Source: Gammaproteobacteria bacterium (GTDB lineage: Bacteria > Pseudomonadota > Gammaproteobacteria > BTQY01). From it: a stretch of 64,000 nucleotides of DNA. The notes beneath the pieces were generated by a model. That model did not search any database and had not been told where the DNA came from. It saw only the letters and a list, made by a program, of their open reading frames with translations. Of the stretch, positions 1-64,000 are shown one piece after another (the stretch's first letter is position 1; each line of letters starts with the position of its first letter). Made by a program: the position numbers and the translations under genes. The DNA is taken from contig BTQY01000001.1 of assembly GCA_036986115.1 (NCBI GenBank), positions 43,807 through 107,806 on the forward strand, read 5' to 3'.

Positions 1-592
1 CTCGCAGAGCACCACTGAAACTTATGCGGCGCTGAAGTTATATATCGATAACTGGCGCTGGCGTAACGTTCCATTCTATCTGCGTACTGGCAAGCGCATG
101 AAAAAGAACAGCTCGGTGATAAGTATTCGCTTCAAACATCCGCCACAACAGCTTTTTCAGCAGACGCAGATTGACAAGCTGTGCCCCAACTGGATTTTAC
201 TGGGCATACAGCCACAGGAATGCCTGCGTTTGGAGATCCAGACCAAGCAACCAGGTCTTGAAATGCTGGCCCATACGACGCAACTGGATGCCGGTTACTG
301 CAACATGGCAGATAACCAGCTGGATGCCTATGAAGGGCTGCTGATGGATGTGGTCGAGAATGATCACTCACTGTTTCTACGTTACGATGAAGTCCGCTGG
401 GCCTGGAGGGTGATGGATCCCATTCTGAAGGTCTGGGCCACGGAGCGTGATTATATCCATACCTATGAGGCCGGTAGCTGGGGACCGAAAGAAGACTACC
501 GCCTGTTTGACCGCGAAGATCATTATTGGCGAACCACACTGGAAGATGTGGGCGAGTTGGGCGGGAGTGGCCGACCGGAACGATATAGATAG
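1..592 (+). CDS. zwf: Glucose-6-phosphate 1-dehydrogenase, C-terminal part. The 5' end is truncated by the window edge.
   Basis: The frame is open from base 2. The translation ...YIDNWRWRNVPFYLRTGKRM...LDAYEGLLMDVVENDHSLFLRYDEVRWAW matches the conserved G6PD C-terminal domain. Stop at 590-592. Confidence 0.85.
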   Translation, partial: SQSTTETYAALKLYIDNWRWRNVPFYLRTGKRMKKNSSVISIRFKHPPQQLFQQTQIDKLCPNWILLGIQPQECLRLEIQTKQPGLEMLAHTTQLDAGYCNMADNQLDAYEGLLMDVVENDHSLFLRYDEVRWAWRVMDPILKVWATERDYIHTYEAGSWGPKEDYRLFDREDHYWRTTLEDVGELGGSGRPERYR

Positions 593-687
593 CAGAACTT
601 TTTCTGGCTTCTGCACCAGTCGTCATGTTTAATCCTGCTTTTCACCCTGTGCTATAGTCATTTCATGTCATATCAGGGACACAGGGG

Positions 688-1389
688 ATGACAGATCAGC
701 AGTCTCATGTGCTGGTCATTGAGGACGAGCCAAAGGTTGCACGGTCCCTGGAGCAGGGCCTGCGGGAAGCGGGTTACAGTGTCGATCTCGCCACAAGCGG
801 CGAACAGGGCCTGCTCAGGTATTTTGAACATAGCCCGGATATCATCGTACTGGACCTGAATCTCCCTGGTCGTGATGGTATTGAAATTCTTGGTACTTTC
901 CGCGAACACAATTCCAGTTTCCCGGTGATCATTCTGTCAGCCCGGGACACAGTCGAAGATCGTGTACAGGGACTGGACACTGGTGCCGACGATTACCTGG
1001 TCAAACCCTTCGCATTTGCCGAATTGCTGGCACGCATACGGGTATTGTTACGCCGCGAGCAGTCCAGACAGGAGGCATTTGTCGTTGCTGACCTCGAACT
1101 CGATTCAGGTTTACGTAAGGCGAGCCGTAGCGGTAAACGCCTCAATCTCACGCCGAAGGAATACGGGATCCTGGAATTACTATTAAGGAACGTCAACCAG
1201 CCAGTATCACGACAAACCCTGGCAAGGGACATCTGGCAGGTTCAGCGGGCGACGCCACTGGATAACGTGATTGATGTGCATGTGATGCGTCTGCGCAAGA
1301 AGGTAGATAGTGATTTTGAGAAAAAACTTATTCATACCATCCGTGGTATTGGTTTTATGTTGAGTGCCAGTCCCGAGGAGTTTGAGTGA
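688..1389 (+). CDS. OmpR-family response regulator (CusR/CopR-like heavy-metal type)
   Basis: N-terminal receiver domain (VLVIEDEPKVA...LDLNLPGRDG). C-terminal winged helix (LTPKEYGILELLLRN). 4-bp overlap with the downstream kinase gene. Confidence 0.85.
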   Translation: MTDQQSHVLVIEDEPKVARSLEQGLREAGYSVDLATSGEQGLLRYFEHSPDIIVLDLNLPGRDGIEILGTFREHNSSFPVIILSARDTVEDRVQGLDTGADDYLVKPFAFAELLARIRVLLRREQSRQEAFVVADLELDSGLRKASRSGKRLNLTPKEYGILELLLRNVNQPVSRQTLARDIWQVQRATPLDNVIDVHVMRLRKKVDSDFEKKLIHTIRGIGFMLSASPEEFE

Positions 1390-2777
1390 GCAGTCTGCAC
1401 CTTCGCACCAAGATTGTTTTGCTCTCGGCGCTGGTGATGACAGTCGTTGTGATAATTCTCGACATCACACTGGTGACCCTGTATAGCGTGAACCTGAGGT
1501 CACTGCTGGATGAACAGCTACAGCAGGATGCACAACAAACCCGTCGCAGTCTGTCATTTAACGACAAGGGTGAACTGGACAGATTTCAGCAGCCGGACAC
1601 CAGCAGCTCCAGTTACACACAGAATATACGTGCCCGCTACCTGGTTCGTGCAGCGGATGGGCGTCCGTTACGGCGGGCATTCAATATGATTGCCATCGAA
1701 CTCCCACTTGAAAAGAACTGGCTAAAGATCCGGCAGAATGTGACACAAGATATCCATTTTGCCGGCCTGGATTACCGAATGCTGTTAATATATTTACCTG
1801 CGGACAGTCATCCTGGAAGGAATGACCTGCTGATGCAGGTGGTACGCCCATTGGCGCCATTGCAACAGGACGTTGAGGACCTTGTGACCTTGTTGTTGTG
1901 GTTATCACCATTACCGCTGATTCTCCTGGTGATTGGCAGCGCCTGGGCGACCGGGATCAGCCTCAGACCGATGAACGGCTTAATTAATACGGTTAAGGGC
2001 ATCAACGCAAAAGAACTTGATATCCGTGTGCCGGTGACACAACGTGATGAAGTCGGCAAGCTGGCGGAAACATTTAACAATTTACTCGATCGCCTGGAGA
2101 AGGCATTCCAGTCACTGCGACAGTTTTCGGCAGATGCATCGCATGAACTACGCACACCCCTGACCAGTATTCGTACCCAGGCCGAGGTCGCCCTGCATCA
2201 GTCGCGTACTGAAGATGATTATCGGGACGTTATAGGTAGCCTGCTGGAAGATGTTACTCGAATGGAACATCTTATCGATTCATTATTGCAACTGGCACGA
2301 GGTGATGCCGGTCTTATCCAGACCAGGTTTGAGCAGGTAAACTTTTCTCAACTGGTCGAGCAGTGGTGCGATCACCTTGTTGCCCTTGCGGAAGAACAGA
2401 ATATTTCTATGCAACTGGATATTGAACCCAATGTGATGATTCCTGGAGATACGACGTTACTGGAGCGCATGGTCATAAACCTTATAGATAATGCCATCCA
2501 GTATACACCCGATGGTGGTAGCGTAAGGATTTCGCTGCTGTGCCCCTTCGACAAGATTGCATTTAGTGTCTGCGACACTGGTCCGGGTATTCCTGAGGGT
2601 GATCGTCAGCGGATCTTTAATCGTTTTACCCGACTACAGGCCACAAGGCACCAGACCACCGGGGCAGGACTGGGACTGGCCATTACCAGGTGGGTAGCGG
2701 ATCTACACGGAGGGGTTGTAGACGTATCAGACGGTGAGGATGGGGGGGCGTGTTTCAGGGTCATCTTTGGCAACTGA
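1386..2777 (+). CDS. Sensor histidine kinase (CusS-like), partner of the upstream regulator
   Basis: GTG start overlaps the regulator's stop codon. Two transmembrane segments flank a periplasmic loop. HisKA motif SHELRTPLTSI. HATPase region with GAGLGLAI. Confidence 0.8.
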   Translation: MSSLHLRTKIVLLSALVMTVVVIILDITLVTLYSVNLRSLLDEQLQQDAQQTRRSLSFNDKGELDRFQQPDTSSSSYTQNIRARYLVRAADGRPLRRAFNMIAIELPLEKNWLKIRQNVTQDIHFAGLDYRMLLIYLPADSHPGRNDLLMQVVRPLAPLQQDVEDLVTLLLWLSPLPLILLVIGSAWATGISLRPMNGLINTVKGINAKELDIRVPVTQRDEVGKLAETFNNLLDRLEKAFQSLRQFSADASHELRTPLTSIRTQAEVALHQSRTEDDYRDVIGSLLEDVTRMEHLIDSLLQLARGDAGLIQTRFEQVNFSQLVEQWCDHLVALAEEQNISMQLDIEPNVMIPGDTTLLERMVINLIDNAIQYTPDGGSVRISLLCPFDKIAFSVCDTGPGIPEGDRQRIFNRFTRLQATRHQTTGAGLGLAITRWVADLHGGVVDVSDGEDGGACFRVIFGN

Positions 2778-3740
2778 TAGTGCCCCCAGAAGACCGACCC
2801 TGGTGTTCATGATCAGGTATACCGGTATAGATTCGAGCAAATCAGTCATCGGCTGTTTTTCAAGAAATGCCTGCATAAAGCCCCTGTTCTTAATGGCCAT
2901 CGCTATCTTTGGGGCGATCCCACCAGCAATATAAAGTCCACCACGGGCCATCGAGATGAGTGCAAGGTTCGCAGCCTGCGCACCGTAAATCGCAATGAAC
3001 AGATCCAGGGACATTTGTGCCAGCGGATCATGCTTTTGAATGGCAAACCGGGAGATGACGGCCGAAGGATCATCGTGTTGCATGGCTTTCGCCAGCTCGC
3101 CTGATTCAGCCAGTTCACCTTTATCTCTTACAAACTGATATATGTGCAACAGGCCCTCTCCTGAAAGTACATCTTCATAACTGACACGAGGTTGCTGTTC
3201 CAGCAGGTGGTTTAATAGCTCGATTTCCATGCTGTTTCGGGGCGCAAAATCGGCATGCCCACCTTCAGAGGCAATGGCTTGATAGCGATCATGACACCAA
3301 ACCATCATGCCCTGGCCGAGCCCGGTTCCTGCCCCCAGAATTGCCCGGTTAGCTCGCGGCTCGGGGTTGCCCGATTGCAATTCCAGTAGTTCATTTCTGG
3401 CCAGGCCATCGATCCCGTAAGCTATCGCCTGGAAGTCATTTATCAATTTGACTTTTTCAATGCGAAAGGACTTTTGCAGTTCTTCGGCATTGAGTCGCCA
3501 GAGAAGATTGGTGACCCTGGCGCGATTGTTAGTTACTGGTCCGGCGATGGCGAAGCATGCTGATGTCGGTGTCTGTCCGGTCTCATTGGCAGACAAAAAG
3601 TGTTGCACCATTGATACCAGACCTTCCTGCTTCTGGCTCTGGCAGGTTTGTTCCCTGATAATAACAAGCTCGTTTGCCTGTTGTCTGGCAAGCACCAGCC
3701 GGCTGTGTGTTCCGCCAATATCACCTGCAAGCAAGATCAC
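2727..3740 (-). CDS. glk: Glucokinase
   Basis: N-terminus MILLAGDIGGTHSRLVLA is the ROK/Glk ATP-binding motif. Length 337 aa. Overlaps the 3' end of the kinase gene convergently. Confidence 0.85.
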   Translation of the reverse strand: MILLAGDIGGTHSRLVLARQQANELVIIREQTCQSQKQEGLVSMVQHFLSANETGQTPTSACFAIAGPVTNNRARVTNLLWRLNAEELQKSFRIEKVKLINDFQAIAYGIDGLARNELLELQSGNPEPRANRAILGAGTGLGQGMMVWCHDRYQAIASEGGHADFAPRNSMEIELLNHLLEQQPRVSYEDVLSGEGLLHIYQFVRDKGELAESGELAKAMQHDDPSAVISRFAIQKHDPLAQMSLDLFIAIYGAQAANLALISMARGGLYIAGGIAPKIAMAIKNRGFMQAFLEKQPMTDLLESIPVYLIMNTRVGLLGALSVAKDDPETRPPILTV

Positions 3741-4504
3741 GTGGATCCCTCTTGCATCAGTCTGCTGACGGCCTTTTTATCAAGGTACCAGCTTATGCCA
3801 TCCCTTGGGTGTACCCATTGTACCGGGTATGGCACTTCCCTGGACGTATCCATGAAAACATCATACACGATATCTGCCTTACCTTTTCCACTGACCAGTA
3901 TCATGGCGTGTGTAGCGGCATTGATCATTGGCAGTGTCAGGCTAATGCGCCAGGTGTCCATCCTGACAACATAAACAGCACAGACACAGCGGTCCCTGAC
4001 CTTTAGGATATCAGTATCCGGAAACAGTGATGCAGTGTGTCCATCAGTGCCGAGTCCGAGAAGTACCAGATCAAATACAGGCATCCAGCTGCCATTGGGC
4101 AGTTTTGACCTTAGCAGTGCATCGTATTTATCGGCCTCTGCCAGCAAGTGATTTGGATCAGTTATCATCGGGTAGATCTGATCCTGGGGTATCGGCACAT
4201 GATCCAGTAAGGATTCCCTGGCCATACGATAATTACTATCAGGGTGATCCAGTGCCACGGCGCGTTCATCACCCCAGTAGATATGGAGATTTTTCCACGG
4301 GATGTCATTACGGAATTTATCGTTGCAAAGCGTGTTGTGCAGGTGACGTGGGGTTGTGCCGCCTGACAGTGCCACGTGGAATGCACCATGATCGTTTACG
4401 GCGATTGTTGCCATATCGGCGAAATCGGCCGCAGCCGACTGGCACAAGTCCCCCATGTCATGGAATACTTTTAGTTGTGAATTATCCGTAGATTTTGTTG
4501 CCAT
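3737..4504 (-). CDS. pgl: 6-phosphogluconolactonase
   Basis: Motif HVALSGGTTPRHLH...WGDERAV is typical of the DevB/Pgl family. 4-bp overlap with glk. Confidence 0.85.
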   Translation of the reverse strand: MATKSTDNSQLKVFHDMGDLCQSAAADFADMATIAVNDHGAFHVALSGGTTPRHLHNTLCNDKFRNDIPWKNLHIYWGDERAVALDHPDSNYRMARESLLDHVPIPQDQIYPMITDPNHLLAEADKYDALLRSKLPNGSWMPVFDLVLLGLGTDGHTASLFPDTDILKVRDRCVCAVYVVRMDTWRISLTLPMINAATHAMILVSGKGKADIVYDVFMDTSREVPYPVQWVHPRDGISWYLDKKAVSRLMQEGST

Positions 4505-4662
4505 TATTTATTCAGTGTCGTATCTGCAGGGGCTGGTTACCTAATATTAAAAGTAGCCACAGATAAATAGTCTGTCATCCCAATCGGGGTGGTATTAACA
4601 GGCGCGTCAGTCAGATGATCACTCAGGCGGCAGGTGGTTTCGTATGACGATAAGTGGCATCA

Positions 4663-6855
4663 CTATAATGCAACGTCCAGGGTTTCATTATTGTCACCTT
4701 GCTCTTCAGGAATACATATCTCTTTCAAGAAGTTATAGTATTCAAGACCATCCAGTACCCCCCAGGCATTGGTACCATGAACAAAGTGCACACGAGGTTT
4801 GCCCCGCAGTTTGATCAACTCTCTGGAATGATTTCCGACGACCACACCAAGGGTATCACCCAGCAGCATTTCTTCGTCATTCCCCGAATCCCCGACGACC
4901 AGAAAACGTTCCAGCGGCAGGCCCCACTTTAATGCAATAAAACGTATTGCCAGGCCTTTTGAAACCCTGATGGGTAACAGGTCCAGATACCGCTGGTGTG
5001 AATAAATCAGGTTGGCATGCAGGTCAAGGTTGCGTAAGTGTCGCTGAATGTCCCGAACCTTTGGCATTTTATCAGGCTCGACGTTGTAGCTGATCTTGAA
5101 TGTGCGTTGCCTGGATTTTGGCTGCAGGCGGACGCCGTCTATACCCAGCATGGCGATATGCAGCTTCTCCGGTTCCCAGCGATAATTGACGTGCCCCTGC
5201 CAGGTGTGGTCTTGTTCGAGTTTTTTACCGTTATGTCCGTAATAGATTTCACTGCCCATGGATGTGATCAACAAATCAGGTGTAGGCAGGTTCCACTCGC
5301 GTAATACCTTGATCGCGTCTTCCACTCGCCGTGCCGTCGCAACCCCAAACGCAGCATGTTGGCCGGCACTGGACAGACGATTCATCAAGGCCCGCAGTCC
5401 AGGCTCATCACCAATCAGTGTGCCATCAATGGCTGTGATGAGAATGCGGTCCACGGTAGGCAGCTGGTTCCGGCCGGGTAGCCGTCGCTTGTTGCGTTTG
5501 TTGAGTATCTTGCGGATACTGCGAATATAGGTTTCGGCATGCCCTGGCCATGAAAAATAGCGGCAAGCACCGCGCACACCGGAATTTGCCCAAAGTCGCC
5601 AACGTTTCTTGTCTGTAATGGCCTGTAGCAGTTTCACACCGAGTGCCGTGGCATTGGCAGGGTCAATCAATTCGCCATTTTTACAATAACCAATGATATC
5701 TTTCGGTCCGCCATCTTCAGTGGCAATAATGGGCAAGCCGCTTGCCGCCGCTTCAATCAGGGTGAGACCAAAGGGCTCGGTCAGTGCCGGATTGACCAGG
5801 ACTCCTTTGGTCCTGGCTGCCAGGCGATAAAAATAGGGTACATCTTTTGCGCTATGGTGTTTGGGGTAGGCTATTTTCCCATACAGGTCATACTTGTCTA
5901 TCAGTAACAGCAACTGGGTCATCACATCCTTTGGCCCACGCTCCATAGTATCGATTTCATCACGATTGCCAACGATGATAACCAGGTTTGCCAGTTCCTG
6001 TAGTTCTGCTGATTCACCATAGGCGCGGATCAGCGTGCTGATATTCTTTCGTTCATCTGGACGCGACAATGCCAGTATCATGGGCTTGTCAGGTTTGTGC
6101 AGGAAGCGTCGTAGTTCTTTCTGTATTGCCGGTTTGGGGTCGCCGCGTCTTGGCGGACGGAAACGACTGAGGTCGACACCGGGGGGAATAACCACCATCC
6201 GTTTCGGCTGATAGTTATCATACAATTGATATTGTTCCTCGATTTCCTGCCCGGTGCTGGCAATCACCATGGCGGCCGAATCCAGCGAGATCTCTTCAGC
6301 TTCAATGCGAGTACTGAGGTTGTACTGGCTCTCAATTCGCTTCTCATTGGTGCCTTTCTCAATCAAACGCTGGAGCTTCACCCGACCCAGTGAGTGGCCG
6401 GTGTATACCATTGGTACCCCCAACAGGCCGGCCAGTCTGGCGGACACCAGGCCGGCATCAGCATAGTGACCATGAACAATATCAGGGATCCGGCCAACGC
6501 TACGCATGTGATGCAGGGCCCGGTCGATGAATTGATCAAGATGTGGCCATAGCACTTCCTTGCGCAGGTAGCGTCTTGGCCCACAGTCCAGCCGGATCAG
6601 GTTGGCACCATCAGCCAGCTTTTCTTCTGGCACAGCATAGTCAGGACCTACCTTAGGGTCATCAATGCGGCGGGTCAGGACATCCACACGATCCACGTCA
6701 GGGTGTTTTGCCAGGGCACGGGCAAGATCGATGACATACTGGATCTGGCCACCGGTATCGGCATCACGACCCAGTTCAAGATTGTTGCCACGGATGAGAC
6801 CATGGATGCTTATCAGCACAATGTAGAGTTTTTCTGCTGGTTTCATAATCCCCAT
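4663..6855 (-). CDS. Sucrose-phosphate synthase: GT-B glycosyltransferase domain plus a C-terminal SPP-like HAD domain
   Basis: GT4/GT-B motifs (GGQIQYVIDLARALA; EPFGLTLIEAAASGLPIIAT). The C-terminal about 250 aa is HAD-like, but its motif I reads AIDGT. The first Asp is missing, so this is probably a non-catalytic SPP-like domain. Confidence 0.8.
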   Translation of the reverse strand: MGIMKPAEKLYIVLISIHGLIRGNNLELGRDADTGGQIQYVIDLARALAKHPDVDRVDVLTRRIDDPKVGPDYAVPEEKLADGANLIRLDCGPRRYLRKEVLWPHLDQFIDRALHHMRSVGRIPDIVHGHYADAGLVSARLAGLLGVPMVYTGHSLGRVKLQRLIEKGTNEKRIESQYNLSTRIEAEEISLDSAAMVIASTGQEIEEQYQLYDNYQPKRMVVIPPGVDLSRFRPPRRGDPKPAIQKELRRFLHKPDKPMILALSRPDERKNISTLIRAYGESAELQELANLVIIVGNRDEIDTMERGPKDVMTQLLLLIDKYDLYGKIAYPKHHSAKDVPYFYRLAARTKGVLVNPALTEPFGLTLIEAAASGLPIIATEDGGPKDIIGYCKNGELIDPANATALGVKLLQAITDKKRWRLWANSGVRGACRYFSWPGHAETYIRSIRKILNKRNKRRLPGRNQLPTVDRILITAIDGTLIGDEPGLRALMNRLSSAGQHAAFGVATARRVEDAIKVLREWNLPTPDLLITSMGSEIYYGHNGKKLEQDHTWQGHVNYRWEPEKLHIAMLGIDGVRLQPKSRQRTFKISYNVEPDKMPKVRDIQRHLRNLDLHANLIYSHQRYLDLLPIRVSKGLAIRFIALKWGLPLERFLVVGDSGNDEEMLLGDTLGVVVGNHSRELIKLRGKPRVHFVHGTNAWGVLDGLEYYNFLKEICIPEEQGDNNETLDVAL

Positions 6856-7745
6856 TCGCTCATGAACATTTCATAAAATGCTGCGTCAGCAGAGGTGGCA
6901 CCTCGTTGTTCACATATAGAGGCGGCAAAGTCTGCTGCCCTGGCCAGCGTTGTTGCTGTGTCCCACTGGTTGATCTGGCCCAGTATATAGACTGCGCTAA
7001 AGGCATCACCGGCACCCACGCTATCGATAAATTCAGTGACATCGACGGGCGGGACATCAAATACACCCTCATGCGTGACGGCAAAGGCACCGTCAGAGCC
7101 CAGCGTCACGATAACATTTTCGATCTGATATTCTTTTCTTAACTGGCTGGCGACGGACATACATTCATGACGATCCAGGTCATCGTAACGGGACAGCTCG
7201 GTCAGTTCATGATCATTAATTTTTAACCAGCTTGCACCGGCTAACAGCCTCGCAAGTTGATCGTAGTTCCAGTGCGGGGGCCGCAGGTTAATGTCAATAA
7301 AAACCGGGATTTCATTGCATTCAAGCAAGGTATGCAGGGTGTTACGGGAAGGCGCAGAGCGTGTCGCCAGTGTACCGTGATACAGTATACTACAGGCGGT
7401 GGTGTCCAGCAGCGACTGACTCTGATGAGCATCGATGTAGTCATAGGCGACATCCATAACAATGTCGAAATGGGGCTGGTCATCGTCGAAGCTGACCGTT
7501 ACGGTACCGGTAGAGTGTTTATCATCAATTTGCACCCCGCGGGTCTGCATGCCCCAGTCATGCATGGTGGCCAGGATATTTTCCCCCAGAGTATCTTCCC
7601 CAACCCGGCTGATTAGCAGGGGCGGGACACCAAGACCCTGCAGGTGCCAGGCAACATTGAATGGGGCACCGCCCAGTATGGTGCTGCCATCTTCAAATTC
7701 GTCGAACAGTACTTCGCCAAATACGACTGGTGATAATACGTCCAT
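6843..7745 (-). CDS. PfkB-family sugar kinase, probably a fructokinase
   Basis: GG motif (GGAPFNVA) and DTxGAGD-type motif (DSVGAGDAF). 13-bp overlap with the upstream end of the SPS gene suggests an operon. Confidence 0.75.
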   Translation of the reverse strand: MDVLSPVVFGEVLFDEFEDGSTILGGAPFNVAWHLQGLGVPPLLISRVGEDTLGENILATMHDWGMQTRGVQIDDKHSTGTVTVSFDDDQPHFDIVMDVAYDYIDAHQSQSLLDTTACSILYHGTLATRSAPSRNTLHTLLECNEIPVFIDINLRPPHWNYDQLARLLAGASWLKINDHELTELSRYDDLDRHECMSVASQLRKEYQIENVIVTLGSDGAFAVTHEGVFDVPPVDVTEFIDSVGAGDAFSAVYILGQINQWDTATTLARAADFAASICEQRGATSADAAFYEMFMSEWGL

Positions 7746-7926
7746 GCATGGGGTTCCTGATTAGGGTCGATGGTATTATGTTTGTACTCGCTTGACGGAG
7801 TATTAGTATCACCTATAAATAGTAGACGGTAGAACAATGGGGGGCAACGCTTCATGGTGTCCATACTTCATGGTGTTATGATGGGAATCCGGGATAATAT
7901 GACAGATATGGGCTTGCATCTGTTTT

Positions 7927-9324
7927 ATGGAGCAAACAATGAAAAAAACAAAAATTAATGCGGCATACAAACTCCTTGAGAATTCCATACTCATGTTCGA
8001 AGGCAGGCCTGTCGGCACCATTGCGGCAATGGGGGGGGAAGACAGCCTTGCCGCCAAGAACTATAACGACTGTTTCATACGTGATTTTGTCCCCTGTGCA
8101 CTGGTCTTTCTGGCAGACGGGCGATCCGATATCGTCCGCAATTTTCTAGAAACAGTACTTCAATTAAGAACTTCTGAAATTATTGTTTCAGGACATGAGG
8201 TCCAGCCAGGCGTCATGCCAGCAAGTTTTCGTGTCAGGAAAGAGGGGGGCAAGGAGATCCTGCAGGCAGATTTTGGTGAGCGCGCTATCGGTCGGGTGGC
8301 ACCAGTGGATTCCATGATGTGGTGGATAATCCTGTTGCATGTCTATGTGCAACATACGGGTGATATGGAAATGGCGAAACGTCCGGAATTCCAGCGCGCA
8401 TTACAGCAAATTCTGCACCTGTGTCTGAAAGATAATTTTGAGGTGAGCCCGGCATTACTGGTGCCTGATGCGTGCTGCATGATCGATCGTCGTATGGGGA
8501 TCTACGGGCATCCGTTGGAAATCCAGGCATTGTTTTATGGAATCTTAAGGATTTTTCACACCATACTTGATGAGCCAGCAGTCGAGAAACGCAGGCGCGC
8601 TGCTGAAAAAAAGGAGTCTTTGATTCAGACGGCCGAGACCCGTGAGCATGCACTGAAAAACTATGTGCGGATCTTTTATTGGCTGGATATGACCCGTCTG
8701 AACGAGATCCACCGGTATCCTACCGAGGAACTGGGCAGCAAAAGCACCAATGTATTGAATGTTTACCCGGAATCAATTCCCGACTGGGTACTCGGCTGGC
8801 TGCCAGATGAAGGCGGTTACCTTGTAGGCAACGTCGGTGCTGGCCGAATGGATTTCCGATACTTTGCCCTTGGTAACCTGTTATCCATCCTGTTTGAGCT
8901 GACCACCAATACGCAGGCAGAGCGCATCATGCGTCTCTATGATGCACGCTGGGATGACCTGGTGGGTTCGATGCCAGTCAAGATAACATTCCCCACGATG
9001 GACGGTATTGAATGGGAGATCCGTACCGGCTGTGACCCGAAAAATGTGTCCTGGTCATACCAAAATGGCGGTAACTGGCCGGCACTGTTATGGATCTTTG
9101 TGGCTGCCGCACTCAAGACGGGCCGTGGTGATCTGGCTGAGCGCGCCTATCAATGTGCTTACGAACGGCTCTGTACGGACACGTGGCCGGAGTACTACGA
9201 TGGTCGGGATGGTCGTCTGATCGGGCGACGTTCTAATGTTAACCAGACCTGGACAGCGGCTTCATTGATCCTCTCCCACAAGCTTCTCGAAGACCCGGAT
9301 CTGCTGTCACTGCTGCCCGGCTAG
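7927..9324 (+). CDS. GH100 alkaline/neutral invertase
   Basis: NYNDCFIRDF and a six-hairpin glycosidase pattern resemble plant and cyanobacterial neutral invertases. Divergent from the fructokinase/SPS operon. Confidence 0.75.
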   Translation: MEQTMKKTKINAAYKLLENSILMFEGRPVGTIAAMGGEDSLAAKNYNDCFIRDFVPCALVFLADGRSDIVRNFLETVLQLRTSEIIVSGHEVQPGVMPASFRVRKEGGKEILQADFGERAIGRVAPVDSMMWWIILLHVYVQHTGDMEMAKRPEFQRALQQILHLCLKDNFEVSPALLVPDACCMIDRRMGIYGHPLEIQALFYGILRIFHTILDEPAVEKRRRAAEKKESLIQTAETREHALKNYVRIFYWLDMTRLNEIHRYPTEELGSKSTNVLNVYPESIPDWVLGWLPDEGGYLVGNVGAGRMDFRYFALGNLLSILFELTTNTQAERIMRLYDARWDDLVGSMPVKITFPTMDGIEWEIRTGCDPKNVSWSYQNGGNWPALLWIFVAAALKTGRGDLAERAYQCAYERLCTDTWPEYYDGRDGRLIGRRSNVNQTWTAASLILSHKLLEDPDLLSLLPG

Positions 9325-9543
9325 TCACTTTGACTGTGTTAGGCCTGTGCCAAAATTACGCAGCAATACCTTACAAACAATACATTAAAGCAATCAGCCC
9401 CTGTGGTCGATATACAGGGTAGTGTGTATCTCATGTGGGTTCTCGAATATTAATCAATGGGTTACATACACTCACCCATGACGGCATCCAAAACGTGACG
9501 CTGGCATGGTTGTCTGCGAACTATCGATGTAAAGGGTCCGGCG

Positions 9544-11574
9544 TTGCCAAGTACACGACTTATCAAAATATATGCCTTTTCCAGCCTGTTAGTGCTGGTG
9601 TTTACTGCCCTGGTACTGGCATGGGCCTATCGGCAGATAGCCACGGATTCTCTGGTTAACCGGGAGATTCAGGCCAATCAGACCCTGACTTCCATGTTGG
9701 CAAATTTTGTCGGCGTGGGTTTTGCGGATTACCTTCAGACAAGCAAGCTCCAGTCTGCAGAGCAGCTTCGTCAACACCAGAAGTTCAGGTCTCTGCAAAC
9801 TGGACTGGATGCACTTACTCTCGGCCTGGATATCCCGGCAGTAACAATTATTAACGCCGAAGGCAGGATAGTCTATGCCAGGGACGTCCTGATGATTGGG
9901 CAAGTCGCAACGGGAGCACAGGGAATCAACCGGGCTCTCGATGGCAAAATCATTACCAGTATGGACATGCAGGATGGATCGTTTGCTGGTGGCCAGTATC
10001 CTCAGGGTCATTCCATCTCATCATCTTTACCGATACGGAGTTCTTCCGGTGAGATGATTGGTACCATAAGCATCATACGAAACCTTCATGGGTTGGTAAA
10101 AAACGTAACCAGCAATAGCTATGTCATTTTTTCGGTTGTCGCCATGGTATTTGCGGTGCTGTATGTATTCCTGATTGCCATCGTGCATGGTGCCTCCAGG
10201 CACGTTGATCAGGAAACCGCGAGGGAACATCAAAAGAAGGACGAAGAGATCCGTCAGTTGGCTTTTTATGACTCATTAACCGGGCTTCCCAACCAGACCA
10301 AATTCAGGGACGTCCTGGATTTGTGCACCAAACGTGCCAAACGCTATGAAAGTATATTAGGCGTGATGATCATAGGCATAGACAAATTCAAATCAATTAA
10401 TGAGAAATATGGTCATGAAGCCGGAGATGAGGCCCTTATCCAGATTGCCCGGCGACTGAGCCTGACCATAAGAGAGGTCGATGTCGCCTGTCGTTTCAGC
10501 GGTGATGAATTTATTGTGGTACTGGAAGATTTATCAGCGCCTGCCGAAGCCAGGCTTATTTCAGAACGAGTCAAGGAATGTTTGTCCAGTCCACTTGAGG
10601 TTGCAGGTCACAAGATCCATGTCACTACCTGTGCCGGTATTGCCATTTATCCGCATGACACCCAGAACACAGGGCGACTGGTCACCAATGCCATGTCGGC
10701 CATGGACCGGGCCAAACAGCTGGGCCAAAATTCCTTTGCCTATTATACGGATGAAATGAACAAACGAAACAACTCCAGGATTGAAATGGAGTCCAGTCTG
10801 GACAGGGCGATTGAGAAAAACGAGTTTATCGCCTATTACCAGCCGAAGGTTAGTGCCATTGATCAGAGAATCGTTGGCATGGAAGCCCTGATACGCTGGC
10901 AGCATCCCGAAAAGGGGCTGGTGCCACCGATAGAGTTTATTGATTTACTTGAGGAAACCGGACAGATCATCGAGGTGGGTGAATGGATGATCGGTGAGGC
11001 CGTCAGGCAATGCAAGTCATGGCATGATGCGGGTTATCCTGAATTACGTGTATCTATCAATCTTTCACCAAAACAGTTCCACTCGGTCAGTTTACTCCCA
11101 TGCGTGGAAAAGACGCTGATCGAAAATAATATAGAAGCAAAATACGTTGAGCTGGAAATAACCGAGGGCGTGCTGGCTGAGGATCCGGAAAAAGCCGTTG
11201 CCATGCTGAATGAATTAAAGGGCCTGGGGACTTCGTTGTCCGTGGATGATTTTGGTACGGGCTATTCATCGCTAAGCTATCTTACTGATTTTCCTATTGA
11301 TTACCTAAAGATCGACCGATCATTTATTCGTGACATGATGAATAACCGGCGCCACGCCTCCATTACTACTGCCATCATTGCCATCGCGAAGACCCTGCGT
11401 CTCGGGATTATTGCTGAAGGTGTGGAAGATGAGGACCAGTTCAGGTATCTCGCTTCTATGGGGTGTGATGAGATACAGGGTTTCTATTTCAGTAAGCCAG
11501 TTACCCCGGTCGCATTCACAGAACTTCTTAAACAGATGAACCCCAAACAGGCCGGCAACGCCAGCACCGCATAG
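9544..11574 (+). CDS. Membrane-bound GGDEF-EAL protein with a periplasmic sensor domain: diguanylate cyclase / c-di-GMP phosphodiesterase
   Basis: Two transmembrane segments flank a periplasmic domain. GGDEF domain with variant A-site RFSGDEF. EAL domain (EALIRWQHPEKG, DDFGTGYSSL). The start codon is uncertain (TTG at 9544). Confidence 0.85.
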   Translation: MPSTRLIKIYAFSSLLVLVFTALVLAWAYRQIATDSLVNREIQANQTLTSMLANFVGVGFADYLQTSKLQSAEQLRQHQKFRSLQTGLDALTLGLDIPAVTIINAEGRIVYARDVLMIGQVATGAQGINRALDGKIITSMDMQDGSFAGGQYPQGHSISSSLPIRSSSGEMIGTISIIRNLHGLVKNVTSNSYVIFSVVAMVFAVLYVFLIAIVHGASRHVDQETAREHQKKDEEIRQLAFYDSLTGLPNQTKFRDVLDLCTKRAKRYESILGVMIIGIDKFKSINEKYGHEAGDEALIQIARRLSLTIREVDVACRFSGDEFIVVLEDLSAPAEARLISERVKECLSSPLEVAGHKIHVTTCAGIAIYPHDTQNTGRLVTNAMSAMDRAKQLGQNSFAYYTDEMNKRNNSRIEMESSLDRAIEKNEFIAYYQPKVSAIDQRIVGMEALIRWQHPEKGLVPPIEFIDLLEETGQIIEVGEWMIGEAVRQCKSWHDAGYPELRVSINLSPKQFHSVSLLPCVEKTLIENNIEAKYVELEITEGVLAEDPEKAVAMLNELKGLGTSLSVDDFGTGYSSLSYLTDFPIDYLKIDRSFIRDMMNNRRHASITTAIIAIAKTLRLGIIAEGVEDEDQFRYLASMGCDEIQGFYFSKPVTPVAFTELLKQMNPKQAGNASTA

Positions 11575-11699
11575 GTTTTCTGCCGCAGGCCATTATCAGG
11601 GTAATTGACAAACACTGGGATATGTATAGGCTGGCTGCCAGTGATGGGTTCATCAGGCCAGCAACATGGCCGGCCCAGTCCGGGCCTTGAGGCGCACAT

Positions 11700-12080
11700 A
11701 TGTCAGGAAGGTATACAATATTATATGTTGATGACGACCCCAGTAACCTGAAACTGGTGGAACACACCCTGCGTCAGCGCGATGATATTGATTTTTTCGA
11801 GGCAATAAATGGTACCGCAGGAATAGCGCACGCAGTAAGTATTCATCCTGATCTTATCTTGCTGGACATTAGTCTGCCTGACATGGATGGTTTTGAAGTT
11901 CTGCATAAGCTTCGTCAACAGGAACAGATGCGGGATATACCGGTACTGGCATTAAGTGCGCATTGTATGCCGAATGATGTAGAACGTGGCAGGCAAGCCG
12001 GTTTTGCTGAATACCTGAGCAAGCCCTTTAATTTGAAAGAATTTCTTGGCTGTCTGAAACAGTACCTGCCTGTGGACTAG
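11700..12080 (+). CDS. Stand-alone CheY-like response regulator receiver
   Basis: ILYVDDDPSNL...LLDISLPDMDG...SKPF is a receiver-domain pattern. No output domain. Confidence 0.8.
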   Translation: MSGRYTILYVDDDPSNLKLVEHTLRQRDDIDFFEAINGTAGIAHAVSIHPDLILLDISLPDMDGFEVLHKLRQQEQMRDIPVLALSAHCMPNDVERGRQAGFAEYLSKPFNLKEFLGCLKQYLPVD

Positions 12081-12089
12081 TGGTCAGAT

Positions 12090-14387
12090 TTACCCCGTTG
12101 CTACTCGCCGCAGTTGTTCCAGATCGGTTTGTCCCATGATTAGTTTGTGAATACCATCCTGCAACAAGGTCCGCATGCCTTCTTTCATGGCCTGTTCCTT
12201 GATCTGCGAGGCGGTCCCTTTTTCATAGATGATATCGGTGATCGCCTGGGAATTGACCAGTAGTTCATGAATACCGGTTCGGCCACGATAGCCAGTATCC
12301 CCACATTTACTGCATCCAATCGCCTTGTAGAGCATGGTATCTTCATTGAGATCAAGCTCATTCAGGTATTCCTTGCCAAAATATCTTTTCAACAAAGTCA
12401 CTTCTACCTTGTCCGGTTTGTAGGCAACTTTACAGTCGTTGCACAAGGTCCGAACCAGGCGCTGTGCGAGAACACCAAGCAGCGCATCAGAAAAGTTGAT
12501 TGGATCTATCCCGAGATCCAGCAATCGCACTACTGTCTCGGGCGCCGAGTTGGTATGCAGGGTGGACATTACCAGGTGTCCTGTCAGCGAGGCTTCTACA
12601 CCGGCACTGGCCGTCTCACCATCACGCATCTCACCAATCATGATGACATCCGGGTCGGCGCGCAAGAATGAACGCAACGCGGCAGCGAAATCAAAGCCGA
12701 TTTTCGGCAGTACCTGGACCTGTTGCAAGCCGGCCTGGGTGATTTCCACCGGGTCTTCCGCTGTCCAGATTTTCCGTTCAGGCGTATTAATGTGACCAAG
12801 TACTGCATGCAAGGTAGTGGTCTTGCCCGAACCCGTGGGCCCTACCACCAGGAAGATCCCATGGGGACGGGCCACCAGTTTCTTGGTATTTTTCAGATTA
12901 TTCTTTAGCAGGTTCAATTTCTCCAGCGGTAGTGGCTCACTGGTGGCGAGGATACGCATCACCACACTCTCGCCGTTGACTGTGGGTATCGTGGCTATAC
13001 GTAGTTCTATAGGAGTCCCCCGGTAACGGACGACCAGCTTTCCATCCTGTGGTTTACGACGTTCTGTAATATCCAGTTTGGCCATCACCTTGATGCGTGA
13101 TACCACCGCGCGTATATGGGAAGAAGGAATCGTTAACGAACGCTGACAGATACCATCAATACGAAGACGGACACTGGAGGGTTTTCTGCCTTTCCCCGGT
13201 TCGATATGGATATCTGAGGCACGGGCACGATAGGCATCCAGGATGAGCTGGTTTACCAGTTGAATCACTGTAGCTTCATTTTCATCCACGGTATCCGTAT
13301 CGAGTTCATCTTCAATGTCTTCAACCTCAAGGCGGCCCAGCAGCTCACTAAGATCGATATCCACGCCACCGCCAGCATCCAGGCCAAGGTATTTGCGGAT
13401 GTCATCAGGCAGACCCAGTTTGAAGGCATAGTTGTGGGCCCCCAGCAATTGCTGGATCTCCATAATTCGGCGGGTATCTGTCGGGTCATCAATCAGGATA
13501 ATGGCTTCCTGTTTATCGCCATCAATAGGGACCCATAACTGCTTGCGCAGATAGGTCTCGTTGAGCCCCTTCATCAGGGCCTTGGGGACCTCAAGATTAC
13601 TATCGTAGGGCATGTAGGGGACCTGATAGTAACGTTCCAGTGAGGTACCAATCTCCGGTGCACTGATGCGTGTTTCACCCAGCAGCAACTGCGTCACTGT
13701 TGTTCCTTCGCGTTCAGCGCGCTCAGTGAAGTTACCCAGATCTTTCTGACTTAGCTTGTTATTGTGAATCAGGTATTCATACGGGCCACTGGTACCACCC
13801 AGATCATAGCGAAATTTTTGTCCGAGGATCTTGGCCACTTTCATGGCATTGATCATGTCCTTGTCGGTATAGGGCTCACCACCCTTGCGATTGAGGACTT
13901 GCATGACACCGAGCAGGACAGCATCATATTTGATAGGCAGGACGATCATTGAGCGGGTTCTGAAACCGCTTTTACGGTCGAACGAGGCGTCGAATTCAAG
14001 GTTTGGGTGAATCGACTTTAGCTCGCTTTCATTATAGACATCGTTGATACGAATCGGTCTCTGGCTGAGGGCGACATATCCGGAGATTGACGCAGTGGAT
14101 AGCGGCACGCGTATTTCAAGGGTATCGTCGCCCGATTTGTATTTGGAGACTATCTCCTGTTCACCTCTGGAACGTTGATAGATGGTGATCCGTTCTGAAA
14201 GCAACACATGCAGCAGATTGTTTTCGATCTTCGGCATGATGCTATAGAAATCTTCTGAACCATGGATGGCCTGCATCAGATCATTCAGGCGTGTTTGATA
14301 CTCAAGGGATGCCAGCGAATGCTTCAATTGATCTGAAGAACCTTGCTGCTTCTTTTCAGCGGTGAGGCTTTCTGCTGTCTTGGCCAT
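12090..14387 (-). CDS. GspE/PilB-family type II/IV secretion ATPase with an N-terminal GAF domain. No partner secretion genes nearby.
   Basis: Walker A (GPTGSGKTTT). Tetracysteine zinc motif (CNDCKV...CSKCGDTGY). T2SSE N-terminal domain. An extra N-terminal GAF-like domain of about 190 aa. No other T2SS or type IV pilus genes in the window. Confidence 0.8.
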   Translation of the reverse strand: MAKTAESLTAEKKQQGSSDQLKHSLASLEYQTRLNDLMQAIHGSEDFYSIMPKIENNLLHVLLSERITIYQRSRGEQEIVSKYKSGDDTLEIRVPLSTASISGYVALSQRPIRINDVYNESELKSIHPNLEFDASFDRKSGFRTRSMIVLPIKYDAVLLGVMQVLNRKGGEPYTDKDMINAMKVAKILGQKFRYDLGGTSGPYEYLIHNNKLSQKDLGNFTERAEREGTTVTQLLLGETRISAPEIGTSLERYYQVPYMPYDSNLEVPKALMKGLNETYLRKQLWVPIDGDKQEAIILIDDPTDTRRIMEIQQLLGAHNYAFKLGLPDDIRKYLGLDAGGGVDIDLSELLGRLEVEDIEDELDTDTVDENEATVIQLVNQLILDAYRARASDIHIEPGKGRKPSSVRLRIDGICQRSLTIPSSHIRAVVSRIKVMAKLDITERRKPQDGKLVVRYRGTPIELRIATIPTVNGESVVMRILATSEPLPLEKLNLLKNNLKNTKKLVARPHGIFLVVGPTGSGKTTTLHAVLGHINTPERKIWTAEDPVEITQAGLQQVQVLPKIGFDFAAALRSFLRADPDVIMIGEMRDGETASAGVEASLTGHLVMSTLHTNSAPETVVRLLDLGIDPINFSDALLGVLAQRLVRTLCNDCKVAYKPDKVEVTLLKRYFGKEYLNELDLNEDTMLYKAIGCSKCGDTGYRGRTGIHELLVNSQAITDIIYEKGTASQIKEQAMKEGMRTLLQDGIHKLIMGQTDLEQLRRVATG

Positions 14388-14871
14388 ACTCAGGATTTGT
14401 CCGTATTGATATTGTTATGCCGTCCCCGTAGCATTTTGGCAGGCATGTATTTTTATTTATGAGGCACTCGTTTAGTCACGCATGCAACACAGGTGCAATT
14501 ATCCAAGTGTAGCCCGAATTTCGATGTTTTTCGGCTTTACCAGGCGGTAACGCACTGTTTTATTCACCAATTCCGGGTATTTCGAGCAGCATAAGCCAGC
14601 GTATCGGCCAAGGCTCGCCCGGACCCCGTGCGTATTCCATAACTATATGATAATTCAATGTTTCCTGGTTTATGATGGGCGGCAATGAGACACGCCCCTG
14701 CCAACCTCGACAGCCCCCTGAAGTCGATCTCAACCCGGGAGAGAGAACGCCCAGGGAGTACGGGGAATGCCTCAATCAGGGCCTGCCCCGGCGCCGTAAC
14801 CTGACTGAACCCGTCAATACAAGCATGTTAGACTACGAGCTTATGCGGCCCTTAAGGATCGATTATCGGTC

Positions 14872-16245
14872 ATGAACAAGCGTCTTTATATCCACACATT
14901 TGGTTGCCAGATGAATGAATACGATTCGTCCCGAATGGCTGATCTGTTGCTCCAGTCCCATGGAATGGAGCGAGTGCATAGCCCCGAGGCGGCCGATGTG
15001 TTGTTACTGAATACCTGCTCGATCCGCGAGAAGGCCCAGGAGAAGGTGTTTTCCCAGCTCGGACGGTGGCGCCAATTGAAGCAGCTTCGCCCGAACCTGG
15101 TAATTGGGGTAGGGGGATGTGTCGCCAGCCAGGAAGGTGAGCTATTGAGGCAGCGGGCACCCTATGTCGACATCGTGTTTGGCCCGCAGACACTACAGCG
15201 TTTACCGGAGTTGCTGGATGAGTTGGCAGGCCATCACCAGCCGGTCATGGATATCTCTTTTCCCGAGATGGAGAAGTTTGATCGCCTGCCAGAGCCGCGT
15301 GCTGAAGGCCCCACGGCGTTTGTCTCGGTGATGGAGGGCTGCAGTAAATATTGTACCTTCTGTGTGGTGCCCTACACCCGGGGTGAAGAGGTTAGCCGGC
15401 CATTCGATGACGTGCTGGCCGAAGTGGTGTGTCTGGCGAACCAGGGGGTACGTGAAGTCACCCTGCTGGGCCAGAATGTCAATGCCTATCGTGGTTCTAT
15501 GCACGATGGCGAAATCGCCGATCTTGCGCTGCTTATTACCTATGTTGCCGCCGTGGAGGGTATTGAGCGGGTGCGTTTTACCACGTCTCATCCGCTGGAG
15601 TTTTCAGACAGCCTGGCGGACGCCTACGCACAGGTCCCCGAACTGGCCAGTTATTTACACTTGCCAGTGCAGTCCGGCGCCGATCGGATCCTGGCGCAGA
15701 TGAAGCGCGGCCATACGGCGTGGGAGTATGTTGAGAAGATCGCCCGCCTGAGGGAAAAACGCCCGGATATTTCATTGTCTTCGGACTTTATTGTTGGATT
15801 CCCCGGTGAGATGGATGCAGATTTTCAGGCCACCATGGATCTAATCGAGCAGGTTGGCTTCGATCACTCCTACAGTTTTATTTATAGCCCGCGTCCGGGG
15901 ACCCCGGCGGCCAGTATGGACGATAGTGTCCCGTTACAGGTCAAGCGACAGCGCCTGAGTATCCTGCAGGCACGCATTGCTGAGATGGCGGCGGACATCA
16001 GCAGGCGTATGCTGGGTAGCCGGCAACGACTGCTGGTGGCCGGGCCGTCCCGTAAAGACCCGGATGTTTTGTCAGGTCGTACCGAAAATAACCGGGTGGT
16101 GAATTTTGCCGCCAGCCAGGATCTCATTGGTGAATTCGTTGATGTCCGTATCATTGAGGCACTGCCAAATTCCCTGCGCGGCGAGTTGCTGCCGATGCCG
16201 ACCGAGATAACGGCACAGATGACGGGCTCGGGCAGCGCCGCCTGA
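14872..16245 (+). CDS. miaB: tRNA-2-methylthio-N6-dimethylallyladenosine synthase
   Basis: N-terminus [19 protein letters not shown]. Radical-SAM CxxxCxxC motif (CSKYCTFC). C-terminal TRAM domain. Confidence 0.9.
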
Positions 16246-16383
16246 TCCAGATGGATTATGACCAATGGATAATTAAGCGACTAACTGCATCGGAGCCACC
16301 GGGCACTGGTCATCTGACTGGGCTATAATTTACAGATGTAGCGGTGACATCACAGGCCAATAAATTGATTTTACCCGTAAACC

Positions 16384-17376
16384 TTGAGTACACAAATTCT
16401 TAATTCACAATTCGTTCTGCAGCCTGCCGACAATCGTCGGTTGGCTAATCTGTGTGGTCAGTTCGATGAACACCTGCGCCAGATAGAGCGCAACTTCGGT
16501 GTCGAGATCAGCAATCGGGGCAACACCTTTCAGTTGTTGGGGGAACAGCAGTCTGTTCATGCCACAGAGGAACTGTTGCAAAGCCTGTATGAAGAGGCCA
16601 GTAACGATGTACTGACGCCGGCCAAGGTACACTTGTTCCTGCGCGAGTCAGGCATCGAAGTGCCCGTGTTACCCCTTTGCGAAGATGATGATGAAGAGGT
16701 CATTGTCCATCTTAAGCGCGGTATCGTGAAGGGACGGGGCTACCACCAGCGCCAGTATCTCAGGAATATCATGAAGCATGATGTGAATATCGGGGTAGGG
16801 CCTGCAGGGACCGGCAAGACATACCTTGCGGTTGCCTGCGCAGTGGATGCCCTGCAGCGTGAAACTGTCAAACGTATCATACTGGTCAGGCCCGCGGTCG
16901 AGGCGGGTGAACGTCTCGGTTTTTTACCGGGTGATCTGTCACAGAAGATAGACCCTTATCTGAGGCCCCTGTTCGATGCCCTGTATGAAATGATGGGCAT
17001 AGAACAGGTAAATAAACTGGTGGAACACAATGTGATAGAAGTGGCGCCACTGGCATACATGCGTGGTCGAACCCTGAATGATTCATTCGTGATCCTTGAT
17101 GAGGCCCAGAATACCACCATGGAACAAATGAAAATGTTTTTGACCCGAATTGGATTCGGCTCAACGGCGGTAGTCAATGGGGACATCACCCAGGTTGATT
17201 TGCCTCGTGGTGTCACTTCCGGTCTGCGCCACGTACTCGAGGTATTGTCAGAGGTTTCCGCTATCAGTTTTACATTTTTTACGCCAAAAGACGTCGTAAG
17301 GCATCCATTGGTACAACGTATTGTGCAGGCCTATGAAGCCTTTGACAGTGATAATACAGATGAGGGCAAGAAATAG
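16384..17376 (+). CDS. ybeZ: PhoH-like ATPase
   Basis: Walker A ([11 protein letters not shown]). Sits in the conserved ybeZ-ybeY-corC-lnt arrangement. Confidence 0.9.
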
Positions 17377-17840
17377 TGGAAATTGATGTTCAATATGCGA
17401 TCCAGGATGACAGTGTCCCTGCTCAGGAAGATTTCAGACGTTGGGCCAATGCGGCCCTGGAGGGACGACAAGATGACCCGGAACTGACGATTCGGGTAGT
17501 GGATCAGGCCGAGAGCACCTCGTTGAATGAAAAATATCGAGGCAAACAGGGTGCCACCAATGTATTGTCTTTCCCCAGCGAGGCCCCGCTGGAAATAGCC
17601 GGTAATTTACTGGGGGATCTGGTGATATGTGCACCGGTTGTAGAGGAAGAGGCCGTTGCCCAGGAAAAGAATCTTGACTCACACTGGGCACATATGGTGA
17701 TCCATGGAGTGTTACATTTGATAGGATATGACCATAGCTCAGCGGAAGCCGCTGATGCGATGGAATCGCTTGAGGTCGAGATCCTCGCCAACCTGGATTA
17801 TCCCAATCCATATGATCCCAATTCGGGTGATCCAGGCTGA
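17376..17840 (+). CDS. ybeY: Endoribonuclease YbeY
   Basis: H-x-x-x-H-x-x-G-x-D-H zinc motif ([11 protein letters not shown]). Starts directly at the ybeZ stop codon. Confidence 0.9.
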
Positions 17841-17885
17841 CGGAGATTTCCGTGGCAATAAAGGAGGCGATACAACGTACGCTAT

Positions 17886-18806
17886 ATGGCCGAACGACCT
17901 AGTAACGGTCCTGTTCACTGGTTGCTGAAAAAAATACGCAAGTTAATTCCAGGCAAACCACAGGATCGAAATCAACTCATTAACGTCCTGCGAGACGCTG
18001 AAAATGTAAACCTGATGGATGCCGATACCCTGAGTATGGTGGAGGGTGTCCTTGAAACAACGGAAATGCAGGTCCGCGATATTATGATCCCACGTTCACA
18101 CATGGTAGTGATCGAGCGAGATGCGTCACTGGATGATATTCTTCCAATTATTGTAGAGTATGGGCACTCACGGTTCCCGGTTATCGGAGATGGTCGTGAT
18201 GAGGTGGTTGGTGCCGTATTTGCGAAATCTTTATTGCCATATTTTATTGAAGGCAAACGTGACGAATTTAATATTCGTGAGATCATGCGGCCCCCTGTAT
18301 TCATTCCTGAAAGTAAACGATTGAATGTATTACTTAAGGAATTCCGCTCCAGTCGTAATCATATCGCTATCGTGGTTGATGAGTATGGTGGTGTGGCGGG
18401 CCTGGTCACCATTGAAGATGTGCTTGAACAGATTGTTGGTGATATTGAAGGTGAGCATGGTCTGGAAGATGATAAATTCATCATGCAATTTAATGAGAAT
18501 GAATTTACGGTCAAGGCCCTGACGACCATTGAAGAATTCAACGAAAAATTTACCACCGATATCAGCGACGAGGAATTCGATACTATTGGCGGGTTCGTCA
18601 TGCACACACTGGGGCACTTGCCCCGGCGAGGTGAGACATTTGATGTGGCCGATCTTCGTTTCAGGATCCTGCGGGCAGACAAACGCCGCGTACATTTATT
18701 ACACCTTACCCGAATAGATTCTTCAGGGCCCTCGTCAGGATCCATCGAGGGAACCCCTGAAGAAATAAAGGCACAGCAAGATATGGCAGCAGGTCAGGAC
18801 TCGTAG
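17886..18806 (+). CDS. corC: CorC/HlyC-family CBS-domain Mg/Co efflux protein
   Basis: Tandem CBS domains plus a C-terminal transporter-associated (CorC_HlyC) domain. Conserved position after ybeY. Confidence 0.85.
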   Translation: MAERPSNGPVHWLLKKIRKLIPGKPQDRNQLINVLRDAENVNLMDADTLSMVEGVLETTEMQVRDIMIPRSHMVVIERDASLDDILPIIVEYGHSRFPVIGDGRDEVVGAVFAKSLLPYFIEGKRDEFNIREIMRPPVFIPESKRLNVLLKEFRSSRNHIAIVVDEYGGVAGLVTIEDVLEQIVGDIEGEHGLEDDKFIMQFNENEFTVKALTTIEEFNEKFTTDISDEEFDTIGGFVMHTLGHLPRRGETFDVADLRFRILRADKRRVHLLHLTRIDSSGPSSGSIEGTPEEIKAQQDMAAGQDS

Positions 18807-18812
18807 TCTTCG

Positions 18813-20354
18813 ATGAAGCCTGATTCTGCCGCTCTGGGTTCCTCCATTCTGAATTCTTCATGGGGCAAGAAGTGCCAGGTACTGATTGCCGGTGCGCTAT
18901 TGCCGCTGGCCTTTGCACCGTTTGACCTGAGCCTGTTTGCCATCGTGTCCCCGGCCGTGCTGTTTGCGATATGGCTCGGTGATACTCCCCGCCAGGCCAT
19001 GACACACGGGTTTTTGTTTGGTCTGGGCCAGTTTGGGACCGGTGCCTCGTGGGTCTATGTGAGCATCAATGAGTTCGGTCATACGGGTTTTATCGTGGCA
19101 TTATTCCTGACCTTATCCTTCGTCGCGGTACTCGCGCTGTTTCCATTGCTGGTCGGTTACCTTGTCCGCCGCATAAGAGGTAGCGATACGATTATGCTAC
19201 TGCTATCCATACCGGCGTTATGGACCCTGGGTGAATGGATGCGGGGCTGGTTTCTGAGCGGGTTTTCCTGGTTACATCTCGGCTATAGCCAGACCGATAC
19301 CTGGCTATCTGCGTATGCGCCCGTCGGCGGAGTGTATCTGGTTAGCTGGGTAGTGGCGATGCTGGCAGGGCTGCTGGTGTTGTTGCTCAGGCACTGGCGG
19401 CGTCAGGGCATCAAGGCGGTTTTATTGTCTGGATTACTGATATCCGGCGGTTTTGTTCTGCAGAAAGTTGAGTGGGTGAGCGCCGCTGGTGATGCCCTCA
19501 AGGTCTCACTGATACAGGGGAACATCAGTCAGCATAACAAGTGGCAGAGTGATCAGCGTCAGCCGACCTTGTCGATGTATCGCAGGTTGACCGAGGAGCA
19601 CCTGGATAGCGATATTGTTATCTGGCCAGAGACCGCTATCCCCGCCTGGTTTCATAGCGTACAGGATGGCTACCTCAAAGAGCTGACATCGCTTGCGGTC
19701 GAGAGCAAGACCTCTATTATTACGGGCATTGTGATGGCCAACCCCAGGACCGGAAAATATTACAACAGCCTGATAGCGATCGACAGTAGCAATCCTGAGG
19801 TCCAGTTTTATAACAAGGACCACCTGGTACCATTCGGGGAATATGTCCCGCTGGAGTCGTGGCTCAGGGGGCTAATAGGTTTTTTTGAATTACCGATGTC
19901 GAATTTTAGTCGTGGTGGTCAACAACAGCCATTGATCTCGGTTAACGGTCAACAGATAGGCTCGTCAATATGTTATGAGATTGCATTTGGTGAAGAAGTG
20001 ATTAATGCCTTGCCTGCGGCAAGTATACTGGTCAATATCAGTAATGACGCCTGGTTTGGCGGTTCCCTGGGCCCCTACCAGCATCTGCAGATCGCCAGGA
20101 TGCGTTCAATCGAAACCGGCCGACCGTTGTTGCGTGCGACCAATACCGGGATCACTGCCATTGTTGATCATCATGGAAAGATTCAGAATTCAGCGCCACA
20201 GGATAAACGCCTGGTGGTCAGCGGCTCTGTCCAGCCCCAGCAAGGTACAACGCCTTATGTCCGTGTCGGGAACATGCTGGTGATTGTATTTATGTTGCTG
20301 CTGCTGTTTTTTGCGGAGATGTTCTCTGGCAGGCGAAGACATGAATCTGGTTAG
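18813..20354 (+). CDS. lnt: Apolipoprotein N-acyltransferase
   Basis: N-terminal polytopic membrane region plus a CN-hydrolase domain (IWPETAIP...; ICYE catalytic Cys region). Conserved synteny. Confidence 0.9.
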   Translation: MKPDSAALGSSILNSSWGKKCQVLIAGALLPLAFAPFDLSLFAIVSPAVLFAIWLGDTPRQAMTHGFLFGLGQFGTGASWVYVSINEFGHTGFIVALFLTLSFVAVLALFPLLVGYLVRRIRGSDTIMLLLSIPALWTLGEWMRGWFLSGFSWLHLGYSQTDTWLSAYAPVGGVYLVSWVVAMLAGLLVLLLRHWRRQGIKAVLLSGLLISGGFVLQKVEWVSAAGDALKVSLIQGNISQHNKWQSDQRQPTLSMYRRLTEEHLDSDIVIWPETAIPAWFHSVQDGYLKELTSLAVESKTSIITGIVMANPRTGKYYNSLIAIDSSNPEVQFYNKDHLVPFGEYVPLESWLRGLIGFFELPMSNFSRGGQQQPLISVNGQQIGSSICYEIAFGEEVINALPAASILVNISNDAWFGGSLGPYQHLQIARMRSIETGRPLLRATNTGITAIVDHHGKIQNSAPQDKRLVVSGSVQPQQGTTPYVRVGNMLVIVFMLLLLFFAEMFSGRRRHESG

Positions 20355-20726
20355 TGCCCCCTGGCTCGAATCTTTCAGGATTTAACCGTAGCGAGTGCGC
20401 TTATTCTCCATTGCTTTTGCAGACCCAGGGGCCAGCATTGGCCGGAATGGGGCGTAAAGCGGGAAGATCTCCAGAGGGGACAACGCAATCGGGCAAGCTA
20501 TCGCGGTGATAAGAAAATCAGGTATTCTGACCCCTTGATCCTTGCCTTGATCCTTGATCACGGGAAAGGGCATATCAAGGTTGACAACAGGGACCAGGGG
20601 TGGGGAGAATAACTTTGCAGGCTATATGGGTGTGAGGAGAAGAAAGATGGCTTGGATCCAGGCTCACGCAGTGGGCAACGCGGTTAAATCCGTTTCGCAT
20701 CACGAAAGCAATTTCCTGTTCATGGG

Positions 20727-22226
20727 TTGAAAGAGATGCTTTTAATATGTTCTCATTGCGAGGCAAGGCAGGAAGTCAAGAAATCTATCGGCAATATCAA
20801 GGTCTTGTGTCAATGCGGGGAAAGACTATCGGTGCCTGCGTCGTTACCAGACTGTCAGGTCATCAGCAGGCAGAAGCAGGATCGGTGTCTCTTGTGCAAC
20901 CGGGGCTTTGACCTGCAAACATTCCGCGAAGATACGGAAATCGCATGTGGCTGCGGAAACCTGTTATTTGTGTCTAAAGATGATGTGTCTGAAGATTCCC
21001 TTGGCAGGCGAAAGACCGATCAGAGTTCCCGGTTATTGGAGAAGGAATTGTTCGGATTAATCGACACGGCCCGCTTAATCCATTCTTCCATCCACCATAT
21101 TGATAAACTTATGGCCTTGATTGTGCAAAAAACCACAGACATGCTTAACGCCGAAGCATGTAGTGCCGTGATGCGTGATAGTAAGAAAAAACACCTCATC
21201 TTTTATGCGATCACAGGCGAAAAATCATCTGAACTGACGACTTTTGAGCTTGCTGAAGACGAGGGAATCGTGGGCAAATCCATTACAACAAAATCTACCA
21301 TAGTTGCAAATAATGTCGGGAATGACCCCCAGTTCTCACATCGGGCGGATGAGGCGACCGGCTTTGTTACTCACTCCGTTTTATGCGTGCCGCTATTGGT
21401 GGACGATAATTGTGTTGGCGCACTGGAAATAGTAAACAAAAGAAACATAGACGGGTTCAGTCAACACGATGTTCTCCTTGCTGAGGGCATAGCCGACCAG
21501 ATTGCCGTTGCGGTCCAGAATGCACAGCTTGCGCAAGCAGCCTTGAAAGCAGAGAGGCGAGCTGCAATTGGTGAAGCCGTTTCCGGAGTCGCCCATTGTT
21601 TAAAGAATATGCTGAATGGTTTGCAGGGCGGCCTGTATGTACTGAAAAGTGATGTGAAAAAAGCAACGGGCGATATTTCTGATCGCGGTTTCGAAATGCT
21701 TGAACGTAACATGAAGCGCTTGACTGATCTGGCTCAGGACATGTTATCATGCTCGAAGGATCGCACGCCGGAATACGAGCAGACGGACATAAACGAAGTG
21801 GTAGACTCTGTGGTTGAATTAATGCGGCAAAGAGCCCAGGAGCAGGGATCGGAGTTACGTTTTACTCCGGATGAAAGCCTGGATGAAATAGCAGTTGATC
21901 CCAAAGGCATTTACAGGTGTATTTTGAATCTTGTGTCAAATGCGCTGGACGCCTGTAAGGAAAAGAGTGGCGTGGTTGTAGATGTCAGCACCGGCACTAT
22001 TAATACTAATGAGATTATCATTCGAATATCTGATCAAGGCTGTGGGATGGATAAAGCTACTCTCAATTCCATTTTCGAGCCGTTTTTCAGTAACAAGGGG
22101 TCGGATGGTACAGGTCTGGGGCTTTCTGTTACACGAAAAATAGTGGAAGAACATAGCGGAAGAATCGGAGTTGATTCTGTAGTAAATAAAGGTACAACCT
22201 TCAGTATTTATTTGCCAGGACAATAG
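20727..22226 (+). CDS. Cytoplasmic sensor histidine kinase with two N-terminal CxxC zinc ribbons and a GAF domain
   Basis: CSHCEAR...CQCGERL and CLLCNRG...CGCGNLL are MJ0042-like zinc ribbons. Central GAF domain. HisKA-type H-box (VAHCLKNMLNGL). HATPase (GTGLGLSV). The start is TTG at 20727 or ATG at 20736. No transmembrane segments. Confidence 0.75.
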   Translation: MKEMLLICSHCEARQEVKKSIGNIKVLCQCGERLSVPASLPDCQVISRQKQDRCLLCNRGFDLQTFREDTEIACGCGNLLFVSKDDVSEDSLGRRKTDQSSRLLEKELFGLIDTARLIHSSIHHIDKLMALIVQKTTDMLNAEACSAVMRDSKKKHLIFYAITGEKSSELTTFELAEDEGIVGKSITTKSTIVANNVGNDPQFSHRADEATGFVTHSVLCVPLLVDDNCVGALEIVNKRNIDGFSQHDVLLAEGIADQIAVAVQNAQLAQAALKAERRAAIGEAVSGVAHCLKNMLNGLQGGLYVLKSDVKKATGDISDRGFEMLERNMKRLTDLAQDMLSCSKDRTPEYEQTDINEVVDSVVELMRQRAQEQGSELRFTPDESLDEIAVDPKGIYRCILNLVSNALDACKEKSGVVVDVSTGTINTNEIIIRISDQGCGMDKATLNSIFEPFFSNKGSDGTGLGLSVTRKIVEEHSGRIGVDSVVNKGTTFSIYLPGQ

Positions 22227-22268
22227 AAAAGAGTGTTTGTACTTTTCCCATAAAACAAGGAGATTATA

Positions 22269-22718
22269 ATGTCCGACACCCGGAAAATTTTATTAGTTGA
22301 CGATAGTGAGGATCAAATACTGTTCGCTTCCCAGATTCTTGAAGACAATGGTTTTCAGTATACAATCGCCCGTGACGGCATTGAGGCTATTGACGCCTTG
22401 CAGAAAGAACGCCCTTCACTGGTGCTGCTGGATATTTTGATGCCCAGGAAGGGGGGGCTAAACGTGCTTAAGAAAATGAGAGAAGACCCCGATCTGACCT
22501 CCATCCCGGTTATAGTGGTTACCGGTTCCGGCGAAGTTACCGGTGTTGACATGACGACCGGCCAGGAAAAGGCAGCGGAGGACTATGGTGATGACGTGGC
22601 CAGGACATACGGCGAATTCATACACGACAAACTGGAAGGCTTTAAGCCAGATGCACTTATTGAAAAACCTGTAGACCCATCTGTCCTGATCGCCAAGATA
22701 AATGAACTGTTGCCTTGA
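22269..22718 (+). CDS. Stand-alone CheY-like receiver, probable partner of the upstream kinase
   Basis: Ribosome-binding site AAGGAGA upstream. Receiver pattern LLVDDSEDQ...LLDILMPRKGG...EKP. No output domain. Confidence 0.8.
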   Translation: MSDTRKILLVDDSEDQILFASQILEDNGFQYTIARDGIEAIDALQKERPSLVLLDILMPRKGGLNVLKKMREDPDLTSIPVIVVTGSGEVTGVDMTTGQEKAAEDYGDDVARTYGEFIHDKLEGFKPDALIEKPVDPSVLIAKINELLP

Positions 22719-22792
22719 GAATGGAATCGATGAGATCAGAGTCTGAGGGATCCCCTCGAAATTTCCATACATGATGCTATCAATCAAATACT

Positions 22793-22826
22793 TCGTCATA
22801 CCGGCGTGAACATCGTCATACCGGCG
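22793..22826 (+). promoter_or_regulatory. 14-bp direct repeat TCGTCATACCGGCG, two copies spaced 20 bp, upstream of the czc island
   Basis: Copies at 22793-22806 and 22813-22826. Two helical turns apart, like direct-repeat binding sites for response regulators. Sits in the approximately 500-bp AT-richer spacer before czcC. Confidence 0.3.
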
Positions 22827-23227
22827 AAGGCCGGTATCCAGAGAACCCTCTATGTATCGTCAATTATCAAGATTCTTCGTCACTATTAAATTGGCTTTAG
22901 TCGTTGCACTAAATTCAATTTTGGTAATGGTAAGCAGCGTTTCATTTGCAGCTGATACGAAAACACAACCCCATAAAGAGCGGCATAGCTACGCTGGGCG
23001 CTGCGAGTGGTCTTAACAACAGCTCTCTGACGCTAACAAGTCCGCGAGCCACTAAATCATTACAGCAACACAACAAAAGGAGATAAAGAAATTCTGGGGA
23101 AATGTGCCTGTCATTAAACGGGTGCTATAATTGAAATGTCTCTCTTAGCTTCTAGGTTATTGTGTGTCATATCTTTTGACGGTTTACAGCCTCAACTATA
23201 AATCAGCCATTTGGAGACTTTAAGATT

Positions 23228-24520
23228 ATGGATATGCATTTCATACGGGGGTTGTCATACGTCCGACCGTTGGGAACCCTCATATCGCTATTCGTTTTTG
23301 CCATCGGCATGGCCATGGCGCAAGGCGACCCTACAGCTACGTCGCCGAGCCCGGTGTTGCTGAATCTGGTTCGCGAGACACTGAACAAGAATCCCGGTGT
23401 GCAGGCGGCGCGGGCCGCGGTGGCCGCGGCCGAGGCCAGGGTCCGTGGCGCGGACCGGCCGCTCTACAATCCGCAACTGGAGCTGGGTGCCGAGCAGGCC
23501 GAAACCCGCACCGGCAGCCTGGGCTTGAGTCAGGCTATCGACTGGGCGGACAAGCGCGGCGCCCGTACCGATGTGGCGGACGCTGAGCTTGGCGCAGTGA
23601 GGGCAGAGTATGCGACCGTGCGCCAACGACTGGGCGGCGAATTACTCACGTCGCTGGGCCGCTATCACACGGCGCAATCTATGCAGCAGCTGGCGCAGCA
23701 ACGCGCGGAGTTGATGCGGCGTTTCCTCAATCTGGCCGAAAAACGCAACCAGGCCGGCGATTTGAGCCAGATCGAACTGAATCTGGCGCGTCTCGCGCGT
23801 ACCCAGGCCATATTACAGCTATCCCAGACAGCCTCGGACCTGGCCGCGACCGGGCAGGCCCTGGCTGCCGTCACCGGCGAGCTACGTCGCGACTGGCCCG
23901 CGCTGCCCACGGATTTGCCGGAGTTACAGGTCATTGATGCAGAATCCATACTCACTAATTTGCCCGAACTACGCGCCTCGCGAGCCCGGACCAGGGCTGC
24001 ACGGTCCGCGGTAACCCTGCGAACCCGCGAGCGTCGACCGGATCCCACCATTGGTGTGCGCGCTGGGCAAGAGCGATCTTTTCGTAACGGTAACAACGAT
24101 GCGTATGGCATGGCAGGTTTGACCCTGAGTATCCCTTTGTACGTGCGCAACAGCTTCCGTGCTGAAGTAGAAGTCGCCGGCGCTGAACTGACACAGGCCG
24201 AACAGTCTCTGCAGGATCGCTACCGCCGAGCACGGGCACGCCTGCTGTTGGCCGCCGATCGTTACCGGCTCAGCCGCAGCGCATGGGGGGCATGGCTGCG
24301 TACCGGCCAGTCCAGCCTCGGCGATCAAGTGTTGCTGCTGGAACGCATCTGGCGATCCGGGGAAATGAGTACGGCCGATTATTTAATGCAGCTCAATCAG
24401 ACACTCGATGTTCGCATCAATGCCCTGGACGTGCAGGGCCGCTTATGGATGGCCTGGGCCGACTGGCTGGTGGCCAGTGGCCAGCTGGACGCCTGGCTCG
24501 GTCAGGTCCAACAGCGGTGA
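23228..24520 (+). CDS. czcC: Outer-membrane efflux factor of a heavy-metal RND system (CzcC/TolC family)
   Basis: Signal peptide. Ala/Leu-rich coiled-coil repeats typical of outer membrane factors. First gene of the GC-rich island. Confidence 0.8.
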   Translation: MDMHFIRGLSYVRPLGTLISLFVFAIGMAMAQGDPTATSPSPVLLNLVRETLNKNPGVQAARAAVAAAEARVRGADRPLYNPQLELGAEQAETRTGSLGLSQAIDWADKRGARTDVADAELGAVRAEYATVRQRLGGELLTSLGRYHTAQSMQQLAQQRAELMRRFLNLAEKRNQAGDLSQIELNLARLARTQAILQLSQTASDLAATGQALAAVTGELRRDWPALPTDLPELQVIDAESILTNLPELRASRARTRAARSAVTLRTRERRPDPTIGVRAGQERSFRNGNNDAYGMAGLTLSIPLYVRNSFRAEVEVAGAELTQAEQSLQDRYRRARARLLLAADRYRLSRSAWGAWLRTGQSSLGDQVLLLERIWRSGEMSTADYLMQLNQTLDVRINALDVQGRLWMAWADWLVASGQLDAWLGQVQQR

Positions 24521-24564
24521 AGCTTGCAGCCATTCAATATCGTCAATTTCTGGATATTCAAATC

Positions 24565-25713
24565 ATGAAAAACTCTGTTATCGGAACACTGTTTTTATCC
24601 CTCGCACTGTTGGGGTCGGGCCTGCCGGGCTGGGCCCAAGCGGCCGGGGACCAAGCCCTGCAAGTTACCGGGGGCACAGGACACAAGAAAGAGAGCGCGC
24701 TAAAGATGACACCGGCCGAGCGCCGGGCCCAGGGCATCGAAACCGCACAGGTGACACAGCGGGCACTGAGCGATGTGGTCACTGCGCCAGGCGAAGTGCT
24801 CATGAACGCGTACCGCTCGGCGCAGGTTACCCCCCGAGTCAGTGCCCAGATCGTTGCCCGTCACGCCCGGTTGGGCGAGGCCGTCAAGCAGGGTCAACCG
24901 CTGGTGACGCTGTCCAGCGTCGAAGTCTCCAGGGCACAGGGCAATCTGGTCGAGTCTGATCGCGAGTGGCGCCGGGTCAAAAAGCTCGGGCTTAATGTGG
25001 TGTCGGCAAAACGTTATGTGGCGGCACAAGTGGCGCGCCAGCGAGCTTATGCGGCGGTGCGCGCCTATGGCATGACCAAGGCACAGATCGGCAAACTGTT
25101 GCAGGGCGCTGACGCATCGCGTGCAACCGGCGAGTTTGGTTTGTTTGCACCGCAAGACGGTATTGTCATCAGCGATGCCTTTGTGATCGGTGAATTTGTC
25201 ACCCCTGGTCGTGTGCTGTTTGAGGTCGCGGACGTCACGGCACCCTGGGTGGAGGCGCAACTCAGTCCGCGGGATGCGGCCAGTATCGTTGTCGGTGCGC
25301 CAGCGCGTGTCAGTCGTGATAGCCACGATGGCCAACAGTGGTTCGATGGCAAAGTGGTGCAGTTGTATTATCGCCTGGACGTTGCCACCCGTACTCGTTC
25401 TGTCCGTATTGAAGTAATTAATAGCGACGTCGTTATGCCAGCGGGCGCGTATGTCGATGTTGAGGTACAAATCTCCTCTTCTACGCCGCAACTCGCGGTA
25501 CCTCGGGAGGCCCTGATCTTGATGCAGGGATCGCAAACAGTATTCAAGGTTATAGGCGATGAACTGTATCCGCAACCTGTCGAAATCGGGGTGATCCATG
25601 CCGACTGGACCGAAATCAAAGCCGGTCTTGCCGAGGGCGACGAGATCGTCGTCAAGGGCGCCTTTCTGCTGAAATCGCTGCTGCTCAAATCACAGATTGG
25701 CGAAGGCCACTGA
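24565..25713 (+). CDS. czcB: RND periplasmic adaptor / membrane fusion protein (CzcB/HlyD family)
   Basis: ATG at 24565 (MKNSVIGTLFLSLALLG, signal peptide), inside a longer reported ORF. Beta-barrel and lipoyl-like adaptor motifs. Confidence 0.8.
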   Translation: MKNSVIGTLFLSLALLGSGLPGWAQAAGDQALQVTGGTGHKKESALKMTPAERRAQGIETAQVTQRALSDVVTAPGEVLMNAYRSAQVTPRVSAQIVARHARLGEAVKQGQPLVTLSSVEVSRAQGNLVESDREWRRVKKLGLNVVSAKRYVAAQVARQRAYAAVRAYGMTKAQIGKLLQGADASRATGEFGLFAPQDGIVISDAFVIGEFVTPGRVLFEVADVTAPWVEAQLSPRDAASIVVGAPARVSRDSHDGQQWFDGKVVQLYYRLDVATRTRSVRIEVINSDVVMPAGAYVDVEVQISSSTPQLAVPREALILMQGSQTVFKVIGDELYPQPVEIGVIHADWTEIKAGLAEGDEIVVKGAFLLKSLLLKSQIGEGH

Positions 25714-25731
25714 CACTAAGGAATATGAATC

Positions 25732-28700
25732 ATGCTGAATAGTCTGGTTGAAGCGTCGTTACGCTATAAATTCCTGGTGATTATCATCTTCCTTGTGGTG
25801 GGGTTTATGGGCCTGCGAGCGGTTACGACAATTCCGATCGACGCTTTTCCAGACGTGACACCGATACAGGTCAACATCTATACCGAGTCACCGGGTCTTG
25901 CCGCCGAAGACGTGGAACAGCTGCTGACCTTTCCAGTGGAGTCCGGTATGGCCGGACTGCCCGGGGTGACGGTAATCCGCTCCGTGAGCCTGTTCGGTCT
26001 GTCCTACGTGTCTGTGTATTTCGAAGACAGTATGGATATCTATTTTGCCCGTCGGCTGGTGATGGAACGATTGGCCGAAGTCAGTAATCGAATGCCACAA
26101 GAGTATGGCCGACCGGAGATGGGACCCAATTCATCGGGCCTGGGCCAGGTGTTCTGGTACACGGTGGAACGCGCTGACGATAAGCTCAAAGCGGGTATTA
26201 CTGACATGGATCTGCGTACCCTGCAGGACTGGACGGTGCGGCTAATTCTACGCACCGCACCGGGTGTGGATGATGTGATTTCGTGGGGTGGACAGGAACG
26301 CCAGTTCCAGGTGGTCATTGATCCCCTGCACCTGATCAAATACGGGCTCGGTTACAAAGACGTTATGGGCGTCATCCAGGCGAACAACCGCCAGGTGGGC
26401 GGCCAGTACATCAACCTGGGTCCCGAGCAATATCTGGTGCGCGGACTGGGACTGGTGGCTAACGAGCGCGATATCGGTACTATCATGATCAAGGTGGTCA
26501 ATGGCACGCCCGTATACCTGCGCGATGTCGCGACTATCAAACAGGCACCGGCGCTGCGTTTCGGGGCCGTGACCCGTGATGGCAAGGAAGTGGTGCTGGG
26601 TATGGCGTTATCGCGCATTGGCACCAATGCCGCCGCCGTAGTCGATGCGGTCAAGAAAAAGATGATCATCGCACAGTCTGCCTTACCCGAAAACGTGGCG
26701 CTTAATCCTGTCTATGAACGTACCGAATTGGTGGAGAAGGCAGTGTCTACTGCCGAGCGAGCGCTGATCGAGGGCTCCATCCTGGTGGCAATCGTGCTGT
26801 TCTTGTTCCTTGGCGAACTGCGCTCGGCTATTGTGGTGATCACCGCCCTGCCGTTGGCGATGCTGATCGCTTTCATCTTCATGAAAGAGGCTGGTCTGTC
26901 GGCCAACCTGATGTCATTGGCGGGTCTGGCTATCGGCATCGGTATGATGGTGGATGGGGCAGTGGTGATGACCGAAAACGCCTTTCGCATCATGGCCGAG
27001 TGGCGTGAAAAGGGCGAGAAGGTCAATCGTACCGCCGCCGTATTGACTGCGGCACGTGAAGTGGCCAACCCCATTACCTTCGCCATCATTATTATCATCG
27101 TCGTGTTCCTGCCCCTGTTTAGCCTGCAGGGTCTGGAGGGCAAGCTGTTCATGCCCATGGCCTTTAATATCAGTTTCGCCATGGCCGGTTCACTGCTGTT
27201 GACGCTGACGATTATCCCGGTGCTGGCAGCGCTAATCCTCAAACCCAAAGAAGAACGGGACACGTTACTGGTGCGCTGGATCAAGCGGGGTTATTTGCCC
27301 ATGCTGGCCTGGTCGCTGGCGAACAAAAGGACCGTTATGATCGCCGCGGTTACGCTATTAGTGGGGAGTCTGGCGCTTTTTCCTTTGCTGGGCAAGGAGT
27401 TCATGCCCACGCTGCAGGAAGGCTCGATCATGTGGCGCGTGAGTTTGATACCTTCAACCTCGCTGGAAACGTCTATCGAGATCTCCAAGAAAATCGAGAC
27501 GACACTCGCGGAGTTTCCGGAAGTGGAAACCAGCATCGCCATGATCGGGCGATCGGAAAAAGGCGAGATCGCCGATGTCAACTACATGGAAATCTACACG
27601 GGGCTCAAACCAAAGGATGAGCGAACCCGCTCCATTGAGGAATTAGCCGACGCGATGCGCGAACAACTGGAGAAAGCCGTGCCTACCGCCGTCATTTCGC
27701 TTACCCAGCCCATTCAAATGCGCGTCGAGGATCTAATCTCTGGCGTGCGCGCCACGTTGGCCGCCAAGCTCTACGGTGAGGATTTGGCTGAACTCGATCG
27801 CTTGAGTAGTGAGATCAAGAATGCAATCGCCAGCGTGCCCGGGGTGGCGGATCTGTCGTTGGAAGCAAATCTCGGTAAACCCCAGATCCGCATTAAGGTC
27901 AACCGCGAGGCACTCGCTCGACTCGGTCTAAACGCGGACGACGTGCTCACGGTGGTAAGAACCGGCATCGGCAACCAACCGGTCTCCACCTTAATCGATG
28001 GCGTTAAACGCTTCGATATCACGGCGCGCCTGAGTAATGCGTCCAAGAATTCCGTGGAAGCAATCCGCAATATCCCGTTACGCTCGGCTCACGGTGTGAT
28101 CGTGCCGCTGGCGCGGGTCGCCGAGGTGACCACGGCGGAAGGCTACTCCTTCGTGCGCCGCGAGCAGTTGCAGCGCTATGCGGTTATTCAGATGGATGTA
28201 CGCGGCCGCGATGTGGATGGCTTCGTCAAAGATGCCAACGCGGCCATCGCGCAACAGGTGAAGCTGCCGCCTGGCTACTGGATCGAGTGGGGCGGCGCCT
28301 TCGAGAACCAGCAGCGCGCGTTGCAGCGGTTGTCGATCATTGTGCCGTTGACGATCTTTTTCATCTTCGTGCTGCTCTACACCGCCTTCAATTCGGTGAA
28401 ATATGCGACCCTGATTATCGCCAACGTCCCTTTCGCTACCATTGGCGGACTGGTATCGCTGTGGATCTCCGGGCAGTATCTGTCGGTGCCTTCGGCCATC
28501 GGTTTCATTGCGGTGTTCGGTGTGGCCATGCTCAACGGCATCGTGCTGGTGAGCTTCATCAACGAGCTGCGCGAAAAGGGTCTGTCCGTCGGCGAGGCGG
28601 TGCGCCAGGGCGCGGAGCTCAGACTGCGCCCGGTGATGATGACCGCCAGCGTGGCCATTCTCGGATTGATTCCCATGCTGCTGTCCAGTGGTGTGGGTGC

Positions 28701-28824
28701 TGAAACCCAACGACCGCTCGCCTCGGTGGTGGTCGGCGGCCTCATTACCTCAACCTTGCTAACACTGGTTCTCTTACCCGTTATCTATGAGTGGATGGAG
28801 ACCCGAAAGGAGAAACAATCATGA
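25732..28824 (+). CDS. czcA: Heavy-metal efflux RND pump, CzcA/CusA family
   Basis: 1030 aa with 12 transmembrane segments. The N-terminus (...PIDAFPDVTPIQVNIYTESPGLAAEDVEQ...SGMAGLPGV...DIYFARRLV) matches CzcA-type HME-RND. Confidence 0.9.
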   Translation: MLNSLVEASLRYKFLVIIIFLVVGFMGLRAVTTIPIDAFPDVTPIQVNIYTESPGLAAEDVEQLLTFPVESGMAGLPGVTVIRSVSLFGLSYVSVYFEDSMDIYFARRLVMERLAEVSNRMPQEYGRPEMGPNSSGLGQVFWYTVERADDKLKAGITDMDLRTLQDWTVRLILRTAPGVDDVISWGGQERQFQVVIDPLHLIKYGLGYKDVMGVIQANNRQVGGQYINLGPEQYLVRGLGLVANERDIGTIMIKVVNGTPVYLRDVATIKQAPALRFGAVTRDGKEVVLGMALSRIGTNAAAVVDAVKKKMIIAQSALPENVALNPVYERTELVEKAVSTAERALIEGSILVAIVLFLFLGELRSAIVVITALPLAMLIAFIFMKEAGLSANLMSLAGLAIGIGMMVDGAVVMTENAFRIMAEWREKGEKVNRTAAVLTAAREVANPITFAIIIIIVVFLPLFSLQGLEGKLFMPMAFNISFAMAGSLLLTLTIIPVLAALILKPKEERDTLLVRWIKRGYLPMLAWSLANKRTVMIAAVTLLVGSLALFPLLGKEFMPTLQEGSIMWRVSLIPSTSLETSIEISKKIETTLAEFPEVETSIAMIGRSEKGEIADVNYMEIYTGLKPKDERTRSIEELADAMREQLEKAVPTAVISLTQPIQMRVEDLISGVRATLAAKLYGEDLAELDRLSSEIKNAIASVPGVADLSLEANLGKPQIRIKVNREALARLGLNADDVLTVVRTGIGNQPVSTLIDGVKRFDITARLSNASKNSVEAIRNIPLRSAHGVIVPLARVAEVTTAEGYSFVRREQLQRYAVIQMDVRGRDVDGFVKDANAAIAQQVKLPPGYWIEWGGAFENQQRALQRLSIIVPLTIFFIFVLLYTAFNSVKYATLIIANVPFATIGGLVSLWISGQYLSVPSAIGFIAVFGVAMLNGIVLVSFINELREKGLSVGEAVRQGAELRLRPVMMTASVAILGLIPMLLSSGVGAETQRPLASVVVGGLITSTLLTLVLLPVIYEWMETRKEKQS

Positions 28825-29141
28825 AAGAGATCAAAGCCTTCATTCACCGCAACCGGGTAGCGGATATCGTCCGTGCCCTGGGAGCGGCGGGTTTTCGTAA
28901 CCTGTCTGTTATCGATGTCAAGGGGATGCTCAAGGCGCTGGATACGAAAGAGCGGAAATACTCCATCGAAATCGGCAGTGAGGTGATTACCGAGATGAAG
29001 CTGGAACTGGTCTGCGGTGACGATAACCGCACCGCTGAGGCGGTGCGTATCATCCAGAAACATGGTCAAACCGGCCAGTCCGAGGCAGGGTGGATTTATA
29101 TCAGCGAGATTCAGGCGGCATTACCGATCGAAGCACCCTGA
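28821..29141 (+). CDS. PII-like (GlnB/DUF190-like) small protein, translationally coupled to czcA
   Basis: AAGGAG ribosome-binding site. The ATG overlaps the czcA TGA (ATGA). MKEIKAFIHRNRVADIVRALGAAGFRNLSVIDVKG resembles the PII beta-alpha-beta fold. Confidence 0.55.
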   Translation: MKEIKAFIHRNRVADIVRALGAAGFRNLSVIDVKGMLKALDTKERKYSIEIGSEVITEMKLELVCGDDNRTAEAVRIIQKHGQTGQSEAGWIYISEIQAALPIEAP

Positions 29142-29390
29142 GCTCGGGGGCGTGCCCCGACGGGACGCCGCTGACCGGCATCGACACCGGTGGTGGCCTG
29201 TTGGAGAGGCCTGTTACGCGGAGCGTATCACCCTCGCATCTGCCGGGCAGGGGCCGGTATTGCGAAGCTTGCCATTCAGCGGGAAGCCCGGGAGCTTGTC
29301 AATGACGCTGTTATGGACATGATGCACAATTACCTCGTAAAGGCCTGGGCAAATGGAATGGCCAGGATGGAAGATGTGGACAGCCGGAAG

Positions 29391-29416
29391 GCCACCAGGA
29401 ATAAATTCCTGGTGGC
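29391..29416. repeat. Near-perfect 26-bp palindrome between convergent genes
   Basis: GCCACCAGGAAT-AA-ATTCCTGGTGGC. As RNA it would form an 11-bp stem with a 4-nt loop. No flanking U-tract. Confidence 0.5.
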
Positions 29417-29445
29417 TCCCAATTAATCCGGAAAGTTGTATATTG

Positions 29446-30432
29446 CTACCTGGACTTCTTTTTGAACGGCACCAGTGGTTTGATCTTGAGTTCGGCGGCG
29501 GTTGCCTTTATGAAACCGTACTCGGCATAGATGTCCTGTGCGTCACCGCTAGCAAGGTATGCAAGGTACTTATCGGCATTCGACTGATTACGGCCAGCCT
29601 TTAGCTTGCCGATAGCATAACCGACCTTGGCCTGCTTGTTATACGGGGCGGGAATCGCTACTCCCTCGACGCCACGGCCCGTCGCCTTGGCATATGACAC
29701 CTCGGTGGCCCAGACGATGCCCACGTCGGCCTGGCCGTTTTCCAGACGGTACGGGGTCTCGCGGTGATGACGGGAGGTAAACCAGGTCTTACCCGGGATC
29801 GCCCAGCAACTCTTGCATTTCTTGCCGGCCGTGACCTTGTTGTACAATCCAAGGTCCTTCAGCATCTCTGAGCCATAGAATTTGAAGATGCCCTCGGTCA
29901 GGGGGTTGGGGTGGGACTGCACGAGGTCATCCCGGGCAAGGTCCCTGACCCCTTTGATATTTTTCGGATTGCCTTTCGCCACCATCAGTTCAAGCTTATT
30001 GTGGGTATAGATCATATATTCATCCATGATGCCCTTGGACTTGAGTTTCTTCAGGTGATTGATGTTTACGCTGGCAAAGATGTCTGGATTCTGCGCGATC
30101 TTCTGTCCCTCAATCTCACCCTGTTTCAGAATCTGTTTCTTGAAGATCTGCCCGGGCGGAATGGTCTCAACGAATATCGTCTTGATCTTCGGGTTTTTCT
30201 TCTGAAAATCCTTAATCAGTTTCTCCATCACCATGAACTGGTTTCCGGCGAGGTACATCACCAGGTCGGCTTTATACGAATCACCGATTTTTCCGAATTC
30301 AATCTTGCCGCCTGTATGAAACGTCCGGTAATCGTGGCCGAGACCCGCATCCTTTTTGGCGGTTACGGGACCGGATACCAGAGCGAATAATATGGCGGCG
30401 CTCACTGCAGCCGTTGTAAGGGTCAGCCTCAT
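29446..30432 (-). CDS. Periplasmic solute-binding protein, ModA/Sbp/WtpA-like (oxyanion-binding type), with a CxxCW motif
   Basis: Signal peptide. LMVAKGNPKNIKGVRDL and ADVGIVWATEV resemble oxyanion-binding proteins. Contains CKSCW. Lys-rich, with lower GC than neighbouring genes. Confidence 0.55.
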   Translation of the reverse strand: MRLTLTTAAVSAAILFALVSGPVTAKKDAGLGHDYRTFHTGGKIEFGKIGDSYKADLVMYLAGNQFMVMEKLIKDFQKKNPKIKTIFVETIPPGQIFKKQILKQGEIEGQKIAQNPDIFASVNINHLKKLKSKGIMDEYMIYTHNKLELMVAKGNPKNIKGVRDLARDDLVQSHPNPLTEGIFKFYGSEMLKDLGLYNKVTAGKKCKSCWAIPGKTWFTSRHHRETPYRLENGQADVGIVWATEVSYAKATGRGVEGVAIPAPYNKQAKVGYAIGKLKAGRNQSNADKYLAYLASGDAQDIYAEYGFIKATAAELKIKPLVPFKKKSR

Positions 30433-30555
30433 CTTTACTTACCTCCAGGTTAGTATGCAGGGAAGATTCTAGGTTTATAGGCAACAATGGGGTATTGGGG
30501 ATTTCCCTACATACAAACTGTAATTATATCGGCCGATCCCAGTCCCTGGCGACAG

Positions 30556-31170
30556 TTATACCGGCTCAATCATCATCGCCATCCGCACAAGCGCCGATAA
30601 TGAGCGGGCCTTCATTTTTGACATAATTCTCGAGCGGTGTGCTTCGATAGTTTTGCTGCTCAGCTCCAGATCGGCAGCGATCACCTTGTTCGCCTTGCCC
30701 GCCACCACCATCTGCATCACCTGGCGCTCCCGCGGCGTAAGCGTGGCATAACGCTGTTCGATCTCGAGCCGCTGGTCTTGTTCGCGTCGGGCTCTGCCGC
30801 CGGCCTTAATAGCACGACGTAGACAGTTGAGTAACTGCTCATCGAGAAATGGTTTCTCAATAAAATCGAATGCCCCTGCCTTCATGGCGCGAATTGCCAT
30901 GGGCACATCGGCATGGGCGGTAATGATGATTATGGGTAACGAGTTCCCTCGCTGATCAAGTTGCTCCTGTAGTTCGAGTCCATTCATACCGGGCATTCGT
31001 ACGTCCAGGGTTATGCAACCGTTCCATTCGTGATGATAGGCATCGAGAAATTCTTCTGCCGAGGCAAATATGCTGGTCGCGAGATTTTCGGATTCGAGCA
31101 GCCACGACAGCGAATCGCGGACGGAAGGGTCATCATCCACAATGTATACGGTTGGCCCGTTGTTCATCAC
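30556..31170 (-). CDS. NarL/FixJ-family response regulator (TtrR-like)
   Basis: Receiver domain plus LuxR-type helix-turn-helix (LTPRERQVMQMVVAGKANKVIAADLELSSKTIEAHRSRIMSKM). 4-bp overlap with the kinase gene. Confidence 0.8.
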   Translation of the reverse strand: MMNNGPTVYIVDDDPSVRDSLSWLLESENLATSIFASAEEFLDAYHHEWNGCITLDVRMPGMNGLELQEQLDQRGNSLPIIIITAHADVPMAIRAMKAGAFDFIEKPFLDEQLLNCLRRAIKAGGRARREQDQRLEIEQRYATLTPRERQVMQMVVAGKANKVIAADLELSSKTIEAHRSRIMSKMKARSLSALVRMAMMIEPV

Positions 31171-33686
31171 AGCCTCGTCCGCAATGGCTTCAATCGGGCC
31201 ACCGACTTCTTGTCATGCAGCGCGGGATCATGTGCCGGCAGTACAAACTCGACCGTCGTTCCCTGTTCCGAGATGGACTTAACGAATATCCGGCCATTGT
31301 GCGCCTCGATAATAGAGCGGCTGATGGATAGCCCCATGCCCATCCCGTCTTCCTTGGTTGTAAAAAAAGGATCGAAGATTTCCATCCGCTTGTCCGACGG
31401 TATGCCTTGACCGGTGTCGGTGACCCGCACGCTGACATCGTCATCGCCTGTCCTGCCGATATGGATGGATAGTTTCCTGTTCGTGTCTGCACGTTCCCGT
31501 ATTGCATCGATCGCATTCCTGACAAGATTCAGCACTACCTGTTCCAATTGAATCTTGTCGGCAAATACAAGCGGAAGATCTGTGTCCGTTATAACCTGGA
31601 TATTAATATCTTCATAACGGATCTGCGATTTTGCCATTTCCGTGACTGTCTTAACCACGTCTCTCAAGTCGACAATATCGTGTCGCAGTTCGCCTTTACG
31701 GACAAACTCGCGTACACGCAGGATGATCTGTCCCGCCCGCTCCGCCTCGGTGGTGACTTTCTTCATAATGTCCTGAACTTTCGCGTCACCGTGGTTTTGC
31801 CGCATGCGCTTGACGCAGCCTCGGGTGTAATTGACAATCGCGGTAAGGGGCTGGTTCAATTCGTGAGCAATACCCGATGCCATTTCACCCATTGTACTGA
31901 GGCGCGCTACATGGGCCAGCTCGGCCTGATGCTGCCTCGCCCTGGCCTCTGCAGTGGTGCGTTCCAACTCGCCGCCGATCCATTGGGCCATAAGCAACAG
32001 CACGTCGGTATCCACCTTGGTAAATGACTCATTCCGCGGTTTCGTGTCGGAAAAACTTAGCGTACCAAAAACAAGACCGCTCACCAGCACCGGCGCACCG
32101 AAATAGGCCTGTCTTCGGTGTTCGCTGAAGCAGGGGTGAGTGCTGAATTCCGAACCGTTGACATCCGGGATACCCAGGGAATCCTGGCTCTGTGATACGA
32201 CGGCGCAGAATGTGTCACTCAATGGCAGTTGATCGCCGCTGGCGATCTCACCCCCGGGTGCGTATGCCTGCTGGATATGACAAATATCGCCTTCGATCCG
32301 GGTCAGTGCGCCGACGGACAGGGCGAAGTGCTCGCAACCGGTCCGCAGCAGCGCCTCAACTTTTTTGGTGAAACTCAATGACCTGGATGAGGTGATGTCA
32401 TGCAGAGTCCGCAGCGCCGATTCGCTCTTACGCAAGGTTTCTTCTGCCAGCGTCCGGGCGACAATGTCCTCCTGCAACGTCCGGTTCAGCAAATTCAACT
32501 CCTGGGTACGCTCTGCCACCCGTTGCTCCAGCGTGTCGCGGTGTGCGGCCAGCTTTTTTTCAGCGAGTTTGCGTTCCTGCACTTCCTTGCGCAGCGCCTG
32601 TTCGGATACTGCGATGCGGTGGCTGGCACGTAGTACATAGGCAGTGATGCCTATCATCAGCAGCAGGGCCACGATGGCGATCACAAACCAGTGACCATAT
32701 TCATCCCAGATTTGGCCTGGCGAGAGTCTCCCCAGATTATCGTGGGGGCGCACCTTTAACTGACGGAACAGCTCATGTACCGGGGCGTAATCCAGTGGGA
32801 TGGTCCACCCCGCAGATTGTGCCGCGAGCGCCGCCTCACTGTCCGCCGGCAAGGTGAGTAACGCCACCGCCACCCGCTGAGCCAGTTTATCCGACGTATG
32901 TTTGAGTTTGGCAAACGGCCACTCCGGGTACAGACGCGTACTGTGCCAAAACGGGAATCCAGCTGTTTCTCGTGGATTCAGTATGCGGAAGTCCTTGAGT
33001 TCGATCTTGCCCTCGAACGCCATCCGTTCCAGGGTGTCCGTGCGGACGGTACCGGCATCGACCTCGCCTTTGTGTACCGCATGGACGATTTTGTCCTGGG
33101 GGAAGCCGGCAAACCGAAGTTTCCTGAAATCACGAAAAGGATCGATGTCATGGTCGGCCAACTCGCGCCAGGCCATCTGGAAACCGCCGAACGCGTCACG
33201 GCTGACTGCCATAAACGACCGTCCTTTCAGATCGCGCAGGTTTTGTATATTTTCCTGATCCGCCCGGGTAAAGATCACCGCCCCGAATTCCGTATATGGT
33301 TTGCCCTGGCGCCGGTTTTTCAGGGTCAGGATCCGCGATATGCCATACTGCGACTCGAGATCAACGTAGTTACCCGTATTGGTAATGACAAAATCCACAC
33401 GGGCCAGGTCCACTGCGCGCTGCATTTCTGCCAGATTCAATGGTAGTATTGAAATACGATAACCGGGCACGGCCTTAGACAGATATCTCGCCGTGGGTGA
33501 CCACATCGACCGGGCCGTTTCCACACCACGAAAGGCCAGCACACCAATCCGGATCTCGGTGTCTTTGGCAACCACCTGCGCCGCCACCAGCAAGGCACAA
33601 CATAAAAACAGGGACTTTGCGTACCTCATCGGATATTCCCTGATCAGGACAGCCTGCCTCCACGCGTGTCCCGATCCCAAGTTCAC
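31167..33686 (-). CDS. TtrS-like sensor histidine kinase: periplasmic PhnD/SsuA-like domain, coiled coil, GAF, HisKA, HATPase
   Basis: N-terminal periplasmic domain (IRIGVLAFRGVETARSMW...FVITNTGNYV...AFGGFQMAWREL...) resembles the TtrS binding domain. H-box AHELNQPLTAI. Extra GAF domain. 839 aa. Confidence 0.75.
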   Translation of the reverse strand: MNLGSGHAWRQAVLIREYPMRYAKSLFLCCALLVAAQVVAKDTEIRIGVLAFRGVETARSMWSPTARYLSKAVPGYRISILPLNLAEMQRAVDLARVDFVITNTGNYVDLESQYGISRILTLKNRRQGKPYTEFGAVIFTRADQENIQNLRDLKGRSFMAVSRDAFGGFQMAWRELADHDIDPFRDFRKLRFAGFPQDKIVHAVHKGEVDAGTVRTDTLERMAFEGKIELKDFRILNPRETAGFPFWHSTRLYPEWPFAKLKHTSDKLAQRVAVALLTLPADSEAALAAQSAGWTIPLDYAPVHELFRQLKVRPHDNLGRLSPGQIWDEYGHWFVIAIVALLLMIGITAYVLRASHRIAVSEQALRKEVQERKLAEKKLAAHRDTLEQRVAERTQELNLLNRTLQEDIVARTLAEETLRKSESALRTLHDITSSRSLSFTKKVEALLRTGCEHFALSVGALTRIEGDICHIQQAYAPGGEIASGDQLPLSDTFCAVVSQSQDSLGIPDVNGSEFSTHPCFSEHRRQAYFGAPVLVSGLVFGTLSFSDTKPRNESFTKVDTDVLLLMAQWIGGELERTTAEARARQHQAELAHVARLSTMGEMASGIAHELNQPLTAIVNYTRGCVKRMRQNHGDAKVQDIMKKVTTEAERAGQIILRVREFVRKGELRHDIVDLRDVVKTVTEMAKSQIRYEDINIQVITDTDLPLVFADKIQLEQVVLNLVRNAIDAIRERADTNRKLSIHIGRTGDDDVSVRVTDTGQGIPSDKRMEIFDPFFTTKEDGMGMGLSISRSIIEAHNGRIFVKSISEQGTTVEFVLPAHDPALHDKKSVARLKPLRTRL

Positions 33687-33848
33687 CGTTTGCTAAAGAG
33701 GCAGTAACTTACAAAAGGTAAGGTATTGTAGTTTTCATTATATTTAAAGGATACATCGTTTCGAGTACCGATGGATAGTCAGCCGAAGGGACAGACTGGC
33801 CTATAATCGAGCTTCGGGGCCGATACAGGAAACCCAATCTCCTCGAGC

Positions 33849-33880
33849 TTGACCTGTGTCTTACACACATCTTTTATTTT
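33849..33880 (+). promoter_or_regulatory. MerR-family-type promoter (element A): TTGACC-N20-TATTTT with a partial dyad ACCTGTG...ACACA
   Basis: -35 TTGACC at 33849-33854. 20-bp spacer. -10 TATTTT at 33875-33880. It is the weakest member of the five-element family. Sits upstream of YVTN propeller gene 1. Confidence 0.4.
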
Positions 33881-34159
33881 AGCTAGCGCAGGAAGCCGGC
33901 GGAGACGGGTAATTCTATGGTCTGTTCGCGGTGATATGAGCACTTTGTAGGCACCAATGCGACGGGAATTTTTGGCGAATAAAAGAGCGCGATATGCCAG
34001 AAAGTCTCTGGAAAAGCTAATTGGATGTTGATTGAAATATAGTCAACTAATGCCCCCTGAGCAGAGTGGGCGGCAAAGGCATTATCTGTGGAAGCAAGCT
34101 CCTACCCGCAAATGGTTCGTTTGTTCGCTCATAGTTTCAATGACATAGGAGATGAAGTA

Positions 34160-35287
34160 ATGAACAGAAACCTGATTTTATCCTTCAGTATAATTATGGC
34201 GGGAACGTTTTTTGCCGGTTCCCTCCCTGCCGCAGCGGGGGAAAAGGCAAGTGAAGCAACGATTCTTTATATCACCAACGAGGGAAGCAATACGCTTGCC
34301 GTGATAGATGGAGAAAAACGCAAAGTTATCGCTTCCATCGCGGTAGGAGAAGTGCCCCATCACCCATGGCTTGTGCCGGGGGGTAAGTACGTGTTTACGG
34401 ATAACAGGGGTGAGGACACCCTGTCGGTGGTAGACGTCAATACCTACAAGCTGATAAAGACGATCACCGTAGGCAAAGTCCCCACTCACATGGTGTTTAC
34501 GCCCGACGGAAAATATGCCTATGTGGCCAATACCAAAGACAATTCTACATCAGTAATCGATCTCGCCAAGCTTGAGGTCGTCGCCACCATTAAAACTGGC
34601 GGAGGCTCCCATGATCCCGCCATTACCCCGGACGGCAAGTATGTCTACGTCACCGCCCGAAAGCCTGGTCATGTTGCTGTAATTGATACGGCCACTAACA
34701 AGGTCATTAAGACCATACCCACGGGCGCCAAAGCGAACGGCGTGCGTATGACCAGGGATGGCAAGTTTGTCTGGGTAGGTAACACCAAGGCCGGAACGGT
34801 GTCTGTCATTGATACCGCTCTAAATAAAGTAGTCGCCACAATTAAGTCCGGTGCCGGGACGCATAACATCCGTTTTTCCCCGGACGGCAAATATGCCTAC
34901 GTTGGTAATATGAAAGATGGCACCCACGCAGTAATCAACACGGCCACATACAAGGTCGTCGCGCGGATACCGACCGGCAAAGGCGCAAACATCGCCTACT
35001 TCCATCCAAACGGTAAGTACATCTACTTCTCCCTTAACAAAACCGATGAAATTCCGGTAGTGGATGCTACAACCAACAAGGTAATCAAGCGGATCCCAAT
35101 CGGTAAAGGCGGCACGCACAACCTGGCTTTTGTCGACGATGGCAAGTACCTCTACGCCACCAGCTGGTTCGGCGATTATATTCTTGTGATTGATACCAGG
35201 AAAAATGAGGTCATCAAAAAGATACCGGCGAAGTTCTCCAACGGCATAAAAATAAAAGGTGCACCACCCGCAACCGGTAGGGGGTGA
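34160..35287 (+). CDS. YVTN-family beta-propeller repeat protein, periplasmic
   Basis: ATG at 34160 starts a signal peptide (MNRNLILSFSIIMAGTFFAGSLPAAAG). About seven repeats of the ~40-aa YVTN unit (...GKYVYVxN...TVSVIDTATNKV...). Confidence 0.75.
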   Translation: MNRNLILSFSIIMAGTFFAGSLPAAAGEKASEATILYITNEGSNTLAVIDGEKRKVIASIAVGEVPHHPWLVPGGKYVFTDNRGEDTLSVVDVNTYKLIKTITVGKVPTHMVFTPDGKYAYVANTKDNSTSVIDLAKLEVVATIKTGGGSHDPAITPDGKYVYVTARKPGHVAVIDTATNKVIKTIPTGAKANGVRMTRDGKFVWVGNTKAGTVSVIDTALNKVVATIKSGAGTHNIRFSPDGKYAYVGNMKDGTHAVINTATYKVVARIPTGKGANIAYFHPNGKYIYFSLNKTDEIPVVDATTNKVIKRIPIGKGGTHNLAFVDDGKYLYATSWFGDYILVIDTRKNEVIKKIPAKFSNGIKIKGAPPATGRG

Positions 35288-35295
35288 GGAGCCTG

Positions 35296-35340
35296 GGAGC
35301 AGCCGTTCAACAGAGTGGCTGCTCCGTCCGGCTGGTTTTT
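35296..35340 (+). terminator. Rho-independent terminator candidate downstream of YVTN gene 1
   Basis: 9-bp stem GGAGCAGCC/GGCTGCTCC with a 12-nt loop, followed by GGTTTTT within about 10 nt. Confidence 0.45.
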
Positions 35341-35788
35341 CGGTAGCCACACCCCTTATTAGCCTGACGGACAAAGGGAACGTTCCATTTTTTCACGGTT
35401 TTGGTGAAACGGCTGATCCTTGTCCATCGTGTTTCTTTGGATGATTCCGCTGCCCGTGTTTGCGGTGTCGGTGCCACCGGTCGTTAGTCCACCGTGGCTG
35501 ATTGTAATCATGGACATCCATTACTGCCTCAAGATCCCCCTGAATAAAACGCGTGTAATCTTCAGTGCTGGCAATATGCGTGCGTGAATTGGGCCCAGAG
35601 AACAATTGTTGCTAATATAAGCTGGTACTAAACAATAATTGTGAACTAGTGGGGCCACACTATCGCCCATTTATTGCAGGATGCGATCATGCGGCAAATT
35701 GTTCCCTGGCATGGGGGCCATGCCCGGGCGGGCGCGGTTACCGTTACCAGCGCCATGACCAGCGCGACCGTTCCCAGAGACAAAGGAT

Positions 35789-38146
35789 ATTGTCATACAA
35801 CAGCTGACTAGACAATTTGTTCGTGCCTATGCCCACTGGCTGCTACGCTGGCGCTGGCCGGTACTGATAGCGTGCCTGCTTGCCGTCACGGCTGCCGGTT
35901 ACGGTTTGCGCAATTTCGCATTCACCGCCGATTACAAAGTCTATTTCGGTAAAGACAATGTCGAACTTATTGCCTTTGAAGAACTGGAAAACACCTATAC
36001 CAATACCGAGAATATTCTTTTCGTCCTGCAGCCGAAGGACAAAAACATTTTCACCCGTGAGACCCTGGAGATCGTCAGACAACTGACCCAAAAGGCCTGG
36101 CAGATCCCTTATTCCATTCGCGTGGACTCTGTCACCAATTACCAGCACACCGAGGCCAATGGTGACGACCTGACGGTGGCCAACCTGGTGGCCAGGCCGC
36201 TGGCGCTGGATGCCGCCGGCCTGGCACGGATCAGGGCCGTGGCGCTGCAGGAACCGGTGCTGGCAGGACGTTTGATCTCATACGATGGCGGTACCACTGG
36301 CGTCTCGGTGACCCTGCAGTTTCCCGGCACTGAGCATACCAGCCACCTGCCGGAATCCGTGGCCTATGCCGAAAAATTGACCGCGGAATTGCGCACCACC
36401 CATCCCGGCCTGACGGTGGCGCTTACCGGCATCTCCATTTTCAGTGCCGCGGAGATCCAGGTCAGTGAATCGGATTCCTATGTGCTGGTGCCGATAATGT
36501 ACGGCCTGATGATCACGCTGCTGCTGGTGCTGTTGCGCTCGGTTTCGGGTACCGTAGCGACGCTGCTGGTGGTCAGCCTGTCGGTCGTCACCGCCCTGGG
36601 CCTCATGTCCTGGCTCGGTATCAAGATGAACGCGTCGACCGCGTTGTCGCCGATCATCATTCTTACCCTTGCCATCGCCGATAGTGTGCATATCCTGTTG
36701 ACCAGCTTCCAGGAAATGCATGCCGGCCGCTCGAAACATGACGCCCTGGTGGAAAGCCTGAACATCAATGCCGAGCCGGTGTTTCTGACCACATTGACGA
36801 CGGGTATTGGTTTCCTCAGTCTCAATTTTTCTGATTCACCACCATTTAACGACCTCGGCAATATCACTGCCATCGGTGTGGCCGCGGCGTGGCTATTCTC
36901 CATGACCTTCCTGCCGGCACTGGTGTCAATCCTGCCGCTGCGAATTCGAGCGCAAACCAGTGACCGGCGCCTGGCCATGGAACGCTTCGGCGACTTCGTG
37001 GTTGGGCGGCGCGTGCCGATGTTCTGGGGCATGATGACCCTGAGCCTTATCATCATATCGTTCATCCCCCGTCTCGAGCTGGATGACCGCTTTATCCAGT
37101 GGTTTGACGAAAGTATTCCGTTTCGTGTCGATACGGATTTCGCCACCGCCAACCTGACGGGCCCTTATGTGCTGGAATATTCCGTCGATTCCGGCGAGTC
37201 TGGTGGCATCTCGGACCCCAAATATCTGCAACGACTGGAGGCCTTTGCGGCCTGGCTGCGGGCACAGCCGGAGATTACCCATGTCAGCAGCTTTACTGAT
37301 GTGATGAAACGCCTGAACAAATCCATGCATGCCGACGACCCCGACTGGTACCGATTGCCAGACAAGCGCGAGCTGGCGGCCCAATATTTGTTGTTATACG
37401 AAATGTCCCTGCCCTACGGTCTGGATCTCAACAGCCAGATTGATCTGGACAAATCCGCGACCCGCCTGACGGCAACCCTGGATACCATTCCGCAGAAAAA
37501 GATCATCGCGCTGATTGAGCGTGGCGAGATCTGGCTTTCGGAAAACATGCCACCAGCCATGCAGGCCAGGGCAACAGGTACGATTGTTATGTTCGTGAAT
37601 CTTGCGATGCGGAATATTATCGGCATGTTGGGTGGCACCGCCCTGGCCTTCGTGCTGATTTCCATCACACTTGTCTTCGCCCTGCGCAGCATCCGCCTGG
37701 GCCTGATCAGTCTGATCCCCAACTTCCTGCCGGTACTGATCACCTTTGGATTATGGGCGATTTTTGTTGGTGAGATCGGCATCATCGCTTCCATGATCAC
37801 GGCCACCAGTATGGGGCTCATCGTCGACGACACGGTGCATATACTCAGCAAGTATCGCCGCGCCAAACGCGAACACAATCTGGGCACCCACGACGCCATT
37901 CGCTACAGCTTTTCCCGTGTCGGCCAGGCGCTGTGGGTGACCACCTTGATCATGATCGCCGGCTTTTCTGTGCTGGCCTTTTCCAGTTACAAACTAAATG
38001 TGGACATGGGCATACTCACTATCATGGCCGTTGGCGTGGCCCTGACGATGGATTTCCTGCTGCTGCCAGCGTTATTAATGTTTATGGACAAAGACAAACA
38101 ATGCAGCTGCGCTACCTGCCGGGAGAAGGGCCTCGCCACCACATGA
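35789..38146 (+). CDS. RND-superfamily exporter (MMPL/HpnN-like, two SSD-type 6-TM bundles). 5' end is anomalous.
   Basis: TM1 (RQFVRAYAHWLLRWRWPVLIACLLAVTAAGYGL) is encoded in-frame upstream of the first canonical start (TTG at 35906). In-frame stop at 35756-35758. Only ATT (35789), ATA and CTG codons are available as upstream starts. Alternatively there is a frameshift from the SD-preceded ATG at 35686. Confidence 0.7.
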   Translation: MVIQQLTRQFVRAYAHWLLRWRWPVLIACLLAVTAAGYGLRNFAFTADYKVYFGKDNVELIAFEELENTYTNTENILFVLQPKDKNIFTRETLEIVRQLTQKAWQIPYSIRVDSVTNYQHTEANGDDLTVANLVARPLALDAAGLARIRAVALQEPVLAGRLISYDGGTTGVSVTLQFPGTEHTSHLPESVAYAEKLTAELRTTHPGLTVALTGISIFSAAEIQVSESDSYVLVPIMYGLMITLLLVLLRSVSGTVATLLVVSLSVVTALGLMSWLGIKMNASTALSPIIILTLAIADSVHILLTSFQEMHAGRSKHDALVESLNINAEPVFLTTLTTGIGFLSLNFSDSPPFNDLGNITAIGVAAAWLFSMTFLPALVSILPLRIRAQTSDRRLAMERFGDFVVGRRVPMFWGMMTLSLIIISFIPRLELDDRFIQWFDESIPFRVDTDFATANLTGPYVLEYSVDSGESGGISDPKYLQRLEAFAAWLRAQPEITHVSSFTDVMKRLNKSMHADDPDWYRLPDKRELAAQYLLLYEMSLPYGLDLNSQIDLDKSATRLTATLDTIPQKKIIALIERGEIWLSENMPPAMQARATGTIVMFVNLAMRNIIGMLGGTALAFVLISITLVFALRSIRLGLISLIPNFLPVLITFGLWAIFVGEIGIIASMITATSMGLIVDDTVHILSKYRRAKREHNLGTHDAIRYSFSRVGQALWVTTLIMIAGFSVLAFSSYKLNVDMGILTIMAVGVALTMDFLLLPALLMFMDKDKQCSCATCREKGLATT

Positions 38147-38287
38147 TCACGCCATAAGGAGGAGCATCAGGACGCTATGTCTGATGGGTTATTGACCTGT
38201 ATGTTACACATAGGTGCTATATATAAGATATGTTCTAGAGAGCTACCCATCGTGGATAGCTCTGTGGAGGAACAAAGGAGGTGTGTG

Positions 38288-38647
38288 ATGAAAGAGCTAC
38301 GATGGCAAGACTGGGCAATTGTCCTGCTGGGTGTGTGGCTTGTGCTCTCGCCGGTGTTTGGCATCGGCGTCGTTAATGATGTGGCCGCATTCAACTCCTA
38401 TCTGACCGGCACGGCGGTGGCGATATTTGCAAGCGTGGCACTCGCCCGCCCGCAGTTGTGGGAGGAATATACTAACCTGTTCCTGGGACTCTGGTTGATC
38501 ATCGCGCCGTTTTTCCTGGGCTTTTCGAATCAGACAGGCCCGATGTGGAACCAGATCATTGTGGGCCTTCTGATCGGTGGTACCGCCCTGGCGGTTACCT
38601 TGCAGAAGACGACGCCAACGGCGGGGCACGGTCACGGGCACGCATAA
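38288..38647 (+). CDS. SPW-repeat small membrane protein
   Basis: AAGGAGG ribosome-binding site. Four predicted transmembrane segments with SPV/APF motifs (VLSPVFGIG, IIAPFFLGF) typical of the SPW-repeat family. Confidence 0.55.
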   Translation: MKELRWQDWAIVLLGVWLVLSPVFGIGVVNDVAAFNSYLTGTAVAIFASVALARPQLWEEYTNLFLGLWLIIAPFFLGFSNQTGPMWNQIIVGLLIGGTALAVTLQKTTPTAGHGHGHA

Positions 38648-38861
38648 CGGCTTTTTGCTGACTGACAGGAGGCAGTGAACGTCCCGGATCCGAAAGGTGC
38701 GAGCGGGCAGAGGGTCTGGTAACAGATCCGTGTCCGCGCTGTCACCGGGCAGGGTCCGGGCCGCTTTTGTGTGCACGTAAAAGGACCGGCACCGCCGTGG
38801 ATTGACGGACCCTGGTCCTGGTGATGGTCATCAGGGTAACGACTATGAGTAGGGAGAAATC

Positions 38862-39659
38862 ATGAGAGCCATTATGTTGAGTATTGCTGCCGTAATGACG
38901 TTCGCAGTACCTGTGCTGAGCATTGCCGTCGAGGATCCGCTGGCCAGGGGTGAAGCCGTCGCCCGCGAGTGGGATCGCCGTGACCGCGGCTTCGGTGACA
39001 GCAAGACGACCTTAAGGATGATCCTGGAGAACCGTCAGGGGAAACAAAGCGAACGCCGGCTGCGTATGGAGATACTTGAAGCGGCGGACGAAAATGACGG
39101 TGACAAGTCACTGGTGGTTTTCGAGGTTCCGCGTGACGTCAAGGGCACGGCACTGCTGAGCTACGCGCATATCCTGGAAGCGGATGACCAGTGGCTTTAC
39201 CTGCCGGCGTTGAAACGCGTCAAACGTATCTCATCGAGCAACAAATCCGGCCCCTTCATGGGCAGCGAGTTTGCCTATGAGGACATCAGTTCCCAGGAGC
39301 TGAAGAAATATGATTATAAATGGCTGCGCGACGAGCCCTGTGGCAAGTCTGAATGCTTTGTGCTGGAACAGCGGCCGCTGTACAAGAACTCGGGCTACAC
39401 TCGTCAGGTCGCCTGGTACGACAAGGATGAGTACCGCCTGCAACGTATCGACTATTACGACCGCAAGGACGATCTACTGAAGACGCTCACCTTCGGTGAG
39501 TACAAGCAACATCTTGGTAAATACTGGCGCTCCCACAACATGTACATGGTCAATCAACAGACGGGCAAGAAAACCAGACTGGTGTATGAAGAATTCAAGT
39601 TCAGGAACGGGCTGAAGGACAAAGATTTTACACAAAACCGTCTGAAACGCATGCGTTGA
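38862..39659 (+). CDS. LolA-like outer-membrane lipoprotein-sorting family protein
   Basis: Signal peptide. About 265 aa. The LolA-like fold family is commonly encoded next to MMPL-type RND exporters. The call rests on pattern and context. Confidence 0.6.
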   Translation: MRAIMLSIAAVMTFAVPVLSIAVEDPLARGEAVAREWDRRDRGFGDSKTTLRMILENRQGKQSERRLRMEILEAADENDGDKSLVVFEVPRDVKGTALLSYAHILEADDQWLYLPALKRVKRISSSNKSGPFMGSEFAYEDISSQELKKYDYKWLRDEPCGKSECFVLEQRPLYKNSGYTRQVAWYDKDEYRLQRIDYYDRKDDLLKTLTFGEYKQHLGKYWRSHNMYMVNQQTGKKTRLVYEEFKFRNGLKDKDFTQNRLKRMR

Positions 39660-39681
39660 TGCTTTAGCTATAATCCCGCTT

Positions 39682-40917
39682 ATGAAATCCGCGAATTTTC
39701 TTTTGACAATTCTGGCCGGCGTTTCCAGTTCAGTCATGGCGGTTGAACTCGGGGGCTGGGGGGAAATGGAAGTAAGATACTCCCCCAGCAATCCGCTCTA
39801 CGCAGGGCAACAACAGAACAGCGCCTCGATCGCTACTCAGCCTGAGTTTTATCAGGAGTGGGCAGACGGACGCTCGTTCACCTTTGTCCCCTTTTACCGA
39901 TATGACAGCGCGGACAAGCAACGAACGCACGCCGACATCAGGGAGGCCATGTTGCTCTGGCCCAGGGAAAACTACGAACTCAGGGTCGGAATCGGGAAGG
40001 TCTTTTGGGGCGTAACAGAAGCGAGCCATCTCGTTGACATTATCAATCAAACCGACCTGGTTGAGTCGATTGACGGGGAAGAGAAGTTGGGCCAGCCAAT
40101 GGTCAACCTTACGCTACTGACCGATAAAGGGACCTTTGACTTCTTTGTCCTTCCCTATTTTCGCGAGCGAACGTTTCCGGGACGCGCGGGGCGGCTGCGT
40201 TTTGACACGTTTATCGATAGCGGGCGTGGGGCAGTGTACGAAAATGAAGCCAGGGAGCATCATGTCGACTACGCGGTCCGCTACAGCAACACCATAGGGA
40301 ATCTGGACATCGGCATCTCCGACTTCTACGGGACAACCCGGGAGCCTGCCTATCTTGCCGGAGTTGACACTAATGGAAACCTCAACATCATCCCGTTTTA
40401 TGAAATCATCAACCAGACCGGCCTTGACCTGCAGTACACCGATGAAGCCTGGTTATGGAAACTGGAGGCCATCTACCGCCATGGGCAGGCAGACGGTAGT
40501 TACTATGCTGTGGATGCGGGCATTGAATATACATTTTCAGGGCCTGGCTTGCGCGGCACGGACCTTGGCCTGATCGTAGAGTATATGTATGACAGCCGAA
40601 ATTTCGGTGCGGATACAAGGGCGCCTGCTGTCGGTGATTATATCAGCAGTCGATCTAATACCTTCCTTAATAATGACTATTTGATTGGAGTGCGCCTGGC
40701 TTTTAACGATGCAGACTCCTCCGAGGTATTGGCCGCATTCATTCAGGACATCGACAATCATTCCTCGGTATTTCAGTTAGAAGCAAGCCGCAGAATCGGT
40801 GACAGGTGGAAAGCGGAACTGGACGCATACGTCTTTATGGACGCAAAAAAAGACCCGCTGCTGGGATCTCTGCGCGAGGACAGCTTCGTCCAGCTTGCAC
40901 TGAAGTATTATTTCTGA
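39682..40917 (+). CDS. Putative outer-membrane beta-barrel protein
   Basis: Signal peptide. Alternating amphipathic strands. C-terminal ...LALKYYF (terminal Phe is an outer-membrane protein signature). Confidence 0.5.
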   Translation: MKSANFLLTILAGVSSSVMAVELGGWGEMEVRYSPSNPLYAGQQQNSASIATQPEFYQEWADGRSFTFVPFYRYDSADKQRTHADIREAMLLWPRENYELRVGIGKVFWGVTEASHLVDIINQTDLVESIDGEEKLGQPMVNLTLLTDKGTFDFFVLPYFRERTFPGRAGRLRFDTFIDSGRGAVYENEAREHHVDYAVRYSNTIGNLDIGISDFYGTTREPAYLAGVDTNGNLNIIPFYEIINQTGLDLQYTDEAWLWKLEAIYRHGQADGSYYAVDAGIEYTFSGPGLRGTDLGLIVEYMYDSRNFGADTRAPAVGDYISSRSNTFLNNDYLIGVRLAFNDADSSEVLAAFIQDIDNHSSVFQLEASRRIGDRWKAELDAYVFMDAKKDPLLGSLREDSFVQLALKYYF

Positions 40918-41007
40918 CGGGCACTTTTATCATTACCATTACCAGCACCACCACGAACCGGCGTGTTCGGCCGGGCCGAAGCAAACCAGCCGCATTAACT
41001 TTTTACT

Positions 41008-41628
41008 TTAGTTTTTGGATATAAGAAGTTTTTCAATTAAATTGAGGGCCTCCTTCCTGGACCACTCCCGATAGCCGGCTCCCCAGGCGATTATCCTTCC
41101 CTCCTGATCGAGCAAATAGGAGGTAGGGGTCCCGGTAACCCTGTACATAATGCTCACACGCCCGGTGGGATCCAGCAGCCCGGAATCGGTGAAGAAGGTA
41201 TATCCAGATTTCTTCATAAAAGGTACCACTGCCTTCGCTCCTCTCCGGTCGGTAAAGACAACTACAATAACAAAGTCCCGGCCTTTGAATTGGTCATAAA
41301 GCTTTTGCAGATGGGGCATCTCCTTTTTACACCAGTGGCATCCGGTGTCCATAAAATTCAGGAGGACCAGTTTACCTCGAAAATCGCTCAGCTTAACCGT
41401 GTTATTATTAAGATCTTTTAACGTGAAATCTGGTGCTGTATTCTTTTCATGAAGCTGCATTAGTCCAAGAGAGGTCATAAGTTCATTAACCTCCATAGAA
41501 TACGCAGTCTCAACCGATAGAATAAATATGACTCCGATCAACGCTATGAGTCTGTATGTCATCGCTCTCTTGGTAATTCGTTGTATCATTCTAACTTCCT
41601 CATGATGTGGAAAGATCTGCCCCTTCAT
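41008..41628 (-). CDS. TlpA/ResA-like periplasmic thiol-disulfide oxidoreductase
   Basis: Signal/anchor sequence. Thioredoxin fold with active site GCHWC. Follows the MBL lipoprotein gene on the same strand. Confidence 0.7.
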   Translation of the reverse strand: MKGQIFPHHEEVRMIQRITKRAMTYRLIALIGVIFILSVETAYSMEVNELMTSLGLMQLHEKNTAPDFTLKDLNNNTVKLSDFRGKLVLLNFMDTGCHWCKKEMPHLQKLYDQFKGRDFVIVVVFTDRRGAKAVVPFMKKSGYTFFTDSGLLDPTGRVSIMYRVTGTPTSYLLDQEGRIIAWGAGYREWSRKEALNLIEKLLISKN

Positions 41629-41659
41629 TGCTGACTATGTTTTATCCTGCTTTCAGCGT

Positions 41660-42775
41660 TTACTCAAACTCCATCGACTGAAAGACCTGTCCGGCATTCC
41701 GCTTGGCCAGAAATTCGGCTGTTGGTAAATTTATATAGGCAGACTGATCGATATTGTAGGCATCCTGAAGTGTCCCGCCATTTTCGATCAACTCGGCTAC
41801 CTTCGTGCGTAAATAAACCAGGTAGTCTCTTGTATAACGTGTGACCTTGGCCATATTGGTCGCCTCACCGTGCCCCGGAATGACGTATTCCGCCCCCAGT
41901 GCTGCAAACTTGTCCCAGGTTTTTATCCAGGCGGCGGTATCTGTATATTCGAAAAGGGGCAACATGCGCTGATGAAATGCCATGTCACCTGAGACCACCA
42001 GGCGTTTTTGTGGCAGCCAGACAACAATATCTCCAGGGCTGTGTGTCGGTCCCAGGTGAATCAATTCAAAGCGTACGCCGCCCATTTCGATAACTTTGTT
42101 GTGTTTAAAGCTCTCATCAGGCAGGGTCACCTTTGTCCCCTCCGCCTTTTCCTTCATCACCCGTTTCATTTCCTCAAAAACCGCAAATGAAGTATCTTTA
42201 ATCTCTTGCACTGCGTCTTCATGTGCAATCACGGTAGCGCCCTGTTCCTGCCAGTAGTTTGAACCCAGCATGGCATGGCCCTGCGCATTTTCCAGCACCA
42301 CAAACTTAACCGGCTGATCGGTGATCTTTTTGATCTCTGTGTGTAAGGCCTTCGCCAGCAAATAGTTGGCACCGGCGTTGACAACCAGAACACCATCAGA
42401 GGTCACAATGAAAGACAGGTTATTGTTATGTCCAGAGTTCTCATAGCGGGCCGGCGCAAACGAACCGATCGCTGACCAGACCCCGTCAATCACCTGTTTG
42501 GGTTTATCGTAAAGCATCGAATCCGGCGCCTTGTCACTGGTGTACAGGGCTTCACCGGTCAGTGGCGGTGCTGTATCCTGAGAGGCTGACGGCGCCAACA
42601 CTTGCTCCTGCTCCTGCATCGGCGCTGGCGGCTGCACCGTGGCCTGTGCCGGTTTATTCTGCGGCATGTTCGTTTCTGACAGATCACCTGAATCACAGGC
42701 CGATAACATTGTTACCGCCAGTAAAATTGGCAGGCTCGTTAATTTTCTTTTCATAGTTACAATATCCTGGTGCAT
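41660..42775 (-). CDS. MBL-fold (metallo-beta-lactamase-like) lipoprotein
   Basis: Lipobox LAVTMLSAC. C-terminal MBL-like HxxxD/GD motifs (HSPGDIVV...SGDMAF). The canonical HxHxDH motif is not obvious. Confidence 0.6.
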   Translation of the reverse strand: MHQDIVTMKRKLTSLPILLAVTMLSACDSGDLSETNMPQNKPAQATVQPPAPMQEQEQVLAPSASQDTAPPLTGEALYTSDKAPDSMLYDKPKQVIDGVWSAIGSFAPARYENSGHNNNLSFIVTSDGVLVVNAGANYLLAKALHTEIKKITDQPVKFVVLENAQGHAMLGSNYWQEQGATVIAHEDAVQEIKDTSFAVFEEMKRVMKEKAEGTKVTLPDESFKHNKVIEMGGVRFELIHLGPTHSPGDIVVWLPQKRLVVSGDMAFHQRMLPLFEYTDTAAWIKTWDKFAALGAEYVIPGHGEATNMAKVTRYTRDYLVYLRTKVAELIENGGTLQDAYNIDQSAYINLPTAEFLAKRNAGQVFQSMEFE

Positions 42776-43090
42776 CCCTGTAGAAAAACACTGCTCTAAC
42801 CCTATAATAACACGTGGGCTGCAAATGTTGCAGTGCAGGACCTGAGCCTTTATCCCCTGGTTTGTTTAATCGAATGATATGGGTGCTGATGTTGTTTATT
42901 GGTATGGATTTGTAGCGCCGGTTGAAAAACATTGTAATGAACAGGTTTTATCGGAATAAGCTCTATCCGAAGATACTAATCCCCCTGAAAACCAAGTTCT
43001 TTGCGGATGAACTGCGTAAGAAAAAGTCTATTTTTCAATAAATAATACCTTTACAATCCTAGCCTGCTGAAAAGCGCATGGTTTAACTAT

Positions 43091-46000
43091 TTGAGCGAAG
43101 TGATGCAGAGAAAAAAACTTGGTATATCAGGATTTACTTATAAAGATCTGTTTACGCAAGATGGTTTACAAAAACTCGATAATGAGTTTGTTCTCTATCT
43201 GAAACAATCAGATGAGGTCCTTTACTCACAATTACTGGACTATCGTTCTAAAGCTGATCCCATAGCGGGGGGATCCTTGTCCACCAGTCTGCTGGTTCTT
43301 TCCTGTGCACCAATACTTGAAGCATTTGTCGCTGAACTATTTGAAATTAAAGAAGAAACCAGGCAGGCAAGAGAAAGCACTCTTTCCCACGATGTCATTA
43401 TCTCATTCAAAAAGACCTTTGTGCTGCGGCGCGCACGACGACGCCTGTTAAAAAAAGAAGCGATTGAAACCTTTGATGAGCTTGACCGCTGGCTGGATCA
43501 GGCGCTCGCAGAACACACAATAGATGACCCGGATCAGGAACGGGCCGTGTCGTTGCTTGGTGAGCTTTTGCTATCTGACCAGGATAACAATAAAGACCAG
43601 ATTGAATTGTTAACACGCTGGTGCATTCGTGCCATGACCACCCCTGAGGGACAAACCAGGGTCAGCGACTGGGTCTGCTTTCAACTGCCGCAAGGTCTGG
43701 ATTACGCATCGTTAGTACCTGTGCAGGAACTTGCAGGAGACAAATTCAATCGCTTACAAGCGCAACCCGATAATTATAGATTACGTGATGGCTTCAAACT
43801 CACCGACACACGAATGAATGCCCGCCAGATACAGAATGAAGTCAATTACTGCGTTTACTGTCACAAGAATGAAGGTGATTACTGTTCGAAAGGCTTTCAC
43901 GAAAAAAAAGGTGAGCCGGAAAAAGGATTCAAAAAAAATCCACTTGATGTAACACTCACTGGCTGCCCACTAGGTGAAAAGATATCTGAAATGCAGGCGC
44001 TTAAGCGAGACGGCCATGCAATCGCGGCCCTTGCAACGATCATGATTGACAATCCTATGTGTCCTTCAACGGGGCACCGGATTTGTAACGATTGCATGAA
44101 GGGGTGTATTTATCAAAAGCAGGAACCGGTTAACATCCCCGAAATTGAAACACGCTGTCTCACCGACGTGTTGTCACTGCCCTGGGGTGTGGAAATATAT
44201 GACCTGTTGACCCGTTGGAATCCGTTAAGACAGAAACAATGGTTGCCTAAGCCTTACAATGGCTTAAACGTGCTTATTACAGGTATGGGCCCCTCCGGAT
44301 TTACGCTGGCACACCATCTTTTGATGGAAGGGTTCGCAGTGGTCGGCACGGATGGTCTGAAAATCGAACCACTTCCGCGGACACTCATCGACAACCCTGT
44401 TGAACATTACAGTGACATAGAAGATCAGTTAGACGAACGAATCATGACCGGTTTTGGCGGTGTCACAGAATATGGCATTACCGTACGTTGGGACAAGAAT
44501 TTTCTAAAATTAATCTATCTCACACTGATGCGCCGGCCTTATTTCCAGGTATTTGGTGCTGTACGTTTCGGTGGAACCATTAGAGTGGAAGATGCCTGGG
44601 AACTGGGTTTTGACCATGTCGCTATTGCAGTCGGTGCTGGTCTGCCGCAGGCCTTACCCGTGCCCGGGAGTTTGGCGCCCGGAATGCGACAGGCAAATGA
44701 TTTTCTTATGGCCTTGCAGCTTAGCGGTGCGGCCAAGGCCTCCAGCCTGGCTAATTTACAAATCAGGTTACCCGCAGTTGTCATCGGTGGCGGTCTGACT
44801 GGCATCGACACGGCAACGGAAGTCCAGGCCTATTACATTCAGCAAGTAGAAAAGTTGCTCTACCGATTTGAAAAACTGGTAGAGACCATTGGAAAGGACG
44901 CAATCTACCAGCAGTTAGATGAAGTGTCGCGATTGATTCTGGAAGAACAACTTGCCCATGGGAACCTGGTAAAAGAAGAACGTCAGCGGGCATCGAGCAA
45001 AAAAGAAGAACCGGATTTTATTTCTTTGATCCGAAGCTGGGGTGGTGTCACTGTTGCCTACAGACGAAATATGAATGAATCACCCGCGTACCGGAGTAAC
45101 CATGAAGAAGTCAGGAAGGCGCTGGAAGAAGGTATTTATTATGCGGCCGGCATCGAACCTCTCGAAGTCAAAGTCGATCAGTTCGGTCATTGCGAATCGT
45201 TGCTATGTGTAGTGCGCGAAAAAGATAAAGATGGGAATTGGTACAATACAGATAAAAAGTTCGATTTGCCTGCTCGCGGTATCTTTGCCGCTACAGGGGC
45301 ACGACCTAATGTGGCCTATTCATTCGAACATCCAAAAAGGTTTTTAAAGGAAAACGGCCATTATCAAACGTTTAATCTGGAAAACAATAAACTGATATCA
45401 ACACCGACCGCAGAACATATCAAGAAAGACAATTTTGGTGCATTTACCTCCTATGAGGATCAGGACAGCAAGCTAAATCACCGCGTCACATTTATCGGAG
45501 ACACTCACCCGGTGTTTAATGGCAATGTCGTAAAAGCGGTTGCATCCGGCATGCGGGTGTATCCTGAAATAGTGGCATCTTTTGGTCAACTTGCATCGCA
45601 ACAAGGTAATGAGGAGACATACCAGGCATTCAGTAAAAAGATCGCGTGGCTTTTTACTGCCACTATCGACGATGTTATCCGACATAATCCAACAACGCTT
45701 GAATTGAGAATCCAGGCGCCGATGGCGGCAAGGCGTTTCAAACCCGGACAATTTTTTCGTCTACAGAACTATGAAAGTTCAGCGCCCGTTATTGGTGATA
45801 CCACATTACAAACGGAAACTATGGCGCTAACAGGCGCTCTGGTCGATAAGGAAAAAGGCCTGGTTTCTCTCATGATAATGGAAAAGGGCACGAGCTCAAG
45901 AATCTGCGCCACCTTGAAAAAAGGCGATCCTGTTTCCCTGATGGGCCCAAGTGGGGTACGTATGAGAATTCCGGATAACAGGGAAAATATCCTGATAGTC

Positions 46001-46645
46001 GGCGATACACTTTGCATCCCGCATATTCTGGGTGTTGGGCCAGCCATGCTCGAAGCAGCTAATAAAGTGTGCTTTATCCTGCATCTTGATTCTGCCGATG
46101 AGTTGTTTTGCCAGCAACAACTGGAGCAATCAGCAACAAATATAGTGTGGAATGTCAAAAAAGGTGAATTGATAAAATCCAGTCGTCCCCATGATATCTC
46201 CACATGCGGTGACTTACTGGATGTTGTTAATCAGTTTTCAGATGGCTCACTTCCTGGTGATATTAATAATACGTTTGCGGCTAAAGACATTGATAGAATT
46301 ATCATCGTCGGTAATCAGGAACTGGTACGCAGTCTGCGCGATATATACGAAAGTAAATTAATGAACACCATGCCCAAGGTCGGCCTGAACGTCACCGCAT
46401 CCATCAGTACACCAATGCAATGCATGCTAAAAGGGGTTTGCTCGCAATGTTTACAATGGCAAATAGACCCACAAACCGGCAAACGCACCAAAGCCGTCTT
46501 TAGTTGCTCATGGCAAGATCAGCCCCTGCATATGGTTGATCTGGATAACTGGAAAGACAGACTCGGACAAAACCGGTTACAGGAGGGGATATCTAATCTT
46601 TGGTTAGACCACCTGTTTAAACTGCAGGAGATAGAAAAAATATAG
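43091..46645 (+). CDS. Large multidomain Fe-S flavoprotein: unknown N-terminal domain + GltD/NfnB-like module + PyrK/FNR-like module with a C-terminal [2Fe-2S] motif
   Basis: Cys clusters (CVYCHKNEGDYC; NPMCPSTGHRICNDCMKGC). Two Rossmann GxGxxG motifs (ITGMGPSGF; VIGGGLTGID). C-terminal FNR-like domain and CMLKGVCSQC...C. 1184 aa. Confidence 0.75.
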   Translation: MSEVMQRKKLGISGFTYKDLFTQDGLQKLDNEFVLYLKQSDEVLYSQLLDYRSKADPIAGGSLSTSLLVLSCAPILEAFVAELFEIKEETRQARESTLSHDVIISFKKTFVLRRARRRLLKKEAIETFDELDRWLDQALAEHTIDDPDQERAVSLLGELLLSDQDNNKDQIELLTRWCIRAMTTPEGQTRVSDWVCFQLPQGLDYASLVPVQELAGDKFNRLQAQPDNYRLRDGFKLTDTRMNARQIQNEVNYCVYCHKNEGDYCSKGFHEKKGEPEKGFKKNPLDVTLTGCPLGEKISEMQALKRDGHAIAALATIMIDNPMCPSTGHRICNDCMKGCIYQKQEPVNIPEIETRCLTDVLSLPWGVEIYDLLTRWNPLRQKQWLPKPYNGLNVLITGMGPSGFTLAHHLLMEGFAVVGTDGLKIEPLPRTLIDNPVEHYSDIEDQLDERIMTGFGGVTEYGITVRWDKNFLKLIYLTLMRRPYFQVFGAVRFGGTIRVEDAWELGFDHVAIAVGAGLPQALPVPGSLAPGMRQANDFLMALQLSGAAKASSLANLQIRLPAVVIGGGLTGIDTATEVQAYYIQQVEKLLYRFEKLVETIGKDAIYQQLDEVSRLILEEQLAHGNLVKEERQRASSKKEEPDFISLIRSWGGVTVAYRRNMNESPAYRSNHEEVRKALEEGIYYAAGIEPLEVKVDQFGHCESLLCVVREKDKDGNWYNTDKKFDLPARGIFAATGARPNVAYSFEHPKRFLKENGHYQTFNLENNKLISTPTAEHIKKDNFGAFTSYEDQDSKLNHRVTFIGDTHPVFNGNVVKAVASGMRVYPEIVASFGQLASQQGNEETYQAFSKKIAWLFTATIDDVIRHNPTTLELRIQAPMAARRFKPGQFFRLQNYESSAPVIGDTTLQTETMALTGALVDKEKGLVSLMIMEKGTSSRICATLKKGDPVSLMGPSGVRMRIPDNRENILIVGDTLCIPHILGVGPAMLEAANKVCFILHLDSADELFCQQQLEQSATNIVWNVKKGELIKSSRPHDISTCGDLLDVVNQFSDGSLPGDINNTFAAKDIDRIIIVGNQELVRSLRDIYESKLMNTMPKVGLNVTASISTPMQCMLKGVCSQCLQWQIDPQTGKRTKAVFSCSWQDQPLHMVDLDNWKDRLGQNRLQEGISNLWLDHLFKLQEIEKI

Positions 46646-46725
46646 CTCAGGAGCATATGCCTGGACTGGCTTTACTTATTTTCCCATCGCAGCCAACTGC
46701 TGTGACATGGCCTGGCAATGAGAAA

Positions 46726-46755
46726 CCGCCTGCGATGTCACTGCACCGCAGGCGG
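46726..46755. terminator. Hairpin between convergent genes, possibly a bidirectional terminator
   Basis: CCGCCTGCG-(12 nt)-CGCAGGCGG. Weak T/A tracts on both sides. Confidence 0.35.
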
Positions 46756-46782
46756 ATAGCATTTCTCAGGTTATAAAGCCCC

Positions 46783-48099
46783 TCAGTTGACGACGACCAT
46801 CTGGTGGCCCTCGCCACGCACCGTAATCTTACCGATCACCTTGAGTTGTTTCGCGTCAACGACCCAGACGAAGGGTTTTTTCCTGCTGGATACGTAGATC
46901 TTGCCGGTGTTACCGATCACCTTGACATGATAGGGCGCCGGATCGAGCTTCAGGGTACGCACCTTGCCGGTTTTGACATCGAGAGCGACCAGCTTGTTGT
47001 CCTTCTTGGCGCTGGCAAACAAGGTCTTGCCATCCGCCGAGATATCAATGCCATGGGGTTTATTGCCAATGGTAAATGTTTTTACCACTTTGAGTTTTTC
47101 CAGCGAAACCTTGGATATCGTTCCACCGCGGCCATTATTGGTATAGACGAATTTTTCGTCCGGAGACATCAGGATGTGTTCCGGGCCTTTGCCAACCAGT
47201 ATGTTCCTGCTGACGATCCAGTTTTTGGTATCGATGACGCTGAGTGTGTTATTACCCGCATTACTCACGTACATCTGCGCACCGCCATCGGCAAACACGA
47301 CATAGTTCGGTTGTGGCCCGGTGTAGATGTTGCGAAATATCTTCTTGGTTGCCAGATCAATCAGACTAATCGTCCCGGCAGTCGTGTGAGCAGATACGGC
47401 ATACTTCCCATCTGGTGTAACAAAGGTGTGATGCGCCATCCCCCTGACCTTGATGGTGGTTTCCAGTTTGTTATCCGCCACCCGGATCAGTGAGACAGTG
47501 CTGATACCCACTGCGGGGAGCAAACCACCTTTCTGTGCTGCATGGTGCTTTTTATGATCAGCATCTGACATGCCTTTGGGTTTTTTCATCTTGGACTGGC
47601 CGGATTTGCTCATGTTGGCATGGTCCTTCTTCACCGGAGGCTCGGTTGTTGCCTTCGGCTTGCCGCCCATCGCCGAATGATCCTGTGTCTTTTTATCAGC
47701 ACCCGGTTGGGGATGATGTTTCTTATGATCCGCCTCGGATACTCCGGCAGGCTTCGCCATCGTTGATGCAGCAGATTTTGGCTTACCAGTCTTGGATGAC
47801 ATCATTGCATGTCCTGCCGTTTTCCCGGATGACATCATTCCATGTCCCCCCATTTTCGGTCGACCCGCTACCACCTCATCGTTGGAGCCCGCAACCAGGT
47901 ATTCGCCATTGGGGGTCAATGACAGGCCGTGAATATTTTTGAAACCACTGATCTTGCCGATTGTCTTGTCCGTCGCCGCATCCACGATCAGTATTTCATT
48001 CGCAGAGCCCAGCGGTATGTATACGGTCGGACTTGCCAGTGATGTCAGCGGGGCCAACATGGCGGCCCCACCGAGTAGTACGAATTTGAATGTATTCAT
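46783..48099 (-). CDS. YVTN-family beta-propeller protein with a His/Met-rich low-complexity insertion (putative periplasmic metal binding)
   Basis: Signal peptide. YVTN repeats at both ends. Insertion of about 110 aa (HGMMSSGKTAGHAMMSSKTGKPK...ADHKKHH...ADHKKHH) encoded by imperfect tandem DNA repeats. Confidence 0.75.
   Translation of the reverse strand: MNTFKFVLLGGAAMLAPLTSLASPTVYIPLGSANEILIVDAATDKTIGKISGFKNIHGLSLTPNGEYLVAGSNDEVVAGRPKMGGHGMMSSGKTAGHAMMSSKTGKPKSAASTMAKPAGVSEADHKKHHPQPGADKKTQDHSAMGGKPKATTEPPVKKDHANMSKSGQSKMKKPKGMSDADHKKHHAAQKGGLLPAVGISTVSLIRVADNKLETTIKVRGMAHHTFVTPDGKYAVSAHTTAGTISLIDLATKKIFRNIYTGPQPNYVVFADGGAQMYVSNAGNNTLSVIDTKNWIVSRNILVGKGPEHILMSPDEKFVYTNNGRGGTISKVSLEKLKVVKTFTIGNKPHGIDISADGKTLFASAKKDNKLVALDVKTGKVRTLKLDPAPYHVKVIGNTGKIYVSSRKKPFVWVVDAKQLKVIGKITVRGEGHQMVVVN
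47794..47847 (-). repeat. 33-bp imperfect tandem repeat (2 copies) inside the propeller gene, encoding MMSS(G/K)-type His/Met motifs
   Basis: GGATGACATCATTGCATGTCC at 47794 and GGATGACATCATTCCATGTCC at 47827. Confidence 0.6.
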
Positions 48100-48196
48100 G
48101 ATTAATCTCCTTTTCGTATGAGTAAAGAATTCGGTTACCGATCGACTGCTACCATCCTTGCTGGACGATCAAAATGTGACTCTACCAATAAAGCCA

Positions 48197-48228
48197 AGTG
48201 TAGAACCTAAGTGTTACTTACAGGTCAA
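48197..48228 (-). promoter_or_regulatory. MerR-family-type promoter (element B): TTGACC-N20-TACACT with dyad ACCTGTAAGTAACACTTAGGT
   Basis: On the minus strand, -35 is at 48223-48228 and -10 at 48197-48202. About 90 nt upstream of the propeller-2 start. Confidence 0.55.
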
Positions 48229-48508
48229 GTGTTTTACCAAATTGTAATGATAAAGGCCAGCGGTATCGGATAAAAGGCGGTCACTGGCCGCCACTGGCAA
48301 GGGTCGCGATGACGCGAAGGAATTCACTCGTGTCGTGGGTGCGTGGATGTACCCCAGGGGCATGATGTACAGGAAGTACAAATGTCGCGGGCGCATGAAC
48401 GCACCCCAAGGGCACTTCTGCACTTTGTTCGGGCGCTCCGTAGCGACCGAGCTGCAGACCCCCTGTCGCGCTGGCACTACCCAGGTGATATTCAAACTCT
48501 TGCACCAG

Positions 48509-48540
48509 AGTGTAGAACCTATGTGTTACTCACAGGTCAA
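48509..48540 (-). promoter_or_regulatory. MerR-family-type promoter (element C, tandem copy): TTGACC-N20-TACACT with dyad ACCTGTGAGTAACACATAGGT
   Basis: Same orientation as element B, about 310 bp further upstream. The core matches B at 31 of 34 positions. Confidence 0.5.
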
Positions 48541-48683
48541 GACAATATGTCCTTGCCGGGGCTGGCTCCAGGTCCAGGGTAAATCAGTACATTTTTTCGT
48601 TGTTCCTGAAATTATTTGCAAGCCAGGTGATTTCTATCCAGAATAAGACTCAATCCAGATATATGCAAGGCAAGGGCCCCGAC

Positions 48684-49244
48684 ATGAAAATAAAATTACT
48701 TGTAATACTTCTGCTTGCTATGGCCAGCACACCCAGTTTTGCCAAAGAATTTATTTACCAGGGCAAGGTGAAAGGTATGGTCTGTGCATTTTGTGTTTAT
48801 GGTGTGAGTAAAAGTATTGCAAAGATCCCGGGCGTTAATGCCGAAACGGTTAATGTTGACCTGAAATCGGGTCAAGTGAATTTTCACAGTTCTTCAGAAT
48901 TGAGTTTCAAAAAAGTATCAAGTGTCTTTAAGGGCTCAGGGTTCAAGCTGGTTTCGCTTGAAAAATCCAGTGAGGCGACACACAAAATGGCAAGCTACGA
49001 AAGCAAACCCACATTGGTTTTTAAACTCGCTAACACAGGTATCGATAAATATAGCAGCATCATCGAGTCTATCGGTAACATTGCTGCTGCTGATGCATCC
49101 AAGATAGTCATTACCGCGCCTGAATCAATTGAAATAAAGATATTAAAGCCCATGATTGGCGGCAAACAACAATCCATCCGGGTTCAATATATATTGAAGA
49201 ATGATGACGGAATGAAAATAGAATTATTCCAAAAATCAAATTAA
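48684..49244 (+). CDS. Periplasmic heavy-metal-associated (HMA) domain protein
   Basis: ATG at 48684 (MKIKLLVILLLAMASTPSFA signal peptide). HMA-like GMVCAFC metal-binding motif. Confidence 0.55.
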   Translation: MKIKLLVILLLAMASTPSFAKEFIYQGKVKGMVCAFCVYGVSKSIAKIPGVNAETVNVDLKSGQVNFHSSSELSFKKVSSVFKGSGFKLVSLEKSSEATHKMASYESKPTLVFKLANTGIDKYSSIIESIGNIAAADASKIVITAPESIEIKILKPMIGGKQQSIRVQYILKNDDGMKIELFQKSN

Positions 49245-49543
49245 TGAGTCAGGTCTGTCTGACAATATAACCATACAAAAACAGTCATAATCCGGGAATC
49301 GGGTGAGTAAAGCTTAAAAGGATCTGCCATGCAGTTATGGGGTGTGCATTAGTATCCCGAAAAGTGTTGTTCTTTATCAATATTATTTAATTATTCGAAT
49401 GAATATAATTTATACGTGAAATTATAACAGGGTTATAACTGCGATATTATTACATATTTTTTCTTTTTACTGGCACTGGAACTCCATAGAAGCTGTTGTT
49501 GTCTATACTTACATATTAAAGATTAAGTTAATGGGAAAGATAT

Positions 49544-50020
49544 ATGTCTAAATACAATCGTTTCCGTCGAGCATTCCTGCAGGCCGCCGGGCTTTTCGGT
49601 GCCGGCATGGTCACGACTAAAGTTCAGGCACATCATACTGATTCTCATTTTAACGATTCCTCTGCGCATAAAGTAGTCTTCCAATGCAATAAAGTTGAAC
49701 CAGAGTATCTGGGTCATATTTTGTTTTCAGCGGGAGTGATGCTGAGAAAATATGGTGATGATGTTGAAATAGTTATCACAACATTCGGCCGTGGCGTGAA
49801 CCTGTTGGGAAAGAACCCGATCAGACCTATTTCCAAAGAGCATCAGGAAAGAGCAGGCTCACTGGCTGCTTACGGAGTGGCCTTTCACATCTGTCATAGC
49901 ACCATGAAGTCACTTAACTGGGGCAAAGAAGATATTGTCGCTTATGCCAAGGTCGTACCGGCTGGTGCGATAGACCTGATGGAATTACAGGAAAAGGGAT
50001 TCAGCTACATTAGTGAATAA
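49544..50020 (+). CDS. Tat-exported DsrE/DsrF-like (YchN-fold) protein
   Basis: Twin-arginine motif NRFRRAFLQAAGLFGAG. DsrE-like core (KVVFQCN...AFHICHSTM) with a conserved Cys. Confidence 0.55.
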   Translation: MSKYNRFRRAFLQAAGLFGAGMVTTKVQAHHTDSHFNDSSAHKVVFQCNKVEPEYLGHILFSAGVMLRKYGDDVEIVITTFGRGVNLLGKNPIRPISKEHQERAGSLAAYGVAFHICHSTMKSLNWGKEDIVAYAKVVPAGAIDLMELQEKGFSYISE

Positions 50021-50074
50021 TTTCTGGCCTGGGCTTATACGCACAGAGTAAACATGAACGCGCCAGATTGCTGC

Positions 50075-51202
50075 TCATTCGAAATCTTCCATCTCCAGTT
50101 CACGGTAGACAAAATTAGCATTGGCGCGTTGGTTAAGTTTATACAGGCGTGTACTGCGCCAGTCTTTGAAATCTGTCTGGTCTACCGCGTTTAATAAATC
50201 GACATCATTGGCAATTGCCTTACGCATGGCTGCGCGTAATCTTTTAATATAAGATTGTGTTCGCTTGACCATAGGGAATGGCGATGTTTGCGCACTGCCA
50301 TGACCGGGGATCATTAATTTAACCTTGGCAAATTTCTTCAGTAACCAGTCCTGGGCCTCAATGGCACGCAAAGAATTACCATCACCCATATACGTGGTGC
50401 GCTGATTAAAAGCCAAATCCGAGATCCACACAACTTGTTGCCCTGGTTGGTATACCACCAAATCACCATACGAATGATGTTTGCCAACATTGTAAATTTC
50501 AAATGTTCTGCCGCCAGTCTTTAGCGTATAACTGGAAAACAGTTTGCCGCTAATGGGAATATCAGGACCAACTCCGGCAAATCCAGCCATGTCCGGTTTG
50601 ATAAAGGTACGACGAAAAGCAGCTGAACTATCGATTTTTTCCGAACGAATATAATCCAGTGTCCCGATGTGGGCGATTACCTTAACGCCACCTAGCTGGC
50701 GAAAAGCATTGGCACCGTAGGAATGATCCGGGTGGTTGTGGGTAACAATGAGATATTTGACTGGTTTATTGGTGACCGAACGAATGGTGGCGATCATACG
50801 CTTGCCGAGTTTAGGGGTACCCAGCGAATCGATCACAACCACCCCATCGTTCGTCACTACAAAACCAGCATTGCCATTCCAGCCACGATTGTACTGATCC
50901 ACTTCCGCGATGTTACCAAAGAAAAAATAGGTATCGTTTGCCACCTTAAAATAAGGCAGCGGGGCATCGGCCTTGTCCGTTTCCTTAAGCACGATATTAG
51001 GTATCTCAGTGGTATCGATGGCTTTTTTCGGCACATAATATCGTGATGGATCAGTACCGAAACCATGCGCCACGGGGACAGCCTGTTTATCTGACTGTTT
51101 GTCTGACGCAGCAAATGCGGCACTGAAAAACATCATACACACTGCCGTGAAGAAAAGTGTCTGTCTTTTACTCATCCTGGCATCTGGATTAACCGTTCTC
51201 AT
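50075..51202 (-). CDS. Periplasmic MBL-fold metallo-hydrolase
   Basis: Signal peptide. HxHxDH motif (THNHPDHSYG). Starts 1 bp downstream of the yeeE-like gene, so an operon is likely. Confidence 0.7.
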   Translation of the reverse strand: MRTVNPDARMSKRQTLFFTAVCMMFFSAAFAASDKQSDKQAVPVAHGFGTDPSRYYVPKKAIDTTEIPNIVLKETDKADAPLPYFKVANDTYFFFGNIAEVDQYNRGWNGNAGFVVTNDGVVVIDSLGTPKLGKRMIATIRSVTNKPVKYLIVTHNHPDHSYGANAFRQLGGVKVIAHIGTLDYIRSEKIDSSAAFRRTFIKPDMAGFAGVGPDIPISGKLFSSYTLKTGGRTFEIYNVGKHHSYGDLVVYQPGQQVVWISDLAFNQRTTYMGDGNSLRAIEAQDWLLKKFAKVKLMIPGHGSAQTSPFPMVKRTQSYIKRLRAAMRKAIANDVDLLNAVDQTDFKDWRSTRLYKLNQRANANFVYRELEMEDFE

Positions 51203-51203
51203 A

Positions 51204-52409
51204 TTAACTTACCTGTTTCAGTTTTCCTATACGCGGTATCAAACGAACATCGGCCAGTGCTGCCAGTAATGCATCCATCACACTGGCGTCCTCATAGACC
51301 ATACGATAGTATTCAAACTTCATCGTTATCGCACAGCCAAGAATAAATGATGCAAAGGCAACCAGCGAACCCAATGCAAGGGTAGAGAAACCTGTAATTC
51401 CCTGTCCAAAGGTACAACCCATTGCCAGCACACCACCGATACCCATTAATATGCCACCAAAAAGATAACGTACGAGATCCTTCATCGAACTAAACCATTC
51501 AAATCGCAGGTTGCCGGTAAATAAAGCATAGATAAAGGAACCCACAATCACACCAACAAGAATAGCAACACCGAAAGTAATCAGTGATATTTCCAGAGGA
51601 TTAGCAAGATAATAGAGCGTTTCACCCATTGGATTAACAAAAGTGAATGACATGGCGCCGACACCCGGTGGTGGTGAGTCCATAAAACTGGCGGCCTCAA
51701 CCGCCTCCTGACCTAATGGTCCAGCTGTAACGTACCAGCCGGCCACAACTATCAGGCCAACGACTGTCCCACCTAATATATTATCGAAGCGACTGAGGAA
51801 ATCACGCGAACGAAAAATAAAGTACAGGAACGTCAGTATAATTAATGCGGCTGCCAATGGGTGAAACCAGTTACTGTCTGCGACACCGAACAGACTGCCC
51901 ACCATTGTGGTGATCTGTTGACTATTCATGCCATAATTTTGCAAATCAATCGTCAATGGTGACATCCAGATATGAAAACCGTAATGATAGAAATCCGTCT
52001 TGGTCATCAGGAAGGCAAAAATCCCACCGATAAACAACACAAACAACGACTTCATATTACCGCCACCGATACGAATCAGCGTCTTGTTGACGCAACCACC
52101 TGCCAGCGTCATGCCAACACCAAAAATAAGGCCACCCAGCAAATAACGGATCCAGGCAAAATTGGCGGTGCGATACGGTGGCATGGTCATATCAAGATTG
52201 ATGATGCCGAGTTGTTCAAGCAACAGGACCCCAGACATGGCAACAGCAATAGCTAATAGCCATGCATACATTCGCCCCTTATCGCCCATATTGACCCAGT
52301 CTGAAATCGCCCCCATGGTGCAGAAATTGGTTTTGTGAACCACGATACCCAGAACTACTGCCAGGCTAAAACCTGACAAAATGACATACCATATTGATGC
52401 GCCTTCCAT
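51204..52409 (-). CDS. YeeE/YedE-family inner-membrane transporter (thiosulfate/sulfur-compound TsuA-like), two-repeat form
   Basis: Two conserved Cys-loop motifs (NFCTMGAIS and AMGCTFGQG). About 10 transmembrane segments. Confidence 0.8.
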   Translation of the reverse strand: MEGASIWYVILSGFSLAVVLGIVVHKTNFCTMGAISDWVNMGDKGRMYAWLLAIAVAMSGVLLLEQLGIINLDMTMPPYRTANFAWIRYLLGGLIFGVGMTLAGGCVNKTLIRIGGGNMKSLFVLFIGGIFAFLMTKTDFYHYGFHIWMSPLTIDLQNYGMNSQQITTMVGSLFGVADSNWFHPLAAALIILTFLYFIFRSRDFLSRFDNILGGTVVGLIVVAGWYVTAGPLGQEAVEAASFMDSPPPGVGAMSFTFVNPMGETLYYLANPLEISLITFGVAILVGVIVGSFIYALFTGNLRFEWFSSMKDLVRYLFGGILMGIGGVLAMGCTFGQGITGFSTLALGSLVAFASFILGCAITMKFEYYRMVYEDASVMDALLAALADVRLIPRIGKLKQVS

Positions 52410-52715
52410 TAAGTTCTCCTGTTACATGTTAGCTGTACTATTCTGATTGCAGCGTTTAAGTTTATGCCTGACCTGTTGCCCTGTTAGCTGATGGCCAATG
52501 CGTACGAGCCGCAGGTTTTAGCCTCATTTCATTATATTAATCGTTTTAATTTTAATTCACTACAACCACTATATGGCTTTCACCTTGAATATTATGGGGA
52601 TTTTGCCAATAACCAGCTAATTGCCTGGTATCAACTGCCCAGATGACAGCCATATTGCAACAGGATGCAAATAATTTCCTGTTTTAACATCGAGTTACGC
52701 ACTCATTAAATCATA

Positions 52716-52747
52716 AGGGTAGAACCTATGTGCAGCTCACAGGTCAA
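52716..52747 (-). promoter_or_regulatory. MerR-family-type promoter (element D): TTGACC-N20-TACCCT with dyad ACCTGTGAGCTGCACATAGGT
   Basis: On the minus strand, -35 is at 52742-52747 and -10 at 52716-52721. 8 of 10 dyad pairs are complementary. About 300-nt leader to the yeeE start. Confidence 0.55.
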
Positions 52748-52890
52748 GGATTTCCTGATCCTGGCTAATCAGTATTCCTGAAAAATATTAGTACAAGTCA
52801 GCAGTAGTGAGTATAAAATCAGCCTGATGGTCTTAACGGCAGTGTATAAATCAATCTGAATACCATCCCATCATGCAGAATCCCATGTCA

Positions 52891-53802
52891 TCATTTCTCA
52901 CTGGACTTGCCAAGATTCGTGTTTTCCAACGGGAGCAGCCTTACGTTCCAACGCCTTAACGCGGCATCATCCACTCGCAGGTTGCGGTAACCTGCTGCAT
53001 AGAACATGGCATAATTAAATGCTGAGCCAGTGCCACCCAGACAGGTCAGCAGCATCGGCCTGTCGGGATTGATTTTCATGCGTGCGAGCAGCCCTGGTAT
53101 TTTCGGTGCCTTGGCATACAACCGTCCATTGTCGGCCTTGCGCATGTAATCCTCCCATGGCTGATTGACGCTACCCGGGATGCGCCCGTAACGCGGATTG
53201 GCCTGAAACTTGCTTAATCCTTCAAAGTGGGTTGCTGGCCGGCCATCCACCAGTAAATAATGTTCGCGTATTTTGGCTAGTTCATCTGTTGTAATTTCCA
53301 GCGCAAGTATTGGTCGTGCGACGAAGTTGCCCGCCTGAACAGCATCGCTGTCATCTTCTATCGGACCATCAGCGGCTAACCAGCCATGCCATCCTTCATC
53401 GAGCACGCCGACGTTGGTATATCCCAACAAGTGAAACAGCCAGTACAGATAGAATGCGCCCAATATTTCATCTGTGTTGTTACCTTTGTAGTAAATCACC
53501 ACACCATCGTTATCGTTAATACCCAGTTTACGGATTTTATCTGCCAGCTTGTCAACCGATAAGCGCACCAGCGCCCCATCGCTGTCGACATAACGCCATG
53601 CGCTTTTGTTGGTAACCACACTACCCGGTATATGCCCATTAAAAGTAAAGTCCACCTCATCAGATACTTCAATAATTGCCAGGTCAGTCTGATTTATATT
53701 GTTAATCAGCCATTGCGGACTAACGCTTGCTGGCACTGATACCGCAAAGCTCTGGCCGGAGATGAGCAAACACGCAGTTACTATCATGAACCGATATTTC
53801 AT
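52891..53802 (-). CDS. Periplasmic tandem-rhodanese sulfurtransferase
   Basis: Signal peptide. Two rhodanese domains (GHIPGSV...; active-site loop LTCLGGTGSA). Confidence 0.75.
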   Translation of the reverse strand: MKYRFMIVTACLLISGQSFAVSVPASVSPQWLINNINQTDLAIIEVSDEVDFTFNGHIPGSVVTNKSAWRYVDSDGALVRLSVDKLADKIRKLGINDNDGVVIYYKGNNTDEILGAFYLYWLFHLLGYTNVGVLDEGWHGWLAADGPIEDDSDAVQAGNFVARPILALEITTDELAKIREHYLLVDGRPATHFEGLSKFQANPRYGRIPGSVNQPWEDYMRKADNGRLYAKAPKIPGLLARMKINPDRPMLLTCLGGTGSAFNYAMFYAAGYRNLRVDDAALRRWNVRLLPLENTNLGKSSEK

Positions 53803-54291
53803 ATGGCTTCCTAATGGTGCGGTGAAGAGTAACTACAACTATAAACTTACCAATACGGTAATTTCAACTTCCCTCACTTCGTGCAGCAAAAACGTTTTAT
53901 AGCGGTGCCCAAATCAAGGCAGAAAACCAGCCATAGCAAGCAACATCCTGAATCAGGTTAGTTGGCTGAGGCCCGTTCAGAGCAGTTTCCCTCGGGCATG
54001 AAATCCGCCTGCTCTTTCTGCCTTTTTCATCATAGATAAATACTTCAATCTCGTGAACGGTGCCCGGGTTTTTGGTTTCATAGCGGCCAATATCCGGGAC
54101 AGCCAGCCGTCGCCAGTGCCAGGGTCGCGAAGTTGGCACAGTTTTTTAAGGCCTTGCCCGGCATTCTCGGTAGTTCTTTGAATTGTTTGTAAATATTGGA
54201 TATATTTACTGTGGTTTTTCGTCAGTACGCATATTCTGTCAGACGTCCGTGACAGGGATTTATTTCATCTCAAACGGTAAAGGTAGAAAAG

Positions 54292-54323
54292 CTTGACCTA
54301 TGCCTAACGTACAGGTTATAGAC
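54292..54323 (+). promoter_or_regulatory. MerR-family-type promoter (element E): TTGACC-N20-TAGACT with dyad ACCTATGCCTAACGTACAGGT
   Basis: -35 at 54292-54297. -10 at 54318-54323. About 60 nt upstream of the cfa AAGGAGG/ATG. Confidence 0.5.
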
Positions 54324-54387
54324 TTACCCATAGAGTAGCAAAACACAGCCGTTTCCTGATATTGATCTCACTGTAAGGAGGCAACAA

Positions 54388-55734
54388 ATGGAATCCACAG
54401 AAAAAAAATTCAATGCGCTCCAGACCACTGCGCTCACCGGTGTTTCAGCCACTTCAACAAGTGACAGTCTCTCGAAAATTGGCGCTGAGATTGTTTCAAC
54501 GCTTCTCGCGGATTACCGTGGCGATATCGCCATTCGACTCTGGGACGGCACGCTTGCACACGGTACATTTGATGCGCCCTGTACCGTTGTTTTCAAAAAA
54601 CCTGGTGCATTGCGCGAACTGATCCTGCACCGAAGTTTGCTGCGGCTCGCAGACAGCTATCTTAGCGGTGACATTGACGTGGAAGGCGATCTGGAGACCC
54701 TGTTTGAGCTCCAGACGACCCTGGCCAACCTGCATCTGTCCCTGGGTACCCGGCTGCACCTGTTGTATCAGGCCCTGCGGCTGCCGAGGCGGGCCCGCAA
54801 CGGCGCTACGCGCAGTTGGCGTGCAAAAAGGTCCGAGCATCAGAATTCCCAGGCCAGCATCGCGCACCATTACGATGTGAGCAACAATTTCTACCAGCTC
54901 TGGCTGGACCCGGAAATGGTGTACTCCTGTGCCTATTTCAGTTCCACCGATCAATCCCTGGCCGGGGCACAGCAGGATAAACTGGATTACTTGTGTCGCA
55001 AGTTGCGGCTGGAGCCGGGACAGACACTGCTGGATGTCGGCTGTGGCTGGGGTGCGCTGGCCTTGTGGGCTGCGCGCCATTACGGGGTGCAGGTACACGG
55101 CATCACGCTCAGTCAGGAGCAGCAACGATTTGCACAGGAGCGGGTGCGTGCCACCGGCCTGGAACAGCAGGTCCGTATCGAATTGCTGGATTATCGTGAT
55201 CTGCCGGAGGATGCACAATATGACCGCGTGGTCAGTGTCGGCATGTTTGAGCATGTTGGCGTCAAGAACTTCCCGACCTATTTCGGCACCGTCCGACGGG
55301 TACTCAAGCCCAATGGCCTGTTTCTGAATCACGGTATTACCAGTGAGACGGGCTGGGAACGCTCGACACTGACCCGCTTCATGAACCGCTATATCTTTCC
55401 AGATGGTGAACTGGCGCGTATCAGTGACGTGACCGCCGCGATGGAACTCGCCGGTTTCGAAACCCTGGATGTCGAAGGCCTGCGCCTGCATTATGCACTG
55501 ACCCTGCGCCACTGGGTGCGTGTACTGGAGGCAAAACGTGACCAGGCAATACGCTATTCGAGTGAAGTGACATACCGGTTATGGCGGTTATATATGGCTG
55601 GCTGTGCCTTTTATTTCGATGAGGGCAGCACCGGCCTGTACCAGGTCCTGGCGGGTCACCAGCACCACTTGCAACCCGTACCGCTGCGGCGTGATGATCT
55701 TTACAGGCACCGTAGTGTTGATCGGGATAGGTAG
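54388..55734 (+). CDS. cfa: Cyclopropane-fatty-acyl-phospholipid synthase family methyltransferase
   Basis: SAM-binding motif LLDVGCGWGALALWAA. 448 aa. Strong ribosome-binding site. Confidence 0.85.
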   Translation: MESTEKKFNALQTTALTGVSATSTSDSLSKIGAEIVSTLLADYRGDIAIRLWDGTLAHGTFDAPCTVVFKKPGALRELILHRSLLRLADSYLSGDIDVEGDLETLFELQTTLANLHLSLGTRLHLLYQALRLPRRARNGATRSWRAKRSEHQNSQASIAHHYDVSNNFYQLWLDPEMVYSCAYFSSTDQSLAGAQQDKLDYLCRKLRLEPGQTLLDVGCGWGALALWAARHYGVQVHGITLSQEQQRFAQERVRATGLEQQVRIELLDYRDLPEDAQYDRVVSVGMFEHVGVKNFPTYFGTVRRVLKPNGLFLNHGITSETGWERSTLTRFMNRYIFPDGELARISDVTAAMELAGFETLDVEGLRLHYALTLRHWVRVLEAKRDQAIRYSSEVTYRLWRLYMAGCAFYFDEGSTGLYQVLAGHQHHLQPVPLRRDDLYRHRSVDRDR

Positions 55735-55736
55735 TC

Positions 55737-56423
55737 ATGGGACAGGAATATGCCTACGGCATGTGGGTGATCGCGGTATTTAATGTCGGCCTGTTCCTGT
55801 TTTTCTTTTTAGGTTTTCTGCCGCCGAAGGGATTCGCGGAATGGCGCAACCTGGGTGTGGTTACTGCATTTCTGCTGGCACTGTTCAGCGAAATGTACGG
55901 CTTTCCGCTGACCATCTATCTGCTCACCGGTTGGCTGGGTGATGCCTATCCTGTTCTGCAACCATTCAACCATAAATTCGGCCATCTGTGGGTGGTGGCT
56001 TTTGGTGGTTCTACGCTGGCCTGGGCACTGGTAATGGGTACCAGTCTGGTGTTGATGGTGGCTGGCTATCTGCTGCTTTCCAGGGGCTGGCAGCAAGTGC
56101 ATAGTGCACGCGGACGCATGCTCACAGAAGGCCACTATGCCTACATGCGGCATCCACAGTACACCGGTCTGTTTCTGGTCATTAGCGGTTTCCTGGTGCA
56201 ATGGCCGACACTGCTGACAATATTGATGGCGCCAATACTGCTATATGCCTATGTGCGTCTGGCGTATTCTGAGGAACGTCACATGTTGAAGCAATTTGGC
56301 GAACAGTATGCAGACTATATGCACCGGGTGCCGGGATTCTTTCCGCCCTGGTATCAATGGAAAGCGCTCTTTACGACACCGGTGCCGCCGGCGCTGAAGG
56401 TGTCGGGGAAATGGGGAGCATGA
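55737..56423 (+). CDS. Membrane methyltransferase of the PEMT/ICMT family (phospholipid or isoprenylcysteine methyltransferase-like)
   Basis: Polytopic. C-terminal motif RHPQYTG...EE is typical of the ICMT/PEMT family. Starts 2 bp after the cfa stop. Confidence 0.65.
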   Translation: MGQEYAYGMWVIAVFNVGLFLFFFLGFLPPKGFAEWRNLGVVTAFLLALFSEMYGFPLTIYLLTGWLGDAYPVLQPFNHKFGHLWVVAFGGSTLAWALVMGTSLVLMVAGYLLLSRGWQQVHSARGRMLTEGHYAYMRHPQYTGLFLVISGFLVQWPTLLTILMAPILLYAYVRLAYSEERHMLKQFGEQYADYMHRVPGFFPPWYQWKALFTTPVPPALKVSGKWGA

Positions 56424-56457
56424 CTAAATATGCCGGCGGCATGCCGGTCAGGAGGTA

Positions 56458-56757
56458 ATGATGGAAGGTTTACTCTCATTTCTTGTCATCGGTGGTCTGT
56501 TCTTTCTCATGATGCGCCACGGTTGCGGTGCGCACATGGGCCGCGGGGGTCATGGTGGCCATAGCCATGGAGCAGACAGCGAAGTAAAAGCAACTGATCC
56601 GGTGTGCGGCATGGAAGTTGATGTGAACCAGGGCTATGGGAAGATGCACGATGGTCAGCTATACCGGTTCTGTTCCCGTAATTGTCTCGACCAGTTTGAG
56701 GCTGAGCCTGAAAAATATCTGCATCAAGTGGTTGAAAGTACTGGAGGTGAGCAATGA
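56458..56757 (+). CDS. YHS-domain metal-binding protein with a His-rich N-terminal segment
   Basis: Transmembrane helix. HMGRGGHGGHSHG. YHS/TRASH motif DPVCGMEVD...RFCSRNC. Confidence 0.6.
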   Translation: MMEGLLSFLVIGGLFFLMMRHGCGAHMGRGGHGGHSHGADSEVKATDPVCGMEVDVNQGYGKMHDGQLYRFCSRNCLDQFEAEPEKYLHQVVESTGGEQ

Positions 56758-57023
56758 AAACTGGAATTTCACTGCTGGCGGTCGGCCATGCCAGCAGTCT
56801 GCTACTGGCCATAACATTCACACTTTGTGTATTGTGGGATCTGCTGTTGCCGGAGTATGCGATGTATACCGCCTGGCGTACTCTGCTGCCCGGCTTTGAA
56901 TGGTTGAGCTTGCAGAGTTTCATCCTGGGGTTCGTTGAAACCTGGGCCTACGGCTGGTTGTTCGCGCTGATCTGGGTACCGATCTATAATTTCTTTGCGG
57001 CGCGCGAAAAGATCGCCAGCTAA
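56754..57023 (+). CDS. Small hydrophobic membrane protein (function unknown)
   Basis: The start codon overlaps the YHS gene stop (ATGA). Two or three predicted transmembrane segments. Confidence 0.4.
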   Translation: MKTGISLLAVGHASSLLLAITFTLCVLWDLLLPEYAMYTAWRTLLPGFEWLSLQSFILGFVETWAYGWLFALIWVPIYNFFAAREKIAS

Positions 57024-57030
57024 ATGCGGC

Positions 57031-58005
57031 ATGCAAGGGCAGGAATCTAACGATCCCGCGACACCTCGCATCGGCGTTGTGCTGAGTTCCGGCGGTGTGC
57101 GTGGCGTGTTTGCACACACCGGGTTTATGCAGGCAATACAGGGCATGGGGATCCCGGTGTCCGCCAGTGCCGGTTGCAGTGCCGGTGCCCTGGTCAGTGG
57201 TGTTCTCGCCAGCGGTACTTTACTGGAGCACTGGCTCGAGACCATGGCCAGAATTACCAGCCGCTCCTTCTGGACACCGGACTCACTGCCTCGTTTTCTC
57301 TGGGAAATGACCGCACACAGGGGACGCGGCTATACCGGCCTGTCGCGCACAAATGCTGCCCTGCAATTTACCCGCGACAACCTTTCCGTGAATACCTTTG
57401 AGGAATGCCTGTACCCGTTTCATGTCCTGGCCATTAATCTGGGCACCGGCAAGAAGGTGGTGTTCTCCGAAGGTGAACTTGCCCCGCGCATAACGGCCAG
57501 CGCCGCCATGCCAATCTTTTATGACCCCGTCAGGATCGATGGCGAATACTATTGTGATGGCGCCTTGATTGATTTTGCACCGACCGATTCCATTTGCTGC
57601 CGTCATCAACTTGATGTGGTTATTGTCCATGATGTGTCCCAGCATTTCGGCCTCCACCGTGATCTGGATATGGCCCTGCAGGACAACTGGGCGATGCTGG
57701 AGATCGTCAATCGCCTGGTGTATCGGGAAAAGCCCTGGTATTTGTCCGGTGAACCGCTGTCTTTGCACCACTGTCCCTGCGGTTGTGGGGCGATCGTGAT
57801 TGCGATCGAGCCCGAACTCCTGCCGATGCGCTGGCCAGTGACCAAAGGCGGTGATAAGGCCCAATGTCTTGTCAGGGAGCAGGTCGAGGCACTGTTGCAG
57901 CCTTATTTACAGGCAATATTGACCGATCCACGCAAACAGTTGCCGTTGTCCGGAAATACCGTGACTAAGCCGGCTGGCGAGTGCGGAAAGTGTGATAGCC
58001 ACTAA
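57031..58005 (+). CDS. Patatin-like phospholipase
   Basis: GxGxxG (SSGGVRGV), GxSxG nucleophile elbow (AGCSAG) and DGA catalytic Asp (YCDGALIDF). An alternative start lies at 56995. Confidence 0.8.
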   Translation: MQGQESNDPATPRIGVVLSSGGVRGVFAHTGFMQAIQGMGIPVSASAGCSAGALVSGVLASGTLLEHWLETMARITSRSFWTPDSLPRFLWEMTAHRGRGYTGLSRTNAALQFTRDNLSVNTFEECLYPFHVLAINLGTGKKVVFSEGELAPRITASAAMPIFYDPVRIDGEYYCDGALIDFAPTDSICCRHQLDVVIVHDVSQHFGLHRDLDMALQDNWAMLEIVNRLVYREKPWYLSGEPLSLHHCPCGCGAIVIAIEPELLPMRWPVTKGGDKAQCLVREQVEALLQPYLQAILTDPRKQLPLSGNTVTKPAGECGKCDSH

Positions 58006-58036
58006 TCGAACAGAATATTTTTTTCAGGCAAATTAG

Positions 58037-58756
58037 TTACTTCACCAGATAACCTTCAAATTGATTAGAGCAACTAACCGGAGCCAGATTTGTGGTAGGA
58101 CAGCTGCCTGAGCAGGTATAGTAATAGTAGGTATAATTATAGCATATCCCAAAACCGCACCCATACGATGTCCTGGTGTAAGCGCAGGATATTGTCTCAC
58201 ACGTGGCGTTGAATGTTACCCCCTCATCCGGAGCACAATATTGGTTATAGCTATAAATTTGGCGAGAGCCTGTATTAAGCCCTAGTTGCGATGCGGTTAC
58301 ATTATGCGGATTACCGGTATCACTGACATGCGCTGACTGATCGAGTGTGGCAGGACTGATCCCACCGACGGTATTGGCATCATCTGCCTTAAACGCAAAA
58401 CCAGCGGATGTGAGTGCAGTTCGTGGCGACATTTCACCATCGGCAGCCACATTAATACCTAACCATAGCGGATTATCAAACAGATTGGGGGGGAATGTGC
58501 CGCCCCCAAGTTCGATCGAGAATAATCCTTTACTCACATTAACAGTTTTTGTGTTAGTCCATAATGCAATACCACCCGCATTGACATTGTAAAGGCTGAA
58601 TTTAATGCTGAAAGAACCATCAAGTGCAACACCGGATGGATCAGTTAAATAACCCTGGTAGTTTATACTTTGTGGAATAGCGGCCTGTACGTTTTGTAGC
58701 GAATGAAATAATAATACCAGTAACAGCGTGAATGCTTTAATGGAATTTTGTAACAT
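58037..58756 (-). CDS. Secreted protein with a Cys/Tyr-rich C-terminal region (unknown function)
   Basis: Signal peptide. N-terminal INYQGYLTDPSGVALDG motif. C-terminus CAPDEG...CETISCAYTRTSYGCGFGICYNYTYYYYTCSGSCP...C has 10 Cys in about 70 aa. Confidence 0.45.
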   Translation of the reverse strand: MLQNSIKAFTLLLVLLFHSLQNVQAAIPQSINYQGYLTDPSGVALDGSFSIKFSLYNVNAGGIALWTNTKTVNVSKGLFSIELGGGTFPPNLFDNPLWLGINVAADGEMSPRTALTSAGFAFKADDANTVGGISPATLDQSAHVSDTGNPHNVTASQLGLNTGSRQIYSYNQYCAPDEGVTFNATCETISCAYTRTSYGCGFGICYNYTYYYYTCSGSCPTTNLAPVSCSNQFEGYLVK

Positions 58757-58803
58757 GATGTTACTCCTGCTAGCGCGAGGCGCAGCAATAATCCTGTGAT
58801 TGA

Positions 58804-59379
58804 CTAGTCCTGTTTTGATGCCCGATTAAATACCGTGCCATGGCAAGTGGGGCAGGGAGGGATGTGGCCAGGTTGATGAAAATGCAATTCTTTGCCGCAG
58901 CCACTGCAACGGAAGGTACCGATACCGGTGATTTCACCGGTATGCCATTCACCAATGATGTTGGCCTGATGTTCGAGTTTCTCCAGTTCAATATGGGTCT
59001 GGTCAGCCATTCGGGTGAATGTTTCCAGAAACCGGTCTTCCACCAGGGCCACGTCAAATTTGAACCAGTCACGGATGGCTCCACCGCTCTCACTGAGAAA
59101 CTGCCCGGCCTCCTGCAGGTCTCGTTTCAGGTAGGCGGCGACTTTATCTGCCTCTTCACGACTCAGTTCACCCAGTTCTGATGCCTGTTGTTTTGCCTTT
59201 TCCAGGTTGCTCTCCAGGGTCGGGATGGCCGCTTTATCTGCCTGCTCAATAACATCATCAATGGTCTTGTTGATGAAGCTGAGCATGTCCTGATATGCCT
59301 TCAGCATCTTGTCCCCAACGGCGCTGATGGCGGGTTTTTGCTGGTCTCCGTTTTTATTGTCTTCGGCTGTCTGTTTCAT
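58804..59379 (-). CDS. Coiled-coil protein with a C-terminal zinc ribbon (DUF1451-like)
   Basis: CSGCGKEL...CPTCHG zinc ribbon. Upstream region is acidic and helical. Confidence 0.5.
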   Translation of the reverse strand: MKQTAEDNKNGDQQKPAISAVGDKMLKAYQDMLSFINKTIDDVIEQADKAAIPTLESNLEKAKQQASELGELSREEADKVAAYLKRDLQEAGQFLSESGGAIRDWFKFDVALVEDRFLETFTRMADQTHIELEKLEHQANIIGEWHTGEITGIGTFRCSGCGKELHFHQPGHIPPCPTCHGTVFNRASKQD

Positions 59380-59543
59380 GGCGGGCCCCTCCTGATGCTG
59401 ATACTTTCAGAATAGCATGTCTGTGGGTGCCCGGTGGATGTCAAACAGGCACAATATTTGACGGATTGTTGTGGCCATCTGTCCCCCTGGGGTATCCTTA
59501 CACGCTTTAAATACCGGTGCCAGAATAAGGTCAAGGAAAATCA

Positions 59544-62051
59544 GTGACTAGCCACGTTTACCACCCCCGGGAAATTGAGCAACAGGCTCAGGATTACTGG
59601 GATGAGGAGCAGAGCTTCAAGATGTCTGAGTCCTCTGAAGGCGAGAAATTTTATTGTTTGTCGATGTTCCCTTACCCCAGTGGCCGCCTGCACATGGGGC
59701 ATGTCCGAAATTACACCATTGGTGATGTAATCTCACGCTATCAGCGTATGCAGGGCAAGAATGTCCTGCAGCCGATGGGCTGGGATGCCTTTGGAATGCC
59801 GGCGGAAAACGCGGCCATGAAAAACAATGTGCCCCCCGCCCGCTGGACCCGCGAGAACATCGATTATATGCGTACCCAGCTGAAGCAGCTGGGATTTGCC
59901 TATGACTGGCAGCGGGAACTGGCAACCTGTGATCCTGACTATTATCGCTGGGAGCAGTGGTTGTTTATCCAGTTATACAAAAAGGACCTGGTGTACAAAA
60001 AGACCGCCGCGGTGAACTGGTGCCCGAATGACATGACGGTGCTGGCCAACGAGCAGGTCATTGATGGTTGTTGCTGGCGCTGTGATACCGCGGTGGAGCG
60101 CAAAGAGATCCCGCAGTGGTTTATGAAGATCACCGCCTACGCGGATGAGCTGCTCACCGAGCTGGATAATCTGCCGGACTGGCCGGAAAAGGTCCGCACC
60201 ATGCAGCGCAACTGGATTGGCCGATCCAAAGGGATCGAAGTTGTCTTCGGTATCGAAGGGCAAGACACCGGGCTCAAGGTGTTTACCACTCGCCCGGATA
60301 CGCTGATGGGTGTCAGCTATGTCGCGGTCGCACCTGAACACGCCCTTGCCACTGAAGTTGCCCGTGACAATGCCGATATCGCCGCCTTTATCAAAGAGTG
60401 CGAACATGCCGGCACCTCCGAGGCAAGCATCGAGGCGCTGGAAAAACGTGGGCTGGATCTGGGCCTGAAGGCCATCCACCCGATCAGTGGCGAACAGGTA
60501 CCGGTTTATGTCGCCAATTTTGTACTGATTGGCTATGGCGAGGGGGCGGTGATGGCAGTCCCTGCCCACGATCAACGTGACTGGGAATTTGCGCAAAAGT
60601 ATCAGATTCCGATCAGGGTCGTCATTACACCTGAGGGGTATGACGGCGATGTGGATGCACTGGTGAGCGATGCCGCCCATGTCGATAAAGGCGTGCTGGT
60701 AAATTCTGCTGAGTTTACCGGCTTGAACTTCAGGCAGGCCTTTGATGCCATTGCCGCTTACCTGGAAAAGAATGATCGCGGCAGGGTGCGGGTGAACTAT
60801 CGTTTACGTGACTGGGGTGTCTCGCGGCAACGTTACTGGGGTGCGCCGATCCCGATGATCAACTGCCCGGATTGTGGTGTCGTACCGGTACCTGAAGATC
60901 AGCTGCCAGTGGTATTACCGGAAGAGGTGGTCATTGATGGTGAGGGTTCTCCTATCAAGAAGATGCCGGCATTTTATCAGACCACCTGCCCCGAGTGTGG
61001 TCATGATGCGCAGCGCGAGACAGATACCTTTGATACCTTCATGGAATCCTCCTGGTATTACGCCCGCTATGCGAGTTATGACCAGGGCGAGAGCATGCTG
61101 GACCAGCGTGCCGATTACTGGTTACCGGTAGACCAGTATGTTGGCGGTATTGAACATGCCATTTTACATTTGCTGTATGCACGCTTCTTTCATAAATTAA
61201 TGCGTGATGCCGGACTGATTACCAGTAATGAGCCCTTCAGCAGATTGCTGACCCAGGGCATGGTGCTAAAGGATGGTTCCAAGATGTCCAAGTCCAGGGG
61301 CAACACCGTCGACCCACAGGAGCTGGTGGGAAAATACGGTGCCGATACCGTGCGTCTGTTCACCATGTTTGCCGCCCCGCCGGAACAGTCGCTGGAATGG
61401 AATGGTAATGCCGTTGAAGGGGCATCGCGTTTTCTGAAGCGCTTCTGGAAACTCGTCACCGATAATGACCACCTGGACCTGCTGGCCGCCTGGAAAGGGC
61501 CTGGGAACGTGCCGGCTGTCGACTGGCAGAATGCGGATGCGGACTGCAGGAAATGGCGCCACGAGGTGCATTGCCTGCTGCAGCAATCCAACCGGGATTT
61601 TGCCAAATATCAGTTTAATACCGTGGTGTCGGCAGGGATGAAGCTGCTCAACCTGCTATATGATGTCGCCAGCGCACGTCACAGCGGCACCGTTGGTAAC
61701 ACTTATGACGCCCTGCTTGCAGAAGGAATAGATATATTAATCAGGATGTTGGCTCCAATAGTGCCGCATATTTGCCATGCCTTGTGGGGTCTGGGCGGTG
61801 TTGGCGGTGCACTATTGGATGCGAATTGGCCACAAGCCGATCCACAGGCGCTACTGCGTGATAATATAGAGATCGTGGTCCAGGTCAACGGCAAGCTGCG
61901 TGGCAAGATCAATATTGCGGCAGGTGCCGAACAACAACAAATTGAAGATGCGGCCCTTGGCGATGACAATGTTCAACGTTTTATTAAAGGCAGGCAGGTA
62001 CGAAAAATTATTGTGGTGCCAAACAAGCTGGTCAATATCGTTGTATCCTGA
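59544..62051 (+). CDS. leuS: Leucyl-tRNA synthetase
   Basis: HIGH motif ([11 protein letters not shown]). KMSKS motif (KMSKSRGN). CP1 editing domain. C-terminus ...[18 protein letters not shown] start at 59544. Confidence 0.95.
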
Positions 62052-62103
62052 ACCCGATAATAGACAAAATGGGAAACACACAAAGAAGTAGAAGGTTAAC
62101 AGT

Positions 62104-62613
62104 ATGTTGATAAGAATAATCCCGGTATTGCTACTGTTCTCCACCCTGTCCGGGTGCGGGTTTCATCTGCGAGGATCTTTTGATGTAGACAAGTTACCCG
62201 CGTCGATGCGTCAAATGTCCGTTGAAGGCGTGCGCTGGAACAACCCGCTGGCGGTTGATTTGCGCGGCGCCCTGAAGGCCGCTGGCGTCAAGGTGCCACT
62301 AGAGGATGCCAGTAGCACATCCGTGTTGACCATTATCTCAGCCAACCGCAAGCGGCGTGTGCTCTCTGTGTCTGCCACGACCGGCAAGGTTCGCGAGTTT
62401 GAATTATTTTATAGTGTAGTTTTCAATGTATCTGATTCAAACGGCAAGCCTCTGATTGAGAAGCAGACGGTGAGTCTGGTGCGTGACTATATTTTTGATC
62501 CCACCAGTGTTCATGCTGAGGCCTCGGAAGAACAACTGGTGTTTTCAGAAATGAGACAGGCGGCGGTACAGCAAATTTTACGTCGAATGCGTGCGCAAGC
62601 CGGGGGCTCCTGA
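62104..62613 (+). CDS. lptE: LPS-assembly lipoprotein LptE
   Basis: Lipobox LSGCGFHLRG. 169 aa. Conserved position after leuS. Confidence 0.85.
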   Translation: MLIRIIPVLLLFSTLSGCGFHLRGSFDVDKLPASMRQMSVEGVRWNNPLAVDLRGALKAAGVKVPLEDASSTSVLTIISANRKRRVLSVSATTGKVREFELFYSVVFNVSDSNGKPLIEKQTVSLVRDYIFDPTSVHAEASEEQLVFSEMRQAAVQQILRRMRAQAGGS

Positions 62614-62678
62614 TAATCAAGACATTGTTTTCAATGGTTGCACTCTCCTAGTACTCTTTACAAAGCAGCTACCAGGCC

Positions 62679-63701
62679 ATGAAAATTGCTTCCGCACAAC
62701 TCGGCAATCAACTGAAGCAGGGCCTTGCCCCTGTCTATCTTCTCAGTGGTGATGAGCCACTGCTCATGTGTGAAGCCACAGATCTGATTCGTCACACGGC
62801 CAGAGAAGCCGGCTTTAGCGGTCGTGAAGTCTTTTACGTGGAAAGTGGATTTGACTGGTCCGGGTTCGCACAGTCGATGGATGCCCTGTCGCTGTTTGCG
62901 GATCGACGCCTTATCGAGTTACGCCTGCCGACTGCCAAACCCGGAGACGCCGGCCGTAAGGTGATTCAGGCCTACCTGGAAAATCCTGCCGAAGATATCG
63001 TGTTGTTAATCATCAGTGCCAGGCTGGATCGAAGCGCCATCAAGACACGTTGGGTAAAAGCGGTACAGGACAGTGGCGTGTTGTGCCAGGTCTGGCCCGT
63101 GGAAAGGGCACAACTGCCACACTTTATCATGCAGCGGCTGCAACGTGCCGGGTTACAGGCAGACACGGAGACAGTCAATATCCTGGTGGATCGGGCCGAA
63201 GGTAATCTGCTGGCGGCCACCCAGGACATCGAAAAACTGCGCCTGTTGTATGGTGAAGGACAACTCAGTACTGAACAGGCCCTTGAGGGCGTGACAGACA
63301 GTGCCCGTTATGACGTCTTCAAGCTGGCGGATGCGGCACTGGCGGGCGATTCAACCCGGGTGTCTCGGGTGTTGCCGAGGCTTCGGCAGGAGGGAGTGGA
63401 ACCGGTACTGATTTTATGGGCCCTCAGCAAGGAAATTCGTGAGCTGGCGATGATGGCCCGCGAGGCCGAGGGCCAGTCGGCCGATGCGGTCATGTCTGGC
63501 CATCACGTCTGGGCAAAACGTAAACCATTGATTAGCAAAGCATTATCAAGATTCTCAGCGGCCCGATGGCAGATCCTGCTGGTACATGCGGGCCGTATTG
63601 ACCGGATGATAAAGGGCCAGGCGGTAGGTAATGCCTGGGATGAACTGTTACAATTGGCCCTGAAGGTAGCGGGGTTGCGGCTGCGCCTGCCCATACAGTA
63701 A
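62679..63701 (+). CDS. holA: DNA polymerase III delta subunit
   Basis: N-terminus LAPVYLLSGDEPLL. 340 aa. Conserved leuS-lptE-holA order. Confidence 0.9.
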   Translation: MKIASAQLGNQLKQGLAPVYLLSGDEPLLMCEATDLIRHTAREAGFSGREVFYVESGFDWSGFAQSMDALSLFADRRLIELRLPTAKPGDAGRKVIQAYLENPAEDIVLLIISARLDRSAIKTRWVKAVQDSGVLCQVWPVERAQLPHFIMQRLQRAGLQADTETVNILVDRAEGNLLAATQDIEKLRLLYGEGQLSTEQALEGVTDSARYDVFKLADAALAGDSTRVSRVLPRLRQEGVEPVLILWALSKEIRELAMMAREAEGQSADAVMSGHHVWAKRKPLISKALSRFSAARWQILLVHAGRIDRMIKGQAVGNAWDELLQLALKVAGLRLRLPIQ

Positions 63702-63804
63702 TCGGCCCGCCAGCCCTGCCTCGGGTTTGAGCAGGGGGCCTGATTGCGAACCATCAAAAACCTGAAGATATAACCCTGAAGATATAACATAGAGAAATAG
63801 TGAG

Positions 63805-64000
63805 ATGAGTGCGGTGATGAATGCCAATTCCGATGTTAAGGCCTATATGCAGGGCGTGGGTAGTCGCGCCCGGGCCGCATCACGCCAGATGGCCAGGGCC
63901 AGCACCTCGCAAAAGAACCAGGCCTTGCTGTGCATCGCATCGCGTCTGGACACGGCGCGAGACATATTGTCTGAAGCCAATCAACGTGATCTGCTTGCAG
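63805..64000 (+). CDS. proA: Gamma-glutamyl phosphate reductase, N-terminal part. The 3' end is truncated by the window edge.
   Basis: ARAASRQMARASTSQKNQALLCIASRLDTARDILSEANQRDL matches the ProA N-terminus. The frame is open to the end of the window. Confidence 0.75.
   Translation, partial: MSAVMNANSDVKAYMQGVGSRARAASRQMARASTSQKNQALLCIASRLDTARDILSEANQRDLLA

Follow-up and report, generated by a model that had tools for sequence, protein, structure and literature searches.

In the window, the whole stretch of 64,000 nt analysed here from MAG BMS9Abin26, promoter-like sequences of one form stand in front of genes with very different products, which raises the question of which regulator would read them and to what signal it would respond. 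An earlier note on this DNA had proposed long-spacer promoters of the MerR type, a metal-responsive regulon, and a regulator encoded outside the window. According to our analysis, the six sites described below are likely to be promoters of an uncharacterised MerR-clade regulon responding most likely to Cu(I)/Ag(I), for which we infer the activation mechanism, the metal and the ligand set. The clade and its operator are uncharacterised, while MerR-type control over a long spacer is itself already known.

Predicted promoter sites and downstream genes in the window

A pattern scan of the 64,000 nt returned six sites of the form cTTGACC-N20-TAnnnT, all of them pointing at genes. Inside the spacer and overlapping the -35 lies a 21-bp palindrome, ACCTRTGTGT-N-ACACAYAGGT, which takes up positions 4-24 of the promoter in a 10-1-10 arrangement. 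Matches with three or fewer mismatches number 6 in the window versus 0.16 expected. When a PWM trained on sites from other genomes was scored across the window, the six sites received 28-52 bits and the next-best position -4 bits. Two features of a MerR-type promoter, namely recognisable -35 and -10 hexamers with a long spacer (19-20 bp where 17 is usual) and a dyad-symmetric operator within that spacer, are present at the window sites. The sites and the genes behind them are as follows (window coordinates, strand, feature):

33849-33880, +, site A: TTGACC-N20-TATTTT, 28.4 bits, the weakest of the six
34160-35287, +, YVTN/YncE-type 7-bladed beta-propeller 1 with signal peptide (Pfam/NCBIfam; TIGR02276 beta_rpt_yvtn, 244.6 bits)
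38192-38223, +, site F: TTGACCTGTATGTTACACATAGGTGCTATATA; TTGACC-N20-TATATA with a near-perfect dyad, 34.7 bits
38288-38647, +, SPW-repeat small membrane protein with a C-terminal GHGHGHA tail (Pfam PF03779, 82 bits)
46783-48099, -, YVTN propeller 2 (Pfam; 100% identical to BMS9Abin26_0079)
48197-48228, -, site B: TTGACC-N20-TACACT, 46.3 bits, putative proximal promoter of propeller 2
48509-48540, -, site C: 52.5 bits, putative distal tandem promoter of propeller 2
50075-51202, -, secreted metallo-beta-lactamase-fold (MBL) protein, SoxH-related (Pfam PF00753), 1 nt downstream of yeeE
51204-52409, -, YeeE/YedE-family sulfur-compound transporter (Pfam PF04143, 206.8 bits)
52716-52747, -, site D: TTGACC-N20-TACCCT, 46.9 bits, putative promoter of the YeeE-MBL operon
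54293-54324, +, site E: TTGACC-N20-TAGACT, 42.6 bits, putative promoter of the cfa operon
54388-58005, +, cfa operon, consisting of the next five genes (Pfam)
54388-55734, +, CFA synthase
55737-56423, +, PEMT/ICMT-like methyltransferase
56458-56757, +, YHS-domain protein
56754-57023, +, DUF5676 2-TM protein
56995-58005, +, patatin-like phospholipase

Five of these sites had been recognised before, and all five are present and correctly oriented; site F had been missed. Site E starts at 54293 and not at 54292, and the -10 hexamer of site A at the 20-bp spacing is TATTTT and not of the form TAnnCT given to it in the earlier note. The search pattern suggested there had a wrong inner gap, and its N9 version matches nothing; the correct form is TTGACCTRTG-N7-CAYAGGTT. 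Direct reading returned the same numbers of complementary dyad pairs as had been counted (8/10 in sites C and D, 7/10 in site E). The outer ACCT...AGGT had rightly been likened to CueR boxes and the inner half-sites rightly set apart from them, and the annotations as YVTN propellers, YeeE, MBL, CFA synthase, PEMT, YHS and patatin hold by Pfam.

The right half-site of site A is degenerate (ACACATCT), and the site scores 28 bits versus 43-52 for sites B-E. Its -10 hexamer is 279 nt away from the start codon of propeller 1, a gene that looks monocistronic and has a terminator-like hairpin 3' of its stop by direct reading. No close ortholog of propeller 1 was found, which leaves site A without support from conservation. 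This, the degenerate half-site, the non-consensus -10 and the 279-nt leader of site A speak against the reading favoured below, as do the leaders of about 280-300 nt at sites A and D. Site F is located 64 nt 5' of the SPW gene. The SPW genes in L006 and L098 are preceded by the same motif, with about 93-96 nt between the beginning of the motif and the start codon, counted in L006 from an internal Met (MKEQRW) of a called ORF that begins at +36.

Propeller 2 contains a 120-aa His/Met/Lys-rich insert (H+M 17% versus 4% in the remaining protein) and is preceded by two sites in tandem. Site B has an orthologous promoter in L046, L118, L119, L120 and L121. Site C, a 94%-identical copy of site B and of the six the closest to consensus, has no counterpart in the five orthologous loci examined. 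When propeller-2 orthologs were picked by protein similarity alone, TTGACC-N20-TAnnnT was kept in 4/4 loci; the earlier note had regarded a spacer length not conserved in orthologous loci as grounds for abandoning its reading.

YeeE orthologs in L008, L080 and L121 likewise have the motif upstream, in L121 as a second site. The window MBL protein scored below the cut-off of the NCBIfam SoxH_rel models. Several of the window targets, YeeE and the SoxH-like MBL among them, concern sulfur rather than copper, and rhodanese and DsrE genes are found near these two. In a footprint alignment of site E from the window and five other genomes, the promoter/operator alone is conserved in 6/6, and a Shine-Dalgarno-like AGGAGG is common to five of the six. 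The gene order of the cfa operon is identical behind the motif in L048, where the DNA is 81% identical. In L087, PEMT, YHS and DUF5676 are located downstream of copA in one operon, and in L005 a PEMT-like gene, cut at the locus end, follows copA.

A merR-like gene had been reported as absent from the window, and tblastn searches of the window agree: queries with CueR, ZntR, MerR and SoxR reached at best E=0.7 and revealed no MerR-family gene, and the regulator of the linked clade described below gave no match at a cut-off of 1e-3. copA is also absent from this window of MAG BMS9Abin26, and the cognate regulator is assumed to be encoded elsewhere in the MAG.

The motif and its linked regulator clade in other genomes

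A scan of species-representative genomes yielded at least 117 loci with at least 122 sites listed, versus a chance expectation of about 9 matches (37 bits of information, 1.2e12 positions). The listed loci belong mostly to marine and sulfur-oxidising Gammaproteobacteria, plus Nitrospira, and the same sequence is found in Gammaproteobacteria, Betaproteobacteria and Nitrospirota. Over the 117 listed independent sites, conservation includes positions that the search pattern did not constrain, and the dyad extends to 10-1-10. The hexamers occupy fixed positions, the C at -36, directly 5' of TTGACC, is conserved in 99/117 listed sites, and the tract upstream is A-rich. In the secondary sites of these loci (n=12), which were not selected on their -10, the spacer is 20 bp in 6 and 19 bp in 5. 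Gene families of the window recur behind the motif elsewhere, with cfa counted six times among the matches listed, propellers three times, SPW and YeeE twice each, and PEMT and RND once each. Further motif-associated genes encode Met-rich periplasmic proteins, a CopZ-like HMA protein, a cupredoxin-like domain, DUF302 and SHOCT.

One clade of MerR-family proteins of about 140 aa, counted by the signature [ST]PC ... C.[LI]IE within 8 kb or less of sequence per locus, is linked to the motif in 73/117 listed loci. This linkage and the spread over at least 117 loci support the proposal of long-spacer MerR-type promoters in a metal-responsive regulon with its regulator outside the window. A MerR-family gene with the motif upstream, which the earlier note had advised to look for, was found in about half of the listed loci, where the motif forms the regulator's own promoter. 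Among the matches listed, the first downstream gene encodes a clade regulator in 55-59 of 110, and it is usually followed by the gene of a 740-990-aa ATPase. P1B ATPases are present in 68/117 listed loci, with matches to CPC in 55 and to MSxSS in 45 of the loci listed. Two linked ATPases scored 614 and 606 bits with TIGR01511 (copper-translocating; cut-off 397) and carry CPC, YN and MSxSS, which together mark the P1B-1 Cu(I) type (TIGR01511, CPC in TM4, YN in TM5, MxxSS in TM6). The one with 614 bits reached 407 and 374 bits with Zn/Cd models.

All regulator matches contain Pfam PF00376 (MerR), PF13411 (MerR_1) and PF09278 (MerR-DNA-bind). The AF2 model of a clade regulator (pLDDT 85.5) has MerR topology with a helix at 79-114, and the winged HTH, dimerisation helix and C-terminal loop of the MerR fold are all predicted in it; its best Foldseek matches were CadR, PbrR, CueR and MerR (probability 1.00). 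Databases give the clade proteins generic names only. The highest NCBIfam scores were obtained with ZntR and MerR models, not with CueR, and every score was under its cut-off: ZntR NF007069, 100 bits (143); ZntR TIGR02043, 94 bits (168); MerR TIGR02051, 95 bits (151); CadR TIGR02047, about 76-85 bits (151); CueR TIGR02044, 56-79 bits (147.4); and CueR NF007590, 29-57 bits (244). Among proteins of solved structure, the Bacillus Hg-MerR (PDB 4ua1, E=8e-21) was the closest in sequence. In the alignment, the clade has one Cys at the position of CueR S77/ZntR C79 and another at CueR C120, and none at C112, where MPDG is found; it does not carry the CueR ligand set of Cys112, Cys120 and Ser77.

Proposed mechanism and inducer

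We posit that the sites are sigma-70 promoters in which the -35 TTGACC and the -10 TAnnnT, being 20 bp apart, would be too distant, and wrongly phased, for an open complex to form efficiently. The 21-bp operator overlapping the -35 and filling the spacer would be bound by a dimer of the clade metalloregulator, which is presumably encoded outside the window; elsewhere, the regulator gene appears to share a promoter of this type with the gene of a CopA-type Cu(I) P-type ATPase. If CueR, MerR and ZntR are taken as a guide, the promoter would be kept inactive by the apo-regulator until a thiophilic metal, most likely Cu(I) (or Ag(I)), is bound; the spacer would then be untwisted and kinked, and both hexamers would become usable for RNA polymerase. 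The metal site is predicted to lie between the subunits and to be built from the two conserved Cys with which the dimerisation helix and the C-terminal helix begin. In the host, whose MAG comes from a set of samples of deep-sea sulfide deposits, the regulon may have been extended beyond efflux. Its putative members here are the two periplasmic YVTN propellers (one with the His/Met-rich insert), the SPW membrane protein, YeeE with the SoxH-like hydrolase, and a membrane-lipid module of CFA synthase, PEMT/ICMT-like methyltransferase, YHS, DUF5676 and patatin.

Because the regulator elsewhere adjoins a copper pump, these membrane, periplasmic and sulfur-uptake genes are probably turned on under copper stress. 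Co-transcription of the regulator with CopA-type ATPases points to Cu(I)/Ag(I), which is narrower than the "metal or redox" response suggested earlier, and judged by its gene neighbourhood the regulon probably responds to these ions. A Cu(I) site of the simple CueR kind is excluded, since the clade lacks an equivalent of CueR C112 and has a Cys at the position used by the divalent sensors (ZntR C79, CadR C77); Zn, Cd, Hg or thiol chemistry is possible for the clade regulator.

The same promoters and clade could answer to another inducer, a reading that we regard as unlikely. This inducer would be either a thiophilic metal in divalent form (Zn, Cd, Pb, Hg) or a signal that reacts with thiols, for example sulfane sulfur, polysulfide or an oxidant, and by which both conserved Cys would be bridged or oxidised across the dimer interface. 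The Cys at the ZntR-C79/CadR-C77 position, the missing one at CueR-C112, the top scores with ZntR and MerR models and the similarity to Hg-MerR 4ua1 all agree with it, but only two Cys are invariant, a number better suited to the linear coordination of Cu(I)/Ag(I) than to Hg or Zn with three or four ligands. The 20-bp spacer is likewise that of ZntR and firmicute MerR promoters (PMC1526738). With regard to the genes, YeeE and the SoxH-like hydrolase among the targets and the adjoining rhodanese and DsrE would suit another inducer, whereas the co-transcribed ATPases with their Cu(I)-type TM motifs and far higher Cu scores, as well as neighbours typical of Cu(I) handling (Met-rich periplasmic, CopZ-like, cupredoxin-like), argue against any such inducer. 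Nor was any gene of the merA/merT/merP or zntA/czcD type seen among the checked first genes, operon members and scored ATPases.

More doubtful still is the idea that the two invariant Cys (ZntR-C79 and CueR-C120 positions, MPDG loop) form an inter-subunit sensor of thiol chemistry, perceiving Cu-thiolate/Cu-sulfide or bridging sulfane sulfur. If it were true, one switch would couple copper efflux to the import of sulfur compounds (YeeE, SoxH-like hydrolase), and the same switch would drive cyclopropanation, methylation and deacylation of membrane lipids in metal-sulfide dwellers.

Relation to known MerR-family systems and to repeat elements

The Cu(I)/Ag(I)-responsive regulon that we favour shares with CueR/HmrR the MerR fold, a 21-bp dyad starting at the ACC of the TTGACC -35, the outer ACCT...AGGT and a P1B-1 Cu(I) ATPase as target, and DNA untwisting at the over-long spacer is presumed to be identical by analogy. 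Regulator and ATPase are also found in one operon in rhizobial actP-hmrR, as in the clade loci (PMC1526738). In contrast to CueR/HmrR, the inner half-site of the clade is RTGTGT instead of TCC, the spacer is mostly 20 instead of 19 bp, the regulator gene heads the operon and is driven by the regulated promoter itself, and the regulon covers a much wider range of functions (lipid modification, YVTN propellers, SPW, YeeE). The clade protein has Cys for the Ser77 of CueR, the conserved MPDG without Cys at 112, and a metal loop of 11 residues versus 7 between CueR C112 and C120.

With ZntR and firmicute Hg-MerR the clade shares promoters with a 20-bp spacer, the Cys at the N-terminus of the dimerisation helix that is contributed across the dimer interface (ZntR C79, MerR C79/C82), and its best sequence scores (NF007069 and 4ua1). 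Its operator differs from those of ZntR (ACTCTGGAGTCGACTCCAGAGT) and firmicute MerR (ACCGTGTAC-N4-GTACAGGGT), the CC/H (ZntR) or second-Cys (MerR) ligands are lacking, and the linked transporter is a Cu-type ATPase rather than ZntA or mer genes. CadR/PbrR are the top structural matches to the predicted AF2 model and resemble the clade in a CCTRT...AYAGG-like operator core and the Cys77/78 ligand; they differ in half-site spacing, in their Cd/Pb exporters and in their divergent gene organisation.

It is very improbable that the sites are boxes already known for CueR/HmrR, ZntR, CadR/PbrR or Hg-MerR in a form peculiar to some lineages. E. coli PcopA has the same outer ACCT...AGGT and a dyad placed in the same way with respect to the -35, and some secondary sites have the CueR-like 19-bp spacer, but the linked regulators stay under every curated cut-off (CueR, ZntR, MerR, CadR) and the inner RTGTGT differs from TCC (CueR), CTGGAG (ZntR), CTATAG (CadR/PbrR) and CGTAC (MerR) (PMC1526738). 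Furthermore, the 884 MerR-family sites curated in PMC5045206 include none of the motif strings, no canonical CueR box (ACCTTCC-N7-GGAAGGT, 19-bp spacer) was found above chance in the window, and L049 harbours a CueR-like gene alongside regulators related to the clade.

That the motif is a REP or miniature mobile element without promoter function, or an ordinary repressor operator with a coincidental 20-bp spacing, is hardly credible: it is palindromic, intergenic and present in several copies within 21 kb, two of which (B and C) are 94% duplicates, but its constant orientation towards genes, its preservation in different orders and phyla next to divergent flanks, and its tight linkage to one MerR clade rule out a REP/MITE element, which the earlier note had named as a possible refutation, and the fixed hexamers, the C at -36, the A-rich tract upstream and the 19-20 bp spacer even at sites not selected for spacing likewise speak against such readings.

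Promoter sites and their predicted target genes

The motif, consisting of a -35 TTGACC, a 20-bp spacer with a palindromic operator and a -10 TAnnnT, was read directly from the sequence. Five sites with this common promoter layout (A-E) had been described in an earlier note and were found again at their positions, and a further one, site F, brings the number to six.

Promoter sites of the window (-35, spacer and -10, as read from the sequence)
Site A: cTTGACC TGTGTCTTACACACATCTTT TATTTT
Site B: cTTGACC TGTAAGTAACACTTAGGTTC TACACT
Site C: cTTGACC TGTGAGTAACACATAGGTTC TACACT
Site D: cTTGACC TGTGAGCTGCACATAGGTTC TACCCT
Site E: cTTGACC TATGCCTAACGTACAGGTTA TAGACT
Site F: 38192-38223 (+), TTGACC TGTATGTTACACATAGGTGC TATATA

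Two of the sites needed correction. Site E is present and starts at 54293, one base later than described, and site A is present with a -10 of TATTTT rather than TAnnCT and a degenerate right half-site. The search pattern proposed along with the five sites, with an inner gap of N9, has no match in the window. The correct form is TTGACCTRTG-N7-CAYAGGTT, which at up to three mismatches gave 6 matches versus 0.16 expected. Scored with a position weight matrix built from the sites of other genomes, the six window sites reached 28-52 bits, and the position ranked next on both strands of the 64-kb window scored -4 bits. A dyad-like GTCTATGTGCAACATACGGGT at 8341-8361, inside an invertase gene, was dismissed as a chance occurrence (8.6 bits, without promoter hexamers), and no canonical CueR box above chance was found in the window.

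The earlier gene calls agree with those around the sites, which precede the following units:

Propeller genes (site A; sites B and C): two YVTN beta-propellers, propeller 2 with a 120-residue insert of 17% His+Met
YeeE unit: YeeE, then a SoxH-like metallo-beta-lactamase-fold protein
cfa operon: CFA synthase, PEMT/ICMT-like protein, YHS protein, DUF5676 protein, patatin
SPW gene: SPW-repeat membrane protein, beginning 64 nt downstream of site F

The data thus support a predicted regulon of periplasmic propellers, an SPW protein, YeeE with a hydrolase, and a lipid-modifying operon in this organism. A search of the 64 kb found no MerR-family gene, as had been noted before, and no P-type ATPase.

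The motif in other genomes

A species-representative genome collection was scanned once with the pattern TTGACCTRTRNNNNNCRYWYAGGTNNTANNNW, yielding at least 117 loci with at least 122 sites. By our own estimate the pattern carries about 37 bits, so that roughly nine chance matches would be expected in the 1.2e12 positions. Among the matches listed, cultured hosts were Vibrio, Marinomonas, Halomonas, Cobetia, Hahella, Shewanella and Sedimenticola; uncultured Gammaproteobacteria comprised tubeworm and lucinid symbionts, Thiothrix, Methylomarinum and many MAGs from vents and sulfide chimneys; and Methyloversatilis, Nitrospira and Manganitrophaceae represented other phyla or classes. The pattern-free positions 11, 12, 13 and 15 are conserved as T, G, T and A in the sites among these matches, so that the full dyad is ACCTRTGTGT-N-ACACAYAGGT, a palindrome of 10-1-10. 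The sites among the matches listed are also preceded by a C before TTGACC (99 of 117) and by 7 A-rich nt upstream. Twelve additional dyads of these loci, not selected on the -10, were preceded by TTG in 10 cases; of the twelve, six have a spacer of 20 bp and five of 19 bp.

Several gene families of the window recur behind the motif elsewhere, namely, among the matches listed, CFA synthase (six genomes), YVTN propellers (three), SPW and YeeE (two each), and a PEMT-like protein and an RND/MMPL transporter (one each). In one locus (L087) copA is followed by PEMT, YHS and DUF5676 genes within one operon, and in another (L005) a PEMT-like gene after copA is cut by the locus end. When the regions upstream of cfa in six genomes are aligned, only the promoter/operator is conserved and the flanks have diverged; a Shine-Dalgarno-like AGGAGG is present in 5/6. 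Five DNA-level orthologs of window segments (76-85% identity) carry the motif in 5/5, all in loci selected by the motif itself, which called for orthologs picked without it. Four propeller 2 orthologs were therefore chosen by protein similarity only (68-82% identity) and located on their contigs, and cTTGACC-N20-TAyACT was found upstream of all four. In one of them the left half-site is degenerate past the threshold of the dyad search, and the site was found by reading the upstream region. Together with the spacers of 19-20 bp in the non-selected dyads, these unbiased orthologs argue against both objections that the earlier note had raised to its own reading, that the motif is a repetitive extragenic element and that its spacer is lost in orthologs; the 20-bp spacer is kept in 4/4. 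Orthologs of propeller 1 were also sought, as a test of site A, and its relatives proved only 30-44% identical.

One ortholog locus, L121, has an extra perfect site before the adjacent YeeE gene, which is preceded by a rhodanese gene as in the window. This related MAG (JALTKS010000053, 3673-7251) has the order rhodanese, YeeE, propeller, with the motif before YeeE and before the propeller, and the mirrored order supports a functional link of the three.

The linked regulator and its probable inducer

Among the matches listed, the first gene after the motif is a MerR-family protein of about 140 residues in 55-59 of 110 cases. These proteins form a clade with the signature [ST]PC at about residue 77 and C-x-[LI]IE at about residue 125, and 73 of the 117 listed loci hold a member. 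The typical order in other genomes is motif, regulator and a P-type ATPase of 740-990 residues, the ATPase type being held by 68 of the loci listed. Two linked ATPases exceed the cut-off of the copper-translocating family TIGR01511 (614 and 606 bits; cut-off 397), and both contain the Cu(I)-pump motifs CPC, YN and MSxSS. Elsewhere the motif also precedes genes for Met-rich proteins of the periplasm, for CopZ-like (HMA) and cupredoxin-like proteins, and for DUF302 and SHOCT proteins. This gene order with its copper-type companions supports, at the sequence level, a regulator that would be auto-activated together with copA and tied to copper efflux. The earlier MerR-type reading is thereby strengthened and narrowed to a single clade.

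A separate observation concerns L095 (JAACFA010000244), where one operon behind the motif encodes the regulator, a 500-aa protein whose N-terminus resembles a twin-arginine signal, a SHOCT protein, a TlpA-like redoxin, a YVTN propeller, a small Cys/His-rich membrane protein and a PEMT-like protein, in this order. Here the regulator is thus in the same transcription unit as several gene families of the window.

Five clade representatives were scored against NCBIfam, and all remained below every curated cut-off.

Best scores of the clade representatives
ZntR, NF007069: 100 bits (cut-off 143)
ZntR, TIGR02043: 94 bits (cut-off 168)
MerR, TIGR02051: 95 bits (cut-off 151)
CueR, TIGR02044: 79 bits (cut-off 147)
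CadR-PbrR, TIGR02047: 85 bits (cut-off 151)

The clade comprises 541 clusters (90% identity) at E ≤ 1e-20, for which public sources have no more specific name than "MerR family transcriptional regulator" or "MerR family DNA-binding protein". Among solved structures, that of Bacillus megaterium MerR (4ua1) is nearest in sequence, and an AlphaFold model of the regulator (pLDDT 85.5) has MerR topology and matches CadR, PbrR, CueR and MerR. Aligned with CueR, ZntR and Tn501 MerR, the clade has four extra residues in the dimerisation helix. It has conserved cysteines at the positions of CueR Ser77/ZntR Cys79 and of CueR Cys120, whereas at that of CueR Cys112 a conserved Met-Pro-Asp-Gly replaces the cysteine. 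The residue following the last cysteine varies (His, Cys, Arg, Pro, Gln or Tyr). There are only two invariant cysteines, one at each end of the coiled coil, and by analogy with MerR-family dimers they would belong to different subunits.

The operator also differs from those of CueR (ACCTTCC-N7-GGAAGGT, 19 bp spacer), ZntR (ACTCTGGAGTCGACTCCAGAGT, 20 bp), proteobacterial MerR (TCCGTAC-N4-GTACGGA, 19 bp) and firmicute MerR (ACCGTGTAC-N4-GTACAGGGT, 20 bp) (PMC1526738). The motif strings are absent from the 884 curated sites of PMC5045206, the motif is not included in two large comparative studies of MerR-family sites, and the operator strings had no match in the literature searched. A paper on CueR of V. 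parahaemolyticus relies on RegPrecise predictions for the CueR sites, and no operator sequence is given in the text consulted. Our literature search for copper and MerR in connection with CFA and YeeE returned nothing relevant. Sequence comparison supports a widespread MerR clade, so far uncharacterised, whose operator is new and whose predicted ligands are an unusual set. The type of system is well understood and mechanistically expected; the clade and its operator are the new part.

According to the standard MerR mechanism, a regulator dimer would sit on the palindrome between the mis-spaced hexamers, and metal binding would untwist the spacer so that RNA polymerase engages both. E. coli PcopA has the same geometry, its dyad beginning at the ACC of TTGACC, but most of our sites have one bp more before the -10, and some have the CueR spacing. 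Judging from gene neighbourhood only, copper (or silver) is most likely the inducer, on account of the pump co-transcribed with the regulator and of the companion genes. A conserved cysteine in the "divalent" position, together with regulon targets related to sulfur, would fit an inducer other than Cu(I)/Ag(I), which we consider unlikely given that pump.

The clade would be a fifth well-defined branch of metal-sensing MerR regulators beside MerR, ZntR, CueR/HmrR and CadR/PbrR, distinguished by an operator of its own and by its predicted ligands. Its hosts include Nitrospira, bacteria of vents and sulfide deposits, and symbionts of tubeworms and clams. Cultured hosts (Vibrio, Marinomonas, Halomonas/Cobetia, Sedimenticola) make the regulator directly testable; carriers among them are Marinomonas pontica/polaris, Vibrio pacinii/breoganii, Cobetia crustatorum and Sedimenticola selenatireducens DSM 17993, the last with two or more sites. 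The regulon content provides a first functional handle on SPW-repeat, DUF5676 and YHS proteins, PEMT/ICMT-like CzcN relatives and YVTN propellers with Met/His inserts, and is thus useful for annotating several families of unknown role. It also predicts that in sulfide-associated bacteria copper stress would trigger the uptake of sulfur compounds and a remodelling of cyclopropane fatty acids and phospholipids. As a pair, operator and regulator could serve as a ready-made orthogonal part for metal biosensors.

Tandem sites, leaders and the surrounding locus

Over 33 nt, site C duplicates site B with 94% identity, and it lies 312 nt farther upstream (stretch 48229-48540, -). A single promoter was present in 5/5 orthologous propeller 2 loci examined. 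The 280 nt between the two sites have an unexceptional fold (z = -1.7) and no Rfam family, the Rfam search being negative for the entire window. They contain an 18-nt imperfect inverted repeat (48337-48354/48389-48406), a weak terminator-like hairpin (48292-48276) and ORFs of 74 and 93 aa that look spurious. This stretch could be a short copper-induced transcript or merely reflect promoter duplication. Divergently from site C, between the propeller 2 and YeeE units, lie genes for a secreted HMA-domain protein (CopZ-like CxxC) and a DsrE-like protein (48684-50020, +) that have no motif of their own; site C was rejected as a bidirectional promoter for the HMA gene, the opposite strand having no usable -35/-10. 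Leaders are unusually long at site A (279 nt, 33881-34159) and site D (306 nt, 52410-52715), those of YeeE orthologs in three other loci (L008, L080, L121) measuring about 30-120 nt. Neither an ORF nor a known RNA was found in the site D leader.

Propeller 2 matches BMS9Abin26_0079, encoded on a 123,496-bp contig of a Gammaproteobacteria MAG, with 100% identity. Close relatives are other BMS9A bins, a MAG series from deep-sea massive sulfide deposits. The regulon genes lie within a stretch of about 38 kb bounded by the housekeeping genes miaB-phoH-corC-lnt (14872-20354) and leuS (59544-62051), and this conserved flanking suggests that the metal/sulfur cluster is an accessory insertion. Also encoded in the stretch are a TlpA-like redoxin, a second MBL protein and, at 43091-46645, a protein of 1184 aa that resembles pyridine-nucleotide-disulfide oxidoreductases. 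Its RND/MMPL (HAE3-type) transporter gene (35790-38146, +) has a conserved N-terminus (…IQQLTRQFVRAYAHWLLRWRW…) that extends upstream, in the same frame, for some 115 nt beyond the first ATG/GTG/TTG (35906); either the start is non-canonical, or the sequence contains an error, or the start codon is mutated. The L015 ortholog (82% identical) has a MerR-type motif directly upstream, whereas the window copy lacks it.

Elsewhere in the window, a sugar cluster (2727-9324) with a PfkB kinase, a glucokinase and a 6-phosphogluconolactonase likely serves compatible-solute metabolism in this chemolithotroph-like MAG. It includes:

4663-6855 (-): sucrose-phosphate synthase/phosphatase fusion
7927-9324: alkaline/neutral invertase

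Follow-up and report, generated by a model that had tools for sequence, protein, structure and literature searches.

The closest described counterpart of the YeeE transporter encoded in the 64-kb stretch of DNA analyzed here (the window) is the YeeE(TsuA)-YeeD(TsuB) system for thiosulfate uptake of E. coli and Spirochaeta thermophila (6LEO, 8J4C; PMC11073785), with which it shares the full-length Sulf_transp fold, three equivalent cysteines and the predicted function as an inner-membrane transporter of sulfur compounds. TsuA proteins, however, comprise 330-350 aa as compared to 401 aa for the window YeeE, which scores 105 against the TsuA equivalog cutoff of 400, and they are under sulfur-starvation control, whereas the window yeeE is fronted by a MerR-type promoter. 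Furthermore, a gene for the TusA-like YeeD is absent from the window, and the constant partner of the window YeeE is a periplasmic tandem rhodanese. The importers SoxT1A and SoxT1B (PMC11582611) are likewise YeeE-family proteins of sulfur-oxidizing bacteria, with a proposed role in moving sulfur from the periplasm to the cytoplasm, but the window yeeE lies outside sox or shdr clusters, has no link to an ArsR-type SoxR/sHdrR repressor and encodes a longer protein than SoxT. The sulfide-detoxification operons of the BigR/Pmp type (yeeE-yedE-pdo; PMC7315123, PMC5823870) also combine a YeeE-family transporter and an MBL-fold enzyme in one operon together with rhodanese activity, so the pairing of yeeE with an MBL gene highlighted in the original prediction is of an already known kind. 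Their MBL enzyme, however, is a cytoplasmic ETHE1-type persulfide dioxygenase under an ArsR-family persulfide sensor, while the window combines an exported, SoxH/B1-like MBL protein, a MerR-type promoter and a periplasmic rhodanese.

On the regulatory side, the locus resembles MerR regulons of the CueR-CopA type in its -35 element TTGACC, its over-long spacer with an ACCT...AGGT dyad and the grouping of a P1B-1 ATPase with periplasmic metal-binding proteins. The E. coli copA promoter consists of TTGACC, a 19-nt dyad spacer and TAACCT. In contrast to CueR-CopA, the regulators found in relatives score below the CueR cutoff and carry a cysteine at the Ser77/Cys79 position, the dyad sequence is different, and the regulon of the window and its relatives is much larger, including a sulfur transporter, an MBL protein and lipid-modifying enzymes. 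For the MBL protein, the best-scoring curated families are SoxH and the 'quinoprotein relay system zinc metallohydrolases' (TIGR04558/TIGR04559), which are likewise exported, carry HxHxDH and occur in sulfur-oxidizing or periplasmic oxidation contexts, although the window protein reaches only about half of their cutoffs. To our knowledge, no function has been established for SoxH. A scan of the window covering all but four ORFs between 16.4 and 22.2 kb showed neither sox nor PQQ-dehydrogenase genes. A beta-propeller related to TIGR03866 is encoded near the MBL gene. Finally, the DsrE-like protein shares the fold of DsrEFH, TusBCD and MTH1491, with a TM-score of 0.93 between its AlphaFold model and MTH1491 (PDB 1L1S) and an invariant cysteine after the central strand aligning with a cysteine of MTH1491. 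It differs from these proteins in being encoded by a single gene without DsrF/H partners and exported to the periplasm by the Tat route, and in its invariant, His-rich mature N-terminus, which suggests a candidate metal site.

The original prediction, that five genes of the locus could form a single module, is borne out in part. All five ORFs are found where they had been placed and carry the motifs described for them, and their family assignments hold; judged by computed N-terminal positive charge and hydrophobic cores, all five products are predicted to be exported or membrane proteins, and they belong to sulfur-transfer and metal-binding families. The module itself did not survive comparison across genomes, as YeeE is adjacent in only one of 80 MBL loci, the HMA gene is never a neighbor and the recurring pair is rhodanese-YeeE. 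The locus is a composite rather than one machine of five genes. Our best explanation, to which we give about an even chance, is that a rhodanese-YeeE sulfur-import cassette was recruited into a stress regulon of the copper/silver type.

Two of the five genes lie on the opposite strand to yeeE-mbl. The exported HMA-domain protein of 186 aa (48684-49244, plus strand; Pfam HMA PF00403, 7.7e-08) begins with the signal peptide MKIKLLVILLLAMASTPSFA|K, carries the GMVCAFC motif described before, its metal site, and ends in a conserved C-terminal domain of about 100 aa, an architecture found at full length in roughly 45 clusters at 50% identity. Among the fetched loci, none showed the HMA gene adjoining YeeE, MBL or DsrE-like genes, and most simply it would encode a periplasmic metal chaperone that stands beside the module by chance. 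The DsrE/MTH1491-fold protein of 158 aa (49544-50020, plus strand; Pfam DsrE PF02635, 3.1e-09) is indeed a twin-arginine protein, the RR pair of its RFRRAFL motif being invariant in 23 homologues, as are the mature N-terminus AHHT(D/E)xHF, H42, H115 and C117 in the family. Its gene is convergent with and adjacent to yeeE in one further lineage, L094/L095. Neither gene has a MerR-type operator of its own, so their co-regulation with yeeE-mbl is unsupported. That all five genes form one periplasmic pathway importing and processing thiosulfate or persulfide for the oxidation or assimilation of sulfur, metals playing no more than an incidental part, would suit the export or membrane location of the products, the established place of rhodanese, DsrE-fold and YeeE families in sulfur relays (PMC11582611) and the recurrence of the DsrE-like gene beside yeeE-rhd in L094/L095 despite different flanks on both sides. 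We nevertheless regard such a pathway as distinctly unlikely, with the HMA gene unlinked to the module elsewhere, the MBL gene linked in only three of eight informative YeeE loci, a promoter whose regulon in relatives also takes in a copper ATPase, and no TusA/YeeD or DsrEFH gene in the window.

What is conserved is a core of two genes, in which the gene of a three-cysteine YeeE comes directly after that of a periplasmic tandem rhodanese; the rhodanese is present in 8/8 informative close relatives, upstream in every case for the YeeE clade of the window, and adjoins yeeE in L090, L092, L094, L098, L099, L117 and L121. The rhodanese of 303 aa (52891-53802, minus strand) shows two rhodanese stretches, the catalytic loop C254-LGGTGS and a signal peptide kept in eight orthologues, as had been proposed, and is preceded by a sigma-70-like promoter, TTGAAA-18-TATAGT, identified by consensus match only (10/12 positions; 53838-53867, minus strand). 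The YeeE/TsuA-family protein (51204-52409, minus strand) matches Pfam Sulf_transp (PF04143, 7.4e-61) and the StYeeE structures 6LEO and 8J4C. Its identity as YeeE was therefore correctly assigned, while the two cysteines attributed to it have to be replaced by three, since C30, C106 and C332 are invariant and align with conserved cysteine positions of S. thermophila YeeE (numbering from PMC11582611). A distant, 57%-identical orthologue in Thiohalobacter is encoded beside dsrEFH and tusA, which fits sulfur import to a cytoplasmic relay. Published YeeE proteins take up thiosulfate or import sulfur that is to be oxidized (PMC11073785, PMC11582611), and the 401-aa YeeE subfamily of the window is a candidate sulfur importer.

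A distance of 1 nt between the stop codon of yeeE and the ATG of mbl makes the co-operon call sound, and the MerR-type promoter assigned to this operon is confirmed at 52716-52748 (minus strand) by pattern search and site alignment. It reads CTTGACC, a 20-nt spacer with the dyad ACCTGTGAGCTGCACATAGGT and TACCCT, the dyad having the form ACCTGTG-N7-CACAGGT. This promoter serves yeeE-mbl only and not the other three genes, the rhodanese gene being located upstream of the operator. Between promoter and yeeE lies a long leader (52410-52715, minus strand; 313 nt from operator to start codon) in which neither an ORF nor an Rfam family was found; it is shorter in L090 and L009 (about 80-125 nt) and measures about 315 nt, of unrelated sequence, in L094. 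Searching the 64-kb window for CTTGACCT-N13-AGGTT with up to two mismatches returned seven matches versus 1.2 expected by chance, a number reached in 0/100 shuffles, and six promoter-like sites have their -35, dyad and -10 elements in common, the yeeE-mbl promoter being of the form TTGACC, 20-nt dyad spacer, TAnnCT. In three other genomes (L009, L090/L091, L094) the same operator stands immediately before yeeE, in some of them with no MBL or other metal gene nearby, indicating that YeeE itself is a selected target of the regulator.

A point missed before is that yeeE-mbl belongs, through this promoter, to a metal regulon of several operons, which in relatives includes a MerR regulator and a Cu(I)-type ATPase. 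As no MerR gene was found in the 64-kb window, we infer the regulator and its metal from these relatives, where the operator precedes operons made up of merR, a Met-rich periplasmic protein, a P1B-1 ATPase and mbl: it stands before merR-copA in L089 and L010 and before a Met-rich protein-copA-mbl operon in L013. The ATPases score 608 bits against the TIGR01511 cutoff of 397, show the motifs CPC, YNx4P and MxxSS and contain two kinds of metal-binding domain, YHS and HMBD. Proteins of the YHS, HMA and Met/His-rich kinds are found throughout the regulon. The MerR proteins of the relatives do not reach the cutoff of any of the ZntR, MerR, CueR and CadR models and have an unusual pattern, with a cysteine equivalent to position 79 and a single loop cysteine. 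This atypical pattern, the missing fit to any metal-specific equivalog and the many regulon members that are not metal proteins (CFA synthase, patatin, SPW protein, YeeE) would be expected if the regulator sensed reactive sulfur, oxidants or electrophiles, as SoxR and NmlR do, and the copper pump were part of a sulfur/redox stress response. We consider this very unlikely, given that the regulator gene adjoins, and the operator precedes, the P1B-1 ATPase and the Met-rich periplasmic protein, and given the metal-binding proteins found throughout the regulon.

According to our favored explanation, a MerR activator of the Cu(I)/Ag(I) type, with its gene outside the window, would turn on yeeE-mbl and the rest of the regulon as the metal rises. 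YeeE would then use its cysteine pathway to carry thiosulfate or sulfane sulfur across the inner membrane, with the periplasmic rhodanese and possibly also the Tat-exported DsrE-like protein delivering this sulfur. Such import might supply sulfur for thiols and for the repair of copper-damaged Fe-S clusters, or might clear the periplasm of reactive sulfur that could otherwise react with copper. The MBL protein may hydrolyze a sulfur adduct attached to a cysteine of a carrier protein, the reaction that has been proposed for SoxH-like proteins, or may act on the envelope together with the neighboring lipid-modifying enzymes. Crosstalk between sulfide and copper was reported in A. baumannii (PMC7315123). 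A metal-sensing MerR-type promoter that drives a copper-export pump in relatives and fronts yeeE-mbl here suggests a link between sulfur uptake and copper stress in a sulfur-oxidizing bacterium.

The place of the MBL gene is less constant than that of the rhodanese gene. Checking the co-occurrence of yeeE-MBL pairs, as the original prediction had proposed, we found the MBL gene joined to YeeE in only three of the eight informative close-relative YeeE loci, YeeE and rhodanese each adjacent in one of 80 genome loci with MBL orthologues, and no orthologous MBL gene adjacent to YeeE relatives in 80 metagenome loci. As the two are apart more often than together across both sets, their joint function is only putative. 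MBL orthologues are more often found beside MerR, Cu(I)-type P1B-1 ATPase, YHS, DUF5676, ICMT-like and patatin genes (L088, L089, L010, L013, L092), a link limited to orthologues of at least about 62% identity, while more distant ones occur in unrelated contexts. It is thus conceivable, though unlikely, that there is no functional unit at all, the MBL gene belonging with the envelope/lipid genes of the metal regulon (patatin, CFA-synthase-like, ICMT/PEMT-like and geranylgeranyl-reductase-like flavoprotein genes), the rhodanese-yeeE cassette merely being inserted beside it and the HMA and DsrE-like genes being unrelated neighbors. Most close-clade MBL orthologues indeed lack YeeE and stand beside patatin, FAD protein, ICMT and DUF5676 genes, and in the close relative L003 only a decayed fragment of yeeE is left beside a persisting MBL gene. 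Moreover, a relic of a DUF5676 gene 3' end (53897-53935, minus strand), detected by a blastn match to the DUF5676 gene end of L089, shows that rearrangement happened: the ORF at 53897-54139 ends in ...CYGWFSALIWAPL, where the intact copy at 56754-57023 has AYGWLFALIWVP, pointing to a YHS-DUF5676-(rhd-yeeE)-mbl array that was rearranged in the past. Structure-related MBL-fold enzymes, which include alkylsulfatases and other non-sulfur hydrolases, would suit such a reading as well. Against it speak the operator directly fronting yeeE in four genomes, some without MBL or other metal genes, and the colinearity of rhd-yeeE-mbl in the distant relative L092 (copA...icmt-duf5676-flavoprotein-rhd-yeeE-mbl-patatin...HMA...merR) and of yeeE-FAD-mbl in L009.

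The MBL protein itself (375 aa; 50075-51202, minus strand; Pfam Lactamase_B PF00753, 4.6e-21), second gene product of the yeeE-mbl operon, is the periplasmic HxHxDH hydrolase it was taken for. THNHPDH, H243, D262 and H301 are invariant in 26 orthologues and make up the complete binuclear-metal ligand set, and an N-terminal hydrophobic signal is found in 26/26. Among NCBIfam models, the SoxH-related TIGR04559 fits it best, with 162 bits where the cutoff is 280. Its structure model (pLDDT 87) comes closest, among PDB entries, to 8D2Z, an uncharacterized Burkholderia protein. Concerning the possibility, raised earlier, that it belongs to a characterized unrelated family such as the alkylsulfatases, the identity to the alkylsulfatase catalytic domain is only 16-17% and this assignment was rejected. 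The assignment as a persulfide dioxygenase was likewise rejected, no such enzyme being present among its PDB sequence matches. Judged by these sequence scores, the MBL protein is placed outside any characterized family, and it looks like a candidate core enzyme of the metal regulon.

The yeeE-mbl operator recurs at five other sites in the window. One pattern match (54292-54317, plus strand) precedes a partner array of genes for a CFA-synthase-like methyltransferase, an ICMT/PEMT-like methyltransferase, a YHS protein, a DUF5676 protein and a patatin-like phospholipase (54388-58005, plus strand), whose orthologues flank the MBL gene in L010, L012/L088, L014, L089 and L092. Another (48204-48229, minus strand) lies 5' of the gene for an exported YVTN beta-propeller with a Met/His-rich insert (46783-48099, minus strand), a regulon member with orthologues next to merR in L088 and L013. 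A second, tandem copy (48516-48541, minus strand) is followed by about 225 nt devoid of a credible ORF and by a terminator-like hairpin at 48292-48276. A weaker operator with two mismatches (33848-33873, plus strand) lies upstream of a second beta-propeller gene, and a further one, also with two mismatches (38191-38216, plus strand), 71 nt upstream of the gene for an SPW-repeat membrane protein.

The most informative feature of the locus is its MerR-type promoter, which the original prediction had placed before yeeE and the MBL gene and which is borne out by the operator statistics as well as by a shared −35, dyad and −10. A scan of the window for CTTGACCT-N13-AGGTT (≤2 mismatches) gave 7 matches, where 1.2 are expected; in 100 shuffles this count was never reached. 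Six of the 7 have in common a −35 TTGACC, a 20-nt spacer with a dyad of the ACCTGTG...CACAGGT type and a −10 TAnnCT, the seventh at 27878 (−) being without such a dyad. The MerR-type layout, a −35/−10 pair whose 19–20-nt spacer holds a dyad operator, was found at these six sites, the dyad taking the form ACCTGTG..CACAtAGGT. Five of the operators lie upstream of an exported beta-propeller gene (33848–33873, +), an SPW-repeat membrane protein gene (38191–38216, +), a beta-propeller gene with a Met/His-rich insert (48204–48229, −), yeeE-mbl (52723–52748, −) and an array of CFA-synthase-like, ICMT-like, YHS, DUF5676 and patatin genes (54292–54317, +); the remaining one (48516–48541, −) is a second copy in tandem, behind which no ORF follows. 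The six predicted MerR-type promoters lie within 20 kb and mark out a regulon of several operons, whose members in the window are the two exported beta-propellers, the SPW-repeat membrane protein, yeeE-mbl and the cfa/icmt/yhs/duf5676/patatin array. A MerR gene was detected in the window neither by regular expression nor by tblastn with the MerR proteins of relatives, a search that covers the RHY/RYY variants that the expression would miss. Such a regulator gene does adjoin the orthologous genes in five of the fetched relatives' loci (L088, L089, L010, L013 and L092).

At 48197–48541 (−) the promoter/operator occurs twice, as direct repeats of 33 nt that are 94 % identical and lie 312 nt apart, and the upstream copy leads into a GC-rich stretch of ~225 nt without a credible ORF and with a terminator-like hairpin at 48292–48276. 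RNA folding of the 239 nt between the tandem promoters is not distinctive (z = −0.96), the stretch is conserved in no fetched locus, and Rfam at gathering and permissive thresholds returned no riboswitch or sRNA family either here or in the long yeeE leader. The duplicated-promoter stretch may represent a metal-induced small RNA or a relic.

MBL orthologues of at least ~62 % identity lie beside genes for MerR, a heavy-metal ATPase, YHS, DUF5676, ICMT-like, patatin and beta-propeller proteins (L088, L089, L010, L013, L092), and more distant ones (49–62 %) sit in unrelated contexts. The ATPases score above the copper-type cutoff (TIGR01511, 608 bits vs 397) and bear CPC, YNx4P and MxxSS, which we take to be the P1B-1 Cu(I)/Ag(I) signature. 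The operator is conserved before merR/copA, copA being the Cu(I)-type ATPase gene, in L010, L013 and L089. A one-mismatch operator precedes merR-copA in L089 and L010, and L013 has the order beta-propeller, merR, operator, Met-rich periplasmic protein, copA, mbl, with copA and mbl following each other without a gap. As the relatives' MerR proteins match no metal-specific equivalog and show an unusual cysteine pattern, the metal is inferred from the neighboring genes. These MerR sequences would also suit a regulator that senses a non-metal signal, an explanation that we consider very unlikely beside an operator shared with copper-type ATPase operons. The product of the beta-propeller gene at 46783–48099 (−) is an exported YVTN protein with a Met/His/Lys-rich insert of ~130 aa, in which GH(G/A)MMSS and S(E/D)ADHKKHH are repeated (tandem DNA repeat 47794–47857). 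The composition of this insert is typical of periplasmic copper-binding segments, and orthologues of the protein adjoin merR in relatives.

All five ORFs are present as originally described, and YeeE (51204–52409, −) covers the complete Sulf_transp profile (PF04143, 7.4e-61, residues 26–361, profile positions 1–310 of 310). Where the original prediction described a two-Cys-loop transporter, the protein has three conserved cysteines: C30, C106 and C332 are all invariant in 21 orthologues and align with the motifs of StYeeE, the solved Spirochaeta YeeE, whose functional cysteines are C22, C91 and C293 (PMC11582611). While the full-length Sulf_transp domain and three conserved cysteines are common to this protein and the YeeE/TsuA thiosulfate transporter, it scores below the TsuA equivalog cutoffs (105 bits vs 400 for NF052577, 76 bits vs 645 for NF041049), and neither tblastn nor a CPxP-motif scan revealed a TusA/YeeD partner in the window. 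A 57 % identical orthologue in Thiohalobacter adjoins dsrEFH and tusA, which fits sulfur import to a cytoplasmic relay and agrees with the literature, in which YeeE-family proteins take up thiosulfate (PMC11073785) and import sulfur for oxidation (PMC11582611).

The operator stands directly before yeeE in the window as well as in L009, L090/L091 and L094, in L090/L091 as the perfect dyad ACCTGTG-N7-CACAGGT. In L090 and L094 no MBL gene adjoins yeeE and the fetched flanks hold no queried metal-regulon gene. Because the operator precedes yeeE even there, yeeE does not merely accompany the MBL gene in its operon, and the retention of the predicted MerR-type promoter in four genomes is decisive for yeeE as a regulated target. 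The leader between operator and yeeE (52410–52715, −) measures ~313 nt in the window and ~315 nt in L094 (9695–10008), the two sequences being unrelated and that of L094 bearing a long inverted repeat; it is only ~80–125 nt long in L090 and L009. The extra length in the window and in L094 seems to stem from separate insertions into one and the same leader.

The tandem rhodanese (52891–53802, −) comprises two PF00581 stretches, and C254 in the loop C254-LGGTGS of its second domain aligns with the catalytic cysteine of SseA. Loop CLGGTG(S/A) and signal peptide are conserved in 8 orthologues; unlike SseA, the protein is exported, and it scores below the SseA equivalog cutoff (75 bits vs 250). Its gene lies directly upstream of yeeE at every metagenome locus with a YeeE at least ~59 % identical (L098, L099, L117, L121) and also in L090, L092 and L094. 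Close to the rhodanese gene, on its upstream side, lies the relic of a DUF5676 gene 3′ end (53897–53935), which by blastn matches the terminal part of the L089 DUF5676 gene; the ORF at 53897–54139 (−) ends with the corresponding C-terminal remnant, CYGWFSALIWAPL. This relic points to an earlier array, with rhd-yeeE-mbl downstream of a YHS-DUF5676 pair, that was later broken by inversion or rearrangement. To judge from the gene order in L089 and L092, that array was probably YHS-DUF5676-(rhd-yeeE)-mbl.

The MBL gene (50075–51202, −; PF00753) is co-operonic with yeeE as predicted, the yeeE stop and the mbl ATG being one base apart. In 26 orthologues H155, H157, D159, H160, H243, D262 and H301 are invariant, corresponding to an intact HxHxDH, H, D, H set, and all 26 start with a hydrophobic N-terminal signal; the AlphaFold model has a pLDDT of 87. 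Among curated families the protein comes closest to the SoxH-related "quinoprotein relay system zinc metallohydrolases", with which it shares an exported MBL fold and the full ligand set, but it reaches only about half their cutoffs (162 bits vs 280 for TIGR04559, 134 bits vs 300 for TIGR04558). Neither sox genes nor a PQQ dehydrogenase with a SoxYZ-like carrier were found among the annotated ORFs of the window or in the relatives' loci. Nearest structures are 8D2Z, an uncharacterized Burkholderia protein, chlorothalonil dehalogenase, the alkylsulfatase catalytic domain and B1/B2 lactamases. A persulfide dioxygenase was rejected, none of the 39 PDB sequence matches being named persulfide dioxygenase, ETHE1 or CstB, and so was an alkylsulfatase, the likeness being confined to the catalytic fold at 16–17 % identity with the extra domains absent. 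The MBL protein therefore lies outside the characterized family, exemplified by alkyl sulfatase, that had been named as a refutation of the original prediction.

Known yeeE-yedE-pdo operons use an ETHE1-type enzyme (PMC7315123, PMC5823870), whereas the MBL protein described here is of another type and carries a signal peptide. The BigR/Pmp-type operons are furthermore controlled by an ArsR-family persulfide-sensing repressor, while no such gene flanks the present operon and its promoter is MerR-type. Already known are the superfamilies of all components and sets of yeeE, MBL and rhodanese genes under ArsR-type persulfide sensors; the present locus differs in its exported partners, the different MBL type, the lack of YeeD/TusA and the metal-type MerR promoter in a large regulon.

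Orthologues of the MBL protein number 1014 at E≤1e-10 and are abundant in sulfur-oxidizing Gammaproteobacteria and some Betaproteobacteria. The closest genome match to the window is an uncultured Thioalkalispiraceae bacterium. Lipid-modifying enzymes are the most frequent neighbors of the MBL gene, so the MBL protein may have a role in envelope remodeling. That its junction with yeeE is a non-functional juxtaposition, with MBL serving the envelope, we regard as unlikely, given an operator that precedes yeeE even without MBL. A plasmid search with MBL gave only distant (≤33 %) quinoprotein-relay hydrolases and no orthologous context, and a possible link to a 158-aa protein in a Solemya symbiont locus (L006) was dismissed, that protein being an unrelated membrane protein. 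The window encodes a second SoxH-like MBL at 41008–42775 (−), a lipoprotein with an LSAC lipobox (TIGR04559, 144 bits) that is 26–31 % identical to the orthologues of the first and is followed by a membrane-anchored TlpA/AhpC-like thioredoxin-fold protein.

The DsrE-like protein (49544–50020, +; PF02635, 37.4 bits vs a cutoff of 22.7) adopts the DsrE/MTH1491 fold, with Foldseek matches to 1L1S, 2PD2, 3MC3 and 2HY5. The arginine pair of its twin-arginine signal RFRRAFL is invariant in 23 homologues. In contrast to DsrE/DsrF-like sulfurtransferases, it is encoded by a single gene without DsrF/DsrH (or TusB/C) subunits and carries a twin-arginine signal instead of being cytoplasmic. Across this Tat-exported family the mature N-terminus AHHT(D/E)xHF, H42, H115 and C117 are invariant, C117 aligning by sequence with a cysteine of MTH1491. 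The His-rich N-terminus together with H42 and H115 suggests a metal site, which may be periplasmic and start at an N-terminal histidine; this is a lead only, and the structure model is of low confidence across this stretch. In L094/L095 the gene is the convergent neighbor of yeeE, with flanks that differ on both sides from those of the window; in Thiolapillus and another genome it is placed elsewhere. The HMA protein (48684–49244, +; 186 aa) consists of a Sec-type signal (MKIKLLVILLLAMASTPSFA|K), a Pfam-matched HMA domain with GMVCAFC and a C-terminal domain of ~100 aa. Full-length relatives fall into ~45 clusters at 50 % identity, and the protein belongs to a real, though uncharacterized, exported metal-binding family with a conserved C-terminal domain. 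Its exact sequence with this start is absent from the protein collection. N-terminal export signals were judged by simple hydropathy figures throughout.

The five genes had been proposed to form a single persulfide or thiosulfate import-and-processing module, which is not conserved: MBL and YeeE occur apart more often than together, and the HMA gene never neighbors the module in the fetched loci. YeeE was adjacent in 1 (L009) and a rhodanese in 1 (L008) of 80 genome loci with MBL orthologues, and none of 80 metagenome loci with YeeE relatives had an orthologous MBL adjacent. Among the informative close-clade loci, the rhodanese accompanies YeeE in 8/8 and MBL in 3/8 (window, L009, L092). In the near relative L003, only a decayed yeeE fragment of 109 aa is left between rhd and mbl, and L092 keeps the colinear array copA...icmt-duf5676-flavoprotein-rhd-yeeE-mbl-patatin...HMA(98 aa)...dsbD-merR. 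One five-gene pathway is distinctly unlikely on this distribution.

What is established here is the operon structure, the promoter type, the operator shared with the relatives' copA operons and the conservation of rhd-yeeE. In the most likely mechanism, a MerR activator of the Cu(I)/Ag(I) type, whose gene lies outside the window, would turn on yeeE-mbl and the rest of the regulon, and YeeE would move thiosulfate or sulfane sulfur that it receives from the periplasmic rhodanese and possibly the DsrE-like protein. The cell could gain sulfur for thiol and Fe-S repair, or be rid of copper-reactive periplasmic sulfur. This copper-regulon explanation as a whole we hold to be evenly balanced between right and wrong. 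A broader joint reading, which we consider unlikely, is that a MerR regulon of the Cu(I)/Ag(I) type, in a clade of sulfur-oxidizing Gammaproteobacteria, recruited a dedicated periplasm-to-cytoplasm sulfur route (exported rhodanese, YeeE and perhaps the Tat-exported DsrE-fold protein with a His-rich metal site) plus a new periplasmic binuclear MBL family. Under copper stress the cell would then actively shift or cleave reactive sulfur, whether to make or dissolve copper-sulfur species or to supply the repair of thiols and Fe-S clusters, and MBL would be the first enzyme known to hydrolyze protein- or metal-bound (poly)sulfide adducts in the periplasm.

In sulfur oxidizers, thiosulfate, polysulfide and elemental sulfur are kept in large amounts in the periplasm, the first compartment that copper enters, and to our knowledge how these bacteria reconcile the two is essentially unstudied. 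A literature search gave no work that connects YeeE with copper or CueR, and nothing pertinent on SoxH or 8D2Z. The MerR-type metal promoter before YeeE in four genomes offers a testable link from copper homeostasis to sulfur trafficking, and the locus gives the large uncharacterized exported MBL-fold family a copper-ATPase-operon context. It also flags two uncharacterized exported families, the Tat-DsrE-like proteins and HMA plus C-domain. Should the copper-sulfur link not hold, what remains is an ordinary mosaic of families already known.

Further genes lie around these operons. A 386-aa FAD protein, weakly geranylgeranyl-reductase-like and with no homologue in the window, adjoins MBL or YeeE in L009, L010, L013, L089, L092 and L099 in the orders yeeE-FAD-mbl, mbl-FAD-patatin and rhd-yeeE-FAD; the flavoprotein whose gene precedes rhd in L092 and L099 has only weak matches to SQR. 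Between the second MBL and the beta-propeller, a 1184-aa flavoprotein fusion (43091–46645, +) is PRK06567-like ("glutamate synthase beta / 2-polyprenylphenol hydroxylase") with 637 bits, under the cutoff. A CusCBA/CzcCBA-like tripartite RND efflux system is encoded upstream at 23228–28824 (+) with OEP, CusB-type HlyD_D23 and AcrB-family components and adds to the metal-related genes of the neighborhood. Around the SPW gene and its operator, 35906–40917 (+) encodes an MMPL/RND-like transporter, a LolA-like protein and a 411-aa protein without family match, which, taken with the CFA-synthase-like, ICMT-like and patatin genes, lend the regulon a flavor of membrane-lipid remodeling.

Follow-up and report, generated by a model that had tools for sequence, protein, structure and literature searches.

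Why should a set of lipid enzymes stand behind a promoter of the kind used by metal sensors? We addressed this question for a five-gene cluster within a 64,000-nucleotide stretch of gammaproteobacterial DNA (the window), for which an earlier note had proposed stress-responsive membrane remodelling. That proposal is plausible, the catalytic residues being intact, and can be sharpened: the stress in question probably comes from a soft metal, with Cu(I) as the best guess. On the sequence evidence below we favor, with reasonable though not high confidence, a metal-induced module for protection of envelope lipids, transcribed as one unit from the promoter that we term Element E, with Cu(I) as the probable metal.

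Five tightly packed genes form a candidate operon

Five plus-strand open reading frames fill positions 54388-58005, all present where the earlier note had put them, and the gaps of 35 bp or less, or overlaps, that it described were confirmed. The CFA-synthase-family (CMAS) gene (54388-55734, 448 aa) is followed after 2 nt by an ICMT/PEMT-like methyltransferase gene (55737-56423, 228 aa), which with this spacing is translationally coupled to it, and after a further 34 nt by the gene for a membrane-anchored His/Cys-rich YHS protein (56458-56757, 99 aa). The start of the next gene, which encodes a DUF5676 protein with two transmembrane segments (56754-57023, 89 aa), overlaps the YHS stop codon by 4 nt (ATGA). 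The patatin frame, also on the plus strand, is open from TTG 56995, which would overlap the DUF5676 gene by 29 nt; because orthologues begin at the equivalent position, ATG 57031 is the more likely start, placing the gene at 57031-58005 after a 7-nt gap. AGGAGG ribosome-binding sites precede the CMAS and YHS genes, the former being strong, and the gene labels given earlier match Pfam (CMAS, PEMT/ICMT, YHS, DUF5676 and Patatin). Internal promoters or terminators would have spoken for separate units, but a consensus scan of the cluster turned up neither an internal promoter nor a plus-strand terminator that was convincing, with counts at or below shuffle expectation, and we infer that the five genes share a transcript.

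Element E resembles a metal-sensor promoter and recurs in the window

Element E (54292-54324, plus strand), upstream of the CMAS gene, consists of a -35 box TTGACC at 54293-54298, a -10 box TAGACT at 54319-54324 and, inside the spacer, which is 19-20 bp long and 20 bp with this -10 box, the dyad ACCTATG-N7-TACAGGT at 54296-54316. A palindrome within a 19-20 bp spacer is the hallmark of metal-sensing MerR regulators (Permina et al., PMC1526738), and this anatomy fits the MerR-type promoter that had been claimed. The 32-nt element at 54292-54323 stops 64 nt short of the CMAS ATG, in line with the earlier estimate of about 60 nt.

The 32-nt sequence is unique in the window; its core pattern, TTGACCTNT-N11-AGGT, recurs, with five exact matches (38192+, 48205-, 48517-, 52724- and 54293+) where our own arithmetic, for a pattern with twelve fixed bases and 128,000 positions to match, predicts about 0.008. 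All five copies are intergenic and four of them point at a downstream gene. The second copy (52716..52748, minus strand) lies 307 nt upstream of a YeeE/TsuA-like gene (51204-52409) that forms a unit with a metallo-beta-lactamase gene (50075-51202), and the third (48197..48229, minus strand) lies 98 nt upstream of a YVTN beta-propeller gene (46783-48099), so the core pattern is indeed common to the propeller and YeeE units, as previously suggested. The fifth (38191..38223, plus strand) stands upstream of an SPW-repeat membrane protein gene (Pfam SPW), whose true start is likely ATG 38289. For the fourth (48509..48541, minus strand; core match at 48517), 312 nt upstream of the third, we identified no downstream gene, no Rfam match and no merR remnant.

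In no fewer than 15 loci of relatives, Element E adjoins the gene of a MerR regulator that is of the metal type but unclassified, lying immediately upstream of merR in L001, L010, L015, L016, L020, L029, L032, L047, L064 and L076 and immediately downstream of it in L031, L036, L041, L089/L095 and L097; the merR products beside it match Pfam MerR families. Elsewhere it precedes CMAS (L008, L088, L089), ICMT (Sedimenticola, L004) or propeller-CMAS (L093). The consensus of 27 sites, CTTGACCTGTG..GTAAC.CACAGGTT.TAnnCT, is conserved also at positions outside the retrieval pattern and has its -10 box at 20-bp spacing, with an operator across relatives of ACCTGTG-N7-CACAGGT.

The recurrence of Element E bears directly on a simpler account, in which the genes form a routine housekeeping operon for lipids, transcribed from a sigma-70 promoter and not regulated by stress, and the likeness of that promoter to a MerR site is a coincidence or a vestige. 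The promoter can be read with an alternative -10 box (TTGACC-18-TATAGA, an 18-bp spacer), the dyad of the 54292 copy is imperfect (5/7 positions matching per half-site), and the GC content of the cluster resembles that of nearby housekeeping genes. The 64-kb window also holds no MerR gene, so the regulator is assumed rather than seen. However, Element E occurs five times in the window and flanks merR in the other loci described above, and L008, L088, L089 and L093 retain it in the orthologous place, even though their proteins are only 74-87% identical. We therefore consider a housekeeping operon highly improbable.

Related bacteria place the module beside copper export

Closer inspection of relatives revealed operons of the order MerR-YHS-Cu(I) P1B-1 ATPase-ICMT-YHS-DUF5676, optionally extended by CMAS-patatin and headed by Element E. 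The 64-kb window contains no P1B ATPase gene; among loci of close homologues, one lies directly upstream on the same strand in 15 of 24. A YHS gene is found downstream in 20 of 29 close relatives, with a DUF5676 gene directly after it in 17/29, and of 27 close relatives, 9 have a propeller homologue next to merR or the module. The relatives' ATPases display CPC, YN and MxxSS motifs and score 607 bits against TIGR01511 (ATPase-IB1_Cu; cut-off 397). Neighboring copper genes encode multicopper oxidase, CopB, CusRS, cupredoxin and CopCD, and in L006/L007 CMAS-ICMT-YHS directly follows cusRS-copA(MCO)-copB; PLD, Cti and Lgt are further lipid genes of these clusters.

A metagenome scan seeded with the patatin recovered CMAS, ICMT, YHS and DUF5676 neighbors in 10/12 loci, again with Element E and MerR and with the module genes in shuffled orders. 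The five genes recur together in both the methyltransferase-seeded and the patatin-seeded search, and by this shared neighborhood CMAS and patatin belong to the ICMT-YHS-DUF5676 module. Gene order changes from one relative to the next, and the five products do not have to work as a set.

Since the same regulator and operator in relatives drive a P1B-1 ATPase with ICMT-YHS-DUF5676 in the operon, Cu(I) is the most likely inducing metal, and Ag(I) may be a second one. Control of a copper-export pump by the same promoter in related bacteria further suggests that the operon is probably an accessory arm of the copper-stress response and not a general lipid operon.

The same promoter logic could nonetheless serve a different signal: a soft or divalent metal other than copper (Zn, Cd, Hg, Ag, Au), or stress from thiols or reactive sulfur. 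The operon would in that case form part of a sulfur/thiol-stress regulon in a sulfur-oxidising bacterium. The linked MerR proteins fall below all metal-specific NCBIfam cut-offs (CueR, ZntR, CadR, MerR), the best being ZntR and MerR and not CueR. In our own alignment they have Cys at the CueR Ser77 position, which is typical of divalent-metal sensors, and do not have the first loop Cys, leaving their metal specificity uncertain. Their operator also differs from the CueR box (ACCTTCC, 19-bp spacer), and Element E heads the unit of the YeeE/TsuA-like gene and the co-directional, SoxH-like metallo-beta-lactamase gene, near rhodanese and DsrE genes; this sulfur-trafficking pair could mean a different or broader signal. 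Against such a signal, the pump under the same operator is of the P1B-1 Cu(I) type by motifs and TIGR01511, the relatives' neighbors are the copper genes listed above, and the YHS and Cys/His/Met motifs suit Cu(I). We thus regard a signal other than copper as possible but unlikely.

Conserved residues and family placement of the five products

The first product matches Pfam CMAS at 337 bits, carries an N-terminal DUF7884 domain and has bacterial CFA synthases (5z9o, 7qos, 6bqc) as its closest solved structures. Every bicarbonate-binding residue of E. coli CFA synthase is kept (C181, E288, H315, I317, Y369), and the score against NCBIfam CfaB is 405 bits (cut-off 650), below this and every other NCBIfam equivalog cut-off. 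As judged from these matches, the protein is a SAM-dependent lipid methyltransferase of the CFA synthase family with intact active-site residues. It shares two-domain architecture, SAM motif and bicarbonate-site residues with E. coli Cfa (6bqc), the Lactobacillus (5z9o) and Aquifex (7qos) enzymes and P. putida CfaB; unlike classical cfa, which is under RpoS/stationary-phase control, its gene lies behind a metal-sensor promoter.

The methyltransferase scores just above the Pfam cut-offs for PEMT (31.8 bits), ICMT (25.6) and DUF1295 (28), with matches covering only the C-terminal ~80 aa, and far below cut-off in all NCBIfam matches. It matches PDB 4a2n at 35 bits, and its AF2 model (pLDDT 70.6) has ICMT structures as top Foldseek matches (E=0.016). 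Homologues number 2147 at E <= 1e-5, and the motifs EMYGFPLT, HxxGH, RHPQY and EE are conserved among 86 of them. We place it provisionally among the CzcN-like proteins, a so far uncharacterised branch of the ICMT family that occurs in metal-resistance clusters. The former "PEMT-like" label stands as a weak PEMT/ICMT Pfam match, and a role on phospholipids is at most conjectural.

The pairing of two methyltransferase genes in tandem allows a further reading, in which the SAM enzymes serve detoxification, with small thiols or metal(loid)s as methyl acceptors, in the manner of MddA, an ICMT-family methanethiol S-methyltransferase, and the patatin and small proteins are unrelated passengers. CzcN-like proteins are uncharacterised as to substrate, one methyltransferase homologue is named MddA in JGI, and L036 has a further class I methyltransferase gene just before the patatin gene. 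The similarity to MddA itself, however, is 22.6 bits against a cut-off of 270, and the CMAS protein has both the N-terminal domain and the complete bicarbonate site of true CFA synthases, its best matches being solved members of that family. Moreover, CMAS and patatin co-occur without an ICMT gene in L088, L089, L090 and L094, which fits a shared lipid substrate. Small-molecule methylation accordingly appears improbable, and we retain the envelope-lipid module as the preferred reading.

The YHS protein (Pfam YHS, 52 bits) is composed of one N-terminal transmembrane helix, an MMR-GCGAHMxHG motif and a YHS/TRASH-type Cys domain, and its Cys/His/Met motif is conserved in an alignment of 30 orthologues; the YHS domain has been reported as a probable copper sensor (PMC4626032). 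Its neighbor matches Pfam DUF5676 at 32.6 bits (cut-off 27.6). The patatin (Pfam Patatin, 86.6 bits; closest solved structure PlpD, 5fqu) has an intact catalytic dyad. With numbering that begins at ATG 57031, the residues invariant across 15 orthologues are those of the G-C-S50-A-G motif, D176-G and the cysteines C126, C189, C190 and C248-x-C250-x-C252. With RssA and PlpD it has in common the Gly-rich oxyanion motif, the G-x-S-x-G serine and the D-G aspartate; its subfamily differs from both in seven invariant cysteines, among them one adjacent to the catalytic Ser and those of the C-x-C-x-C motif. It scores 86.8 bits against RssA (cut-off 272) and has no PlpD-type transporter domain.

A model for metal-induced protection of the membrane

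In our model, an unclassified metal-type MerR encoded outside the 64-kb window would, once metal-bound, bring the -35 and -10 boxes into alignment and thereby activate the five-gene operon together with the propeller, YeeE-metallo-beta-lactamase and SPW units. The products would protect or repair the cytoplasmic membrane during copper passage: the CFA synthase may convert oxidation-prone cis-unsaturated acyl chains to cyclopropane rings, the Cys-rich patatin may strip acyl chains, for example damaged ones, and the CzcN-like methyltransferase may modify some membrane substrate, while the YHS anchor, rich in Cys, His and Met, could together with the DUF5676 protein as its partner bind or hand over metal at the membrane face. 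Copper has been reported to raise lipid saturation in E. coli (PMC13104621), to cause phospholipid peroxidation in Bacillus subtilis on copper alloy surfaces (PMC4618608) and to block lipoprotein acylation (PMC6538781).

Known metal-resistance systems share parts of the locus

Earlier work has already reported an ICMT gene within MerR-copA clusters: a MerR-copA-cupredoxin-DUF2933-ICMT cluster has been described, as gene order only, in Alteromonas and other marine Gammaproteobacteria (Cusick et al. 2021, PMC8478169). Its CzcN-like ICMT-family protein belongs to the same branch as the window methyltransferase (45-49% identical); its gene lies in a MerR-headed operon, after that of a small, His-rich membrane protein. 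The Salinimonas copy carries a perfect palindrome, TTGACC-TGTGAGCGGCTCACAGGTT-TATCGT, that matches the Element E core. By comparison, the window locus is without regulator, pump and cupredoxin, has YHS-TM and DUF5676 proteins as small partners instead of DUF2933, and adds the CFA synthase and patatin. In the literature searched, we found no report that links ICMT to a CFA synthase and a patatin rich in Cys.

CzcN and NccN of Cupriavidus metallidurans and a czcN homologue by cusCBAF in Pseudomonas putida are likewise membrane ICMT-family proteins of metal-resistance determinants, and czcN1 is up-regulated by copper (PMC7563307; PMC3056050). Unlike the window operon, these genes lie in RND (czc/ncc/cus) clusters under two-component control. 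The E. coli CueR regulon (copA, cueO) offers the same regulatory principle, a MerR-type activator acting on an over-long promoter spacer for copper efflux (PMC1526738), and its dyad, like that of Element E, has ACCT at its start and AGGT at its end and shares bases with a TTGACC -35 box. The half-site and spacer differ (ACCTGTG and 20 bp in Element E, ACCTTCC and 19 bp for CueR), and the Element E-linked regulators fail the CueR model and have another ligand set. The Element E regulon is also much larger than that of CueR, and it includes lipid enzymes.

Five close-packed genes lie behind a putative MerR-type promoter

The earlier note had read the plus strand from 54388 to 58005 as five close-packed genes for membrane-lipid remodelling, and we recovered all five as open reading frames that overlap or are separated by gaps of at most 34 nt. 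Their labels were likewise confirmed by Pfam for each product: a CMAS-family protein with an N-terminal DUF7884 (54388-55734; 337 bits), a PEMT/ICMT/DUF1295-like methyltransferase (55737-56423; a marginal 31.8/25.6/28 bits, in the C-terminal ~80 residues only), a YHS protein (56458-56757; 52.3 bits against a cut-off of 30.3), a DUF5676 protein (PF18926; 56754-57023; 32.6 against 27.6) and a patatin (PF01734; 56995/57031-58005; 86.6 against 27.7). The CMAS and methyltransferase genes are separated by 2 nt and the methyltransferase and YHS genes by 34 nt, while the YHS and DUF5676 genes share a 4-nt ATGA overlap. The patatin frame is open from TTG 56995; because orthologues begin at the position equivalent to ATG 57031, we took this codon as its likely start, which leaves a 7-nt gap after the DUF5676 gene. 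Genes 1, 3 and 4 each have an AGGAGG-type ribosome-binding site, and a consensus scan of the operon for internal promoters and plus-strand terminators, which the earlier note had named as refuting its reading, found none above shuffle level. GC content gave no sign of horizontal transfer, the cluster (54-58% GC) being like the leuS region. Rfam and tRNA scans of the entire window gave no matches.

Element E, the candidate operator upstream of the CMAS gene, reads CTTGACCTATGCCTAACGTACAGGTTATAGAC at 54292-54323 and ends 64 nt 5' of the first ATG. Its TTGACC (54293-54298) and TAGACT (54319-54324) boxes stand 20 bp apart, within the MerR-type spacing of 19-20 bp as against 17 bp; a spacer of this length enclosing a palindrome is the hallmark of metal-sensing MerR regulators (PMC1526738). 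The general anatomy of the element is a TTGACC -35, a 19-20 bp spacer containing an ACCTrTG-N7-CAyAGGT dyad, and a TAnnnT -10. In the operon copy the dyad is ACCTATG-N7-TACAGGT, with 5/7 positions matched per half-site, and in two related loci (L001 and L064) the element is a perfect 10+10 palindrome. The spacer, the dyad within it and the distance to the ATG support the proposal of a MerR-type promoter about 60 nt upstream of the operon.

An exact pattern search with the Element E core, TTGACCTNT-N11-AGGT, returned five matches in the 64-kb window (38192+, 48205-, 48517-, 52724- and 54293+), against an estimated chance expectation of ~0.008. All five are intergenic and four face a downstream gene, namely those for an SPW-repeat membrane protein, a YVTN beta-propeller, a YeeE/TsuA-like protein followed by a metallo-beta-lactamase, and the five-gene operon; core copies upstream of each unit thus support the suggestion that the propeller and YeeE genes share this element. 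The listed SPW reading frame starts at 38177 and overlaps Element E at 38191, and its true start is probably ATG 38289. The remaining copy, at 48517-, is followed by a 280-nt GC-rich stretch in which we recognised no gene, Rfam family or merR remnant, and tblastn with MerR queries led us to reject a decayed merR between the 48.2 and 48.5 kb copies. A half-decayed element at 33848+ has lost its right half-site and is grouped by the repeat finder with the minus-strand copies.

In relatives, Element E is linked to an unclassified MerR subfamily

No MerR-family gene was found in the window by tblastn with CueR, ZntR, MerR, SoxR and the MerR proteins of five relatives as queries (best E=0.36), and the assignment of a MerR to Element E comes from linkage in relatives. 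These were found by scanning species-representative genomes with a seed alignment of methyltransferase homologues, after which neighbours were mapped by tblastn and Element E was searched for. The element lies immediately 5' of a MerR-family gene in loci L001, L010, L015, L016, L020, L029, L032, L047, L064 and L076, and immediately 3' of merR in L031, L036 and L041, where it heads the genes that follow. With the merR-flanking copies from a patatin-seeded set (L089/L095 and L097), it flanks merR in at least 15 related loci overall.

The linked regulators match Pfam MerR_1 and MerR-DNA-bind, and score 59-81 bits against the NCBIfam models for ZntR, MerR, CadR and CueR, missing every cut-off (143-168). 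In a by-eye alignment these proteins share an SPCP cysteine at the place of CueR Ser77; only one C-terminal Cys-His (CHLIE) is present in them, and the first loop cysteine of the CueR ligand set (Ser77, Cys112, Cys120) is missing. Taken together, the Pfam matches, the missed equivalog cut-offs and the distinct cysteine pattern place them, on sequence grounds, in an unclassified metal-type MerR subfamily. The consensus of 27 Element E sites, CTTGACCTGTG-n-GTAAC-ACAC-AGGTT-tTAcrCT, has TAnnnT at 20-bp spacing and is conserved at positions outside the search pattern as well. Membership of the CueR regulon was rejected, since the half-site ACCTGTG differs from the CueR box (ACCTTCC-N7-GGAAGGT) and the linked regulators are not CueR, reaching 59-78 bits against that model's cut-off of 147. 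The locus draws attention to a MerR subfamily that is still unclassified, yet whose operator is well defined and has five or more targets inside 25 kb.

Gene neighbourhoods in relatives point to copper

The close relatives, at 59-87% identity, are Gammaproteobacteria MAGs and one Acidobacteria MAG, and their usual gene order is (propeller)-MerR-one or two small YHS-P-type ATPase-ICMT-like-membrane YHS-DUF5676, with CMAS and/or patatin sometimes following DUF5676 (e.g. L041, L036). Among close homologues of the ICMT-like gene, an ATPase gene lies directly upstream on the same strand in 15/24, YHS directly downstream in 20/29 and DUF5676 directly downstream in 17/29; MerR occurs within 6 kb in 12/27, CMAS within 5 kb in 7/27 and patatin nearby in 6/27. 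The 45 more distant homologues (43-55% identity) span many phyla as well as archaea, and in 30 of 37 cases a P1B ATPase gene lies no more than 10 kb away. The window yielded no P1B ATPase gene, and its methyltransferase gene adjoins neither a heavy-metal pump nor the regulator of one, the neighbourhood by which a CzcN-like gene would be recognised.

All four of the relatives' ATPases examined carry CPC, YN and MxxSS motifs, and one of them passes the Cu-specific TIGR01511 model (607 bits against a cut-off of 397). At L006/L007, CMAS-ICMT-YHS directly follows cusRS, a multicopper oxidase gene and copB, and a fatty-acid cis-trans isomerase gene is adjacent. On plasmids, this ICMT branch occurs in MerR-ATPase-cupredoxin-DUF2933-ICMT operons, an arrangement catalogued by Cusick et al. 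(PMC8478169), and in the Salinimonas copy a perfectly palindromic Element E precedes merR. Based on the Cu-type ATPases, the cus/cop neighbours and the MerR-ATPase-cupredoxin operons, copper, probably as Cu(I), is the best-supported inducer; the atypical regulator may instead respond to other metals or to thiol stress.

CMAS and patatin recur with the other genes

The closest relative, L008, whose ICMT-like protein is 87% identical, matches the operon gene for gene, order included, with Element E ~60 nt before CMAS. As an independent test we scanned metagenomes with the patatin as seed and kept loci of at least 50% identity (n=12), ten of which carry CMAS and/or ICMT, YHS or DUF5676, the arrangement differing between loci: E->CMAS->patatin, MerR->E->CMAS->patatin, CMAS-DUF5676-patatin, CMAS-ICMT-YHS-patatin, E->propeller-CMAS-ICMT-YHS-patatin and CMAS-YHS-DUF5676-patatin. 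The five genes are a recurrent yet shuffled set under one operator, which speaks for a common physiological setting more than for an obligatory complex. Further lipid genes occur in relatives' clusters: those of L006 and L010 include phospholipase D-type genes, and that of Sedimenticola (L004) includes Lgt.

Features of the encoded proteins

The CMAS protein matches PF02353 over its full length (337 bits, cut-off 27), and its nearest solved structures are the bacterial CFA synthases 5z9o, 7qos and 6bqc. In an alignment with 6bqc, each residue of the E. coli Cfa bicarbonate site (C139, E239, H266, I268 and Y317) has its counterpart, namely C181, E288, H315, I317 and Y369. The protein scores below every NCBIfam equivalog cut-off (CfaB 405/650, Brucella CFAS 300/600, PRK11705 284/400), so its product may be either cyclopropane or methyl-branched.

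The methyltransferase passes the Pfam PEMT (31.8, cut-off 25) and ICMT (25.6, cut-off 24) models over residues 117-189 only, scores 42 against a cut-off of 160 for NCBIfam isopcys_mtase, and aligns its RHPxY...EE...FG..Y motifs with Ma-ICMT (4a2n). Its AlphaFold (AF2) model is confident in the C-terminal half only, with low confidence in the N-terminal half, and the best Foldseek matches are ICMT and steroid-5-alpha-reductase folds of weak significance, led by ICMT (E=0.016, TM 0.44); the predicted fold backs placement in the superfamily only. N-terminal EMYGFPLT and HxxGH motifs are invariant across 86 homologues; ALF[SA]EMYG and HPQYTGLF were retrieval patterns of the homologue search, so that the conservation of these two motifs is partly circular. 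The protein groups with the CzcN/NccN-type proteins, which occur in metal-resistance clusters and still await a functional explanation.

In the YHS protein a single TM helix is accompanied by an invariant MMR-GCGAHMxHG stretch and a YHS cysteine domain whose DPVCGM...YRFCS..C pattern (PF04945) is kept in 30 orthologues; a published study describes a YHS domain as a probable sensor of copper (PMC4626032). A DUF2933-like N-terminus was considered for this protein and rejected, the similarity being insignificant. Our literature search found no paper mentioning DUF5676. The patatin retains the full catalytic set, invariant in orthologues, with SSGGVRG as the Gly-rich oxyanion motif, GCSAG as the G-x-S-x-G serine motif and CDGAL as the D-G-A/G aspartate motif, and its subfamily has seven invariant cysteines, including a C-x-C-x-C and one beside the catalytic Ser. 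The invariant C-P-C-G-C motif (57772-57789; residues 248-253 from ATG 57031), with four more invariant cysteines elsewhere, could form a metal-binding or redox site; we found no description of it.

A model for metal-induced lipid protection

Pumps, oxidases and chaperones are the usual explanation of copper resistance; the evidence that membrane lipids and lipoprotein acylation are also targets of copper is of recent date. Beyond the promoter anatomy, we infer every step of the following mechanism. Metal-loaded MerR would turn on the Element E promoters, and the CFA synthase made from the operon would eliminate double bonds prone to peroxidation; the operon would also supply a lipase, a membrane methyltransferase and two small membrane proteins, the YHS one rich in metal ligands. 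This mechanism fits reports that lipid saturation rises in E. coli under copper stress (PMC13104621), and that copper blocks lipoprotein acylation (PMC6538781), as well as a study of phospholipid peroxidation when Bacillus subtilis is killed by contact with copper alloys (PMC4618608).

A bolder and, in our estimate, improbable version has Cu(I) directly switching the lipase and methyltransferase, which together with cyclopropanation would alter the make-up of the membrane surrounding CopA. Ligands that could serve such gating are the YHS GCGAHMxHG and cysteines, the patatin C-x-C-x-C and Ser-adjacent Cys, and the methyltransferase HxxGH. If true, copper gating would explain the function of the CzcN/NccN family and, with a multi-operator MerR regulon reaching sulfur-carrier genes, define the envelope of sulfur-oxidising bacteria as a new level of defence against copper.

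Returning to metal-induced expression of the module, the link that recurs across this locus and its relatives is that a single metal-sensor operator joins a Cu(I) pump, a CFA synthase, a Cys-rich phospholipase, a CzcN-like methyltransferase and a pair of small membrane proteins rich in metal ligands. An ICMT gene in MerR-copA clusters is already known, as gene order only, as is CzcN itself; our literature search found no paper tying a CFA synthase and patatin to copper and a metal-MerR regulon. We rate the locus as a variant form of a MerR-controlled metal-resistance regulon that gives a testable route to CzcN/NccN function and to the question whether lipids are actively re-tailored under metal stress, and thereby a tangible way into lipid-level copper defence.

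Genes and remnants around the Element E copies

The Element E copy at 52716-52748 (-) heads the YeeE/TsuA-like sulfur transporter and SoxH-like metallo-beta-lactamase genes with a 307-nt leader, and two-domain rhodanese and DsrE-like genes adjoin this unit (50075-53802, minus strand; 49544-50020, plus strand). The putative metal regulon may extend to these sulfur-carrier genes; we did not find the YeeE, metallo-beta-lactamase, rhodanese and DsrE-like genes in the relatives' clusters. At 48197-48541 the minus strand has two near-identical Element E promoters at a distance of 312 nt, and just past the 48517- copy is a divergent gene for a secreted HMA-domain (CopZ/MerP-like) protein (start 48600/48684, +). 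LolA-like and unknown 411-aa genes lie 3' of the SPW gene (region 33848-38647, +), and the half-decayed copy at 33848+ is upstream of genes for another YVTN propeller and for an MMPL/RND-type transporter.

Downstream of the operon, a convergent 239-aa ORF (58037-58756, -) with a signal-peptide-like N-terminus, a Cys/Tyr-rich C-terminus and no Pfam match ends 31 nt beyond the patatin stop codon. In relatives, the slot 5' of patatin holds a Rieske-type protein gene in L031 (851-1501), a class I SAM methyltransferase gene in L036 (11298-12107), and PilZ-like protein and PLD-type enzyme genes in L010 (11415-13820). Finally, a short remnant of another DUF5676 gene at 53873-53935 (-), intergenic between the rhodanese gene and Element E, reads YGWFSALIWAPL*NVFAARSE, with an in-frame stop and 62% identity to the C-terminal end of the DUF5676 protein in the operon, and by its sequence suggests an earlier rearrangement of the module.
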